Shown one piece after another: positions 1 through 32,897 of a stretch of DNA of 32,897 bases. Location: assembly GCA_038750375.1 (NCBI GenBank), contig JBCDHF010000003.1, positions 1 to 32,897 of the forward strand, in the 5' to 3' direction. Both the position numbers and the translations under genes were made by a program. This DNA is from Cyanobacteria bacterium P01_H01_bin.15 (lineage in GTDB: Bacteria; Cyanobacteriota; Cyanobacteriia; Cyanobacteriales; JAAUTE01). Every line of letters starts with the position of its first letter. Positions within the stretch are counted from its first letter, which is position 1. The notes below the pieces were generated by a model. That model was not told where the DNA came from, made no database searches, and was given only the letters and a program-made list of their open reading frames with translations.

Positions 1-943
1 CAATAGCTTCGGGTCGTTCAGTGGTTTCTCGAAGTACTAAAACCGGTTTGGCCAAGCTGGGCGCTTCTTCTTGTAGGCCTCCTGAATCAGTCAAGAGGAG
101 GTGGCAGCGGGTAATTGCGCCGACCAACTCACCATAGTCTAAGGGTTCAGTTAAAAAGCATCGAGGATGGTCGCCTAATAGTTTTCGGAGTGGGTCGCGG
201 ACCGTCGGGTTGCGATGTAGGGGTAGGAGTAGGGCCGTATCTGGAAACTGATCGAGGATTAGTCGAAAGCCTTGGGCAATATCTTGCAGCGGGTCACCCC
301 AATTTTCGCGGCGGTGGACGGTTGCGAGCAGGACTCGATATTGAGTCCAATCTAAGCCAGGAACTTGGCAGGCCGGCGCTCGCTCTGCAACGGTCAATAA
401 GGCATCAATGACGGTGTTGCCAGTATGGTGAACTTCGCCAACGACACCTGAGCGCTGAAGATTTTCGACTGCTCGGTGGGTGGGGGCAAAATGAAGCTGT
501 GCCAATTGGGAAAGCAAGCGGCGATTCGCTTCTTCAGGAAATGGATTAAATAGCTCATTAGTCCGTAGTCCCGCTTCAACATGTGCGATCGCAATTTTTT
601 GATAGAAGGCGGCTAATCCTCCGGCAAAGGCAGTGGTGGTATCTCCTTGAACAATGACTAGTCGAGGGTTTAATTCTTGATACAGGGCTTCAAGTCCTTG
701 CAAACTGCGGCAGGTAATGTCAGACAAGGTTTGCTTGGGCTGCATGATGTTTAAGTCTCGATCTGCTTCTAACTCAAACAGATTCATGACTTGGGCCACC
801 ATTTCTCGATGTTGGCCGGTCAACACCACCTGGGTCTGGAAATCGGGGCATTTTCGAAAGGCCGCAATCACCGGGGCAAGCTTAATGGCTTCTGGGCGCG
901 TCCCTAATACGATGCAAATGGGAATGGGGGCAGTGATGGCCAT
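1..943 (-). CDS. wecB: UDP-N-acetylglucosamine 2-epimerase (non-hydrolysing), 3'-truncated by the window edge
   Basis: Not in the ORF track because its stop lies outside the window. Manual translation from ATG at 943 gives MAITAPIPICIVLGTRPEAIKLAPVI...VLTGQHREM, and near base 1 LLTDSGGLQEEAPSLAKPVLVLRETTERPEA. These are signature WecB motifs (GTRPEAIK, TGQH, DSGGxQEE, RETTERPE). Confidence 0.95.
   Translation of the reverse strand, partial: MAITAPIPICIVLGTRPEAIKLAPVIAAFRKCPDFQTQVVLTGQHREMVAQVMNLFELEADRDLNIMQPKQTLSDITCRSLQGLEALYQELNPRLVIVQGDTTTAFAGGLAAFYQKIAIAHVEAGLRTNELFNPFPEEANRRLLSQLAQLHFAPTHRAVENLQRSGVVGEVHHTGNTVIDALLTVAERAPACQVPGLDWTQYRVLLATVHRRENWGDPLQDIAQGFRLILDQFPDTALLLPLHRNPTVRDPLRKLLGDHPRCFLTEPLDYGELVGAITRCHLLLTDSGGLQEEAPSLAKPVLVLRETTERPEAI
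585..592. repeat. HIP1 octamer GCGATCGC (first of many copies across the window)
   Basis: The palindrome recurs in housekeeping genes and in the NRPS cluster (e.g. near 17314, 18079, 19328, 22924, 27100, 30459), which is characteristic of cyanobacteria. Confidence 0.9.
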
Positions 944-1021
944 GAGCAAAACAAATCAGCAGTTGAATGGGCAGTCCTACAAAATTGGGGAGAGGCTTAG
1001 GGGGTCGTTCGCCCTGATAGG

Positions 1022-2431
1022 TTAAGCGGAGTCTTTGGCTAATGGGCGACTCATCGCCGCCAGATCTAAAACTTGAGCCAAGGTGGTTTCATCCAAAAGA
1101 TTTTTCTCTAAGACGACTTCTCGGATAGATTTACCGGTAGTCAGGGATTCTTTCGCGACAGCCGCCGCATTTAGGTAGCCAATATGAGGGTTGAGGGCTG
1201 TCACCAGGGCCAGGCTGCCTTCGGCATAAGCATGGCAGCGATCGCGATTGACTGTGATGCCGGCAATACATTTGCTAGCAAGCGTTTTAACCGTATTGCC
1301 GAGAATCTCAACGCTGTGGATAAGGTTAAAAGCAATGAGCGGCATCATGACATTTAATTCCAATTGCCCGGCTTGAGCCGCATATGCGATCGCAGTGTCG
1401 TAACCCATGACTTGGAAGCAGACCATGGAGGTCATTTCAGCAATGACCGGGTTATATTTACCCGGCATGATTGAGGAGCCAGGCTGAACTGGGGGTAGCT
1501 GAATTTCCTTGAAGCCTGTTTTGGGGCCAGAATCGAGTAGGCGCAGATCATGGGAAATTTTGACTAGATCTTGAGCCAAATTTCGCAGCGCACTGGAGAC
1601 CGAAACAAATGGGGCCATACTTTGCATGGCTGCCATCAATACTGGGGCGCTGGCGAAGGGTTTTTGCAAAAGCTCAGAGAGAATCTCGGCGACACGGAAA
1701 CGGTATTGGGGGTGGGTGTTAAGTCCGGTTCCGGCAGCGCTTCCGCCCAGACCTAAAACGAGTAAATCTTCTGCCGCTAACGTAATCCGCCGGCGATGAT
1801 CGCGGAGGATCTGCTGCCAGGCTCGAAAGGTGTCGCCTAAACAAACGGGGACGGCATCTTGGAGATGGGTTCGCCCAGAGCGCACGACGTCATCGTTATC
1901 TGTTGCTTTTTGGGCGAGTTCAGCGCCAATGATGTCCAGTGAGGGAAATAGTGTTTTGTCTAGAGCTAGCAGCGTCCCCAGGCGAATAGCGGTCGGAATC
2001 ACATCGTTGGTGGATTGACCGTAGTTAACATGGTCGTTCGGACTCACTTTTTTATAATTGCCTTTACTGTCGCCGAGTAGTTCTAAGGCACGGTTGGCGA
2101 GGACTTCGTTGACATTCATATGGTGGGAGGTGCCGGCGCCCGCCTGATAAACATCTACAATGAATTGCTCTCGTAGTTGTCCGTTCAAAATTTCATCAGC
2201 GGCTTGGACAATAGCGGACGAAATCTCGGTGGGGATGCAGCCTAATTCCCCGTTTGCGATCGCAGTGGCTTTTTTGAGGTAGGCGCAGGCATCTACATAA
2301 GTCGGTAACGGTTTTAGTCCGCTAATTTGAAAATTTTCTTGGCCCCGCAGGGTTTGAATACCATAGTAAGCAGATGCCGGTATCTGGCGATCGCCCATAG
2401 AGTCGGTTTCGGTGCGGGTCGATTGAGTCAT
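1022..2431 (-). CDS. aspA: Aspartate ammonia-lyase (aspartase; fumarase/aspartase superfamily)
   Basis: 469 aa with the SSIMPGKxNP signature loop, GRTHLQDA and GQSTNDVIPT. QAGAGTS resembles aspartase (QGGAGTS) more than FumC (QTGSGT). Confidence 0.85.
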   Translation of the reverse strand: MTQSTRTETDSMGDRQIPASAYYGIQTLRGQENFQISGLKPLPTYVDACAYLKKATAIANGELGCIPTEISSAIVQAADEILNGQLREQFIVDVYQAGAGTSHHMNVNEVLANRALELLGDSKGNYKKVSPNDHVNYGQSTNDVIPTAIRLGTLLALDKTLFPSLDIIGAELAQKATDNDDVVRSGRTHLQDAVPVCLGDTFRAWQQILRDHRRRITLAAEDLLVLGLGGSAAGTGLNTHPQYRFRVAEILSELLQKPFASAPVLMAAMQSMAPFVSVSSALRNLAQDLVKISHDLRLLDSGPKTGFKEIQLPPVQPGSSIMPGKYNPVIAEMTSMVCFQVMGYDTAIAYAAQAGQLELNVMMPLIAFNLIHSVEILGNTVKTLASKCIAGITVNRDRCHAYAEGSLALVTALNPHIGYLNAAAVAKESLTTGKSIREVVLEKNLLDETTLAQVLDLAAMSRPLAKDSA

Positions 2432-2738
2432 CGTAGTTGGCGATACCTGAGTAGCTAGAGAGTTGTGGTGTCGATTTATTTGCGAGGATTAATCATGACA
2501 CAAACTCTAAACATCTAGCCGGAAGACGCACTTCCGCAAAAATAGTTCTATTTTTTGAAATGAAATGCCACGATCGGGCTGTTTAACTGAGCTTTCTACC
2601 GACCAATTTGAAGCAATCAAATCTATGTTTCTCAAATAAGCTCGTTTGATTCGCAGCCGTCTCTTTATAGAAGAAGATGGCTGCGGAAAAAACAGAGTAA
2701 TCAGCACCCGCTGGGATTTACCAAAGAGCGCGGAATGG

Positions 2739-3326
2739 CTAATTTTGTGCTGCCCGCAAACGAGTAGTCAGCTTGGTTGCAGTCGCCGGGGGAACCAAAA
2801 CTTCATCAATGACATGAATGACGCCATTGCTCGCGTCCACGTCAGCCTTGATTACACTGGCTTCGCCTACTTCAACTGAATCCCCATCTACGGTGACCGC
2901 AACTTCGCCGTTAAGAGTTTCGACCTCTCCCGTGGAGAGTTCGCCCGATGTGACCTCACCCGCAACTACGTGATATTTAAGAATTTCAGTCAATAGATCT
3001 TTGTTTTCAGGCTTGACTAAAAATACGACTACGCCATCGGGAAGATTCGCAAAGGCAGCATCTGTTGGCGCAAATACGGTAAACGGACCCGTTCCAGCCA
3101 GCGTCTCGACGAGACCAGCCGCTTTGAGAGCCGCAACTAACGTTTCGAAATTATCATCGCCTACCGCAATATCCACAATACTCGGAGTCGCTTGGGACAG
3201 CACAGCCGCGGGAACGTTCTCCTGATCAGGCGCAGAAAAAGCGACATCAGTCGCAGCGCTTCCGCTTAATCCGATGGCGACAGCTAGTACACAACGCGTA
3301 AGCGGACGCAAGAATAAATTAGCCAT
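2739..3326 (-). CDS. Secreted fasciclin (FAS1) domain protein
   Basis: 195 aa with a signal-peptide-like N-terminus and FAS1 motifs GPFTVFAPTDAAF, ILKYHVV and ASNGVIHVIDEVLVP. Confidence 0.93.
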   Translation of the reverse strand: MANLFLRPLTRCVLAVAIGLSGSAATDVAFSAPDQENVPAAVLSQATPSIVDIAVGDDNFETLVAALKAAGLVETLAGTGPFTVFAPTDAAFANLPDGVVVFLVKPENKDLLTEILKYHVVAGEVTSGELSTGEVETLNGEVAVTVDGDSVEVGEASVIKADVDASNGVIHVIDEVLVPPATATKLTTRLRAAQN

Positions 3327-3330
3327 GACT

Positions 3331-3366
3331 TCTTTACAAAAGTTAACGATTATCCAATTGTAAAGA
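3331..3366. promoter_or_regulatory. 9-bp perfect inverted repeat with an HLR1-like overlap in the divergent promoter region
   Basis: TCTTTACAA (3331-3339) and TTGTAAAGA (3358-3366) are separated by 18 nt and begin 5 nt upstream of the fasciclin start. TTTACAAA-AG-TTAACGAT (3333-3350) resembles the RpaB HLR1 direct repeat with 2 mismatches. Confidence 0.35.
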
Positions 3367-3513
3367 TCTCCACATCTGCTTGGGCTATGTCAAAGGGTAT
3401 GAAACTCAAAATTGATAGTTGGAATTGGCAATGAGCGGTTTGTGATCCCCAACCGCAAACTAGACGAAACTCTAGTAAGTTATGGGGTTGAACAAAAGCC
3501 GCATAATTCGCAA

Positions 3514-4446
3514 ATGAAAATTTTGCTCAAGAAACTGAAACCGTTGCTGCGCTGGTTCATCCTAGGGGGCACCCTGTTCTTTTTGCTCAAGACCCTCAAA
3601 GATCATTGGCAAGAAGTCACCCATCTGCGGTTGACCAGCACAAGTTTTGTTTGGTTGGGATTGGCACTGCTGATTACCAGTGGTGCTCATCTTTGGTCGG
3701 GCTGGGTCTGGACCTGGATTTTGAAAGAGTTTGGTCAGCATTTCCCAACCGGTCGAGCATTGCGGGTTTACTTAGTTACCAACGCCGCTAAATATTTGCC
3801 CGGCAACGTGTGGCATTTTTGGGGACGGATTCAGGCGGTCTCTAAAGCCGGCAGCTCGGCGGGGACTGCGACCCTGAGCGTGTTATTAGAGCCATTACTC
3901 ATGGCAGCAGCGGCTCTATTGGTTGCTAGTGCTTTGAGTACAGCCACGCTCGGATGGTGGACAATTCTGGGGTTAATTGCTGTGTTAGTCGGCGTCCATC
4001 CCCGGATTCTCAATCAAGCGATCGCGTTACTCGACCGACTTAAAGACCATCAAAATGCTGTTCGTTTAAAACGCTATCTCTGGCGACCGCTAATGGGAGA
4101 AGTGTTTTTTTTACTGTTTCGAGGCGCCGGTTTTGTGGCTGCTCTCGCCGCTATTTCATCCGTCCATATTTCCCAGCTTTCGATTCTACTAAGCGCCTTT
4201 AGTTTTGCCTGGCTGCTAGGTCTGGTAATTCCCGGTGCACCGGGAGGTCTAGGCGTCTTTGAAACCACTGCGATCGCGTTGCTCGAGCAAACAGTGATTC
4301 CCGGTGAACTGTTGGGCGGCGTGGCTTTATTTCGATTAGTCAGTATCTTGGCCGAAATTGCAGCCGCGGGGATTGCCTGGGTCAATGGTCCCAAATTGGA
4401 GCTCGGTCATCTCAAACCCGACGCCCCTGCCGATCCGGTGTCCTAA
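3514..4446 (+). CDS. UPF0104/YbhN-like (lysylphosphatidylglycerol synthase TM region / flippase-like) membrane protein
   Basis: Multi-pass hydrophobic protein with KYLPGNVWHF and PGAPGGLGVFE motifs. ATG at 3514 (MKILLKK) is preferred over TTG at 3412. It lies next to sugar-nucleotide genes. Confidence 0.8.
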   Translation: MKILLKKLKPLLRWFILGGTLFFLLKTLKDHWQEVTHLRLTSTSFVWLGLALLITSGAHLWSGWVWTWILKEFGQHFPTGRALRVYLVTNAAKYLPGNVWHFWGRIQAVSKAGSSAGTATLSVLLEPLLMAAAALLVASALSTATLGWWTILGLIAVLVGVHPRILNQAIALLDRLKDHQNAVRLKRYLWRPLMGEVFFLLFRGAGFVAALAAISSVHISQLSILLSAFSFAWLLGLVIPGAPGGLGVFETTAIALLEQTVIPGELLGGVALFRLVSILAEIAAAGIAWVNGPKLELGHLKPDAPADPVS

Positions 4447-4535
4447 TTCTCAAGGGTTCTGGCATGGAGCCGCTCTCTGCGGAAAATGGCGGCAGCCATC
4501 ACACCAAACAAAGAAGTGAGAACTGCAACGACATT

Positions 4536-5489
4536 TTACTTTTTATAAACAGCTTTAATCCATTCCCATTCAGCTTTTAAGCCTTCAGCCAAAGATACTT
4601 GAGGTTGAAATCCCAGTAGCGATCGCGCTTTCGAAATATCTGCACTGGTATGACGGGCATCTCCCTTCGCCCGACCTATATATTCTCGCTTCAGGGGCTC
4701 GCCAATGACGGCATCTATTTGATCTAATACATCTAATAAAATTGCACGGGAACCGCCCCCGATATTAAAGGCTTCACCGATTGCCTCAGGCACTGAGCTG
4801 GCTGCAATATTGGCTGCCACAACATCGCTAATAAATGTAAAGTCTCGTGTCTGTTTGCCGTCGCCATAAATTGAAATGCCATCTCCCATAATGGCTGCTT
4901 TGAAAAACTTGTGGAACGCCATATCGGGTCGCTGACGCGGACCATAAACAGTGAAATAGCGTAATGCCGTTACTGGAACGCCGTCATGGTGGTGATAAAG
5001 CCAGCACAAGCGCTCCGTTGCTAATTTGGTGATGCCGTAGGGTGAAACTGGCTCAGGGCAGACTGTTTCTGGGGTTGGCATCGTCTCTGCATTGCCATAA
5101 ACGGAAGACGTAGACGCATAAACAAATCGTTTTAGCGTCGAGGTTTCTTTCGCGGCTTCTAAAATAATTTGGGTCGCGTTGATATTTCGTTCCGTATAGT
5201 CGCGAAAGCCTTTCCCCCAACTTGCACGAACGCCTGCCTGTGCGGCTTGATGATAAACGACTTCCACCCCTGACAGTAGCGATTGCCAATCTTGATCTTG
5301 AATATTGCCTTCGATCAGCTCAAAGTTGGCGTAGGCTTTCAGCGCTAAAAGATTTTGACGTTTAAATTTCGGATCGTAATAGTCATTAATTTGATCGATG
5401 CCAATGACGCGCTCACCCCGCTGAAGTAAAAACTCAGCCAAGCTCGAACCAATAAAACCAGCTACACCTGTGACAATTTGAGCTGCCAT
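4536..5489 (-). CDS. NAD-dependent nucleotide-sugar epimerase/dehydratase (UDP-glucuronate/UDP-glucose 4-epimerase-like)
   Basis: 317 aa extended SDR with TGVAGFIG, HQAAQAGVR, ASTSSVYG, catalytic YGITK and LRYFTVYGPRQRPDMA. Confidence 0.9.
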   Translation of the reverse strand: MAAQIVTGVAGFIGSSLAEFLLQRGERVIGIDQINDYYDPKFKRQNLLALKAYANFELIEGNIQDQDWQSLLSGVEVVYHQAAQAGVRASWGKGFRDYTERNINATQIILEAAKETSTLKRFVYASTSSVYGNAETMPTPETVCPEPVSPYGITKLATERLCWLYHHHDGVPVTALRYFTVYGPRQRPDMAFHKFFKAAIMGDGISIYGDGKQTRDFTFISDVVAANIAASSVPEAIGEAFNIGGGSRAILLDVLDQIDAVIGEPLKREYIGRAKGDARHTSADISKARSLLGFQPQVSLAEGLKAEWEWIKAVYKK

Positions 5490-5631
5490 CTGTCCCTAAA
5501 TCGTACTTACATATAACGTTGGCGCATCTAACTTAGCGGTTGCTGGTCAGGACTTGCCGAATCAAACTCAACTTTCGCCTAGGTTTGGAACATAGGCGCG
5601 ATTGTAAAGTTCTGAACTAATGCAGTCAAGG

Positions 5632-5760
5632 ATACACAAAACAGAACGAGAGAGACCGCGGCGAAAACCCCGGACCCATAGAAGTCAGTATGCTCGAAGC
5701 TGATTTCAGTCTCCTCCCCATGCAGATGGAACACTCAACGGCGGGCTGAAATAATTTGGG
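5632..5760 (+). ncRNA. Probable cyanobacterial sRNA, PsrR1(SyR1)-like; boundaries approximate
   Basis: The intergenic core GAAAACCCCGGACCCATAGAAGTCAGTATG (5663-5692) resembles the conserved PsrR1 core as recalled, not verified. Stem ATTTCAGTCT (5703-5712) pairs with GGGCTGAAAT (5743-5752) using G-U pairs. An upstream ATTGTAAA (5601-5608) is an HLR1 half-site on the minus strand. Confidence 0.5.
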
Positions 5761-5907
5761 TGACCTAATTTGTGCAAGCCAAGAAACAATCGCCTATTTG
5801 GTTTCTAGCAGTTATCCGCACATTGTTTTGATAAACTCAGGTACGACTCTTCACATAAGCTTGACTTCTCCCAATTTGCCACCCCTTTGTCAGCGAATTT
5901 CTTAACT

Positions 5908-6906
5908 ATGCTTGCGGAAACGACCGTTCCGACGAAACTTTCGATCCCCCCTGATTTATCGATTGTTGTTCCTGTTTATAACGAGGTTGAGAGTATTCCG
6001 TCGCTATTAGAGGCGCTCGCAAGCACGTTAGGTCCCACAGACTTGACCTATGAAATCATTTGCGTTGATGACGGCTCAACAGATGGTTCAGCCGGGCTCT
6101 TGAGCGAACGAGCTCAGGACTGCACAGATTTGCGGGCAGTTCTGCTGCGGCGAAATTATGGTCAGACGGCAGCGATGTCGGCGGGTTTTGACCATGCCCA
6201 GGGTCGGGTGGTGGTGACATTGGACGCTGATTTACAAAATGATCCGATAGATATTCCCGCCCTCGTGGCGAAGCTCGAAGAAGGCTATGACTTGGTGAGT
6301 GGCTGGCGCAAAGAACGTCAAGATGCGGCCCTGACTCGCTTGTTGCCCTCTCGAATTGCGAACTGGTTAATCGGAAAAGTGACCGACGTTCAACTTCATG
6401 ATTACGGCTGCTCGTTGAAAGCTTACCGCTCAGAACTATTGGCAGACATGCGACTGTATGGCGAATTGCATCGGTTTCTGCCCGCATTAGCCTTTATCGA
6501 AGGGGCCAAGATTACAGAAATGCCAGTTCGACACCATGCTCGCCGTTTTGGTAGCAGTAAATATGGGCTGGATCGCACTTTCCGGGTCTTGATGGATCTG
6601 TTGACTATCTGGTTCATGAAAAAATTTCTGACTCGCCCGATGCATGTTTTTGGGTTATTGGGGTTAATTTTGATGGGGTCTGGCGGTCTGCTGGGTTTAT
6701 ATTTGTCTGCTCTAAAAATATTTGCTGGGCAAAGTATCGGCGATCGCCCGCTGCTGATTTTGGTGGTGCTTCTATTTCTGGCGGGGGTGCAGCTGTTCTG
6801 CTTTGGGCTAGTCGGGGAACTGCTGATGCGGACCTATCATGAATCCCAAGGTCGTCCCATCTATCGAGTTCGAGAAGTGGTGGGTGGTTCAAGCCCCCAT
6901 GAGTAA
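5908..6906 (+). CDS. Glycosyltransferase family 2, polyprenyl-phosphate glycosyltransferase (ArnC/GtrB-like)
   Basis: Motifs SIVVPVYNE, VDDGSTD, RNYGQTAA, LDADLQNDP and HDYGC, plus two C-terminal TM helices. ATG at 5908 is preferred over TTG at 5887. Confidence 0.9.
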   Translation: MLAETTVPTKLSIPPDLSIVVPVYNEVESIPSLLEALASTLGPTDLTYEIICVDDGSTDGSAGLLSERAQDCTDLRAVLLRRNYGQTAAMSAGFDHAQGRVVVTLDADLQNDPIDIPALVAKLEEGYDLVSGWRKERQDAALTRLLPSRIANWLIGKVTDVQLHDYGCSLKAYRSELLADMRLYGELHRFLPALAFIEGAKITEMPVRHHARRFGSSKYGLDRTFRVLMDLLTIWFMKKFLTRPMHVFGLLGLILMGSGGLLGLYLSALKIFAGQSIGDRPLLILVVLLFLAGVQLFCFGLVGELLMRTYHESQGRPIYRVREVVGGSSPHE

Positions 6907-7006
6907 GCCAGCGCTCGCAACTGGAACTAAGATTTGAGGGAAAAGGTCCAGTCTTTGTGGATTGGTTGCTGCCCTCTGTCGGCTTCGGCTGGCGCTACTT
7001 CTGTCA

Positions 7007-10000
7007 ATGGTTTTTATCAACCGTGTCGAACTAACCCATTTCAAATCGTTTGGCGGTACTGTTTCGGTCCCCTTGTTGCCGGGATTTACGGTCGTGTCCG
7101 GACCAAATGGCTCGGGTAAGTCAAATATCTTGGACGCGCTGCTATTTTGCTTGGGGTTGGCTAGCTCGAAAGGCATGCGAGCTGAACGGCTGCCTGATTT
7201 GGTCAATCATAAGCACCGACAGAATCGGCAGACGGCTGAAACAACAGTCTCCGTGACGTTTGACCTCACCGATTGGGCGGCCACGTTTGGCAATGATGAA
7301 AGTGATCCGCCCACTGTAACGAATGGCAACGGCCATCACGGTGAAGACTCTAATGTTTCCCGCGCTGAACTGGACTCGCCCCTGGATTTAGAAAATTATG
7401 AATCCAACGAGGCATCAGTCGACGACATATCGGCATTAGAACCGGCGCCAGACAACGACCGATCAACGCTGTCTTTGACCCCTGACGAATCTGAGCGGGA
7501 GAACATTTTCCCTCAAGGGCTCACTGATCCATTGTCATCCGAGATCGGGGGCGCTGAAACGCCCGTTAATCAAAAATCGCAACGTAAAATTGCGGATTTT
7601 ATTCCGGTCAAGGTCGTTGAAGTTGAAAATGAAGCCAAGGTGTCGCTGGAATGGACGATTTCCCGGCGATTACGGCTCAGCAAAAATGGTAGTTATTCTT
7701 CGACTTATTACATCAATGGGGAGGTGTGTACGGCGACCGAACTCCATGAGCAGCTCAGTCGGTTACGCATCAACGCAGAAGGCTACAACGTCGTTTTACA
7801 GGGCGATGTAACCCGTATCATCACCATGAATTCTCGCGAGCGGCGAGAAATTATTGATGAACTGGCGGGGGTGGCTGCTTTCGATCGCAAAATCGACAAA
7901 GCGCGCGACACTCTTGAATCAGTGCGAGAGAAAGAAGAGCGATGCCGCATTATTGAGCAGGAATTGATTGCCACTCGCGATCGCTTGGCGGCAGACCGCA
8001 TCAAAGCGGAAAAGTACCGGCAGTTGCGCATTAAGGTTGAGGGGCTGCAGCGGCTGGAGCAGTACGTCAATTGTGAAAAGCATCGTCAAGAACTCAAGAC
8101 TTTACGTCAGCGCATGGCGGCAGGGGTCGTGGAAGCGGAAAAGCTGACCGCGCAGTTAGCAGACATCACGAAGCTACTGGCCGAAACCCAAGCGCAACGA
8201 GATGAATGGAATACGAAGGTTAAAGCCCTTGGTGAGGATGAGCAGTTAGCTGCCGCCACCAAGTTGGCCAACTTAAAGGCCCAACAAACGCAACTTCAAG
8301 AACGTCAAGCGACGCTAACGCAACAGCAAGCCCAAAATACCCAAGCCCAAGCTCAAATCCAAGCGGCGATCGCAACTTTACTTGAGCAAATCTCCGGTCT
8401 CGAAAACGAAAGTACTCTCTTCGGTGAAAAGACTCTCCCTGAGCTCGTTGCCGCAAGGGATACGGCGAAGACTAATTTGCAGACGAAACGGGATGCGGCT
8501 GCTGCGATCGCAGAAAATTCTAATGCGAGCTTGAATGCCCAGAGTCAGCTGTTAGCGCAACTGGCCGAAGTTCAGCGTCAGCTTGATCCGTTACGGCAGG
8601 AGCAAACCCAATTAACGGAACGGGAACGGCAGTTAACGCAGCAGTTGGGTGAGCTGGCCCAGCAACGAGACAGCCAGCAATCTCAATCGAGCCAGCGCGA
8701 AACGGAAGTGAGCGATCGCGCCCGACAAAATGAGGAGCTTACCGAGCAAATTCAAGCCCTCGGGACACAGCTCGCCCAGGTCCAGCAAGAACTCACGCTC
8801 CAGCAAGAGACCCAAAATCGCTTGCTCCGAGAACAGCGCGACAAACAGCGACAGCTCGATAAGCTCGAAGCGGCTAAAGAAGCACAGCAACAGGCCCAAG
8901 GCACCTATGCCACCAAAGCGATTATGCGATCGCAGCTTTCGGGAATTTGTGGATTGGTGTCGCAATTGGGGCAGGTGGACCCCGAATATCAGCTTGCGTT
9001 AGAAACGGCGGCTGGCGGTCGGTTGGGACAAATTGTGGTTGAGTCGGATGCGGTGGCAGCAGCGGGGATTGCCCTTTTAAAACAAGAGCGGGCTGGTCGG
9101 GCGACCTTTTTACCGTTGAATAAAATTCGAGCGCCCCGCAGCCAGAACCTGGGAAATTTGGCCTATGCTCGCGGATTCATTGATTTAGCCGTTAATTTGG
9201 TTACCCGCGAAACCCGTTACGACGAAGTGTTTGCCTATGTTTTTGGCGGAACGGTTGTCTTTGCCAGCATTAACGAAGCACGCGCCCATCTCGGAAAAGC
9301 CCGGATTGTCACCCTGGAAGGGGACCTGCTGGAAATGACCGGGGCCATGAGTGGCGGTAGTAGAGGCAATCGCAGTGCCTTTCACTTTGGGGCTGCTGCC
9401 GCTAATGATTCGCTGGAAATAGAAACCCTTCAAGCGCGTCTCGCCGAAATCGCCAAAATTTTAGGCACTTGTGATCGCTTAATTGCGCAAAAAAACGAGC
9501 AAATTAGCCAGCTCACCCAGGCCATGACCGAAGCACGGCAGCTCCAGCGGGAAAGTCAGCTCCGGTTTGAGCAATCTCAAACTGAACAGGCTCGCATTTC
9601 CGCCGAACAGCAACAATACCAACTGCGCTGGACCCAGTCTCAGCAAGAAGCAGAACAAGTCCAAACTCGTTTGCAAGCGCTTGCGATCACAATTCCACCA
9701 CTGGAGCAACAGCTTGCCCAACTGCAGCAGGAACAGCTCGCCCTCGGTACCCAAGACACCACCAGCGAATGGCAAACCCTGCAAGCCGAAATTCGCACTA
9801 GTGAAAACAGCCTGGCAGAGCAAGAAAATCGCCTACAAGCAGCCCAGCAACAGCAACGCGATCGCGAAGCGCAAATTTTACGGCTGCAAGAAAAACGCAA
9901 TGAAACCCAAACCCAACTCACCGATGCCCAAGCCCAAAGCCAGGCGCTGCAAACCCAACAACTCGACAGCAGTTGTCAGCTAGATGAGCTGGCTAAAGAA

Positions 10001-10915
10001 ATTGCCGCCACAGAAACCACCCTCAACAATTTGTCTGATGAGCTGCGCCAAGCGAAAGAAACCCGAGACAAAATCGAAGCCCAGGTCCACAAGCAGCAAA
10101 CTCAGCAGCAGCAAATTACCTGGCAACAACAAAAACTCCAAGAAATCCAAACGAATCGCGAGCAAACCCAAACCGAATTACAAGCCCAGCTCGCCCAACT
10201 AGAAGCAGACTTGCCCCCAGAACTTCCCGATGAGCCCTGGCCGGATCTCAGCGAAGTTGACTGCGCCAAACGCCTCGAAGAATTGCGTCATGAAATCAAA
10301 AATGGGCAAAAACGCTTGCAGGCGATGGAACCGGTCAATATGTTGGCGCTAGAAGAATACGAGCGAACTGAAGCGCGGCTGAATGAACTCTCTAACAAGC
10401 TCGCCACCCTTGAAGAAGAGCGCACAGAACTATTGTTAAGAGTCGAGAACTTTACCACCCTCCGACGCCGAGCATTCCGGGAAGCTTACGACGCGGTCAA
10501 CATCAACTTCCAGCGCATTTTTGCGGAACTCTCCGACGGTGATGGCTCTTTGCACCTTGACGATGAGGAAGATCCCTTTAACGGCGGTCTCAATCTTATT
10601 GCCCATCCCAAAGGCAAGCCGGTCCAGCGCTTAAGTTCCATGTCTGGCGGCGAAAAATCCTTGACCGCGCTTAGTTTTATCTTTGCCCTGCAGCGCTACC
10701 GCCCGTCTCCCTTCTACGCCTTTGACGAAGTAGATATGTTTCTAGACGGCGCTAACGTCGAACGCCTGTCCGCCATGATCCAAAAGCAAGCCCAGCAAGC
10801 CCAGTTCATTGTGGTCAGTCTGCGGCGACCCATGATTGAAGCGGCTGAGCGGACCATTGGCGTCACGCAAGCGCGAGGGGCCCATACCCAAGTACTGGGT
10901 TTGAATCTTTCTTAA
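7007..10915 (+). CDS. smc: Chromosome segregation protein SMC
   Basis: FKSF, Walker A GPNGSGKSN, Q-loop VLQGDV, coiled coils, hinge GRATFLPLNKI, signature MSGGEKS and Walker B FYAFDEVD. ATG at 7007 (MVFINRVEL). Confidence 0.97.
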   Translation: MVFINRVELTHFKSFGGTVSVPLLPGFTVVSGPNGSGKSNILDALLFCLGLASSKGMRAERLPDLVNHKHRQNRQTAETTVSVTFDLTDWAATFGNDESDPPTVTNGNGHHGEDSNVSRAELDSPLDLENYESNEASVDDISALEPAPDNDRSTLSLTPDESERENIFPQGLTDPLSSEIGGAETPVNQKSQRKIADFIPVKVVEVENEAKVSLEWTISRRLRLSKNGSYSSTYYINGEVCTATELHEQLSRLRINAEGYNVVLQGDVTRIITMNSRERREIIDELAGVAAFDRKIDKARDTLESVREKEERCRIIEQELIATRDRLAADRIKAEKYRQLRIKVEGLQRLEQYVNCEKHRQELKTLRQRMAAGVVEAEKLTAQLADITKLLAETQAQRDEWNTKVKALGEDEQLAAATKLANLKAQQTQLQERQATLTQQQAQNTQAQAQIQAAIATLLEQISGLENESTLFGEKTLPELVAARDTAKTNLQTKRDAAAAIAENSNASLNAQSQLLAQLAEVQRQLDPLRQEQTQLTERERQLTQQLGELAQQRDSQQSQSSQRETEVSDRARQNEELTEQIQALGTQLAQVQQELTLQQETQNRLLREQRDKQRQLDKLEAAKEAQQQAQGTYATKAIMRSQLSGICGLVSQLGQVDPEYQLALETAAGGRLGQIVVESDAVAAAGIALLKQERAGRATFLPLNKIRAPRSQNLGNLAYARGFIDLAVNLVTRETRYDEVFAYVFGGTVVFASINEARAHLGKARIVTLEGDLLEMTGAMSGGSRGNRSAFHFGAAAANDSLEIETLQARLAEIAKILGTCDRLIAQKNEQISQLTQAMTEARQLQRESQLRFEQSQTEQARISAEQQQYQLRWTQSQQEAEQVQTRLQALAITIPPLEQQLAQLQQEQLALGTQDTTSEWQTLQAEIRTSENSLAEQENRLQAAQQQQRDREAQILRLQEKRNETQTQLTDAQAQSQALQTQQLDSSCQLDELAKEIAATETTLNNLSDELRQAKETRDKIEAQVHKQQTQQQQITWQQQKLQEIQTNREQTQTELQAQLAQLEADLPPELPDEPWPDLSEVDCAKRLEELRHEIKNGQKRLQAMEPVNMLALEEYERTEARLNELSNKLATLEEERTELLLRVENFTTLRRRAFREAYDAVNINFQRIFAELSDGDGSLHLDDEEDPFNGGLNLIAHPKGKPVQRLSSMSGGEKSLTALSFIFALQRYRPSPFYAFDEVDMFLDGANVERLSAMIQKQAQQAQFIVVSLRRPMIEAAERTIGVTQARGAHTQVLGLNLS

Positions 10916-10918
10916 GGC

Positions 10919-10990
10919 ATAAACCCCATTAAATTATTAGCCTGACTTATCTCAATACGAGTACGACTGGGCTAAGTTTTAGGAGTTTAT
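10919..10990 (+). terminator. Imperfect stem-loop after smc (possible terminator)
   Basis: TTAGCCTG (10937-10944) pairs with TGGGCTAA (10968-10975) and is followed by GTTTT. Outer arms ATAAACCCC (10919-10927) and GGAGTTTAT (10982-10990) pair with one mismatch. Confidence 0.35.
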
Positions 10991-11255
10991 TGGCTGGGAA
11001 CTCGGGCTTGTGATCGCAGATTGAGCAATCATCGGTTTCCCAAACTGATTCACGCTTTTCAACGTTTACTTACAGCTAGCGTTGACCTCCAGGTTCTGTA
11101 GTTATAATCTATGGCGAATATCCGAGAGTAATTACTCACCTTACGGATACTGTTTATTTCGTCAGCTATCGAAACAAAACCTGTTTTTTGGAACGTTTTA
11201 GACTGCTCCAAATCCTCATAAGTAGCATCTTCTCCGGTTTGACTTTGTGCCTGCG

Positions 11256-12671
11256 ATGAATAGTAAAAAATCCCTGACCGCATCTCTTTCTGCCTTTGGT
11301 TCAGCAATGTTGCTTGGGCTCTCGGCCTGTGGAGGTGGCTCTGACCAAACTCAGGGCCAAGCACCTGCGATTCCGGTCAGACTGCAAACCGTTGAACGGG
11401 GTCCCGTTATTGATAGCAGTGAATTTGTTGGAACCTTAGAAGCGCAGCAGCGGGTTGCTTTAGCTCCCCAAATTGATGGAAGAATTCTCAACATCCTGCG
11501 ACGAGAAGGCGACCGCGTTTCCACCGGAGAGCTCCTGGTTCAGTTGCAACCCCTCAAACAGCAAGAAGAAGTCAACTCCGCCCAGGCAGCTGTTCAATCT
11601 CAAATTGCCTCCTTACGTCAAGCTGAGGCGGATTTAATTAGTACCCAAGCCTCTCTAATTGGTGCTAGAGCTGAGCTTCGCGCCGCCCAAGCCGATGAAG
11701 CCCGCGCTGGTGCTGACGTAGAACGCGCAAAGGCAGATTTGCAAGATATTGTCGCTGAAGTAGAGCTAGCCGAAATTAATATTGAGCGTAATCAAATGCT
11801 CGTTGAAGGGGGCGCTTTACCACAGCAAGATCTTGATGACGCGACCCGGGATTTGAAAACTAACCAAGCGCAACAGTCGGCGCGCCAAAAAGCTGTAGAT
11901 GCGGCGGCCCAATCACAAGCGGCCGCTGCCGAGGGCATCGAGCAGGCTCGGGCGACAATTACCCAACAAGAAGCCGCTATCGAGCGCCAGCAGGCTGAAA
12001 TCGCTAAGCAAAAAGCTGAAATTGAACGCGCAAGAGGTCAATTGGGCTCCGTCAGCGAAGACCTTGATTACAACAGCGTTCGTGCCCCGATCGACGGCAT
12101 CTTGGGCGCATTTCCGGTCAAAGTTGGCGACTATGTCAACATTGGCGACGAAATCACCACCTTGACCCGTAATAAGCAGCTGGACATCAATATTTTCGTC
12201 CCAATCGAATATCGCGATCAACTCCAAGTGGGGCTGCCAGTCGACATTATCAACCGCGACGGTAGCCAAGGCACTCGCGGCAATATTTACTACGTGGCAC
12301 CTCGAGTAGACCAAACTTCTCAAGCTGTTCTCGCCAAGGCAACCTTTGTCAATGATGGCAGTCTCCGCGATAACCAGTTTGTCAAAGTGCGAGTCGTTTG
12401 GAATGAGCAGCCAGGCGTCCTGATTCCGACGGTCTCCTTGCGCCTCATTGGTGGCCAAAATTTTGTCTTTGTCGCTGAATCCGGCGACGAGTCCGGTCAG
12501 TTTGCCAAACAGAAGCCAGTGACTCTCGGTAAAATTCAAGGTCAAAATTACCATGCCACCTCTGGAGTGCAGGCCGGAGAAAAAATTGTGGTCTCTGGCA
12601 TTTTGGGTCTTCGGGATGGGATTCCGATTACCACTGAAATCCCGGAACAATCTCTCAAGCCGAGCAATTAA
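11256..12671 (+). CDS. RND efflux periplasmic adaptor (membrane fusion lipoprotein)
   Basis: Lipobox LGLSAC, lipoyl halves APQIDGRI and VRAPIDG, long helical hairpin, and position directly upstream of an RND permease. Start at ATG 11256 or GTG 11247. Confidence 0.93.
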   Translation: MNSKKSLTASLSAFGSAMLLGLSACGGGSDQTQGQAPAIPVRLQTVERGPVIDSSEFVGTLEAQQRVALAPQIDGRILNILRREGDRVSTGELLVQLQPLKQQEEVNSAQAAVQSQIASLRQAEADLISTQASLIGARAELRAAQADEARAGADVERAKADLQDIVAEVELAEINIERNQMLVEGGALPQQDLDDATRDLKTNQAQQSARQKAVDAAAQSQAAAAEGIEQARATITQQEAAIERQQAEIAKQKAEIERARGQLGSVSEDLDYNSVRAPIDGILGAFPVKVGDYVNIGDEITTLTRNKQLDINIFVPIEYRDQLQVGLPVDIINRDGSQGTRGNIYYVAPRVDQTSQAVLAKATFVNDGSLRDNQFVKVRVVWNEQPGVLIPTVSLRLIGGQNFVFVAESGDESGQFAKQKPVTLGKIQGQNYHATSGVQAGEKIVVSGILGLRDGIPITTEIPEQSLKPSN

Positions 12672-12746
12672 TACAGCTCAGATCCGTAACCTGGGTTAGA
12701 GCCACTTTGTTTTCTTGCCGACCGTTCGTTCATTCATCGCCCGCCC

Positions 12747-15700
12747 ATGATTTTTAGCATTGCCGATATTTTCATTAAGCGTCCGGTACTGACGACGGTC
12801 TGTACAATCATTATTTTGCTGGTGGGCGGGATCTCGATTCCGCTGCTGCCAATCGCGAAATTACCTCAGATTGCGCCGACTCAGGTTTCGGTTAGCTCAA
12901 CCTATACCGGTGCGGACCCGCAAACGACGGAAAAGACGGTTACGACCATTATTGAGCGAGAAATTAACGGGGTTGAAGAACTCCGTTACATGGACTCCAC
13001 CACCGACATTAATGGTCGCTCCACGATTAATGTCTCTTTCCCGACGACAGTTGATCGTAACACGGCACAAGTTAACGTCCAAAACCGGGTCGCTCAGGCT
13101 GAATCACAGCTTCCTGAAGCTGTGAGGCAAACTGGCGTGACGACAGAAAAGGCGTCTCCGAATATTTTGCTAGCCTTAGCCTTCTATTCAGAACTAGATG
13201 ACAACGGCGAGCCCATTTACAGCACCGAATTTATTAGCAACTACGCGGATCTGTTTATTTTTGATGAATTAAAACGTTCACCGGGCGTGGGTTCGCTCAC
13301 TGTTTTTGGCGAACGGAAATATGCCATGCGGATCTGGCTAGATCCGGAAAGCTTGGCAGCACGGGATTTAACGGCGAGTGATGTGGTAAACGCCATCAGT
13401 GAACAGAATATTCAAGTTGGCGCAGGAAAGATTGGCGGTGCGCCAGTTCCCGCCGGTCAAGAATATGAAGTCGCGCTGCAGGCAGTGGGTCGTTTTCAAA
13501 ATGCGGAAGAAGCTGAGGACATTGTGGTCCAGGTGCAATCGGACGGCACTCTGATCAAGATAAAAGACGTCGGACGCGCAGAACTCGGGGCGGAAGACTA
13601 TAGCCTCAATACCGTTTACAACGGGAATGCATCGGTGGGTTATGCCGTTTATCAGTTACCGGGCAGTAACGCGCTTGATACCGCAGACAACATCAAAGCG
13701 ACAATGGAGCGCTTGTCGGGTGATTTTCCTCCTGGTATGACCTACGCGATCGCATTTGATACCACCCTGTTTGTCTCTTCTTCGATTAAAGAGGTGGTTA
13801 TTTCGCTCGTTCAGGCAATTGCACTTGTCGTTCTAATCATTTTTGTCTTCCTGCAAGATTGGCGGACCACCCTCATCCCAGCGATCGCAATTCCAGTTTC
13901 CATGATTGGTGCTATGGCGGGTTTGATGGCGCTGGGATTTGAGTTAAATAACATGACCCTATTTGGGTGCGTGTTAGCGACTGGTTTGGTGGTAGATGAC
14001 GGGATTGTCGTTGTGGAGGCGGTCTCAAAGAAAATCAACGAGCAGCGCATGAGCCCGATGGAGGCCGCGCTGGACTCCATGAACGAGCTGACCGGTGCGG
14101 TTATTTCCACATCACTTGTCTTGATGGCGGTCTTTATCCCGGTGTCGTTTTTTCCAGGTTCCACTGGTATCGTCTATAAGCAGTTCGCCCTAACTATTGC
14201 CTTTGCGATCGCATTTTCTACGTTTAACGCTCTGACCTTCTCCCCGAGTATGTCGGCGGTGATTTTGCGTCGCCAAGAACCCATGGGCGGTCCGTTGGGT
14301 TGGTTCTTCAATAAATTTAATCAGGCCTTTGCCTGGACAACCCAGCGCTATCGCTCTTTGGTTTCAATGCTGATTGGCGTCCGCTATTTAGTTTTACCGA
14401 TTTTTGTGGCGGGTTTGGTCGGGACCGTCTTTATGTACGGCATCGTTCCCGGCGGATTTATTCCCGAGGAAGACCAGGGCTACATCTTTATTGTGGGTGA
14501 GGCACCAGCGGGAGTCTCTTTGGAATATAGTTCCCGAATTTTGCCGAAGGTAGACCGGATAGCCCGCGAAACCGAGGGGGTTGAATCCGCCTTTGGTTTC
14601 AGTGGCTCTAGTTTTGAAGAACAAGCCGCCAACAAAATCCTCTTTTTTATTCGCCTAACTGATTGGTCAGAGCGCGCATCGGCAAAGGATTCCGCTTTTG
14701 GCATTATTGGTCAAATTCAGGCGCGATTGTTTCAAGAAATACCGGAAGCTCGGCTGCAGGTAGTCAACGCGCCACCGGTCGATGGCTTGAGTAGTACTGG
14801 TGGTTTTGAGATGTGGGTTCAGAACCGCGCGGGTCTACCTATTGATGAACTGATTAGTAACGTTGAAAACTTAATTGCGAAAGCCCAACAGCGGGAAGAA
14901 CTCGGACAGGTTTACACTCTGTTTACTTCCTTCACGCCCCAGACTAAGGTGGAAGTCTTTCGTAATTCGGCAAAGGCCCTGAATGTTGATATCAATGAAA
15001 TTTTCAGCACGCTCCAGACTTATCTTGGCTCCAACTACGTCAATGATTTTGTCTTGGGACAGCGGCAATATCGAGTCTATGCCCAAGCCGAAGGTCGCTT
15101 CCGCTCGAAAAAAGAAGATATTGGTCGCTTATATGTGCGATCACGAGATGGGGAGCTGATTCAGCTCAGCAACTTGGTCAAAACAGAAGACATTCTCGCA
15201 CCACCTGTAATCAATCACTACAACGTCTATCAGTCGATTAAGGTTCAAGGGGCTCCCGCTCAAGGGTTTAGTTCCGGTCAAGCGATCGCAGCGATGGAAG
15301 AAGTCGCGAACGAAGTCCTTCAGCCGGGTTTTTCGTTCGAATGGACTGGAACAGCGTTGGAAGAAAAAACCTCAGGTGGTGCCGCACCGATTATTTTCGG
15401 TTTGGGTTTCGTAATGGTGTTTTTAGTGTTGGCGGCTCAATACGAGAGCTATGTCGACCCCACCATCATTATGCTGACCGTTCCTCTCGCGGTCTTGGGT
15501 GCATTGCTCGGCATTTGGTTCCGATCAACGTTTATTCAAACTAGCGGCATTTGGCCTTTGGTTTCCAACAGTGTCTACTGCCAAGTGGGTTTGGTCATGC
15601 TGATTGGCATGGCAAGTAAGAACACGATTTTGATCGTTGAATTTGCCAATCAATCCCGTCAACAAGGGATGGATATTGTCCGAGCGGCTGTATTTGCCGC

Positions 15701-16067
15701 TGAGCAACGTTTCCGACCCATTTTGATGACCGCAATTTCCAGTTTGGTGGGTTTCTGGCCGCTGGTGGTCGCAACCGGTGCAGGTGCAATCAGTCGTTGG
15801 GAATTGGGAACTGCCGTTTTTGGTGGCATGCTCATTTCAACTGTTTTGAGCTTGCTGTTGGCGCCAGTCCTTTATGTCGTCATTAAACAGTTTGAAGCGC
15901 GCTTCTTGATGTCGGGTGGTGGTGGCGATGATACAGGTGCTGATGGCCACGATGACTATGATTACGATTATGACGATGATGTCGATGATGTCGATGTGGC
16001 GCCGGATTACGAGGAAGAAGAGCAGACCACCCCTGCATTCAAGACTTTTCCTCAACCCGAATCGTAA
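12747..16067 (+). CDS. RND efflux permease, HAE1 (AcrB-like)
   Basis: 1106 aa with FIKRPV, YAMRIWLDP, proton-relay GLVVDDGIVVVE, SKNTILIVEFA and RFRPILMT, ending in an acidic low-complexity tail. Confidence 0.96.
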   Translation: MIFSIADIFIKRPVLTTVCTIIILLVGGISIPLLPIAKLPQIAPTQVSVSSTYTGADPQTTEKTVTTIIEREINGVEELRYMDSTTDINGRSTINVSFPTTVDRNTAQVNVQNRVAQAESQLPEAVRQTGVTTEKASPNILLALAFYSELDDNGEPIYSTEFISNYADLFIFDELKRSPGVGSLTVFGERKYAMRIWLDPESLAARDLTASDVVNAISEQNIQVGAGKIGGAPVPAGQEYEVALQAVGRFQNAEEAEDIVVQVQSDGTLIKIKDVGRAELGAEDYSLNTVYNGNASVGYAVYQLPGSNALDTADNIKATMERLSGDFPPGMTYAIAFDTTLFVSSSIKEVVISLVQAIALVVLIIFVFLQDWRTTLIPAIAIPVSMIGAMAGLMALGFELNNMTLFGCVLATGLVVDDGIVVVEAVSKKINEQRMSPMEAALDSMNELTGAVISTSLVLMAVFIPVSFFPGSTGIVYKQFALTIAFAIAFSTFNALTFSPSMSAVILRRQEPMGGPLGWFFNKFNQAFAWTTQRYRSLVSMLIGVRYLVLPIFVAGLVGTVFMYGIVPGGFIPEEDQGYIFIVGEAPAGVSLEYSSRILPKVDRIARETEGVESAFGFSGSSFEEQAANKILFFIRLTDWSERASAKDSAFGIIGQIQARLFQEIPEARLQVVNAPPVDGLSSTGGFEMWVQNRAGLPIDELISNVENLIAKAQQREELGQVYTLFTSFTPQTKVEVFRNSAKALNVDINEIFSTLQTYLGSNYVNDFVLGQRQYRVYAQAEGRFRSKKEDIGRLYVRSRDGELIQLSNLVKTEDILAPPVINHYNVYQSIKVQGAPAQGFSSGQAIAAMEEVANEVLQPGFSFEWTGTALEEKTSGGAAPIIFGLGFVMVFLVLAAQYESYVDPTIIMLTVPLAVLGALLGIWFRSTFIQTSGIWPLVSNSVYCQVGLVMLIGMASKNTILIVEFANQSRQQGMDIVRAAVFAAEQRFRPILMTAISSLVGFWPLVVATGAGAISRWELGTAVFGGMLISTVLSLLLAPVLYVVIKQFEARFLMSGGGGDDTGADGHDDYDYDYDDDVDDVDVAPDYEEEEQTTPAFKTFPQPES

Positions 16068-16284
16068 ATTTATCGGGTCGCTAAGTGCTAAAAGTCTCGC
16101 AGAGCAAGTGACGCCTTGATTTCAAGTTTACGGGAAACCTGTCTCTTCAAGTCCAGAGGATAACCTTGGCAACAAGCCATCTCCACTGAGGACTATTGCG
16201 AGTTTGGGTACTTTCAGTCATGCTATGTCCCATGAAATGCCCATTCCGTAATTGGGCTGTTGCCGATAAAGCTCAGGTTTTCCC

Positions 16285-18159
16285 ATGCATCCAGAAACAG
16301 TTGGTGATTCCCTTGCAACTTTGATCGCGGAGGTTAGCGGTCAATACCCCGAACAATTTGCCTTGCTAGCACCGGGCAGAGAGCCTTTAACGTTCAGTCA
16401 GTTACTATTCCATTTGGATAACGTCGCTGAACAGTTGTCTCAATGGGGGATCACGCCCCAGGATCGGGTGGCGGTCTCTTTGCCCAATGGCCCCCAGATG
16501 GCGACTGTATTTTTAGGCGTTGCACGCGTGGCTAGCTGTGCCCCCTTGAATCCCAACTACCGAGAGCCCGAATGCGAGTTTTATTTATCGGATCTCCAGC
16601 CCAAAGCGTTGATTGTTCAGCCCGGGATTGCAGATGCTGCCCGCGCAGTGGCTCTTAAACTCGGAATTGTCGTGTTAGAAATGTCGATTCCGGACAATGG
16701 TCCTGCCGGTGTTTTTGAACTTAAGAGCGACACCCCTTACTCATCGGAGCCGAGCTCGCAGCGGGGCAGCCCCGATGATGTTGCGTTAGTTCTCCATACT
16801 TCGGGCACCACTTCCCGCCCCAAAATGGTGCCCCTTACCCAGCGTAATCTCTGCCGATCTGCCCTCAATATTGCAGACACCTTAAGGCTCACCTCCCAAG
16901 ATCGCTGTCTCAATGTGATGCCTTTGTTTCACATTCACGGGCTGATGGGCTGTTTGCTTTCTTCAATCTCTGCCGGGGCTAGTATTGCCTGTACGCCGGG
17001 ATTCGACGCTGACAGCTTTCGAGACTGGTTAAAAGAGTGCCAACCGACTTGGTTTTCGGCTGTTCCGACCATGCAGCAGGCCGCTCTGACCCAAATTCAG
17101 CAAGGCGGTCTCCCGGATTGCCCACTTCGTTTTGTCCGCTCATCTTCTGCTGCGATGCCTGCCACCGTCTTAGCCGAAATCGAAAAAACCTATGGGGTTC
17201 CTTTAATTGAAGCCTATGGCATGACAGAAGCCTCCCACCAAATGACCAGTAATCCGCTTCCTCCGGCTCCCAGAAAACCCAAATCGGTCGGGGTGGCAGG
17301 GAAAACGCAAGTTGCGATCGCGGCAGCAGATCGTAATGAACTGCTGGCTCAGGGAGAAATCGGAGAGGTTGTCATTTGTGGGGGGGCGGTCACCCAGGGC
17401 TATGTGTCTAATCCGAAGGCTAATGCTACGGCCTTTTTTGAGGACTGGTTTCGAACCGGAGACCAGGGCTATCTCGATGAAGACGGCTATTTATTTTTGC
17501 AGGGACGACTCAAGGAAATCATTAACCGGGGCGGAGAGAAGATCTCGCCGCTGGAAATTGATGAAGCGTTGATGGAATTGCCAGCCGTGCATCAAGCCGT
17601 GGCGTTCGCGATGCCCCATCCCACTTTGGGCGAAGATTTAGCGGCGGCGGTTGTGCTAAAGCCAGACTCAACCACAACCCCGAGAGACTTGCGGGACTAT
17701 CTATTTGAGCGAATTGCTGACTTCAAAGTGCCCAGCCAAATTATTTTGGTCGAGCAAATTCCCAAAGGCGCCACCGGAAAATTACAACGCATTGGTCTAG
17801 CCGAAAAATTATCTTCACAACTTACCGCTGACTTTGTCGCTCCCCTCAATGAGACTGAACAAGCCATTGCCGCCGTTTTCCAAGAAATTCTCGGTTGCGA
17901 TCGCGTGGGAACCACCGAAAATTTTTTTGTGTTGGGTGGAGATTCCTTAAAAGGAACCCAAGTCACCTCCCGGTTGAGCCAACAATACGGAATCGAACTG
18001 CCCAATACCCAACTATTCCACTGTCCCACCGTGGTAGAGCTCGCCCAGGAAATTGAACGTTTGACTCGTGACGATGCTGCGATCGCAGACTTAGCGGACG
18101 AGCTAGCGGGACTCTCTCCCGAAGAACTAGAACAACTGCTGGCAGAAGCCGAGGGCTAA
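16285..18159 (+). CDS. Adenylation-thiolation didomain: oxalate-CoA ligase-like (AAE3/Pcs60-type) A domain fused to a carrier domain and an acidic docking-like tail
   Basis: DDVALVLHTSGTTSRPK, PLFHIHGL, WFSAVPT, LRFVRSSSA, EAYGMTEASHQMTSNPLP, INRGGEKISP and PKGATGKLQR match the oxalyl-CoA synthetase clade as I know it. The carrier motif FFVLGGDSL has its Ser codon at 17944. The tail is IADLADELAGLSPEELEQLL. Confidence 0.85.
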   Translation: MHPETVGDSLATLIAEVSGQYPEQFALLAPGREPLTFSQLLFHLDNVAEQLSQWGITPQDRVAVSLPNGPQMATVFLGVARVASCAPLNPNYREPECEFYLSDLQPKALIVQPGIADAARAVALKLGIVVLEMSIPDNGPAGVFELKSDTPYSSEPSSQRGSPDDVALVLHTSGTTSRPKMVPLTQRNLCRSALNIADTLRLTSQDRCLNVMPLFHIHGLMGCLLSSISAGASIACTPGFDADSFRDWLKECQPTWFSAVPTMQQAALTQIQQGGLPDCPLRFVRSSSAAMPATVLAEIEKTYGVPLIEAYGMTEASHQMTSNPLPPAPRKPKSVGVAGKTQVAIAAADRNELLAQGEIGEVVICGGAVTQGYVSNPKANATAFFEDWFRTGDQGYLDEDGYLFLQGRLKEIINRGGEKISPLEIDEALMELPAVHQAVAFAMPHPTLGEDLAAAVVLKPDSTTTPRDLRDYLFERIADFKVPSQIILVEQIPKGATGKLQRIGLAEKLSSQLTADFVAPLNETEQAIAAVFQEILGCDRVGTTENFFVLGGDSLKGTQVTSRLSQQYGIELPNTQLFHCPTVVELAQEIERLTRDDAAIADLADELAGLSPEELEQLLAEAEG

Positions 18160-18162
18160 GAC

Positions 18163-19908
18163 ATGACAGAGCCTGCAGATAGTCTTCTTCCGCAGTCACA
18201 ATCAGCTTCCTCGGACTCCCTTATCCGAAAATTGGAGCAGTTGACCCCTGCTCAGCGTCGACAACTCCGTCAAAAACTTGGGCAGCGATCGTTGAATGGC
18301 AACGACTTAATCGCCAAAGTGCTTAGTGCTCTAGGTATTACCCATGTCTATGGCATTTCGGGAGTGCCGGTTCATCAGTTACTGGGTCAATGTGCCCGAG
18401 CTGGTATTCGCGTAGTTTGTGGTCGTCACCAACAGGGAGCCACACTAATGGCTGCGAGCCATAATTACGCTGCTGGTAAGTTAGTCGCAGCCGTAATTGT
18501 GTCTTCGGGACCCGCGATTACCAACACAACCACGGGAGTCCTCGTTGCTTGGGATAATGCTTGGCCACTTTTAGTGATCGGTGGTGGTCGAGGCGATGGA
18601 CCGCCTGGCATGTTTCAAGCCCTTGATACTCAACCGATATTCACGCCAATCACAAAAGCCGTCTTTCATCTCTGCTCTGCTCAGGAGATTATTTCAACGC
18701 TGAGCAGAGCCGCTGATCTCGCCATCAGCGATCGCCCCGGACCCGTGTATATTGAGCTGGATCAATCAGTACTAACCCAAACCGCAAGCTTAACTGCCGA
18801 CCTTTCTCCACCCCGTCCGTCCTTCCCCTCATTCGAGCCAACTGCGATTGCCCAGGCTGCAGCCTTACTACAACAAGCCGAGCGCCCCTTATTAGTCTTT
18901 GGTAAAGGCGTGCGCTGGTCAGAGCCTTATGTCGAACTTGCTCAGCTAACCGGTTTAGGAATACCGTTTGTTGCCTCACCGATGGGACAGGGCTATTTGC
19001 CTGATGATGATTCAGCGAATGTTACCCCAGCGGGTTCTTTGGCTCTATCAACGGCGGACGTCGTTTTAAGTGTGGGAGCCCGTTGGAACTGGACTTTTCG
19101 CTTTGGGGCAGAGTTGGCTGAGAATGCCCAATTAATTCAAATTGATGTTCACGAGCCAGAATTGGGTTTGAATGTAAAACCCGCTGTGGGAATTGTGGGC
19201 GATGCGCAAGCGATTTTACAAGCCTTACTAATGAAATTGGGTTCCACTAGTTGGCAGTCAAAGTCTGGAACCGCAGCCTGGCGAGCGCAGCTCGCTACTG
19301 CGTCTCAAGAAAAACAGCAATATTGGCGATCGCGTATTGACCCGACTCAATTGCCCCTGAATTTGCAGACCATGTATGATGCCATTCTGCCTTTGCTGCC
19401 CCGGGACGCAATTACGGTCTTAGAGGGCAACTTCACCTTGGAAGCCGGACTCAGACTAGTGCCCTGTTACCGTCCAGCGAGTCGCTTTACGAATGGAAGT
19501 AATGGGTGTGTGGGAGTAGGGCTACCCTTTGCCATTGGGGCGAAAATCGCCAATCCTGATCGGCTTGTAATTGCTGTTAGCGGAGATTTATCCTTTGGAA
19601 TGACGGCGTTGGAACTGGAAACAGCAGTCAGATACCAGGTTCCCATCGTAATACTGGTTGCCAATAATCAAGGCTTTTGTGGATCTCTCTATCAACATCA
19701 GAACTATGGCATTGATTATCCCGAACGAGTCACGATGTTTGTCCCCAACGCCCAGTATGAAGTGCTCGCCACGGCATTTGGCGGATTCGGTGCAACTGTG
19801 CAAACGGCCTCAGAATTAACCGCCGCCATAACAGACGCAATTGCGGCAAATGTCCCGGCTTGCATTAACGTGCAAATTGACCCCACTGCACCCAACCCTC
19901 GCCATTAA
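18163..19908 (+). CDS. ThDP-dependent enzyme, oxalyl-CoA decarboxylase / 2-hydroxyacyl-CoA lyase-like, with an N-terminal docking-like extension
   Basis: GITHVYGISGVPV, SSGPAITN, WPLLVIGG, RPGPVYIEL, PLLVFGKG, SPMGQG, ADVVLSVGARWNW and the ThDP motif GDLSFG...ELETAVRY...NNQG. It reads RHQQ where the family has RHEQ/RNEQ. It starts 3 nt after the A-T gene stop. Confidence 0.85.
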   Translation: MTEPADSLLPQSQSASSDSLIRKLEQLTPAQRRQLRQKLGQRSLNGNDLIAKVLSALGITHVYGISGVPVHQLLGQCARAGIRVVCGRHQQGATLMAASHNYAAGKLVAAVIVSSGPAITNTTTGVLVAWDNAWPLLVIGGGRGDGPPGMFQALDTQPIFTPITKAVFHLCSAQEIISTLSRAADLAISDRPGPVYIELDQSVLTQTASLTADLSPPRPSFPSFEPTAIAQAAALLQQAERPLLVFGKGVRWSEPYVELAQLTGLGIPFVASPMGQGYLPDDDSANVTPAGSLALSTADVVLSVGARWNWTFRFGAELAENAQLIQIDVHEPELGLNVKPAVGIVGDAQAILQALLMKLGSTSWQSKSGTAAWRAQLATASQEKQQYWRSRIDPTQLPLNLQTMYDAILPLLPRDAITVLEGNFTLEAGLRLVPCYRPASRFTNGSNGCVGVGLPFAIGAKIANPDRLVIAVSGDLSFGMTALELETAVRYQVPIVILVANNQGFCGSLYQHQNYGIDYPERVTMFVPNAQYEVLATAFGGFGATVQTASELTAAITDAIAANVPACINVQIDPTAPNPRH

Positions 19909-19945
19909 CTTGGTTTGGCTACGCATATGTGCAGCAGCAATTATC

Positions 19946-21475
19946 ATGTCTGATTCGCCACTCTCTCGTAAACTCGCCAATCTCTCGCCAGTACAGTTAG
20001 CAAAATTGCGATCGCGGCTGAAGGCTAAACCGTCCGAGATTCAGCCTCGGTCGCAAGTCACCGACTTTCCCGATGACTTAAAACGTTCACTTAATGGTTT
20101 CGATGCTTGGAAGGCCACCCCTAATCAATCCCTGCTGTGGTTTTTAGATCAAAGTCTGGGATCTAATGCAGTCTATAACGTAGTGCGTTCAGTTCGTCTA
20201 TACGGTCCTTTAAATATTCCGGCGTTTCAACAGGCATTACATACGATAGTTCAACGCCACGAAGCTTTAAGGACGAATTTTCAGAGTATTGACCGCGTTC
20301 CTTATCAAATTATCGACAACAACAGCGATCGTTTCAAGGTGCCAGTCGTTGATTTGCGTTCAGTCGATCTAGCTCAAAAGGAATATGCATTACAAAAACA
20401 ATTTCGAGAACTTGGTCAGAAGCCATTTAATCTAGCTCAGGATTTGCTCATTCGCGTCACCATTATTCAACTCGATAATGACCGGTTCGGACTGTCGTTC
20501 TCCTTGCATCATATCATTTGCGATGGCTGGTCCCTGGGTGTTTTATCTAAAGAGCTCTCTACCTTATATCAGGCCTACTGCAACGGCCAAACTTCACCTT
20601 TGTCTCTACCTAAACTGCAATATGCAGATTATGGTCTCTGGCTGCAAACTGGGTTAAAGAAAGAATCACAGGAGCAAGCACGTCGCTATTGGCAGGAAAA
20701 ATTAGCAGGCGAATTGCCCATTCTAGAACTGCCTTGTGATCGCCCTAGAAAAAACGAGCAAACTTACAGTGGTCGCTTAACGACATTTGTTTTTGAGTCC
20801 GCATTATTCAACAGTCTTAAACAACTCGCTAATGAAACTGGAACGTCTTTATTTATGGTTTTATTGGCAAGTCTAAAAGTCTTGTTACATTGCTACACCC
20901 AACAGACTGATATTATCATTGGCTCGCCTATTGCCAACCGCAGCCGTCCTGAAATTGAGGGGACCATTGGCTTTTTTGTTGATTATTTGCCATTACGCAC
21001 CGATTTATCTAACAATCCATCATTTATTGAGCTGTTGACCCGGATACGCCAAACAACTCTAGACGCCTATACTCACGCCTATCCCTTTGCCAAGGTTCTC
21101 AGATTGCTAGAAGTAAAGCACGATCGCATCCGACCCCCTGTTTTCTCTGTGATGATGACGATGCAAAATGTTCCTTCCCCTGATTTAGAGTTAGACAGCG
21201 TAAAGCTATCCGGTTATCGGTCGACAGATAAACCGCCCATGTCTCGAACGTCAATTGTTGGCTATGAATTTCGCACCGATATTGAAGCAGCCCGGTTCGA
21301 CTGGACTATTTTGCTTAAAGAGAATCAAGGAGAGCTATCGGCCGTGTTTGAAGCAAATCGAGATCTGTTTGAACCAGAAACAATTCAACGAATCATCGAT
21401 TATTGGCAAACTATACTAGCGGCGATCGTCGCGAACCCTGACTACGCAATCGCAGAATTTTGCTCACCAAGTTAA
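19946..21475 (+). CDS. Stand-alone NRPS condensation domain protein
   Basis: ATG at 19946 (MSDSPLSRKLANLSPVQLAKLRSRL). Contains RHEALRTNF, intact HHIICDGWS, LQYADY, IGSPIANR and IGFFV, with no A or T domain. Confidence 0.9.
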   Translation: MSDSPLSRKLANLSPVQLAKLRSRLKAKPSEIQPRSQVTDFPDDLKRSLNGFDAWKATPNQSLLWFLDQSLGSNAVYNVVRSVRLYGPLNIPAFQQALHTIVQRHEALRTNFQSIDRVPYQIIDNNSDRFKVPVVDLRSVDLAQKEYALQKQFRELGQKPFNLAQDLLIRVTIIQLDNDRFGLSFSLHHIICDGWSLGVLSKELSTLYQAYCNGQTSPLSLPKLQYADYGLWLQTGLKKESQEQARRYWQEKLAGELPILELPCDRPRKNEQTYSGRLTTFVFESALFNSLKQLANETGTSLFMVLLASLKVLLHCYTQQTDIIIGSPIANRSRPEIEGTIGFFVDYLPLRTDLSNNPSFIELLTRIRQTTLDAYTHAYPFAKVLRLLEVKHDRIRPPVFSVMMTMQNVPSPDLELDSVKLSGYRSTDKPPMSRTSIVGYEFRTDIEAARFDWTILLKENQGELSAVFEANRDLFEPETIQRIIDYWQTILAAIVANPDYAIAEFCSPS

Positions 21476-21525
21476 GCCGTTTCTAGAGAAAGATTTACTA
21501 AAATTTATACCCAATCCTCCAAGTT

Positions 21526-24500
21526 ATGACATCTATAAACGATCGCCTCTCTAAACTCAGCCCAGCTCAGCGCCAACTGCTGACCCAAAAATTGCGGCAG
21601 AAACAGAGTCAGATTGCGCCACGCCCTGCTGAACAAAGCGCCTCTCTATCGTTAGCCCAGCAACGTCTGTGGCTACTCAATCGATTAGAGCCTGACAGTG
21701 CTGCCTACAATTTCCCTTGCTTTTTGTCATTCCAGGGCGACCTCAAAATCGACATTTTGGAACGCGCCCTGAACGAGATTATCCGTCGTCATGAGGTTTT
21801 GCGATCATGTTTTCCGGAAGTTGAGGGTCAACCCACTGTTGAAATAGCCACTGAACTCATACTCACGCTCCAACGCATGGATCTAAGCCAGCTAGCCGAG
21901 GCTGAACAACAACAAAGATTTCAGCAGCTGGCCCATCAAGAAGCCCAAGCTCCATTTGATATTACACAAGGACCCTTAATCCGTGCCAAGCTACTTTATC
22001 GTGGCCCACAGAACCATATCTTACTGCTGACGTTACATCATATTGTCTTTGATGCATGGTCTAGAGGGATTTTTAATCGCGAATTACAAGCTCTATATAC
22101 AGCCTTTGCCGAGAACAACCCATCGCCGCTTGCGGATTTACCTATTCAATACGCAGACTTTGCCTACTGGCAGCAGCAATGGTTGACGAACCAGAGAGTT
22201 CAGACCCAGTTAGGATACTGGCGTCAGAAACTAGCAAATATCCCCGCAGTATTGGAACTGCCTAACGATCGAGCACAGACAGCGACAAAATCGGATAGAG
22301 AGAAACATTTATTCTGGACGCTGGAGGCAGAGGAGACAAAGCGGCTTCAATCTTTTAGTAAAGAGCAAGGATGTACTGTCTTCATGACGTTGCTTGCCGC
22401 CTTCAAGATTTTATTGGCACGGTTATCGGGTCAGACCGATATTTTTGTGGGGATACCGGTAGCTGGGAGAACGCGCTTGGAAGTAGAACCATTACTGGGC
22501 TTCTTTGTTAATACTCTTGTATTGCGTAGTGACCTAGCATCAACACAAACGTTTACTCAACTGCTTGCTCAAGTTCGCGAAACTACTTTGACTGCCCAGG
22601 AAAATCAAGATGTTCCCTTTGAAAAGGTGATTGAGGAATTAAATCCAGAGCGAATTCTAAATCGCAAGCCCCTCTGTCAAATTTGGTTCAACATGGTAAG
22701 CCTCGCCGAAGAAAGGCCTTCGATCAAGGATCTTGAAGTAAAATCACTCCCGTTTAGACCTCCCAATTCTAAATTTGACTTAGGCGTTTATATAAGACAG
22801 CCCCAAACAAACTATCAAATTGATTTCGCCTACAGTGCTAACCTATTTAGCAAAGAGCGCATCGAAATATTGCTCGGGCAATATAAACAATTGCTGATGC
22901 AAGTCATCGAGCAGCCAGAAACTGCGATCGCAAACTACTCACTAGCCACACCCGGGCTGATAGCACAGTCGATTCTGCCAGATCCTAAACTCGCGCTAGT
23001 TGAGGAGCCTTTTGAGCCCGTAACTAAGCTGCTTACAACCTGGGCAGATCGTCATCCCGATTCCGTTGCGATTAGTCAAGGAGAGCAGAAGTGGTCTTAT
23101 CGGGAGCTGCGAGAAAAATCCTATCAATGTGCGCAAACGCTAATTGTCAATGGAATGAAGCCGGGAGATACGGTGGCAGTTTCCGGCGATCGTAGTTTTG
23201 GTCTGATTGTTGCAATGTGGGGCATTTTATTCAGTGGTGGCGTCCTACTTACTCTCGATCCGACCTTACCTCAGAAACGCAAAGAGAGAATGCTCGCGCT
23301 AAGTGAAGCGAAGTATATTTTGTACGTTGGCAATTTGCTTCCTGAGGATAACTGGCTAGAAAAGCAATCAGAATTACTTCATCTCAGCGCCCTAACGGGG
23401 GACATTAAAGATGACAAATTACTGACTGATACTGATGCTTCGCTTTCATTACCCGAACTGCAGCGTTCAGCGTATATCTTTTTTACCTCTGGGACCACGG
23501 GCACTCCCAAAGGAATTTTAGGAACGCATCAAGGTCTAGCCCATTTCTTATACTGGCAACGCCATACTTTTTCAGTCCAGCCGGGCGATCGGGTTGCCCA
23601 ATTAACAGGGCTCTCGTTTGATGTGGTTCTGCGGGAAATATTTCTGCCTTTGAGCAGCGGGGCAAGGCTGTGTCTTCCCCCTGCTTCAGCGGATTTGTCT
23701 CCAGTATCGATTTTGCCGTGGTTAGATCAGCAGCAAATTTCGATCCTTCACATTGTCCCTTCTCTAGCCCAAGTCTGGATCAACGATCTTCCAGAGCAAA
23801 ATTCTCTATCTAACTTGCGCTGTTTATTCTTTGCCGGAGAACCATTATTCGATAAATTAGTACTTCAATGGCGTCATTGCTTATCAAACAGTTGTCGAAT
23901 CATCAATCTTTACGGTCCAACTGAAACGACGCTTGCTAAATGTTATTTTGAAATCCCGAAAACGCCGCCTACAGGCGTACAGCCAGTTGGGACCTCCCTA
24001 CCCGGGAGCCAGGCGTTAGTTTTAGCAGATCATCAGCGTCTATGCGGCGTAGGGGAACCGGGCGAAATTGTGATCCGAACACCATACCGAACAGCTGGGT
24101 ATCTCAAAAATCCAGAAGAAAATACACGTCGATTTGTCCCTAATTCAGCTCGTGAGGATGAGAACGATCTGTTGTACTTCACTGGCGATAGCGGACGATA
24201 TCGCCCTGACGGGCAACTAGAGATCTTGGGTCGCTTAGATAATCAAATCAAAATCAGAGGCGTTCGGGTTGAATTAGGAGAAATTAGCAGTCTTTTAGAA
24301 GCAATAGAGGAGATCAAAAATCAGTTTGTAATGGTTCGGGAAGACACGCCAGATGACAAAAAAATTGTGGCATACGTGGTTCCTGCACCCGGCAAAACAA
24401 TTGAGACGTACAAACTTCGAGAACGGCTCAGATTACATCTTCCTCAATATATGATGCCCAGTGCATTTGTAATGCTACCCGTGCTTCCCCTCACTCCCAA

Positions 24501-27500
24501 TGGGAAAGTGGATCATCAAGCTCTTCCTGCACCAGAACCAGTCATCGATATCTCTGAATTTATTACGCCAGAGACTCCTACAGAAAAAACTCTCAGCAGG
24601 ATTTGGGAAGAGGTTCTGAATACAGAGCAGGTTAGCGCAACAGCTGATTTCTTTGAGCTAGGAGGCCATTCTTTACTTGCCGTGAAACTGATCTCACGAA
24701 TTCGGCAGCAGCTAGATTGTGAGATTCCTATTCGTGAGCTATTCGCTTGTTTAACTATAAGAAATCTTGCCAAGTACATTCACTCCAGATCAACTTCTTC
24801 TCCCGTTAAAAAACGCCTCTCTCAATTAAGTCCAAAACAGCATCAATTACTCGCTAAAAAACTAGAGCAGAGAAAAAATCAAATCTCCACTCAATCCAGA
24901 GATCCGGAAGCCCCCCTTCCTTTATCTCTGGCTCAACAGCGGCTATGGTTCATTGATGAATTAGAAGGTCAAAGTCCCCTTTACAATCTTTCTTTGATCC
25001 TGGAATTTGAAGGCGCGGTCAATCCAACTTTTCTGGAACAAAGTTTGCGCATCATTATCCAACGGCATAAAATTCTGCGCGCTCAAATCACCGCAGATGA
25101 CGGAATCCCTTGCCTAGCTTTTCGCGACGAGAGCACTTGGAAGTTTAACACCCTCGATTTTAGCCACATTCCGTCAGAAGACAGAGAAGCTCACGTTCAT
25201 CAAGCCCTGAAAGCAGAGCTGATGAGCCCCTTTGCTCTTAATCAGGATTGGCTAATTCGAGCCGCCCTACTCCAAAAGGATACAGAAAAATCAACGTTGG
25301 TAATTGTGACCCATCACATCGTTTCCGATGGCTGGTCTACTGGAATTTTACGCACCGAGTTATCAGCGCTTTATGAAGCATATGTTCAGAATCAAGAACC
25401 GTCTCTACCCCCGCTACCAATTCAATATGCCGACTATAGCATTTGGCAACGGCAGCAATTTGAAACAGATTACTTAAAACCCCATACTGATTATTGGCGG
25501 TTGCAACTAACAGGAACGCCTCCTCTCATAGAACTGCCCCTGGACCGCCCGCGCCCTGCAATTCTTTCCTATCGTGGACAGCATTTGCGTTCAGTCCTAA
25601 GTGCCGAACAAGCGTCAAAACTCACGAAGCTTGGTCAACAGCGGGGAATGACTCTATTTATGGTGCTGTTAGCCGCATTTCAGACTCTGTTATTTCGCTA
25701 TTCCGGACAGCCGGACATTGTTGTTGGAACCCCGATCGCTAACCGTAATCGGACAGAGATTGAATCGTTAATCGGTTTCTTTGCCAATACTCTTGTGCTC
25801 AGAAGCCAATTCGAGTCAGCCCAATCCTTTGAAGACCTTTTGTTCAAAGTTAAGGAAACTACCCTCAACGCATACGCTTACCAAGATTTTCCGTTTGAGC
25901 AAGTCGTAGAAATCCTTCAACCACAGAGGAATTTGAGCTACTCGCCTGTTTTCCAGGTGATGTTCGCGCTGCAAAATTTGCCGCCCGTCACTGAGACGCT
26001 AGGCGATATTACCTGGCAACGAATATCAGTCTCAACTGAAACCGCTAAGTTCGACTTAGGACTTTTCGTGCGAGAAGCTGCATCAGGGCTTAACTTAACT
26101 TGGGAATATAATACTGACCTGTTTGATATGGCAACTATCGAACGTATGGCTCAGCATTTTTCAGTGTTGCTCGACGGCGTTATTGCTAACCCAGCTAGAG
26201 AGATCGCTTGTTTACCCATCTTGACTGACCCAGAACGTTCTCACTTGCTGGTTGAATTGAACAATACAGCAACAGATTATCCACGGGATAAGTGCCTCCA
26301 TGAGCTGTTTGAAGAGCAAGCCAGAAAGACACCAAATACGATCGCGATCGAGGATCACAACCAATCCATAACCTATCAGGAGCTGGATCAGCAGGCTGAA
26401 CAATTGGCTGCTTATCTGGGCTCAAAAGGAATTGCGGTCGAGTCAACGGTTGGTCTGTTTCTGGATCGATCCCTGTCAATGATAATTGCCGTTCTTGCGA
26501 TCCTAAAAGCGGGGGCGGCGTATGTGCCATTAGATTTAAACTATCCGGCCGCTAGAATTGAATATATGTTGTCCAATTCCGAGGCGAGTCAGGTTCTGAC
26601 AACCCGCTCACTGTCTGGTCGGCTACCCGCCTCAATCACAACGATCTGTATTGATCAACCGCTTACTGCTCCCATCGCTCACACCCAAAGCGCACAGGCA
26701 AGTCCAGATAACTTAGCTTATCTTATCTATACGTCTGGTTCAACGGGGAAACCCAAAGGCGTTGCAATGACTCATAAGACTTTAGTCAATCTCATTCAAT
26801 GGCAATGTGATCAGTCAGAATCCCAACAACGAACTCTCCAATTTTCGCCCATTAGTTTTGATGTGTCCTGTCAAGAAATATTCTCTACTTGGGCATCCGG
26901 CGGAACTCTCGTCTTAATTACAGAAGAAACCCGTCAAGATTTTGGCGCTTTCTTTGATTATTTGACCCATCAGAAAATTAATCGACTCTTTTTGCCCTTT
27001 GTCGCACTTCAAGGACTTGCTGAAATTGGTCAAAATCGCGATTTTCCTGGCTCTTTGCAGGAAGTGATCACGGCGGGTGAAGCGCTTAAGATTAGTCCTG
27101 CGATCGCAAAATTTTTCGAGAAAGGGTCTAGCTGTCGTTTGCAAAATCAGTATGGCCCTTCAGAAACGCATGTAGCCATCGCTTTTTCGTTAACTGGAGC
27201 ACCAGACACTTGGGCAACATTTCCGCCCATTGGCCAGCCTATCGCCAATGCCCTTGTTTACTTGCTGGATGGCATGCATCAAATTGTTCCGATTGGCATT
27301 CCTGGTGAAATATATATTGGTGGAACTGCGATCGCACGAGGCTATCACAACCTACCGGAGCAAACTGAAGCTAAGTTCATTGATAACCCATTTGGGCCAG
27401 GGCGTCTGTACAAAACGGGAGATTTAGGACGGTACCGAACCGATGGTGCAATCGACTACCTTGGTCGGTCCGATCGCCAAGTCAAAATACGAGGATTCCG

Positions 27501-29031
27501 CATTGAACTTGGTGAAGTTGAAGCGCAGTTAAATGCCATGCCCGAGATCAAGACAGCCATTGCGGTGGTTCGAGAGGATCAAACAGGGGATAAGCGCTTA
27601 ATCGCTTATGGCATACCCAAACAAAGGGAAACAATCGATATAAGGATGTTAAAAGCCTATTTGTCAGATAAGCTGCCAGACTACATGATTCCAGTTGCCA
27701 TTGTTTGTCTAGACAAATTTCCAGTAACACCCAGCGGCAAAATAGATCGCAAAGCTCTTCCCACACAAGAATTTCAAACAGATGATATTGCTGTCGCCCC
27801 ACGGGACCCGTTAGAACGACAGCTCGTCGACATTTGGCAACGCATTTTGGGGCTCCAATCAATCGGCATCCAAGATGACTTTTTCGAGCTGGGAGGACAC
27901 TCACTATTAGCGGTAAAACTCTTCTCAGAGATTGAGAAAACCTGTAATGAAAAGTTACCCCTCGCAACCCTATTTCAGGCTCGTAATATCGCAGAACTGG
28001 CGACTTACATCCGCGAGCGCCGCTTTGAAGAACATTCTTGCTTGATTCAGATGCAGACTATGGGCGAGCGCCCGCCTTTATTTTTCCTACCGCCTGCGGG
28101 GGGACATATGCTCGTATATGAGCGTTTAGCAAATAATCTCGGGCCCGATCAACCTATGTATGGTCTGGAATTCCAGGCTTCTGCCAATGACGATGCTCAG
28201 GGCAGTTCAATCAAAAATACGGTCAGCGAATTTATTCGCGCCATGCGCCAGGTGCAACCCAATGGACCCTATCATTTAATCGGACTTTCTTTTGGTGGAC
28301 TCCTCGCTTGGGCTGTTGCTGAAGAATTACAACGCCAGGGAGAACCTTTAGCAACCATTATTCTCCTGGATTGTGCAGCTCCTGGCACGACGAAACGCTT
28401 AACAGGTTTTCCTCGCTTTATTGCGGTGGCTTCTTGGGTGATATATGAACGAGTGCGTCACTTCTGGCGTATTTGTAGAGATGATGTCAAAAAGCGACTT
28501 CATTCAAAAAAACTCAATTTAGAATCTAGAAAACCCACCTCATCCTCTGTCCAAACAAAAGATCAAGTTCAACAACACAAGTTACAACAGCAAGTCCAAG
28601 ACATCGTAGAAAGTCTAAAAAGTGCTCATGGAGGAAATTGGCAAAAGTGGTTGGACTATTGGGGAGCGAGACTAGTGACCCTGACCGAATCGAAGTATTT
28701 GGTCAAACCGATTTATGGAGGACAGCATTATCTAGATGATATCCGTGACTTCCTTGATGATAGGACTTTAGAGGTTTTACAAACGAAGTATAACTTATTA
28801 AAAAGGTATCAACCGGGACCCTTATCCTGTCCAGTCCTGGTATTTCGAGCAACAGAGCGGATCCCGAGCTTAAAGACCAGTTTTACAATGGGTTGGGAAC
28901 CATTTGTTCAGAAAGAACTGAAAGTCATTCCAATTCATGGAGGTCACCATACTATTGTGACCTCGACCAAGTTAGCAACGCAGTTAGCTCGCTATCTTGA
29001 TATTATTCATCAAAATCAATCAAGCAAATAG
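21526..29031 (+). CDS. Two-module NRPS, C-A-T-C-A-T-TE
   Basis: C1 HHIVFDAWS; A1 FTSGTTGTPKG and YGPTE; T1 GGHSL (about 24661); C2 HHIVSDGWS; A2 YTSGSTGKPKG with a proline-like pocket; T2 GGHSL (about 27892); TE GLSFGG (28282) and a C-terminal His (GGHH). Confidence 0.96.
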   Translation: MTSINDRLSKLSPAQRQLLTQKLRQKQSQIAPRPAEQSASLSLAQQRLWLLNRLEPDSAAYNFPCFLSFQGDLKIDILERALNEIIRRHEVLRSCFPEVEGQPTVEIATELILTLQRMDLSQLAEAEQQQRFQQLAHQEAQAPFDITQGPLIRAKLLYRGPQNHILLLTLHHIVFDAWSRGIFNRELQALYTAFAENNPSPLADLPIQYADFAYWQQQWLTNQRVQTQLGYWRQKLANIPAVLELPNDRAQTATKSDREKHLFWTLEAEETKRLQSFSKEQGCTVFMTLLAAFKILLARLSGQTDIFVGIPVAGRTRLEVEPLLGFFVNTLVLRSDLASTQTFTQLLAQVRETTLTAQENQDVPFEKVIEELNPERILNRKPLCQIWFNMVSLAEERPSIKDLEVKSLPFRPPNSKFDLGVYIRQPQTNYQIDFAYSANLFSKERIEILLGQYKQLLMQVIEQPETAIANYSLATPGLIAQSILPDPKLALVEEPFEPVTKLLTTWADRHPDSVAISQGEQKWSYRELREKSYQCAQTLIVNGMKPGDTVAVSGDRSFGLIVAMWGILFSGGVLLTLDPTLPQKRKERMLALSEAKYILYVGNLLPEDNWLEKQSELLHLSALTGDIKDDKLLTDTDASLSLPELQRSAYIFFTSGTTGTPKGILGTHQGLAHFLYWQRHTFSVQPGDRVAQLTGLSFDVVLREIFLPLSSGARLCLPPASADLSPVSILPWLDQQQISILHIVPSLAQVWINDLPEQNSLSNLRCLFFAGEPLFDKLVLQWRHCLSNSCRIINLYGPTETTLAKCYFEIPKTPPTGVQPVGTSLPGSQALVLADHQRLCGVGEPGEIVIRTPYRTAGYLKNPEENTRRFVPNSAREDENDLLYFTGDSGRYRPDGQLEILGRLDNQIKIRGVRVELGEISSLLEAIEEIKNQFVMVREDTPDDKKIVAYVVPAPGKTIETYKLRERLRLHLPQYMMPSAFVMLPVLPLTPNGKVDHQALPAPEPVIDISEFITPETPTEKTLSRIWEEVLNTEQVSATADFFELGGHSLLAVKLISRIRQQLDCEIPIRELFACLTIRNLAKYIHSRSTSSPVKKRLSQLSPKQHQLLAKKLEQRKNQISTQSRDPEAPLPLSLAQQRLWFIDELEGQSPLYNLSLILEFEGAVNPTFLEQSLRIIIQRHKILRAQITADDGIPCLAFRDESTWKFNTLDFSHIPSEDREAHVHQALKAELMSPFALNQDWLIRAALLQKDTEKSTLVIVTHHIVSDGWSTGILRTELSALYEAYVQNQEPSLPPLPIQYADYSIWQRQQFETDYLKPHTDYWRLQLTGTPPLIELPLDRPRPAILSYRGQHLRSVLSAEQASKLTKLGQQRGMTLFMVLLAAFQTLLFRYSGQPDIVVGTPIANRNRTEIESLIGFFANTLVLRSQFESAQSFEDLLFKVKETTLNAYAYQDFPFEQVVEILQPQRNLSYSPVFQVMFALQNLPPVTETLGDITWQRISVSTETAKFDLGLFVREAASGLNLTWEYNTDLFDMATIERMAQHFSVLLDGVIANPAREIACLPILTDPERSHLLVELNNTATDYPRDKCLHELFEEQARKTPNTIAIEDHNQSITYQELDQQAEQLAAYLGSKGIAVESTVGLFLDRSLSMIIAVLAILKAGAAYVPLDLNYPAARIEYMLSNSEASQVLTTRSLSGRLPASITTICIDQPLTAPIAHTQSAQASPDNLAYLIYTSGSTGKPKGVAMTHKTLVNLIQWQCDQSESQQRTLQFSPISFDVSCQEIFSTWASGGTLVLITEETRQDFGAFFDYLTHQKINRLFLPFVALQGLAEIGQNRDFPGSLQEVITAGEALKISPAIAKFFEKGSSCRLQNQYGPSETHVAIAFSLTGAPDTWATFPPIGQPIANALVYLLDGMHQIVPIGIPGEIYIGGTAIARGYHNLPEQTEAKFIDNPFGPGRLYKTGDLGRYRTDGAIDYLGRSDRQVKIRGFRIELGEVEAQLNAMPEIKTAIAVVREDQTGDKRLIAYGIPKQRETIDIRMLKAYLSDKLPDYMIPVAIVCLDKFPVTPSGKIDRKALPTQEFQTDDIAVAPRDPLERQLVDIWQRILGLQSIGIQDDFFELGGHSLLAVKLFSEIEKTCNEKLPLATLFQARNIAELATYIRERRFEEHSCLIQMQTMGERPPLFFLPPAGGHMLVYERLANNLGPDQPMYGLEFQASANDDAQGSSIKNTVSEFIRAMRQVQPNGPYHLIGLSFGGLLAWAVAEELQRQGEPLATIILLDCAAPGTTKRLTGFPRFIAVASWVIYERVRHFWRICRDDVKKRLHSKKLNLESRKPTSSSVQTKDQVQQHKLQQQVQDIVESLKSAHGGNWQKWLDYWGARLVTLTESKYLVKPIYGGQHYLDDIRDFLDDRTLEVLQTKYNLLKRYQPGPLSCPVLVFRATERIPSLKTSFTMGWEPFVQKELKVIPIHGGHHTIVTSTKLATQLARYLDIIHQNQSSK
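21715..21749 (+). repeat. 35-bp exact direct repeat shared by the 5' C-domain regions of the two NRPS genes (second copy 30372-30406)
   Basis: CCTTGCTTTTTGTCATTCCAGGGCGACCTCAAAAT occurs at both positions, inside a longer region of high similarity. Confidence 0.9.
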
Positions 29032-29334
29032 ATATATTTGATTCCTTTCTGCGATGACTAGGGGGTGGTCAATATTCAAGTTGAGACATTGTGCGATCGA
29101 GGGAGGTTCGCTAGTGGATAACCTCTTTAATTGTGACACTTTGTTTATTTAGGTGATTTGCTTGATGAATAAGTTTAGGGAATTAAATCCGCCTATCAAA
29201 TTCACCGTGGCTGCCACTAGGCATTAAAAGCGCTTTTTTGATCAGAATCAACGCCGTAATTTTACTTGTTCTGCACTGACTTTAGGACAGGATGTCCGAC
29301 AATAGTGACGAAAACTAAATCTCAATCAGAGGCT

Positions 29335-30180
29335 ATGCTTAAGCACTCCGGCGATCGGCTTCGCTCACTTCTGGGTTCAGCGGAAACCATTCCGTTTATG
29401 GGCGTTTATGATGCCTTTTCTGCGGCGATCGCCGGGAGATACTATCAGAACCTATTTGTTAGCGGTGATGGCTTCGGGGTTAGCTACTATAGCTTACCTG
29501 ATATTGGGTTTATTGCCTGGGTAGATATGGTGAACTTCGTAAAGCAGCTCTGAACAATTCTCCCAGAGCACCTCTCTCTTATTGGTTGATATTGATGATG
29601 AATATGTTGATGTGCAGACAGCTTGCCATGTTGTTCGCCGACTAGAACAACTTTGCGCTGCGGGTGGAATTCTCGAAGATCACCCCCCCCCTGGCGATGC
29701 TGCCATGCCGATGGTAAGCAGTTACTCGATAGTGATAGCTACTTGGAAAAACTTGCTGAGGTCCTAGCAGCTAGGGAGCGTCTCTTCGTCCTGGCTCGTA
29801 CTAATGCCACAGATCCAACGGAAATTATTGAGCGGAGCAAGCGTTATGCGAATGCTGGAGCAGATGCAGTGCTGGCTGATGGCATTACTGATTTAGCTAT
29901 TCTTAAAACCTTGTAGAGCGAAGTCTCAGTTCCCATCGTTTTTAATCAAATCGCGGGCGGGAAATCGCCTACCTGCAACCTGACAGAGCTTAGTAATATC
30001 GGGGTCTCCCTCGTGAACTACAGCACCCCATGTTTGTTCGCGGTCCAAGATGCTATTGCGACAGAAATGGAACGACTTTCTTGGGCAGATGGTAAGTTGG
30101 GGGAGCGAGGCTGGTCCGATTGTAACCCAGTCCTTCAAGAGTCTCTAGAAAAGATCACGCATTCACGATCACGCGATTAA
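29335..30180 (+). pseudogene. Disrupted isocitrate lyase/PEP mutase superfamily gene, lyase branch (methylisocitrate lyase / oxaloacetate acetylhydrolase-like)
   Basis: Pieces in three frames join to GVYDAFSA...LPDIG...VDIDDEY...LEDHxxxWRCCHADGK...ARTNA...GADAV...FNQIAGGKSP. Lesions are TGA at 29551-29553, a frameshift in the CT run near 29572-29581, a frameshift in the C9 run at 29683-29691 and TAG at 29914-29916. The natural stop TAA is at 30178-30180. Confidence 0.85.
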
Positions 30181-30182
30181 TC

Positions 30183-32897
30183 ATGGCTTCTCTAAACGAT
30201 CGCCTTTCTCAACTCAGCCCAGAACAACGTCAACTGCTGGCAAAAAAACTGCGACAGAAGCAGAGTCACATTTCGCCAAGACCCGCTGGACAAAAGACCA
30301 TCCTTTCCTTTGCCCAACAAAGAATGTGGTTGTTATATCGACTAGATCCTGATAGTGAAGCCTATAATTTTCCTTGCTTTTTGTCATTCCAGGGCGACCT
30401 CAAAATTAAAGTTTTGGAGCGCGTCCTGAACGAAATTGTTCGTCGTCACGAGATTTTGCGATCGCGCTTCCCTGAAGTCAATGGGGAACCCACTGTAAAA
30501 ATTATTGATGATTTCAAGTTGACCTTAGAGCCAATTAGTCTTGAAAATCTAGACCGAGCCGAGCAGCAGTCTCGTGTTCAACAGTTAGCTAGTCAAGAAG
30601 CAAAAAATCCCTTTGACATCACGCAAGATGCTCTAATTCGAGGAAAAATTTTAACTCTTGATGATCATCAATACGTTTTGCTACTAACCCTTCATCACAT
30701 TATTTTCGATGGCTGGTCCGAGGGGGTATTTAAACAAGAGTTAGAGAGCCTATATGACGCATTTTCTCAAGGCAAACCATCTCCTTTACCGGAATTATCG
30801 ATACAGTATGCAGACTTCGCCCACTGGGAGCGGCAATGGTTAACGACCGAACGTGCTCAAACTCAACTTGACTATTGGAGTCAGAAATTAGCAGGCATGT
30901 CGCCCTTACTTGAGCTGCCCACAGATCGTCCGCGTCCGGCTATTCAAACTGACAAAGGCGATCGCGTTTTTTGGACTCTAGGTAAGTCAACTACAGAGAA
31001 TTTGCGAGAGCTCAGTCAAAAACAAGACTGCACATTATTTATGACATTGATGGCAGCCTTCCAGATATTGTTATTTCGATATTCTGGACAAGAGGATATT
31101 GCCGTTGGTACGCCTATTGCCAGTCGAATAAGACCCGAGATTGAGGGAATAATTGGTTATTTTGCTAATACCTTGATATTGCGAGAGACATTATCTGATG
31201 AGATGGCGTTTAATGACCTAGTACAACAAATAAAAGAAACAGCACTAGCCGCCTATAATCATCAGGATATTCCATTTGATCGACTAGTACAAAAACTTCA
31301 ACCTACGCGAAATACTAGTTTTTCACCCTTGTTTCAAGTGGTTTTCGCGCTGCGGCCTAATAATTTTACCAGCGACACACGTTGGCAACAGCTTTCCTTA
31401 AACCCAAATACAGCAAAGTTTGATCTTGAAGTTAATCTCCGGGAAGATGATGAGGAGCTAACGGGTTACTGGGAATATAATACAGACTTGTTCAATCGCG
31501 ACACCATTGAACGAATGTGCAAACATTTTACAGTTTTACTGGCTGGAATTTTAAAAAATCCAGCCATGTCGATTTCCCTGTTGCCATTGCTGACGAATGC
31601 AGAACGACATCAATTATTGATCGAGTGGAACAATACTGCTACGGACTATCCTAAGGATAAATGTATTCATGAACTTTTTGGGGAGCAAGTTTCAAAAACG
31701 CCTGATGTGATCGCGGTAAGCTACGACAAACAATCGCTGTCCTACTGTGAACTTAATCAGGAAGCCAATCAACTAGCTCAATATTTACAATCGATACATG
31801 CACAAGCAAACTCACGAATTGGGATTTGCCTGGAGCGCTCAAACAGTGCCATCGTAGCGATTTTAGGTGTACTTAAAGTTGGTTGTCTTTATGTCCCACT
31901 AGATCCTCACTATCCTACTGAGCGCTTGCAGTTCATGGTTGATGATGCTCAAATATCGATCATTCTATCTAATTCCCAAACTCAGTATGCGATTGATAAG
32001 CTTTCTATCAACACCAGTATTACTTCGATTGTGAAGATTGATCGTGTTGTGTATTCCGAGTCACAAGAGAGTCTTAGCCTTGCTGTAAAATCTCACCAAG
32101 GAGCATATATTAACTATACGTCTGGCTCTACCGGTGTCCCCAAAGGCGTCCTTGTCCCTCATCGTGGGGTTATCCGTCTCGTTCGCAATACAAATTATAT
32201 TGATATTCGGCGAGGCGATCGCGTCGGACAAGCGGCAACGCTAGCTTTTGATATGGCAACCTTAGAAATTTGGGGTGCTTTATTAAACGGAGGATCCATT
32301 ATTGGTATTCCGAAAGAGACCCTGCTCGACCCCTGGGCATTAGCCCACACGATTCAAAGAGAACATATTAATGTATTGGTTGTCCCAACTGCCGTATTGC
32401 ACAAAATAGCAGAAACTGATTCAACAATCTTTTCTACTTTAAAGTGCTTAGTATTCGGTGGTGAAGCGGCGTCTCCCCACTGGATCAAACGAATTCTGAA
32501 ACATGGTGCACCCCAAAGCTTAGTGAATGGTTACGGACCTACGGAGAATACTGCCATCAGCTCTGCTTATGTTGTTGCTGAGATAGCTGAAAATGCAACG
32601 ACTGTCTTGATCGGCAAACCAATTAGCAATAGTCGTTGCTATGTGCTTGATAAAAATCGTGAGTTAGTCCCTATTGGGGTTCCTGGCGAACTATATGTAG
32701 CTGGAGATGGGCTCGCAAATGGTTATTTATTCCGTCCACAAGCCTCCGCAGAAAAGTTTATCCTCCATGAGTGGGAAAAAGGAAATGTTGAGCGGCTCTA
32801 TCGTACGGGTGATTTAGTCCGATATCACGCAGACGGCAATTTAGAGTTTGTTGGACGGCAAGATTCTCAAGTTAAAATTAGAGGTTTTCGTATTGAA
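30183..32897 (+). CDS. Second NRPS (C-A...), 3'-truncated by the window edge
   Basis: Not in the ORF track because no stop falls in the window. ATG at 30183 gives MASLNDRLSQLSPEQRQLLAKKLRQK, followed by HHIIFDGWS, YTSGSTGVPKG, NGYGPTE and YRTGD, and stays in frame to QVKIRGFRIE at 32897. Confidence 0.95.
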   Translation, partial: MASLNDRLSQLSPEQRQLLAKKLRQKQSHISPRPAGQKTILSFAQQRMWLLYRLDPDSEAYNFPCFLSFQGDLKIKVLERVLNEIVRRHEILRSRFPEVNGEPTVKIIDDFKLTLEPISLENLDRAEQQSRVQQLASQEAKNPFDITQDALIRGKILTLDDHQYVLLLTLHHIIFDGWSEGVFKQELESLYDAFSQGKPSPLPELSIQYADFAHWERQWLTTERAQTQLDYWSQKLAGMSPLLELPTDRPRPAIQTDKGDRVFWTLGKSTTENLRELSQKQDCTLFMTLMAAFQILLFRYSGQEDIAVGTPIASRIRPEIEGIIGYFANTLILRETLSDEMAFNDLVQQIKETALAAYNHQDIPFDRLVQKLQPTRNTSFSPLFQVVFALRPNNFTSDTRWQQLSLNPNTAKFDLEVNLREDDEELTGYWEYNTDLFNRDTIERMCKHFTVLLAGILKNPAMSISLLPLLTNAERHQLLIEWNNTATDYPKDKCIHELFGEQVSKTPDVIAVSYDKQSLSYCELNQEANQLAQYLQSIHAQANSRIGICLERSNSAIVAILGVLKVGCLYVPLDPHYPTERLQFMVDDAQISIILSNSQTQYAIDKLSINTSITSIVKIDRVVYSESQESLSLAVKSHQGAYINYTSGSTGVPKGVLVPHRGVIRLVRNTNYIDIRRGDRVGQAATLAFDMATLEIWGALLNGGSIIGIPKETLLDPWALAHTIQREHINVLVVPTAVLHKIAETDSTIFSTLKCLVFGGEAASPHWIKRILKHGAPQSLVNGYGPTENTAISSAYVVAEIAENATTVLIGKPISNSRCYVLDKNRELVPIGVPGELYVAGDGLANGYLFRPQASAEKFILHEWEKGNVERLYRTGDLVRYHADGNLEFVGRQDSQVKIRGFRIE

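What the first reader, a model, noticed from the sequence alone, without database searches (positions are those of the whole stretch)
16285..32897. Candidate oxalate-primed NRPS: oxalate ligase-carrier fusion, docked oxalyl decarboxylase, stand-alone C domain, NRPSs and a relic oxalate-producing lyase
Seen: six co-directional genes, with most gaps 2-50 nt. Three of them are oxalate-related by family: an AAE3/Pcs60-like ligase fused to a carrier domain, an Oxc/HACL-like ThDP enzyme, and an ICL-superfamily lyase relic. Established: oxalyl-CoA synthetase plus oxalyl-CoA decarboxylase convert oxalate to formyl-CoA in catabolism, oxaloacetate acetylhydrolase makes oxalate, and known NRPS N-formylation uses formyl-THF-dependent F domains. 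Inference: the catabolic route has been moved from CoA onto a carrier protein (oxalate -> oxalyl-S-T -> formyl- or 2-hydroxyacyl-S-T) and C domains transfer that unit onto an amino acid. This would be a folate-independent formyl or oxalyl starter. I do not recall a characterised cluster with this layout, but I could not search.
Basis: partly seen in the sequence, partly recalled or inferred. Interest (0 to 1): 0.9.

Follow-up and report, generated by a model that had tools for sequence, protein, structure and literature searches.

The report
Oxalate-primed NRPS starter cassette
A peptide-assembly gene cluster starts with a widely conserved but undescribed trio: an oxalate-type loading enzyme fused to a carrier, an unusual thiamine enzyme that appears to work on the carrier-bound acid, and a condensation domain, which points to a new way of making the first building block of a peptide.

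Summary
Window 16285-32897 carries, co-directionally, an AAE3-like adenylation-carrier fusion, an OXC/HACL-family ThDP enzyme, a stand-alone C domain, a C-A-T-C-A-T-TE NRPS, a decayed ICL-superfamily gene and a second NRPS cut by the contig end.

- The A domain keeps both residues reported as specific to oxalyl-CoA synthetases.
- The ThDP enzyme belongs to a separate clade. It has Gln for the canonical cofactor-activating Glu, lacks an acyl-CoA-binding Arg and the C-terminal lid, and often has an N-terminal NRPS-type docking segment.
- Of 55 such enzymes in other loci, 44 of 44 with enough upstream flank follow an AAE3-like A-T. 34 of 39 with enough downstream flank precede a C domain.
- Of 17 Glu-bearing relatives, 0 have either neighbour.
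- One natural A-T-ThDP fusion exists.

The active site is HACL-like (Phe-Gln), not OXC-like, so the product could be formyl-S-T or a 2-hydroxyacyl-S-T. The lyase is a true pseudogene here, but an intact paralogue lies on another contig of the bin. That it makes oxalate is not shown. Nine literature searches found no description of this cassette.

The parts
11247..12671 (+). HlyD-family membrane-fusion protein. Possible export partner; its membership of the cluster is not shown.
   Evidence: Pfam HlyD_3 and HlyD_D23. Co-directional with the cluster.
12747..16067 (+). RND (AcrB-type) transporter. Possible export partner; its membership of the cluster is not shown.
   Evidence: Pfam ACR_tran, 1066 bits. 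It ends 217 nt before the A-T gene.
16285..18159 (+). AAE3-like adenylation domain fused to a carrier (T) domain, with a C-terminal docking tail (624 aa, P0001). T domain about 17860-18051; tail about 18064-18156.
   Evidence: Pfam. Best PDB matches are oxalate-CoA ligases. Oxalate pocket residues kept. GGDSL Ppant site. Tail consensus I..EL..LS.EEA.RLL.
18163..19908 (+). ThDP enzyme of the OXC/HACL family, Gln-type lidless clade (581 aa, P0002). The N-terminal docking extension is about 18163-18291.
   Evidence: Pfam TPP N/M/C. Below the OXC and HACL NCBIfam cut-offs. RHQQ in place of RHEQ, F151-Q152, short C-terminus. AF2 pLDDT 86.3 with N-terminal helices 15-25 and 29-40. Foldseek top hits are HACL/HACS.
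19946..21475 (+). Stand-alone condensation domain with an N-terminal docking motif and an intact HHIICDG motif.
   Evidence: Pfam Condensation, 341 bits. Sequence. Nearest PDB matches are Txo2, Txo1 and TycC, that is elongation-type C domains. 54% identical to the C of the Halomicronema C-A-T.
21526..29031 (+). NRPS1: C-A-T-C-A-T-TE (2501 aa).
   Evidence: Pfam. Sequence.
29335..30147 (+). Pseudogene of an ICL/PEP-mutase-superfamily lyase.
   Evidence: tblastn: 49% identity over 280 aa, E 4e-87, with in-frame stops and a scrambled middle. 6 TGA and 1 TAG. Fragment hits to prpB and PEP_mutase models. Reproduced by Logan contigs without indels.
30183..32897 (+). NRPS2: C-A..., truncated by the end of the contig.
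   Evidence: Pfam Condensation and AMP-binding. The window is the whole contig.

Best explanation
This is an NRPS initiation cassette that has moved the oxalate activation and ThDP chemistry of the CoA-dependent oxalate/2-hydroxyacyl pathway onto a carrier protein. Step 1 (inferred from pocket residues): the AAE3-type A domain adenylates oxalate and loads it on its own T domain as oxalyl-S-T. Step 2 (inferred from co-conservation, a fusion, a docking segment and loss of CoA-binding features): a dedicated ThDP enzyme docks to the A-T protein and attacks the tethered thioester carbonyl. Loss of CO2 gives the ThDP-bound C1 carbanion that OXC and HACL share. Step 3 (open): I commit to protonation and release as formyl-S-T as the single most likely outcome (about 0.4). 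Addition to a carbonyl acceptor, giving a 2-hydroxyacyl-S-T, comes close behind (about 0.3). Step 4 (inferred from gene order and minimal clusters): an ordinary elongation-type C domain transfers the unit to the amino group of the first amino acid. The product would carry a folate-independent N-formyl cap or an N-2-hydroxyacyl cap. Where present, the ICL-like lyase most simply supplies oxalate from oxaloacetate. In the window this gene is dead, but a paralogue is intact elsewhere in the bin.
For: A domain: the best solved relatives are three oxalate-CoA ligases (E 2.8e-114 to 1.2e-109). The AtAAE3 oxalate pocket listed in PMC8905533 (passages read) is V215, H216, C288, S289, A313, M314, H319, K500. 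In P0001 it reads I, H, S, S, G, M, H, K, so the two residues said to be specific to oxalyl-CoA synthetases (S289, H319) are kept. Across 49 AAE3-like A-T ORFs from the window and other loci, S289 is kept in 40 of 40 that cover the column, H319 in 39 of 42, M314 in 40 of 40, and the Ppant Ser in 47 of 48. Coupling: of 55 Gln-type ThDP ORFs in other loci, 44 of 44 with at least 600 nt upstream have an AAE3-like A-T on the same strand, and 34 of 39 with at least 600 nt downstream have a C domain within 2.5 kb. Of 17 Glu-type relatives, 0 have either. In a quick ML tree of 70 rows the Gln-type forms one side of a branch (SH-aLRT 98). One natural A-T-ThDP fusion of 1153 aa carries the same signatures. 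Carrier rather than CoA: the Arg that binds acyl-CoA (R400 of ApbHACS; PMC11271303 sections 7-8 read) is Gln in 50 of 55, Glu in 4 and gapped in 1, and Leu in the window's own enzyme. It is Arg in 11 of 17 Glu-type ORFs. The C-terminal lid is missing: 0-11 residues after the last core Asp in 53 of 55, against 15-32 in 16 of 17 Glu-type ORFs and 22 in E. coli Oxc. Docking: the N-terminal L..LSP.QR..L extension of the ThDP enzyme matches a regex in 17 of 26 loci whose A-T has a tail of 25 aa or more, and in 0 of 20 with shorter tails. The ThDP-binding GD...NN motif is invariant in 30 of 30. Minimal clusters: L030 is A-T / ThDP / ICL-like / C-A-T-TE / PPTase, and L018 is A-T-TE / A-T / ThDP / C-A-T-TE. 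No formyltransferase domain was found in the window's NRPSs, and no ORF of the bin reaches the OXC cut-off.
Against: No assay of any kind; every step is inference. The ThDP enzyme lacks the canonical activating Glu (Gln in 55 of 55, in the window and in the fusion). From recall, that substitution lowers activity 100- to 1000-fold in other ThDP enzymes. It has Phe-Gln where OXC has Tyr-Glu, and human HACL, which also has Phe-Gln, decarboxylates oxalyl-CoA at under 1 per minute (PMC7154664, passages read). The post-ThDP C domains are not a dedicated type: the tree needs 11 label changes against a shuffled mean of 15.8. Nothing therefore marks them as handlers of an unusual donor. In the window the C domain after the ThDP enzyme has no A-T of its own, and both NRPSs start with their own C, so there is one C too many and the order of assembly is unresolved. 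The ICL-like gene is present in only 6 other loci. By PDB sequence search it is closer to PDP, DMML and MICL-type lyases than to OAH. A subclade (L050, L052, L053) has the A-T/ThDP pair without any NRPS. That shows the pair can serve another purpose.
Confidence: 0.55

Rival explanations
1. Decarboxylative carboligation on the carrier. Oxalyl-S-T is used as an irreversible C1 nucleophile donor. The ThDP-bound carbanion adds to an aldehyde or 2-oxo acid to give a 2-hydroxyacyl-S-T starter, such as glycolyl, lactyl, tartronyl or 2-hydroxy fatty acyl. The C domain then condenses this unit with the first amino acid.
For: The active-site floor is HACL/HACS-like (F151-Q152 in 50 of 55 relatives and in the window), and the nearest folds are HACL/HACS. 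The OXC residues that relay the proton (Tyr497 and Ser568 of MeOXC) have no counterpart. The Tyr loop differs and the lid that carries the Ser is absent. Removing Tyr497 in MeOXC shifted the ratio about 400-fold towards carboligation (PMC7154664). The post-ThDP C domains look like ordinary elongation C domains, whose donors carry a substituted alpha carbon.
Against: No conserved gene supplies an acceptor, and the minimal clusters hold nothing beyond A-T, ThDP, an optional ICL-like gene, C-A-T-TE and a PPTase. HACL enzymes do protonate the same carbanion in the lyase direction, so loss of the OXC relay does not exclude formyl release. No known product was linked to any of these loci.
Confidence: 0.3
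2. The unit condensed is oxalyl itself, giving an N-oxalyl peptide. The ThDP protein, weakened by Glu to Gln, serves as an editing, regulatory or structural partner rather than as the maker of the starter.
For: The canonical Glu is lost in every member. The A domain pocket fits oxalate. The subclade without an NRPS lies beside a TRAP dicarboxylate transporter, which hints at an ancestral disposal role.
Against: The ThDP-binding motif and many core residues are invariant across 30 diverse members, and the gene is retained in every locus. Its position between the A-T and the C, and its fusion to the A-T in P0123, fit an on-pathway step.
Confidence: 0.08
3. The A domain loads another small acid (glyoxylate, glycolate, formate or malonate), and the ThDP enzyme acts as a lyase or synthase on that thioester.
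For: The NCBIfam best hits are generic (FadD7 family at 376 bits against a cut-off of 650; malonyl-CoA synthase at 273). Three of the eight pocket positions differ conservatively from AtAAE3 (V to I, C to S, A to G). The active site is HACL-like, and HACS uses formyl thioesters directly.
Against: Both residues reported as conserved only in oxalyl-CoA synthetases are kept, in 40 of 40 and 39 of 42 relatives. Malonyl-CoA synthetases score far lower in the PDB search (E 1e-59 against 1e-114).
Confidence: 0.07

Closest known systems
Oxalyl-CoA synthetase (AAE3/Pcs60/OCS) plus oxalyl-CoA decarboxylase (OXC): CoA-dependent oxalate catabolism
   Same: Same two enzyme families in the same order. The A domain keeps the oxalate pocket. 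The ThDP enzyme has the same fold and the same ThDP motif.
   Different: The thiol acceptor is a fused carrier domain, not CoA. The ThDP enzyme fails both OXC model cut-offs. It lacks the Tyr-Glu pair, the canonical Glu, an acyl-CoA-binding Arg and the lid. The genes sit inside NRPS clusters rather than with frc or a transporter as in E. coli.
[quoted passage not shown]
   Same: Nearest fold and nearest sequence. Phe-Gln active-site floor. The ADP-site arginines are kept (R191 and R307, nearly invariant).
   Different: Gln replaces the catalytic Glu. R400 and the C-terminal lid residues that hold acyl-CoA are absent. An N-terminal NRPS-type docking extension is present. It is always paired with an A-T protein.
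Lactacystin formyl-ACP starter (LctF, LctA AT1-ACP1)
   Same: A carrier-bound formyl thioester used as an assembly-line starter (PMC11730586; abstract and passages read).
   Different: There the formyl comes from 10-formyl-THF through formyl-CoA, is loaded by an AT domain and is used by a KS. Here there is no formyltransferase, and an oxalate-type A domain plus a ThDP enzyme feed a C domain.
N-terminal formyltransferase (F) domains of NRPSs such as LgrA (recalled, not tested here)
   Same: They would give the same kind of product, an N-formyl peptide.
   Different: F domains formylate an aminoacyl-S-T with formyl-THF. No F domain was found in the window's NRPSs.
Glyoxylate carboligase, a ThDP enzyme that naturally lacks the canonical Glu (recalled from Kaplun et al. 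2008; not read here)
   Same: A precedent that a decarboxylating, carboligating ThDP enzyme can work without the Glu.
   Different: Gcl has Val at this position and acts on free glyoxylate. Here an invariant Gln sits in an OXC/HACL scaffold that acts, by inference, on a carrier thioester.

Membership tests
Oxalate-CoA ligase (AAE3/Pcs60/OCS) | ANL fold with closest similarity to characterised oxalyl-CoA synthetases | tested here: met
   5ie0 at E 2.8e-114, 8aff at 1e-109, 6qjz at 1.2e-109. The next non-NRPS family, malonyl-CoA synthetase, scores 5e-60.
Oxalate-CoA ligase (AAE3/Pcs60/OCS) | Oxalate-specific pocket residues Ser289 and His319 (AtAAE3 numbering; PMC8905533) | tested here: met
   Both are kept in P0001. 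They are kept in 40 of 40 and 39 of 42 related A-T ORFs.
Oxalate-CoA ligase (AAE3/Pcs60/OCS) | Free CoA as thiol acceptor, in a stand-alone enzyme of about 510-540 aa | tested here: not met
   Fused PP-binding domain at residues 526-589, with a GGDSL site. The acceptor itself is not testable here.
Oxalate-CoA ligase (AAE3/Pcs60/OCS) | Oxalate-dependent adenylation activity | not testable with these tools
   Needs an ATP-PPi exchange or hydroxamate assay.
Oxalyl-CoA decarboxylase (TIGR03254 / NF006721) | Score above the curated cut-off | tested here: not met
   302.3 bits against 739.4, and 326.3 against 557.
Oxalyl-CoA decarboxylase (TIGR03254 / NF006721) | Tyr-Glu pair of the active-site floor (Tyr133-Glu134 in MeOXC) | tested here: not met
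   F151-Q152 in the window, against Y-E in E. coli Oxc.
Oxalyl-CoA decarboxylase (TIGR03254 / NF006721) | Canonical ThDP-activating Glu | tested here: not met
   RHQQ against RHEQ. Gln in the window, in 55 of 55 clade members and in the fusion.
Oxalyl-CoA decarboxylase (TIGR03254 / NF006721) | C-terminal lid over the acyl-CoA site | tested here: not met
   9 residues after the last core Asp, against 22 in E. coli Oxc.
2-Hydroxyacyl-CoA lyase/synthase | Fold and Phe-Gln floor | tested here: met
   Foldseek top hits 6xn8, 8vzk and 8vza with TM 0.85-0.86. F-Q present.
2-Hydroxyacyl-CoA lyase/synthase | Catalytic Glu, acyl-CoA-binding Arg400, and lid residues R545, K546, Q548, W552 (ApbHACS; PMC11271303) | tested here: not met
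   Gln; Leu in the window (Gln in 50 of 55 relatives); the protein ends 4 residues after the aligned core. The R260 equivalent was mis-registered and is not used. NCBIfam NF058623 scores 257.9 against a cut-off of 600.
ThDP-dependent enzymes (POX/ALS-like) | GD(X)25NN ThDP-Mg motif and three-domain architecture | tested here: met
   G474, D475, N501 and N502 are invariant in 30 of 30. Pfam N, M and C domains are all above cut-off.
NRPS condensation domain | HHxxxDG motif and Pfam Condensation | tested here: met
   HHIICDG. 341 bits.
NRPS starter (Cs) condensation domain | Closest similarity to starter C domains, or a clade of its own | tested here: not met
   The starter C RzmA (7c1h) scores only E 9.4e-13, against 4.8e-74 for Txo2. 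The post-ThDP C domains are scattered among elongation C domains.
ICL/PEP-mutase superfamily lyase | Homology to the family, with a K-R-C-G-H-type gating-loop motif in the intact form | tested here: met
   The remnant is 49% identical to L008:219-1061. The intact homologues carry EDQKRPRRCGH. PEP_mutase scores 123 bits for L008. The best remnant fragment scores 31.1 against a cut-off of 31.5.
Oxaloacetate acetylhydrolase | OAH-specific marker residue and activity | not tested
   The marker paper could not be fetched. OAH 3lye is only the 11th PDB hit, at E 7.9e-23.

The most novel reading that the evidence does not exclude
A previously unrecognised clade of ThDP enzymes has an invariant Gln in place of the canonical Glu, no lid, and docks to NRPS partners. 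It uses carrier-bound oxalyl thioester as a decarboxylation-driven C1 carbanion donor. By adding that carbanion to cellular carbonyl compounds it builds 2-hydroxyacyl starter units on the assembly line. This would be natural one-carbon 'umpolung' elongation of the kind so far known only from engineered OXC/HACS pathways.
Probability: 0.3. Interest if true: 0.9.

Novelty: new variant of a known kind. Interest (0 to 1): 0.8.

Why it matters
If correct, it adds a new route for priming non-ribosomal peptides, either a folate-independent formyl cap or decarboxylative one-carbon elongation carried out on a carrier protein. It also defines a sequence signature for mining such clusters: an AAE3-like A-T next to a Gln-type lidless OXC/HACL homologue. 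The signature separated 55 NRPS-linked enzymes from 17 ordinary relatives without error in this sample. The clade is also a natural experiment on the role of the canonical glutamate in ThDP catalysis. Finally, it offers ready-made carrier-dependent versions of enzymes now being engineered for C1 assimilation.

Tried and rejected
- **Complex prediction.** ThDP enzyme (alignment A1) with the T domain plus tail (alignment A3): scores 0.12 and 0.05 against a mark of 0.32, so no verdict. It is not used as evidence either way.
- **Dedicated starter-type C domain.** Rejected.
- **OXC membership.** Rejected.
- **Assembly artefact for the lyase remnant.** Unlikely. Logan contigs of run X1 show no indels over 28900-30226. 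That run is probably the source sample, so it is not independent.
- **RNA evidence.** No RNA holder is listed.
- **Plasmid collection.** No match at E 1e-80.
- **Own phylum.** 0 of 400 other genomes searched have a match at E 1e-100 or better.
- **Order of G401.** 3 of 401 match, counting G401 itself and the unpublished G429. Only this count rests on G429; its locus L101 was not read.
- **OAH marker residue.** It could not be obtained (one search found nothing useful, paper not held).
- **R260-equivalent column.** It was off by one and was dropped.
- **Not done.** Stachelhaus codes of the NRPS A domains; antiSMASH, MIBiG or cblaster (not available here).
- **Literature.** Searches returned no paper describing an AAE3-like A-T with an OXC/HACL-like enzyme in an NRPS.
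Full report
**What is in the window**

The window is a whole contig (C3) of a 4.68 Mb, 615-contig bin that is 93.6% complete. From 16285 to the end, six features lie on the + strand:
- A 624-aa A-T fusion at 16285-18159.
- A 581-aa ThDP enzyme at 18163-19908.
- A stand-alone C domain, with the likely start at 19946 and the end at 21475.
- A 2501-aa C-A-T-C-A-T-TE synthetase at 21526-29031.
- A decayed ICL/PEP-mutase-like gene at 29335-30147.
- A second synthetase (C-A...) at 30183-32897, cut by the contig end.

The gaps between genes are 3, 37, 50 and 35 nt. A HlyD-type protein and an RND transporter lie just upstream on the same strand.

**The loading enzyme**

The A domain's best solved relatives are the three oxalyl-CoA synthetases in the PDB, at E 2.8e-114 to 1.2e-109. 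Malonyl-CoA synthetases follow at about 5e-60. PMC8905533 (passages read) lists the oxalate pocket of AtAAE3 as V215, H216, C288, S289, A313, M314, H319 and K500. It says S289 and H319 are conserved only in oxalyl-CoA synthetases. In the HMMER alignment P0001 reads I, H, S, S, G, M, H, K, so both specific residues are kept.

In 49 AAE3-like A-T ORFs from the window and related loci:
- S289 is kept in 40 of 40 that cover the column.
- H319 is kept in 39 of 42. The exceptions are one Pro, one Asn and one masked residue.
- M314 is kept in 40 of 40.
- The Ppant serine is kept in 47 of 48.

NCBIfam gives no family call; the best hit is the FadD7 family at 376 bits against a cut-off of 650. The enzyme is not a CoA ligase in architecture, because a T domain (residues 526-589) and a 31-residue tail follow the A domain.

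**The ThDP enzyme is a separate clade**

By sequence and by fold it belongs to the OXC/HACL family. The AF2 model has pLDDT 86.3. Its top Foldseek hits are HACL 6xn8 and HACS 8vzk and 8vza at TM 0.85-0.86, followed by MeOXC and EcOXC. It fails the curated cut-offs for OXC (302 against 739; 326 against 557) and for HACL (258 against 600).

Alignment with E. coli Oxc (fetched, aligned) and with solved HACS shows four departures:
- The canonical cofactor-activating Glu (RHEQ) is Gln (RHQQ).
- The OXC Tyr-Glu pair is Phe-Gln, the HACL state. PMC7154664 names this as the only difference in the active-site floor and reports under 1 per minute oxalyl-CoA decarboxylation by human HACL.
- R400, which binds acyl-CoA in ApbHACS (PMC11271303, sections 7 and 8 read), is Leu.
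- The C-terminal lid that carries R545, K546, Q548 and W552 is absent. The protein ends 4 residues after the aligned core.

The ADP-site arginines are kept as R191 and R307. The GD...NN ThDP motif is invariant in 30 of 30 homologues. An N-terminal extension of about 43 residues, modelled as two helices, carries L..L(S/T)P.QR..L. The same motif opens the stand-alone C, NRPS1 and NRPS2, and sits in the T1-C2 linker of NRPS1.

**Comparative evidence**

A search of the 5.8-billion-protein set gave more than 120 homologues at 42-65% identity from many phyla. Five loci came from species-representative genomes and 80 from metagenomes. I translated all ORFs and aligned 85 ThDP ORFs plus E. coli Oxc.

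Setting the window's own ORF aside, 55 ORFs have Gln at the canonical position, 17 have Glu, and 12 lack the N-terminus. One search gives these counts for the Gln-type ORFs:
- 44 of 44 with at least 600 nt upstream have an AAE3-like A-T (at least 40% identity) on the same strand.
- 34 of 39 with at least 600 nt downstream have a C domain within 2.5 kb.
- 50 of 55 have Gln at the R400 position.
- 53 of 55 have tails of 0-11 residues.

Among the 17 Glu-type ORFs, 0 have an A-T or a C neighbour. 11 keep the Arg, and 16 of 17 have tails of 15-32 residues.

The five Gln-type exceptions without a nearby C are:
- L022, where another A-T precedes the C.
- L054, which is followed by an ABC transporter.
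- L050, L052 and L053, discussed under side observations.

A quick ML tree of 70 rows puts all 53 Gln-type rows on one side of a branch (SH-aLRT 98), with a Glu-type HACL-like ORF as sister. Many loci are close kin (for example L047, L049 and L082; L050 and L053), so the counts overstate independence.

A search for longer proteins found one natural A-T-ThDP fusion of 1153 aa. It has the same pocket residues, Gln, Phe-Gln and a short tail.

The long acidic tail of the A-T (consensus I..EL..LS.EEA.RLL) co-occurs with the ThDP N-terminal extension. A regex for the extension hit 17 of 26 loci with tails of 25 aa or more, and 0 of 20 with shorter tails. By eye, several regex-negative long-tail loci also carry the motif, as does L068 among the shorter-tailed loci.

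Minimal clusters exist:
- L030 is A-T / ThDP / ICL-like / C-A-T-TE / PPTase.
- L018 is A-T-TE / A-T / ThDP / C-A-T-TE.

The cassette is rare and patchy. No other match was found in 400 further genomes of the window's phylum. In the order of one proteobacterial carrier, 3 of 401 genomes match, including that carrier and one unpublished genome.

**The lyase**

The remnant is homologous over its full length to an intact 280-aa gene that precedes the A-T in the Halomicronema locus L008. Identity is 49% at E 4e-87, and the remnant carries 6 TGA, 1 TAG and a scrambled stretch. ICL-like genes 57-61% identical to that gene lie next to the ThDP gene in L030, L047, L049, L051 and L082. The intact forms carry the lyase-type EDQKRPRRCGH loop. 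Their PDB matches run as follows:
- A protein annotated as carboxyvinyl-carboxyphosphonate phosphorylmutase, E 1.3e-31.
- Petal death protein, E 2.1e-30.
- 2,3-dimethylmalate lyase.
- Methylisocitrate lyases.
- OAH, only at E 7.9e-23.

From recall, petal death protein has oxaloacetate acetylhydrolase activity. Oxalate supply is therefore plausible but not shown.

The same bin holds contig C132 (2636 nt). It has a TE end, an intact 290-aa ICL-like gene and an NRPS start, and is 73% identical in DNA to window 28889-31360. It is either a second, paralogous cluster or a contig from a related organism binned together. Either way, 'relic' is right for the window copy only.

**Mechanism**

Shown by sequence:
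- An oxalate-type pocket.
- A carrier fused to the A domain.
- A ThDP-binding enzyme without CoA-holding features.
- Strict gene linkage, and one fusion.

Inferred:
- Oxalate is loaded as oxalyl-S-T.
- The ThDP ylide attacks the thioester carbonyl.
- CO2 leaves, giving the C1 carbanion common to OXC and HACL.

The fate of that carbanion is open. Parsimony favours protonation to formyl-S-T, because a minimal cluster needs no further substrate; I give it about 0.4. Carboligation to a 2-hydroxyacyl-S-T is favoured by the HACL-like floor, by the absence of the OXC proton relay and by the ordinary elongation-type C domains; I give it about 0.3.

The invariant Gln is unexplained. From recall, glyoxylate carboligase works without the Glu. 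That shows the loss need not be fatal.

In the window itself one C domain is surplus: the stand-alone C plus the N-terminal C of each NRPS. NRPS2 is incomplete, so the order of assembly cannot be settled.

**Known systems and novelty**

The closest characterised systems are:
- The CoA-dependent AAE3/OXC pair.
- HACL/HACS.
- The lactacystin formyl-ACP starter, which is folate-dependent and loaded by an AT domain (PMC11730586).
- F domains (recalled).

Nine full-text searches found no description of this cassette. Subscription journals and supplements were not searchable, and MIBiG was not available. I rate it a new variant of a known kind, with interest 0.8.

**Side observations**

- The Halomicronema cluster adds a ComA-type phosphosulfolactate synthase, a VOC protein and a second AAE3-like A-T whose H319 is Pro.
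- In the subclade L050, L052 and L053 (Phe-Met floor), the A-T/ThDP pair stands without an NRPS. In L053 it lies beside a TRAP DctM transporter and sugar-acid genes. This is possibly a carrier-based oxalate pathway that preceded recruitment by NRPSs.
- The A-T and ThDP genes have higher G+C (0.527 and 0.514) than the C and NRPS genes (0.429-0.460).

Noticed in passing
G000 contig C132 (locus L102:1-2636): A paralogous locus in the same bin: TE end, an intact 290-aa ICL-like gene (279-1151) and the start of an NRPS C domain. It is 73% identical in DNA to window 28889-31360. It is either a second cluster or a related organism binned together.
   Followed up: partly
L006:4495-7747 (Halomicronema MAG contig): Downstream of the cassette's C-A-T lie a ComA-type phosphosulfolactate synthase, a glyoxalase/VOC protein and a second AAE3-like A-T. 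In that A-T the oxalate-specific His319 is Pro, which suggests a second, different small-acid unit (possibly a sulfo acid).
   Followed up: partly
L050, L052, L053 (metagenome contigs): A subclade of the Gln-type ThDP enzyme with Phe-Met instead of Phe-Gln. It keeps the A-T partner but has no NRPS genes nearby. In L053 a TRAP DctM transporter lies upstream and galactarate-dehydratase-like and SMP-30 genes lie downstream. This may be a carrier-protein-based oxalate or dicarboxylate pathway.
   Followed up: partly
P0123 (1153 aa, from the protein collection): A natural single-chain A-T-ThDP fusion with the same pocket, Gln and short-tail signatures.
   Followed up: yes
window 16285-32897: There is a G+C step inside the cluster. 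A-T is 0.527 and ThDP 0.514, against C 0.442, NRPS1 0.460 and NRPS2 0.429. This fits separate origins for the A-T/ThDP pair and the synthetases.
   Followed up: no
window 18163-18291, 19946-20050, 21526-21610, about 24750-24830, 30183-30270: The same L..LSP.QR.LL..KL segment opens the ThDP enzyme, the stand-alone C and both NRPSs, and sits in the T1-C2 linker of NRPS1. One A-T tail could therefore dock to several partners in turn.
   Followed up: partly
window 19946-21475: The C domain after the ThDP gene has no A-T of its own, unlike the post-ThDP C wherever its domain make-up was checked (for example L006, L018, L030 and L051, where it opens a C-A-T or C-A-T-TE protein). Both NRPSs begin with their own C domain, so one C domain is surplus and its acceptor is unknown.
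   Followed up: no
window 7000-11000: There is a strong positive AT skew (0.17-0.25) over the SMC gene. It is unrelated to the finding.
   Followed up: no
L008:2316-2330: The apparent split of the A domain in the Halomicronema contig coincides with masked letters (X in translation) in the record, not with a demonstrated frameshift.
   Followed up: no

Follow-up and report, generated by a model that had tools for sequence, protein, structure and literature searches.

Known oxalate ligases, ThDP enzymes and one-carbon starters

The nearest described relatives of the loading protein analyzed in this study are the oxalate-CoA ligases AtAAE3 (5IE0-5IE3), LsOCS (6QJZ), and Pcs60/FAT2 (8AFF), and the M. 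extorquens OXS, with which it has the ANL fold in common. The substrate pocket of AAE3, as given in the accessible part of the report (PMC8905533), is formed by V215-H216, C288-S289, A313-M314, H319, and K500; H214 serves as a pantetheine gate, and Ser289 and His319 are specific to the oxalyl-CoA synthetases. The second enzyme of the locus has the three-domain ThDP fold in common with HACL/S (DhcHACL/S 8VZJ, ApbHACL/S 8VZA, TbHACL/S, and RuHACL 6XN8) and OXC (2Q27, 2C31, and 7AYG). The CoA contacts of ApbHACL/S are Arg260, Arg400, and a C-terminal covering region, and the HACL/S lid residues R545, K546, Q548, and W552 touch the acyl-CoA (PMC11271303, accessible part). In the M. extorquens OXC, a Tyr-Glu pair, the Tyr of NNGGIY, and a lid Ser hold the protonating water, and the Y497A substitution causes an about 400-fold shift toward carboligation (PMC7154664, accessible part).

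Oxalate ligation and ThDP chemistry have been combined in an engineered OXS-OXC-thioesterase cascade, in which ligase-activated oxalate is decarboxylated by the ThDP enzyme to a C1 nucleophile, whose addition to an aldehyde yields 2-hydroxyacyl thioesters (Burgener et al. 2020; PMC7154664, accessible part). The route that we propose for the window (the whole analyzed stretch of 32,897 nucleotides, an entire contig) would follow the same logic, and natural A-T-TE forms of the ligase also exist. The cascade, as described in that part of the report, is man-made and uses free CoA, whereas the parts found in the window are natural, carrier-tethered, and feed an NRPS, with a putative carboligation. 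A literature search, with most subscription journals outside its reach, found no published oxalate-loading NRPS module or carrier-dependent OXC/HACL enzyme, nor an account of the A-T and ThDP gene pair. In linear gramicidin, the F domain performs N-formylation with a formyl group from 10-formyl-tetrahydrofolate. The formyl starter of lactacystin (LctF/LctA) is likewise derived from 10-formyl-tetrahydrofolate (PMC11730586). A one-carbon acyl group on a carrier or as an N-cap would be common to these two systems and the window; unlike in them, the window formyl would derive from oxalate by decarboxylation.

The A-T loading gene and its surroundings

The features of the window are listed below, with the AAE3 residue roles taken from the accessible part of PMC8905533.

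16285..18159, + strand: A-T didomain gene, 624 aa, with an oxalate-CoA-ligase-type adenylation domain, a carrier domain, and an acidic C-terminal tail (ORF, Pfam, PDB sequence matches)
16924..16941, + strand: LFHIHG, residues 214-219; H216 aligns with the AAE3 gate H214, and I217-H218 with V215-H216 (5ie0 alignment)
17137..17151, + strand: RSSSA, residues 285-289; S287-S288 align with AAE3 C288-S289, an oxalate contact (5ie0 alignment)
17218..17238, + strand: GMTEASH, residues 312-318; G312-M313 align with AAE3 A313-M314, and H318 with H319, an oxalate contact (5ie0 alignment)
17860..18051, + strand: carrier (T) domain of the A-T protein, residues 526-589 (Pfam PP-binding, E 2.5e-16)
18052..18156, + strand: acidic C-terminal tail of the A-T protein, ..LADELAGLSPEELEQLLAEAEG, putative docking element (translation)
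18163..19908, + strand: ThDP enzyme, 581 aa, of the lid-less Gln90 clade of the OXC/HACL family (Pfam TPP_N/M/C, PDB matches, structure model, tree)
18202..18288, + strand: N-terminal extension of the ThDP enzyme, residues 14-42, ..LIRKLEQLTPAQRRQLRQKLGQ.., putative NRPS-type docking helix (HMM, model, OXC comparison)
19946..21475, + strand: stand-alone condensation-domain protein, 509 aa from ATG 19946 (Pfam Condensation, E 1e-101)
21526..29031, + strand: NRPS, 2501 aa, C-A-T-C-A-T-TE (Pfam: two Condensation, two AMP-binding, two PP-binding, Thioesterase)
29308..30180, + strand: broken gene of the PEP-mutase/isocitrate-lyase family (tblastn to cassette lyases)
30183..32897, + strand: third NRPS gene (C-A..), ending at the contig edge (ORF, Pfam, motifs)

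The A-T reading frame is uninterrupted under translation table 11. The AMP-binding domain (residues 18-373, E 7e-67) and AMP-binding_C (residues 424-499) are followed by the PP-binding domain, where the phosphopantetheine-accepting Ser554 was located by motif search within LGGDSL (residues 550-555, codon 17944-17946). The condensation partners, that is, the stand-alone C protein and then the C-A-T-C-A-T-TE synthetase, lie downstream on the same strand. The four motifs named in the original prediction, LFHIHG, RSSSA, TEASH (residues 314-318), and GGDSL (residues 551-555), all occur in the translation, and the predicted fusion to a GGDSL carrier agrees with the Pfam result. The A-T gene leads an NRPS operon. 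The FDxS amine-binding Asp is absent, as had been claimed: LFHIHG stands at the position where the amino-acid A domains of the window read F-D, namely SFDVV and SFDVS in the 2501-aa NRPS and AFDMA in the third one. By its domains and motifs, the A-T protein is an acid-loading module, not one of the amino-acid type, and resembles the aryl- or fatty-acid loaders.

Compared to the AAE3-type ligases, the A-T protein has an added C-terminal T domain and a putative docking tail, and is located in an NRPS operon. The fused GGDSL T domain suggests that the in-cis pantetheine, rather than CoA, is the presumed acceptor thiol. The acidic tail noticed earlier is present as well, the final 35 residues (..RDDAAIADLADELAGLSPEELEQLLAEAEG) being acidic; its consensus LxELExLSxEExxxLL is conserved across the family alignment of 27 sequences.

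Kinship with oxalate ligases and the substrate pocket

The A-T protein was compared with PDB sequences by phmmer, which gives a score ranking and not a tree with named enzymes. The best scores were those of the oxalate ligases AtAAE3 (5ie0, E 2.8e-114, 386 bits), yeast Pcs60 (8aff, E 1e-109, 371 bits), and the Lathyrus LsOCS (6qjz, E 1.2e-109, 371 bits). MatB (4fuq, E 5.7e-59) scores 203-207 bits, about half of the AAE3 value, followed by FadD13 (3r44, E 8e-59, 203 bits), the 4-coumarate ligases (E about 1e-48), and DhbE/EntE (E about 1e-38). The resemblance to oxalate ligases in this ranking is far above chance. With these top matches and the retained Ser288 and His318, the claim of a CoA-ligase-type adenylation domain not belonging to the amino-acid type is upheld.

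Ser288 and His318 stand at the positions of AAE3 Ser289 and His319 and are invariant in the 27 aligned family members, as are H216 and H218, and nearly so I217; the catalytic Lys (K499, AAE3 K500) is kept. Five of the eight pocket residues listed in the accessible part of PMC8905533 are identical, and the other three changes (V to I217, C to S287, A to G312) are conservative and roughly volume-neutral. The His/Ser/His pocket named in the original prediction was roughly right, the pocket as described in that part spanning eight residues plus the H214 gate.

The same pocket signature, HIHSSGMHK, is present in A-T proteins both with and without a neighboring ThDP gene, and in 65/65 stand-alone ligases from bacteria, with identities of 53-57%. 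In 32 of these 65 loci, the gene immediately downstream encodes a reductase of the PanE/ApbA family, to which the oxalyl-CoA reductase PanE2 belongs (PMC12686821, accessible part). Since tblastn found no OXC-like gene within 10 kb of the 65 ligases (E<=1e-20), the oxalate reading of the stand-alone clade rests on this PanE-type neighbor. We infer from the family matches, the pocket, and the gene context (PanE-family reductases beside like ligases, PEPM/ICL lyases beside A-T genes) that the adenylation domain of the A-T protein probably activates oxalate.

The ThDP enzyme

The ThDP gene at 18163-19908, overlooked in the original prediction, starts only 3 nt past the stop codon of the A-T gene. 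The PDB sequence matches of its product are HACL/S and OXC, and its structure model has Z scores of 43-44 to both (43.8 to 8vzk and 8vzb). The protein falls under the NCBIfam cut-offs for OXC (TIGR03254 / NF006721, 302 vs 739.4 bits and 326 vs 557) and HACL (258 vs 600), and a whole-genome search with the OXC profiles likewise stays under the cut-off. In a quick maximum-likelihood tree, one clade (SH-aLRT 99) has 39 members, of which 37 are A-T-linked; its sister is formed by Chloroflexota HACL/S and contains the characterised formyl-CoA/aldehyde-ligating HACL/S (8vzj = DhcHACL/S). By these matches and the tree, the window enzyme is an OXC/HACL-family member of a distinct clade. It was not found in 400 other genomes of the host phylum (E<=1e-60). 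A single-protein pattern scan gave just three ThDP relatives, and alignment queries were required for the others.

The window enzyme differs from HACL/S and OXC by an added NRPS-type N-terminal helix and by its presumed substrate, a carrier-protein thioester. The tail past the last strand, which is 17-22 residues long in 17/17 sister HACL/S and 20 residues long in E. coli OXC, has at most 11 residues in 36 of 37 A-T-linked enzymes, and the lid of the window enzyme is cut to seven. The position of the CoA-binding Apb R400 is occupied by Arg in none of the 39 clade members, as opposed to 17/17 sisters and E. coli OXC; at the Apb R260 position, Arg is found in 22 of 39 clade members vs all 17 sisters. 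The window enzyme has G291 and L430 at these sites (Arg260 and Arg400, respectively). These losses of free-CoA contacts point to an adaptation to the carrier-bound thioester.

The clade conserves the ADP-site arginines and the ThDP diphosphate/Mg2+ motif GD..NN, and all 39 members share F151 and the G67 loop glycine. The cofactor-activating Glu, retained in 17/17 sister and 10/10 distant loci enzymes and in E. coli OXC, is replaced by Gln90 in all 39 clade members and in 120/120 homologues. In other ThDP enzymes, a change of this Glu usually cripples catalysis, so the enzyme could be slow or inactive.

In place of the OXC Tyr-Glu pair, the window enzyme has Phe-Gln (F151-Q152), as do 120/120 protein-database homologues; among the 39 clade loci enzymes, Phe is universal and is followed by Gln in 29, Met in seven, and Thr in three. 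The Tyr of the OXC motif NNGGIY and the lid Ser are absent as well, and Cys506 is present. This residue pattern leans toward a carboligase.

Human HACL, also a Phe-Gln enzyme, is slow with oxalyl-CoA, its decarboxylation rate being under 1 per min (PMC7154664, accessible part), which counts against the decarboxylation proposed below for the window enzyme.

A shared putative docking motif

The N-terminal extension of the ThDP enzyme has no counterpart in E. coli OXC and is modelled as two helices (residues 14-25 and 29-40, pLDDT 58-77). An HMM made solely from 58 ThDP N-termini gave 20 matches at E<=1e-3, all of them N-terminal: ten ThDP enzymes, eight long NRPS proteins, and two stand-alone C proteins. 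At the same threshold, there were no matches in four lyases, 60 A-T ORFs, and 977 control ORFs. Within the window, the HMM matches the N-termini of both NRPSs, the stand-alone C protein, whose N-terminal motif is as in the ThDP enzyme, and the T1-C2 linker; in the 2501-aa NRPS, the motif covers residues 1-26 plus the linker residues 1097-1116. The starts of the locus ORFs were called mechanically, and the N-terminal lengths are approximate.

Residues 602-615 of the A-T tail give a weak mirror match to the same HMM (E 0.046). We infer that the tail is a docking element and that the ThDP enzyme docks with the A-T protein through its N-terminal helix.

Synteny, fusions and spread of the cassette

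An AAE3-like A gene is present at 45 of the 79 loci of ThDP relatives, 44 times with a fused T domain. In all 45 it is on the same strand as the ThDP gene, and in 41 it lies upstream, the median gap being equal to the T domain plus the tail. Two natural A-T-ThDP fusion proteins (P0244 and P0245) were also identified. The A-T and ThDP gene pair is spread over many bacterial phyla, at least eight. Recurrent additional members of the 47 cassettes are a stand-alone C gene comparable to that of the window and following the cassette (seven loci), MbtH (seven), a PPTase (five), and a lyase (four); no recurrent aldehyde-supplying gene was found among them, a point against the starter chemistry proposed below.

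The ThDP gene is missing from 14 of 17 A-T loci of species-representative genomes, where the A-T protein feeds a C domain or a TE directly; the oxalyl group is therefore evidently usable unchanged elsewhere. Further, 13 of the best 120 A-T homologues carry a TE (A-T-TE forms).

Proposed starter chemistry and alternatives

The original prediction of oxalate as the chain starter is not supported as stated: the adjoining gene encodes an OXC/HACL-type ThDP enzyme. Synteny, natural fusions, and the docking motif tie this gene to the A-T gene, and conversion of the loaded oxalyl group before condensation is therefore probable. Gene structure, family placement, residue patterns, cross-phylum synteny, and fusions are established here. 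The substrate, the docking, and all chemical steps of the following scheme are proposals.

The adenylation domain, descended from oxalate-CoA ligases, would activate oxalate to oxalyl-AMP, and the oxalyl group would be moved to the protein's own phosphopantetheine arm at Ser554, not to CoA. The ThDP enzyme, reshaped for a carrier-bound thioester, would dock by its basic N-terminal helix on the acidic A-T tail. ThDP would then attack the oxalyl thioester carbonyl, CO2 would leave, and the resulting ThDP-bound hydroxy(thio)methyl carbanion would be a formyl-anion equivalent. Addition of the carbanion to an aldehyde or ketone could give a 2-hydroxyacyl-S-T starter; this is the favored fate, held tentatively and at somewhat less than an even chance. 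Alternatively, the carbanion may be protonated to formyl-S-T, which we consider unlikely. The stand-alone C protein and the C-A-T modules could then make a short N-capped peptide, to be released by the TE. On balance, it is somewhat more likely than not that self-loaded oxalyl-S-T is decarboxylated on the carrier by the ThDP enzyme and that the downstream C domains receive a 2-hydroxyacyl starter or, with less likelihood, a formyl one.

In one alternative, the condensation domain receives the loaded oxalate as it is, which yields an N-oxalyl peptide, and the ThDP enzyme has another role, such as precursor supply or later tailoring. It would fit the 14 of 17 A-T loci lacking a ThDP gene, where C-A-T follows in L002, L013, L015, L017, L037, L048, and L063 and a TE in L021, L024, and L090; most lyase-linked A-T loci (24/29) also lack the ThDP gene, and the pocket signature is identical with or without it. 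However, the 3-nt spacing of the two genes, the NRPS docking motif on the ThDP enzyme, the loss of free-CoA contacts, and the occurrence of the ThDP clade almost exclusively beside A-T genes, and also fused to T domains, make it quite improbable for the window. A little less improbable, though still improbable, is the loading of another small acid (glyoxylate, glycolate, formate, malonate, oxamate, or pyruvate), with the ThDP enzyme acting on that thioester. Three pocket residues are unlike those of the plant and yeast enzymes, the A-T protein falls under no NCBIfam equivalog (the best, the FadD7 family, scores 376 bits vs a cut-off of 650), and in the Halomicronema locus L001, the NRPS and A-T genes are separated by a phosphosulfolactate synthase gene. 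Against this stand the invariance of the two residues reported as oxalate-specific in the accessible part of PMC8905533, the conservative nature of the three changes, the PanE-family partners of stand-alone ligases with the identical signature, and the MatB score.

Finally, the ThDP-like protein may be catalytically dead and act as a scaffold or gatekeeper of the loading module. The universal Gln90 would be in line with this, Glu being the residue of E. coli OXC and of the 27 other loci enzymes compared (17 sister and 10 distant). Nevertheless, glyoxylate carboligase works without the cofactor-activating Glu, and the conserved GD..NN motif, ADP-site arginines, F151, and G67 loop glycine speak for a functional site, so we regard a dead enzyme as very improbable. 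The preferred reading, decarboxylation on the carrier, may also be taken further: in at least eight phyla, oxalate, put on the carrier by an oxalate-specific loader, would serve on assembly lines as a masked formyl anion, which the dedicated lid-less, Glu-less ThDP enzyme joins to an aldehyde to form 2-hydroxyacyl starters. This extension is rather doubtful. Such umpolung starter chemistry would be so far unknown in nonribosomal peptide synthesis and would give the engineered OXS-OXC cascade a counterpart in nature.

If decarboxylation on the carrier is correct, the window would represent a new logic of NRPS starter units, in which thiamine chemistry trims or extends a C2 diacid after it has been loaded on the carrier. 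The window would also add a natural carrier-protein-dependent branch to the OXC/HACL enzymes, a family valued for synthetic one-carbon metabolism, with an unusual cofactor site (Gln vs the Glu of nearly all ThDP enzymes). A function would thereby be proposed for a gene pair of many phyla and for thousands of metagenome proteins annotated just as "AMP-binding protein" or "thiamine pyrophosphate-binding protein". Cultured strains with the A-T and ThDP genes are Methyloversatilis sp. MC4-4 (L128) and Synechococcus sp. PCC 7336, where one contig of 5.07 Mb encodes the two proteins; Nostoc linckia FACHB-104 (L192) and Coleofasciculus sp. LEGE 07092 (L219) carry the A-T and lyase genes. Such strains would be places to seek the products.

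Additional genes of the window

The stand-alone C protein has the motif HHIICDG at residue 188. Downstream of the 2501-aa NRPS lies the broken gene of the PEP-mutase/isocitrate-lyase (ICL) family, which is homologous to the lyase gene accompanying AAE3-like A-T genes in other loci. The cassette lyases of L109, L110, L113, L114, and L014 match this gene with 41-46% identity (tblastn, E 1.5e-57 to 3e-77); it is interrupted by stops and a frame change, with six TGA and one TAG on read-through. Its broken state is a point against the proposed starter chemistry.

In the corresponding lyase subfamily, an AAE3-like A gene lies within 6 kb at 29 of 80 loci, and 24 of these 29 lack a ThDP enzyme. The PDB matches of the subfamily include the petal death protein (1e-33) and oxaloacetate acetylhydrolase (2e-21), and the lyase is a possible oxalate source for A-T loci.

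The Loading Module

The open reading frame at 16285–18159 is intact, and its 624-aa product (hereafter A-T) joins an adenylation (A) domain to a carrier (T) domain. The genes considered here are:

16285–18159, +, A-T gene
[quoted passage not shown]
19946–21475, +, stand-alone condensation (C) domain protein
21526–29031, +, 2501-aa NRPS, C-A-T-C-A-T-TE
30183–32897, +, third NRPS

The assembly comprises 615 contigs and is 93.6% complete; the window is an entire contig, and the third NRPS gene therefore runs past the contig end.

Domains (Pfam) and motifs (translation) of the A-T protein
Residues 18–373, AMP-binding
Residues 214–219, LFHIHG
Residues 285–289, RSSSA
Residues 314–318, TEASH
Residues 424–499, AMP-binding_C
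Residues 526–589, PP-binding
Residues 551–555, GGDSL

All four motifs named in the original prediction are thus present in the translation, and the protein terminates, as was also proposed, in an acidic tail (..LADELAGLSPEELEQLLAEAEG).

When A-T was compared with all PDB sequences using phmmer, the three solved oxalate-CoA ligases topped the ranking: AtAAE3 scored 386 bits (E 2.8e-114) and Pcs60 and LsOCS 371 bits each, whereas the next free-standing ligases, MatB (203–207 bits) and FadD13 (203 bits), reached about half of that, which bears out the oxalate-ligase type originally proposed for the A domain. Lower scores were obtained for 4-coumarate ligases (~170 bits), MenE (~160), and DhbE/EntE (134–138); the LgrA rows (~265 bits) come from an alignment that takes in the T domain too. 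No NCBIfam equivalog was found for A-T, the top match being the FadD7 family (376 bits; cut-off, 650).

The oxalate pocket of AAE3 is reported to consist of V215-H216, C288-S289, A313-M314, H319, and K500, with S289, H319, and K500 contacting oxalate and H214 gating the pantetheine tunnel; conservation of S289 and H319 is described there as restricted to oxalyl-CoA synthetases (PMC8905533). In the phmmer alignment the A-T equivalents are H216 for the gate and I217-H218, S287-S288, G312-M313, H318, and K499 for the pocket, that is, five identical pocket residues and three conservative changes. These gate and pocket residues are invariant or almost so among 27 aligned family members.

All of the best 120 database relatives of A-T (52–66% identity) contain a carrier domain, with an additional thioesterase in 13 and hexapeptide repeats in two; the named members are from cyanobacteria, Burkholderiales, and Anaerolineae. 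Scanning of species-representative genomes with the family alignment yielded 80 retained loci, 15 with A-T fusions and 65 with stand-alone ligases lacking a T domain (53–57% identity). The nine-residue signature HIHSSGMHK is exact in 65/65 stand-alone ligases, in 33 of 46 A-T loci that have a ThDP gene (most of the others are truncated), and in 10 of the 14 that lack one, position 287 being occupied by C or A in the remainder. No OXC-like gene occurs within 10 kb of any of the 65 stand-alone ligases; a PanE/ApbA-family reductase gene lies immediately 3' of 32 of them, and oxalyl-CoA reductase is reported as the product of panE2 (PMC12686821). Because of this reductase context and the pocket, we infer that the entire bacterial AAE3-like clade is probably oxalate-activating. 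In the species-representative genomes just 3 of 17 A-T loci have an adjacent ThDP gene, which is an optional partner of the loader, not a fixture.

The Adjacent ThDP Enzyme

The ThDP gene, which had no place in the original prediction, starts 3 nt past the A-T stop. [quoted passage not shown] It scores under the curated NCBIfam cut-offs for both OXC and HACL, and its AlphaFold model (pLDDT 84.5) fits HACL/S and OXC equally (Z 43–44).

Where E. coli OXC (locus L097) has Tyr-Glu, the window enzyme has Phe151-Gln152; it also lacks the Tyr of NNGGIY, carries Gln90 instead of the ThDP-activating Glu, has a C-terminal lid of 7 rather than 20 residues, and gains a 43-residue N-terminal extension. In OXC, Tyr and a lid Ser are reported to hold the carbanion-protonating water, and Y497A to shift the enzyme ~400-fold to carboligation; the same source places Phe-Gln in human HACL, which scarcely decarboxylates oxalyl-CoA (PMC7154664). 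In HACL/S, bound acyl-CoA is described as covered by the folding C-terminal region and held by lid residues R545, K546, Q548, and W552 together with R260 and R400 (PMC11271303).

Phe-Gln and Gln90 were found in 120/120 best homologs, and tails of at most 10 residues in 115. Among 79 loci retained after scanning genomes with the ThDP alignment, 45 have an AAE3-like A domain (at least 43% identity) within 6 kb, always on the same strand, with a fused T in 44 and upstream of the ThDP gene in 41; a median of 347 nt, the space that a T domain and its tail take up, separates the A core from the ThDP start. A C domain follows downstream in 30 of the 45.

In a quick IQ-TREE analysis of 67 enzymes (the misaligned L154 was omitted), a single clade (SH-aLRT 99) unites 37 A-T-linked enzymes with those of L125, a contig too short upstream to show an A-T gene, and L155. 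Its sister is formed by 17 Chloroflexota enzymes without A-T, and E. coli OXC falls outside both; the solved DhcHACL/S (8vzj) and CfhHACL/S (8vzk) are from Chloroflexota too. Carriers of A-T-linked enzymes belong to Pseudomonadota, Nitrospirota, Acidobacteriota, Chloroflexota, Binatota, Cyanobacteriota, Gemmatimonadota, and Thermodesulfobacteriota.

ThDP enzymes of the A-T-linked clade and of its sister
Tail after last strand: A-T-linked, at most 11 residues in 36/37; sister, 17–22 residues in 17/17
Arg at Apb R400 position: A-T-linked, 0/39; sister, 17/17
Arg at Apb R260 position: A-T-linked, 22/39 (Gly291 in the window); sister, 17/17
Cofactor-activating position: A-T-linked, Gln in 39/39; sister, Glu in 17/17

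More distant OXC/HACL relatives (P0246–P0248, 30–32% identity) carry a fused aldehyde dehydrogenase domain, which would fit an aldehyde-releasing lyase.

Putative Docking Motif and Fusions

The N-terminal extension of the ThDP enzyme (..LIRKLEQLTPAQRRQLRQKL..) contains a motif that also opens the stand-alone C protein (..LANLSPVQLAKLRSRLKAK..), the 2501-aa NRPS (..LSKLSPAQRQLLTQKLRQK..), and the third NRPS (..LSQLSPEQRQLLAKKLRQK..). A putative docking HMM trained solely on 58 ThDP N-termini gave, at E≤1e-3, 20 matches, all N-terminal, in 10 ThDP enzymes, 8 long NRPS proteins, and 2 stand-alone C proteins, and none among 4 lyases, 60 A-T ORFs, and 977 ORFs of stand-alone-ligase loci. It also matches the T1-C2 linker of the 2501-aa NRPS (residues 1097–1116, window 24814–24873, +, E 6.7e-4, ..RLSQLSPKQHQLLAKKLEQRK..). 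Its presence in this linker indicates a general pre-C-domain element here, normally lying between T and C domains; the ThDP enzyme would thus face the A-T protein, and apparently offers itself to it, in the manner of a C domain.

In two database proteins the A-T and ThDP parts are covalently fused. One of them, P0244 (1153 aa, pocket HVHSSGMHK, carrier GGDSL), has Gln at both the Q90 and L430 positions and only ~14 residues between T and ThDP domains.

In the 2501-aa NRPS, the first C domain reads HHIVFDA (residue 171), not HHxxxDG; the Gly is kept in the stand-alone C and other C domains.

Predicted Chemistry on the Carrier

From an oxalate-type loader, a ThDP partner fitted to a tethered thioester, and downstream C domains, we infer that oxalyl-S-T, the carrier-bound thioester, is decarboxylated. 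The loader would put oxalate on the carrier, and its dedicated partner, adapted to the tethered substrate, would generate a ThDP-bound C1 carbanion, as OXC/HACL family chemistry predicts. This carbanion could add to a carbonyl compound to form a 2-hydroxyacyl starter, or be protonated to formyl-S-T, and the downstream C domains would take the starter. We lean towards carboligation over plain protonation, because OXC's known carbanion-protonating residues are all lost, the clade is sister to the aldehyde-ligating HACL/S, and the activating Glu is missing, as in glyoxylate carboligase. Against this leaning counts the lack of a recurrent acceptor-supplying gene in the cassettes (A-T plus ThDP genes).

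Other, less probable readings have to be set beside this one. The starter might be an unchanged N-oxalyl cap, or the pocket might accept a small acid other than oxalate. Alternatively the ThDP protein might be catalytically dead; the GD..NN motif and the ADP-site arginines are conserved in its clade.

Neither an oxalate-loading NRPS module nor a carrier-dependent OXC/HACL enzyme is described in the literature searched. The nearest published items are a man-made cascade of oxalyl-CoA synthetase, OXC, and thioesterase (PMC7154664) and the formyl-ACP starter of lactacystin, which derives from folate (PMC11730586).

A Possible Oxalate Source and Gene Context

Four of 47 cassettes (L109, L110, L113, and L114) enclose a gene of the PEP-mutase/isocitrate-lyase family, and at L014 two such genes flank an A-T-hexapeptide protein. 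The best solved relatives of the cassette lyase are 4iqd (8e-37), petal death protein (1e-33), methylisocitrate lyases, and oxaloacetate acetylhydrolase (2e-21). Of 80 loci retained after scanning genomes with this subfamily, 29 lie within 6 kb of an AAE3-like A, and in 24 of these 29 a ThDP gene is missing; ~30 actinomycete loci lack the A. The cassette lyase is a possible oxalate source. The window holds one remnant:

29308–30180, +, broken lyase-family gene between two NRPS genes, 41–46% identity to cassette lyases

Stops near 29554 and 29917 interrupt its reading frame, a frame change at ~29556–29690 shifts its middle part, and RCCH stands in place of the RCGH motif; the flanking 7.5-kb NRPS ORF is intact. 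An intact copy of the subfamily opens another contig of this assembly (C132, 312–1127, E 1.4e-122), which also bears an NRPS A domain (4310–6022). The assembly yielded no AAE3-like A domain beyond that of A-T.

Immediately 5' of the A-T gene, on the same strand (11247–16067, +), are genes for an HlyD-type membrane fusion protein and an AcrB-type RND pump, which may export the cluster product. The G+C content (window 16001–32000) is 0.516–0.518 across the A-T and ThDP genes versus 0.43–0.46 across the NRPS genes from ~20 kb, and the cassette and NRPS genes may have separate histories.

Other loci vary in their neighbors. In a Halomicronema MAG, a C-A-T gene and the AAE3-like A-T gene are separated by a gene for phosphosulfolactate synthase (ComA; L001, 4495–5289), and the ThDP gene lies upstream; a second contig of this MAG (L185) bears lyase, A, and ThDP genes. 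In a Coleofasciculaceae MAG (L017, 11932–16953), the module after AAE3-like A-T carries an inserted formyltransferase domain between its C and A domains and is followed by a TauD-family dioxygenase. Finally, in a Ktedonobacteraceae MAG (L082, 4179–10353) AAE3-like A-T is followed by lantibiotic-dehydratase-like and gamma-glutamyltranspeptidase genes, not by NRPS modules.

Follow-up and report, generated by a model that had tools for sequence, protein, structure and literature searches.

The window, by which we mean the whole stretch of DNA that was analysed (32,897 nucleotides), encodes what is probably a class 2 / PAX-type docking pair, through which the carrier of a loader protein would visit a ThDP enzyme and then a condensation (C) domain. 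We give this reading, of which we infer the binding, the order of the visits and the chemistry, a probability of about 0.6; the motifs with their conservation and fold class, and the recurrence of the loader and ThDP cassette, were observed directly. The basic L-S/T-P-x-Q element found in several of the proteins fits a two-helix N-terminal docking domain (NDD), and the acidic tail of the loader fits the C-terminal docking domain (CDD) that pairs with it in this known family. The sequence-only reading had treated this motif as unclassified, whereas its class is already known and ordinary for specialists. Docking domains set which subunits of the peptide and polyketide factories communicate and they are portable parts for pathway engineering. 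In this DNA a helical pair of known type appears to be present on an oxalyl-CoA decarboxylase (Oxc)-like ThDP enzyme beside an oxalate-ligase-like loader. If the ThDP enzyme acts on the carrier, this would be a new on-line tailoring step and, in addition, a simple example of several partners sharing one carrier tail.

The loader gene (16285..18159, forward strand) encodes a protein of 624 aa in which Pfam recognises AMP-binding (18-373), AMP-binding_C (424-499) and PP-binding (526-589), that is an AAE3-like (oxalate-CoA-ligase-like) A domain and a T domain, followed by the acidic tail. The closest solved relatives are oxalate-CoA ligases (5ie0 with 386 bits, 8aff with 371 and 6qjz with 371); the best single-domain relative of other activity is a malonyl-CoA synthetase (207 bits), and the multidomain NRPS LgrA obtained 265 bits. 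None of the NCBIfam models scored at or above its cutoff with the loader. The A domain is thus most similar to the characterised oxalate-CoA ligases, oxalate being its predicted substrate. The putative CDD (18070..18156, forward strand; AF2 and profile) is formed by two helices with an L-S-P turn, has a net charge of -9 in its last 28 residues and ends with DLADELAGLSPEELEQLLAEAEG at 18156, the stop codon being placed at 18157-18159. In the AF2 model of the T domain with its tail, a helix at residues 69-94 leads from T helix 4 into the tail and is followed by the L-S-P turn and by a helix at residues 98-109 (pLDDT 75-82). The tail scores 31.0 bits with the CDD profile, and the hydrophobic columns of the CDD are kept across 18 tails. 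According to the accessible text of PMC11221535, type 2 CDDs have hydrophobic residues at positions i, i+3 (in the loop), i+8 and i+12 and are acidic at the position preceding the first of these. The loader tail follows this rule, as D-E-L-A-G-L-S-P-E-E-L-E-Q-L-L gives four L at this spacing and E before the first. A terminal acidic helix had been claimed for no protein of the window but the loader, and indeed no other ORF of the window appears among the best 60 matches of the CDD profile, a result limited by NRPS2, which runs past the contig end so that its C-terminus is unseen.

The ThDP gene (18163..19908, forward strand) starts with an ATG 3 nt past the loader stop, with GAGGG 7 nt upstream, and encodes an enzyme of the oxalyl-CoA decarboxylase / 2-hydroxyacyl-CoA lyase (Oxc/HACL) family with a 43-residue N-terminal extension. 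Pfam places TPP_enzyme_N at residues 45-144 and recognises also the M and C domains. The best PDB relatives are Oxc/HACL chains (254-287 bits), aligned from query residue 40-51 onward, and the NCBIfam model for oxalyl-CoA decarboxylase gives 326 bits with a cutoff of 557, so that the protein is a member of the Oxc/HACL family and not an equivalog. A predicted NDD composed of a helix, an L-T-P turn and a helix lies at 18202..18279 (forward strand; AF2) and includes the motif RKLEQLTPAQRRQLRQKL at 18226-18279. In the AF2 model the two helices (residues 14-25 and 29-39) and the turn (26-28) stand ahead of the catalytic core, with pLDDT values of 55-76 compared to 83 overall. Class 2 NDDs consist of one or two helices ahead of the catalytic part, with conserved basic residues in the second. 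The two helices modelled for the ThDP enzyme, the R/K residues that follow the turn in the NDD alignment and the net charges (+4 to +7) agree with this; one-helix variants of the ThDP extension occur in loci L017 and L049-L052. The motif belongs to the protein, as had been proposed, since it lies inside the translated ORF and is kept in P0007, P0008, P0024 and others, with 27 of 119 homologues scoring at least 10 bits. The expectation that catabolic Oxc/HACL proteins have no such extension also held, as the solved ones align from residue 40-51 on and none matches the NDD profile. To our knowledge Oxc-like ThDP enzymes are a class for which no docking domain was known until now. The presence of a putative docking helix on such an enzyme suggests that it would work directly on the assembly line. 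At E <= 1e-100 the ThDP gene was found in one of 61 genomes, that of the window itself; no complete version of the cluster was obtained, and the relatives given by a metagenome scan were only 39-49% identical.

Three further genes of the forward strand carry the basic element. The stand-alone C protein (19946..21475) likely starts at ATG 19946, the ORF list giving TTG 19841, and has a Pfam Condensation domain at 92-539 in the numbering of the TTG-based ORF; it is the orthologue of the C domain in the C-A-T module of locus L012 (560 bits). Its NDD, RKLANLSPVQLAKLRSRL, is located at 19967..20020 (regex; profile 44.2 bits) and has a net charge of +7. NRPS1 (21526..29031; Pfam and translation) has the order NDD-C-A-T-NDD-C-A-T-TE, and regex and profile place its N-terminal NDD, DRLSKLSPAQRQLLTQKL, at 21541..21594 and an internal copy, KRLSQLSPKQHQLLAKKL, at 24811..24864, in the linker between T1 and C2 and with no CDD before it. 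NRPS2 (30183..32897; Pfam), with the order NDD-C-A and ended by the contig edge, has its NDD, DRLSQLSPEQRQLLAKKL, at 30198-30251. Directly upstream of NRPS2 a decayed gene of the PEP-mutase/isocitrate-lyase family (29371..30153, forward strand) was recognised by tblastn (267 residues aligned to P0265 with 41% identity, interrupted by stops and a frame problem) and by a Pfam PEP_mutase fragment of 31.1 bits; it is part of the context and lies outside the docking system.

The acidic tail and the five basic copies announced by the sequence-only reading were all recovered in the translations and by regex at or near the positions it gave. Those for the ThDP motif, the internal copy and the tail were right, whereas 19946, 21526 and 30183, given for the stand-alone C, NRPS1 and NRPS2, are gene starts and not the motif. 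The expression L[ST]P.[QE]...L has exactly six matches in the six frames of the window, namely the five basic copies and the loader tail, which shares the L-S-P helix-capping turn with the basic motifs. At the rate found in the remainder of the genome 0.68 matches would be expected (Poisson P(>=6) = 8e-5), and when the residues of the five proteins were shuffled 2000 times the mean was 0.08 matches and the maximum 2. Chance was considered as the source of the repeats and is ruled out by the regex rate and the shuffles. A profile built from the five basic copies scores them with 44-50 bits and, in the 4.68-Mb genome, retrieves one further copy (42 bits), with which an NRPS on contig C132 begins, the next best match having 11.5 bits. 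The net charges are opposite, -9 for the loader tail and +4 to +7 for the six NDDs of the system.

The NDD and the CDD both fit class 2 / PAX-type domains by fold match and charges and, more weakly, by profiles, which bears out the proposal that the motifs are docking-like and the tail their acidic counterpart. Against the PDB the NDD profile (24 sequences) matched the CurG-CurH fusion 4myy at QQIKQLSPLQRAALALK (E 0.024), a PKS N-terminus in 6h0q (E 0.021) and 8h6s_C (E 0.073), and the CDD profile matched the PaxB/PaxC fusion 6trp (E 0.14), all of these matches being marginal although they fall on proteins of the expected kind. No significant PDB match came from single sequences (NRPS1 N-terminus, loader tail, ThDP extension), and docking-domain entries were reached by the profiles only. 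Of the columns in the alignment of 24 NDDs just L and P are invariant, and R/K residues follow the turn. Among 1.84 billion representatives the profile of the NDD core found 363 proteins at E <= 1e-3, and in this library the NDD profile retrieved Cur-like PKS N-termini at E 1e-5 to 5e-5. The top Foldseek match of the loader T domain with its tail, the query being a predicted model, was PaxA T1-CDD (7B2B chain A; E 1e-6, TMq 0.74, rmsd 4.8), with an alignment of 97 columns that is the longest among the matches listed and in which the PCP (carrier) fold supplies most of the score.

The complex of PaxA T1-CDD and PaxB NDD (7B2B; Watzel et al. 2021, PMC8251938) is one of the nearest known counterparts: in it, as in the loader, the last T helix enters a short acidic C-terminal helix. 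According to the accessible part of that article, the PaxB NDD resembles those of the window in being a basic two-helix N-terminal peptide with a proline kink ahead of a C domain, and both the kink and the basic residues matter for binding. The two partners are held by salt bridges and hydrophobic contacts (PMC8251938), and we infer that the window pair would bind alike. Unlike PaxA, the loader has a longer tail with a clear second helix after L-S-P, the identity being 31% over the T domain and tail; moreover in the window a ThDP enzyme would be among the partners and several NDDs face one tail.

The class 2 (type 2) family of helical docking domains takes in, beside PAX, the Bamb_5925/5924 pair and the PKS pairs CurG/CurH and CurK/CurL from cyanobacteria and myxobacteria. 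In the Cur pairs (4MYY, 4MYZ; Whicher et al. 2013, as related in PMC9113145 and PMC11221535) the CurH NDD shares the L-S-P-x-Q-R turn, and the class 2 CDD is, like the loader tail, acidic and formed by two helices with hydrophobic residues at i, i+3, i+8 and i+12 (PMC11221535). The CurK CDD is reported to bind more than one NDD (PMC9113145). The Cur class 2 pairs connect ACP and KS in PKSs that are dimers, where a coiled coil of the NDD, made by its second helix in the KS dimer, gives rise to eight-helix bundles, as described in the sections of PMC9113145 available to us; in the window, by contrast, NRPS T domains serve as carriers, and the ThDP enzyme and C domains, these last being probably monomeric, would be the acceptors. 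The PaxB CDD/PaxC NDD pair (6TRP; Watzel et al. 2020, as related in PMC9113145) has a V-shaped two-helix CDD after T and a three-helix bundle, and the PaxC NDD is a basic single helix ahead of C (PMC9113145), whereas the window NDDs have two helices. The system shares its logic, that of a small carrier-terminal element recruiting a separate enzyme or alternative subunits, with enacyloxin, where a stand-alone C uses its beta-hairpin docking domain to bind a short linear motif of the PCP, and with the promiscuous docking of the rhabdopeptide NRPSs (PMC9113145, PMC11221535). In the accounts given there the fold is different, as a beta-strand inserts into a hairpin, whereas in the window helices would pack.

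On the preferred reading, that of a class 2 / PAX-type pair, the last helix of the loader T domain would extend into the acidic two-helix CDD, and the ThDP enzyme, the stand-alone C, NRPS1 and NRPS2 would each start with a basic helix-Pro-kink-helix NDD. The hydrophobic face and the Arg/Lys residues of the NDD would pack on the hairpin made by T helix 4 and the CDD, on the side opposite from the phosphopantetheine arm. The resulting small helical bundle should be of moderate affinity and fast exchange, so that one loaded carrier could visit the ThDP enzyme first and then pass its acyl group to C. Since the A domain is like oxalate-CoA ligases and the ThDP enzyme is like Oxc/HACL, the likely chemistry is the formation of oxalyl-S-T by the loader and its conversion on the carrier. 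The simplest conversion would be the decarboxylation of oxalyl-S-T to formyl-S-T prior to condensation. It is likely that the loader docks the ThDP enzyme and at least one C domain.

The best surviving alternative is one-to-one docking with no hub, in which each NDD would have its own CDD, mostly off the contig, and only the ThDP enzyme or the stand-alone C would use the loader tail; the unseen C-terminus of NRPS2, for example, could feed NRPS1. This is possible, if rather improbable. The assembly consists of 615 contigs, is 93.6% complete and gives the window as a cut contig in which NRPS2 is interrupted, leaving room for missing donors. Moreover on contig C16 of this genome, and likewise in loci L003 and L043, subunits as a rule pair one-to-one from head to tail; on C16 gene 4395 has its tail opposite the head of gene 8927, whose own tail lies opposite the head of gene 16036. 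However, all six NDDs of the present system carry a strong positive charge (+4 to +7), compared to 0 to +1 for those of C16, and the other T-ending proteins of the assembly with a CDD-like or acidic tail were found only in the C16 and C4 clusters, which have downstream heads of their own. NRPS1, the C132 paralogue and the C247 and C297 fragments furthermore all end in TE and so cannot donate to another subunit. The score matrix of the NDDs speaks in favour of one-to-one docking to the extent that it points to no specificity code separating the partners of the window NDDs: that of the ThDP enzyme scores 42 with the NDD of the stand-alone C and 50-61 with those of NRPS1, NRPS2 and C132. A private code 'RKL...LR..L' of the ThDP enzyme and the stand-alone C, distinct from the NRPS NDDs, was considered and is not supported by this matrix. 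Elsewhere in the genome, on contig C92, there is what we take to be a TubC-like N-terminus, of the beta-hairpin kind known from enacyloxin.

At the other extreme, the use of one loader tail by all five NDDs, as the sequence-only reading had it, which would be a five-spoke hub, is unlikely; the contig is cut and the internal copy of NRPS1 looks like the relic of a fusion. The linker that holds this copy has about 43 residues compared to about 22 for the other cis T-C linkers of the genome, and when N-terminal NDD-C-A-T subunits from other parts of the genome are aligned to NRPS1, the alignments begin at its residue 1090-1094. P0146 and P0265 contain internal copies of a similar kind. The internal NDD is thus a probable relic of the fusion between two NDD-C-A-T subunits, lying in a T-C linker with no free end. 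A hub in which the loader would form oxalyl-S-T, the docked ThDP enzyme would turn it into a formyl or other ThDP-derived acyl group and this would be handed to NRPS1, NRPS2, the C132 paralogue and the stand-alone C is a doubtful proposition. If it were true, the parallel TE-terminated NRPSs would make a family of N-capped short peptides, and a formyl starter would arise on the carrier by a route independent of folate, encoded by a cassette that is spread over many bacterial phyla.

The positions in which the NDD occurs bear on another explanation, which takes the basic element for a structural cap or linker, either a stabiliser of the C N-lobe or a T-C spacer, and the acidic tail for something unrelated. 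The best 150 NDD matches include 38 with 250 aa or more, of which Pfam scanning covered 37, and the element was found directly before C in 16 of these, before a Cur-like KS in four, before A in two and before ThDP in one, with two internal cases before C. The copy in cis in NRPS1 (24811-24864) and the internal ones in P0146 and P0265 would suit this explanation, as would the fact that the L-S/T-P-x-Q turn is a common helix cap; the NDD profile also matches unrelated LTXXQ-type repeats, so the turn by itself is not diagnostic. Nevertheless the element stands ahead of catalytic domains with four unrelated folds (C, KS, A and ThDP), is internal in just 2 of the 25 long matches of NRPS/PKS type, and is present or absent together with the acidic tail of the preceding subunit. 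It matches the experimentally defined CurH NDD, has the Pro kink and flanking basic residues of the PaxB NDD, and in the ThDP enzyme is modelled by AF2 with lower confidence than the protein overall, as given above. A cap or linker is for these reasons very unlikely.

The association of the docking pair with the loader and the ThDP enzyme was also followed across genomes. In many of 41 loci, belonging to many phyla, a loader gene (about 550-740 bits) adjoins the ThDP gene within NRPS clusters, the groups bearing this cassette being cyanobacteria, Nitrospirales, Binatia, Chloroflexota, Acidobacteriota and Proteobacteria. Both ends could be read in 27 cases, that is 26 loci and the window. A loader CDD and a ThDP NDD were both present in 15 of these and both absent in nine (24 of 27 concordant), a CDD was accompanied by a short or atypical ThDP extension in the remaining three, and an NDD without a tail was found in none. 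Seven of the 15 positive calls were made by eye, as the variant tails of L014, L015, L023, L028, L031, L033 and L035 score 0-3.7 bits. In a tree of 35 ThDP catalytic parts the state of the loader CDD changes twice and that of the NDD five times, and the independent-contrast test of the co-occurrence yielded three pairs, one changing in the same direction and two without difference; three independent pairs are too few for a significant sign test. The co-occurrence shows phylogenetic clustering and is not a statistical proof. In two metagenomic loci (L043 and L047) the NRPS beside the ThDP gene has no NDD, which leaves the ThDP enzyme as the only unpaired NDD for the loader tail. These loci and the co-occurrence support the claim that in related clusters the ThDP motif goes with the loader tail. 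Clusters without docking domains, in Nitrospirales and others, keep the cassette, and docking is therefore not essential to the partnership of loader and ThDP enzyme.

The weakest explanation, that the ThDP NDD serves for self-association as a coiled coil or for a partner other than the loader while the enzyme acts on CoA thioesters and not on the carrier, is hardly credible, for although it can appeal to the coiled coil of the class 2 PKSs noted above, to the oligomeric nature of Oxc/HACL enzymes and to the cassettes without docking domains, a ThDP NDD was seen without a loader tail in none of the 27 cases, the tail has no other NDD nearby in L043 and L047, and the loader bears a T domain instead of releasing a CoA ester.

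No natural CDD-NDD fusions were found in the loci, genome or protein sets examined. In the literature searched, no description of the two-gene loader and ThDP cassette was found, and for an oxalyl/ThDP step on NRPS carriers only the formyl-ACP route of lactacystin (formyltransferase and AT domain) was obtained. Finally, when the ThDP NDD was compared with the NDD of the first C domain in nine loci, the mean BLOSUM score within a locus was 40.7, compared to 31.1 +/- 2.4 across loci, and none of 7389 derangements reached this value. This likeness could come from a shared amino-acid composition or from local copying and not from a shared partner.

The NRPS cluster occupies the right half of the window, which is one entire contig of 32.9 kb in an assembly of 615 contigs and 4.68 Mb. 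The A-T loader (16285-18159) is followed by the ThDP enzyme (18163-19908; TPP_enzyme_N/M/C), a stand-alone C protein (19946-21475), NRPS1 (21526-29031; C-A-T-C-A-T-TE) and NRPS2 (C-A...), which runs from 30183 to the contig end, so that its C-terminus is missing. Just ahead of the loader, the same strand (11247-16067, +) encodes a membrane-fusion protein of the HlyD family and an RND transporter of the AcrB type, an efflux pair that may export the product. In the ORF list the stand-alone C begins at a TTG (19841) and overlaps the end of the ThDP gene (19841-19945). The ATG at 19946, located after the ThDP stop codon and ahead of the docking motif, is more likely to be its start.

The basic motifs at four N-termini, the one inside NRPS1 and the acidic loader tail described in the sequence-only reading were all found where they had been placed, except that 19946, 21526 and 30183, at which motifs had been said to begin, are the starts of the genes carrying them. 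Moreover, among the matches listed for the profile of the acidic C-terminal docking domain (CDD), the loader is, as claimed, the only ORF of the window with such a tail, the end of NRPS2 being missing. Translated in six frames, the window has exactly six matches to the core regular expression, at these sites, against 0.68 expected from the rate across the rest of the genome and a mean of 0.08 (maximum 2) in shuffled proteins. A profile built from the five basic copies scores 44-50 bits on those copies and recovered a sixth (42 bits), carried N-terminally by an NRPS that contig C132 of the same genome encodes; it found no further copy above 11.5 bits anywhere in the genome.

The basic element and the acidic tail are predicted to be an N-terminal docking domain (NDD) and a CDD of the alpha-helical class 2 or PAX type, as distribution, solved relatives, large-library matches, structure models and published rules all agree; the docking function claimed for these motifs can be assigned to a known class. 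After iteration the NDD profile places this element at the N-termini of ThDP enzymes and C-starting NRPSs across many loci. The CDD occurs in T-ending proteins, at most 13 residues from the C-terminus. On contig C16 of the same genome successive subunits carry plain head-to-tail CDD/NDD pairs. Against the PDB the NDD profile matches 4MYY in its CurH part and two PKS chains, 6H0Q and 8H6S_C, at the N-terminus, and the CDD profile matches the PaxB/PaxC fusion 6TRP, all with marginal E-values (0.02-0.14). The NDD core profile matched 363 proteins (E <= 1e-3) among 1.84 billion representatives. A Pfam scan covered 37 of the 38 matches of at least 250 aa within the best 150; the NDD directly precedes a C domain in 16, the KS of Cur-like PKSs in four, an A domain in two and a ThDP enzyme in one, is internal before a C domain in two and follows an A domain in one, while eight are tandem arrays without a Pfam family and three are unrelated LTXXQ-type repeats.

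The model of the ThDP enzyme (mean pLDDT 83) presents a helix (residues 14-25), an L-T-P turn and a second helix (29-39) before the core. In that of the loader T domain with its tail (pLDDT 91), helix 4 of the T domain continues into the tail, followed by an L-S-P turn and a second helix; its best Foldseek match is the PaxA T1-CDD in 7B2B, over 97 columns, the longest among the matches listed. The loader tail matches exactly the type 2 CDD spacing given in a passage of PMC11221535 (hydrophobic residues at i, i+3, i+8 and i+12, with an acidic residue beforehand). For the PaxB NDD, a passage of PMC8251938 reports that a proline kink and basic residues drive binding. In 24 aligned NDDs only the turn residues L and P form invariant columns, and the net charge is -9 for the loader tail and +4 to +7 for the six NDDs of the system. 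The pair was assigned to a known class, together with the Cur class 2 domains, the PaxA T1-CDD/PaxB NDD interface and the PaxB/PaxC three-helix bundle.

Seven library proteins of 635-860 aa (P0125-P0130 and P0132) have four to seven tandem NDD-like units at the N-terminus, followed by an acidic stretch and a hydrophobic C-terminal portion, and match no Pfam family at 1e-5; a possible role is that of a scaffold with several sites for acidic docking tails. The N-terminus of an ORF on contig C92 (from 3118) resembles a TubC-type beta-hairpin docking domain; if it is one, the genome has at least two docking classes.

The ThDP enzyme is a member of the oxalyl-CoA decarboxylase/2-hydroxyacyl-CoA lyase (Oxc/HACL) family. 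The expectation that other members lack its extension held for the solved ones, which align only from query residue 40-51 and none of which matches the NDD profile. The extension appears to be genuine coding sequence: its ATG lies 3 nt past the loader stop codon with GAGGG upstream, the NDD scores at least 10 bits in 27 of 119 homologues, and in the closest homologues the extension is, judged by eye, about as conserved as the core. In principle a TTG at residue 44 could serve as an alternative start for a short form. In relatives at five loci (L017, L049-L052) the extension is reduced to the second helix ('ERARQLLLERL') and the acidic loader tail is full; this one-helix variant resembles those described for CurL and PaxC.

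The loader A domain (16285-17800) is most similar to oxalate-CoA ligases (5ie0, 386 bits), compared with 207 bits for malonyl-CoA synthetase, the best single-domain relative of other activity, and 265 bits for the multidomain NRPS LgrA. A T domain is fused to it, in place of the release of a CoA ester. From family membership only, the predicted chemistry is a conversion of carrier-bound oxalyl-S-T, with formyl-S-T as the simplest product. Species-representative genomes, scanned by pattern, yielded 41 loci in Binatia, Chloroflexota, Nitrospirales, Acidobacteriota, Gamma-, Beta- and Deltaproteobacteria and cyanobacteria, in many of which a close loader homologue (about 550-740 bits) adjoins the ThDP gene within an NRPS cluster. 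In the order of the window the cassette of loader and ThDP genes occurs in one of 61 searched genomes, that of the window itself. No description of this cassette was found in the literature library searched. The docking-pair class itself is already known; what is new is its presence on an Oxc/HACL-like enzyme adjoining an oxalate-type loader, in a cassette distributed over many phyla, and the likely use of a single tail by this enzyme together with at least one C domain.

Both ends could be read in 27 cases (26 loci and the window). CDD and NDD are both present in 15, seven of whose tails were called by eye as variants scoring 0-3.7 bits, and both absent in nine; in three a CDD goes with a ThDP extension that is short or atypical, and in no case is a ThDP NDD present without a loader tail. 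The tree of the ThDP catalytic parts shows only two changes in the CDD state and five in the NDD state, leaving just three independent contrasts, so this co-occurrence is without significance. In metagenome loci L043 and L047 the adjoining NRPS has no NDD, which makes the ThDP NDD the sole unpaired partner available to the loader tail. The ThDP NDD and that of the first C domain are more alike within than across loci (0 of 7389 derangements reach the observed score), a likeness which could come from amino-acid composition or local copying. Against docking counts the retention of the cassette in clusters without docking domains. In favour of docking, loci L001 and L003 have CDD/NDD pairs at other junctions and none on the loader, the ThDP enzyme or the first C-A-T downstream of it.

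It is likely, on pathway logic, that one tail serves both the ThDP enzyme and the C domain acting as acceptor, which also fits the docking data. The full hub-and-spoke arrangement proposed earlier, with the loader tail serving all five motifs, is unlikely. In its favour, all six NDDs are strongly basic, and NRPS1, the C132 paralogue and fragments on contigs C247 and C297 all end in a TE, which rules out their feeding one another; apart from the loader, T-ending proteins whose tail is CDD-like or acidic are confined to the clusters on C16 and C4. However, the assembly is fragmented, NRPS2 is cut and subunits elsewhere normally pair one to one.

The internal NDD lies in the T1-C2 linker of NRPS1, of about 43 residues compared with about 22 in other cis T-C linkers of the genome, and no CDD precedes it. 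When NRPS1 is aligned with N-terminal NDD-C-A-T subunits encoded at other places in the genome, the match begins at its residue 1090-1094. The simplest reading is that two subunits were fused and the NDD retained, as also in library proteins P0146 and P0265, the latter with a PEP-mutase-type domain fused to NDD-C-A-T. Immediately 5' of NRPS2 lies a gene of the PEP-mutase/isocitrate-lyase family (29371-30153, +) that has decayed through stops and a broken frame, and an intact copy (345-1127) lies immediately 5' of the NDD-C-A-T-TE paralogue on C132. Oxalate is the product of some enzymes in this superfamily, an activity that would suit the oxalate-type loader. Additional paralogues of the NRPS1/NRPS2 N-lobe occur on contigs C377 (1867-), where the NDD is degenerate ('SFSKFNQENRQKLTDKF'), and C117 (-11217), where it is absent, giving at least five related NRPSs in the genome. 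Among the full-length ones seen, NRPS1 and those on C132 and C117 end in a TE.
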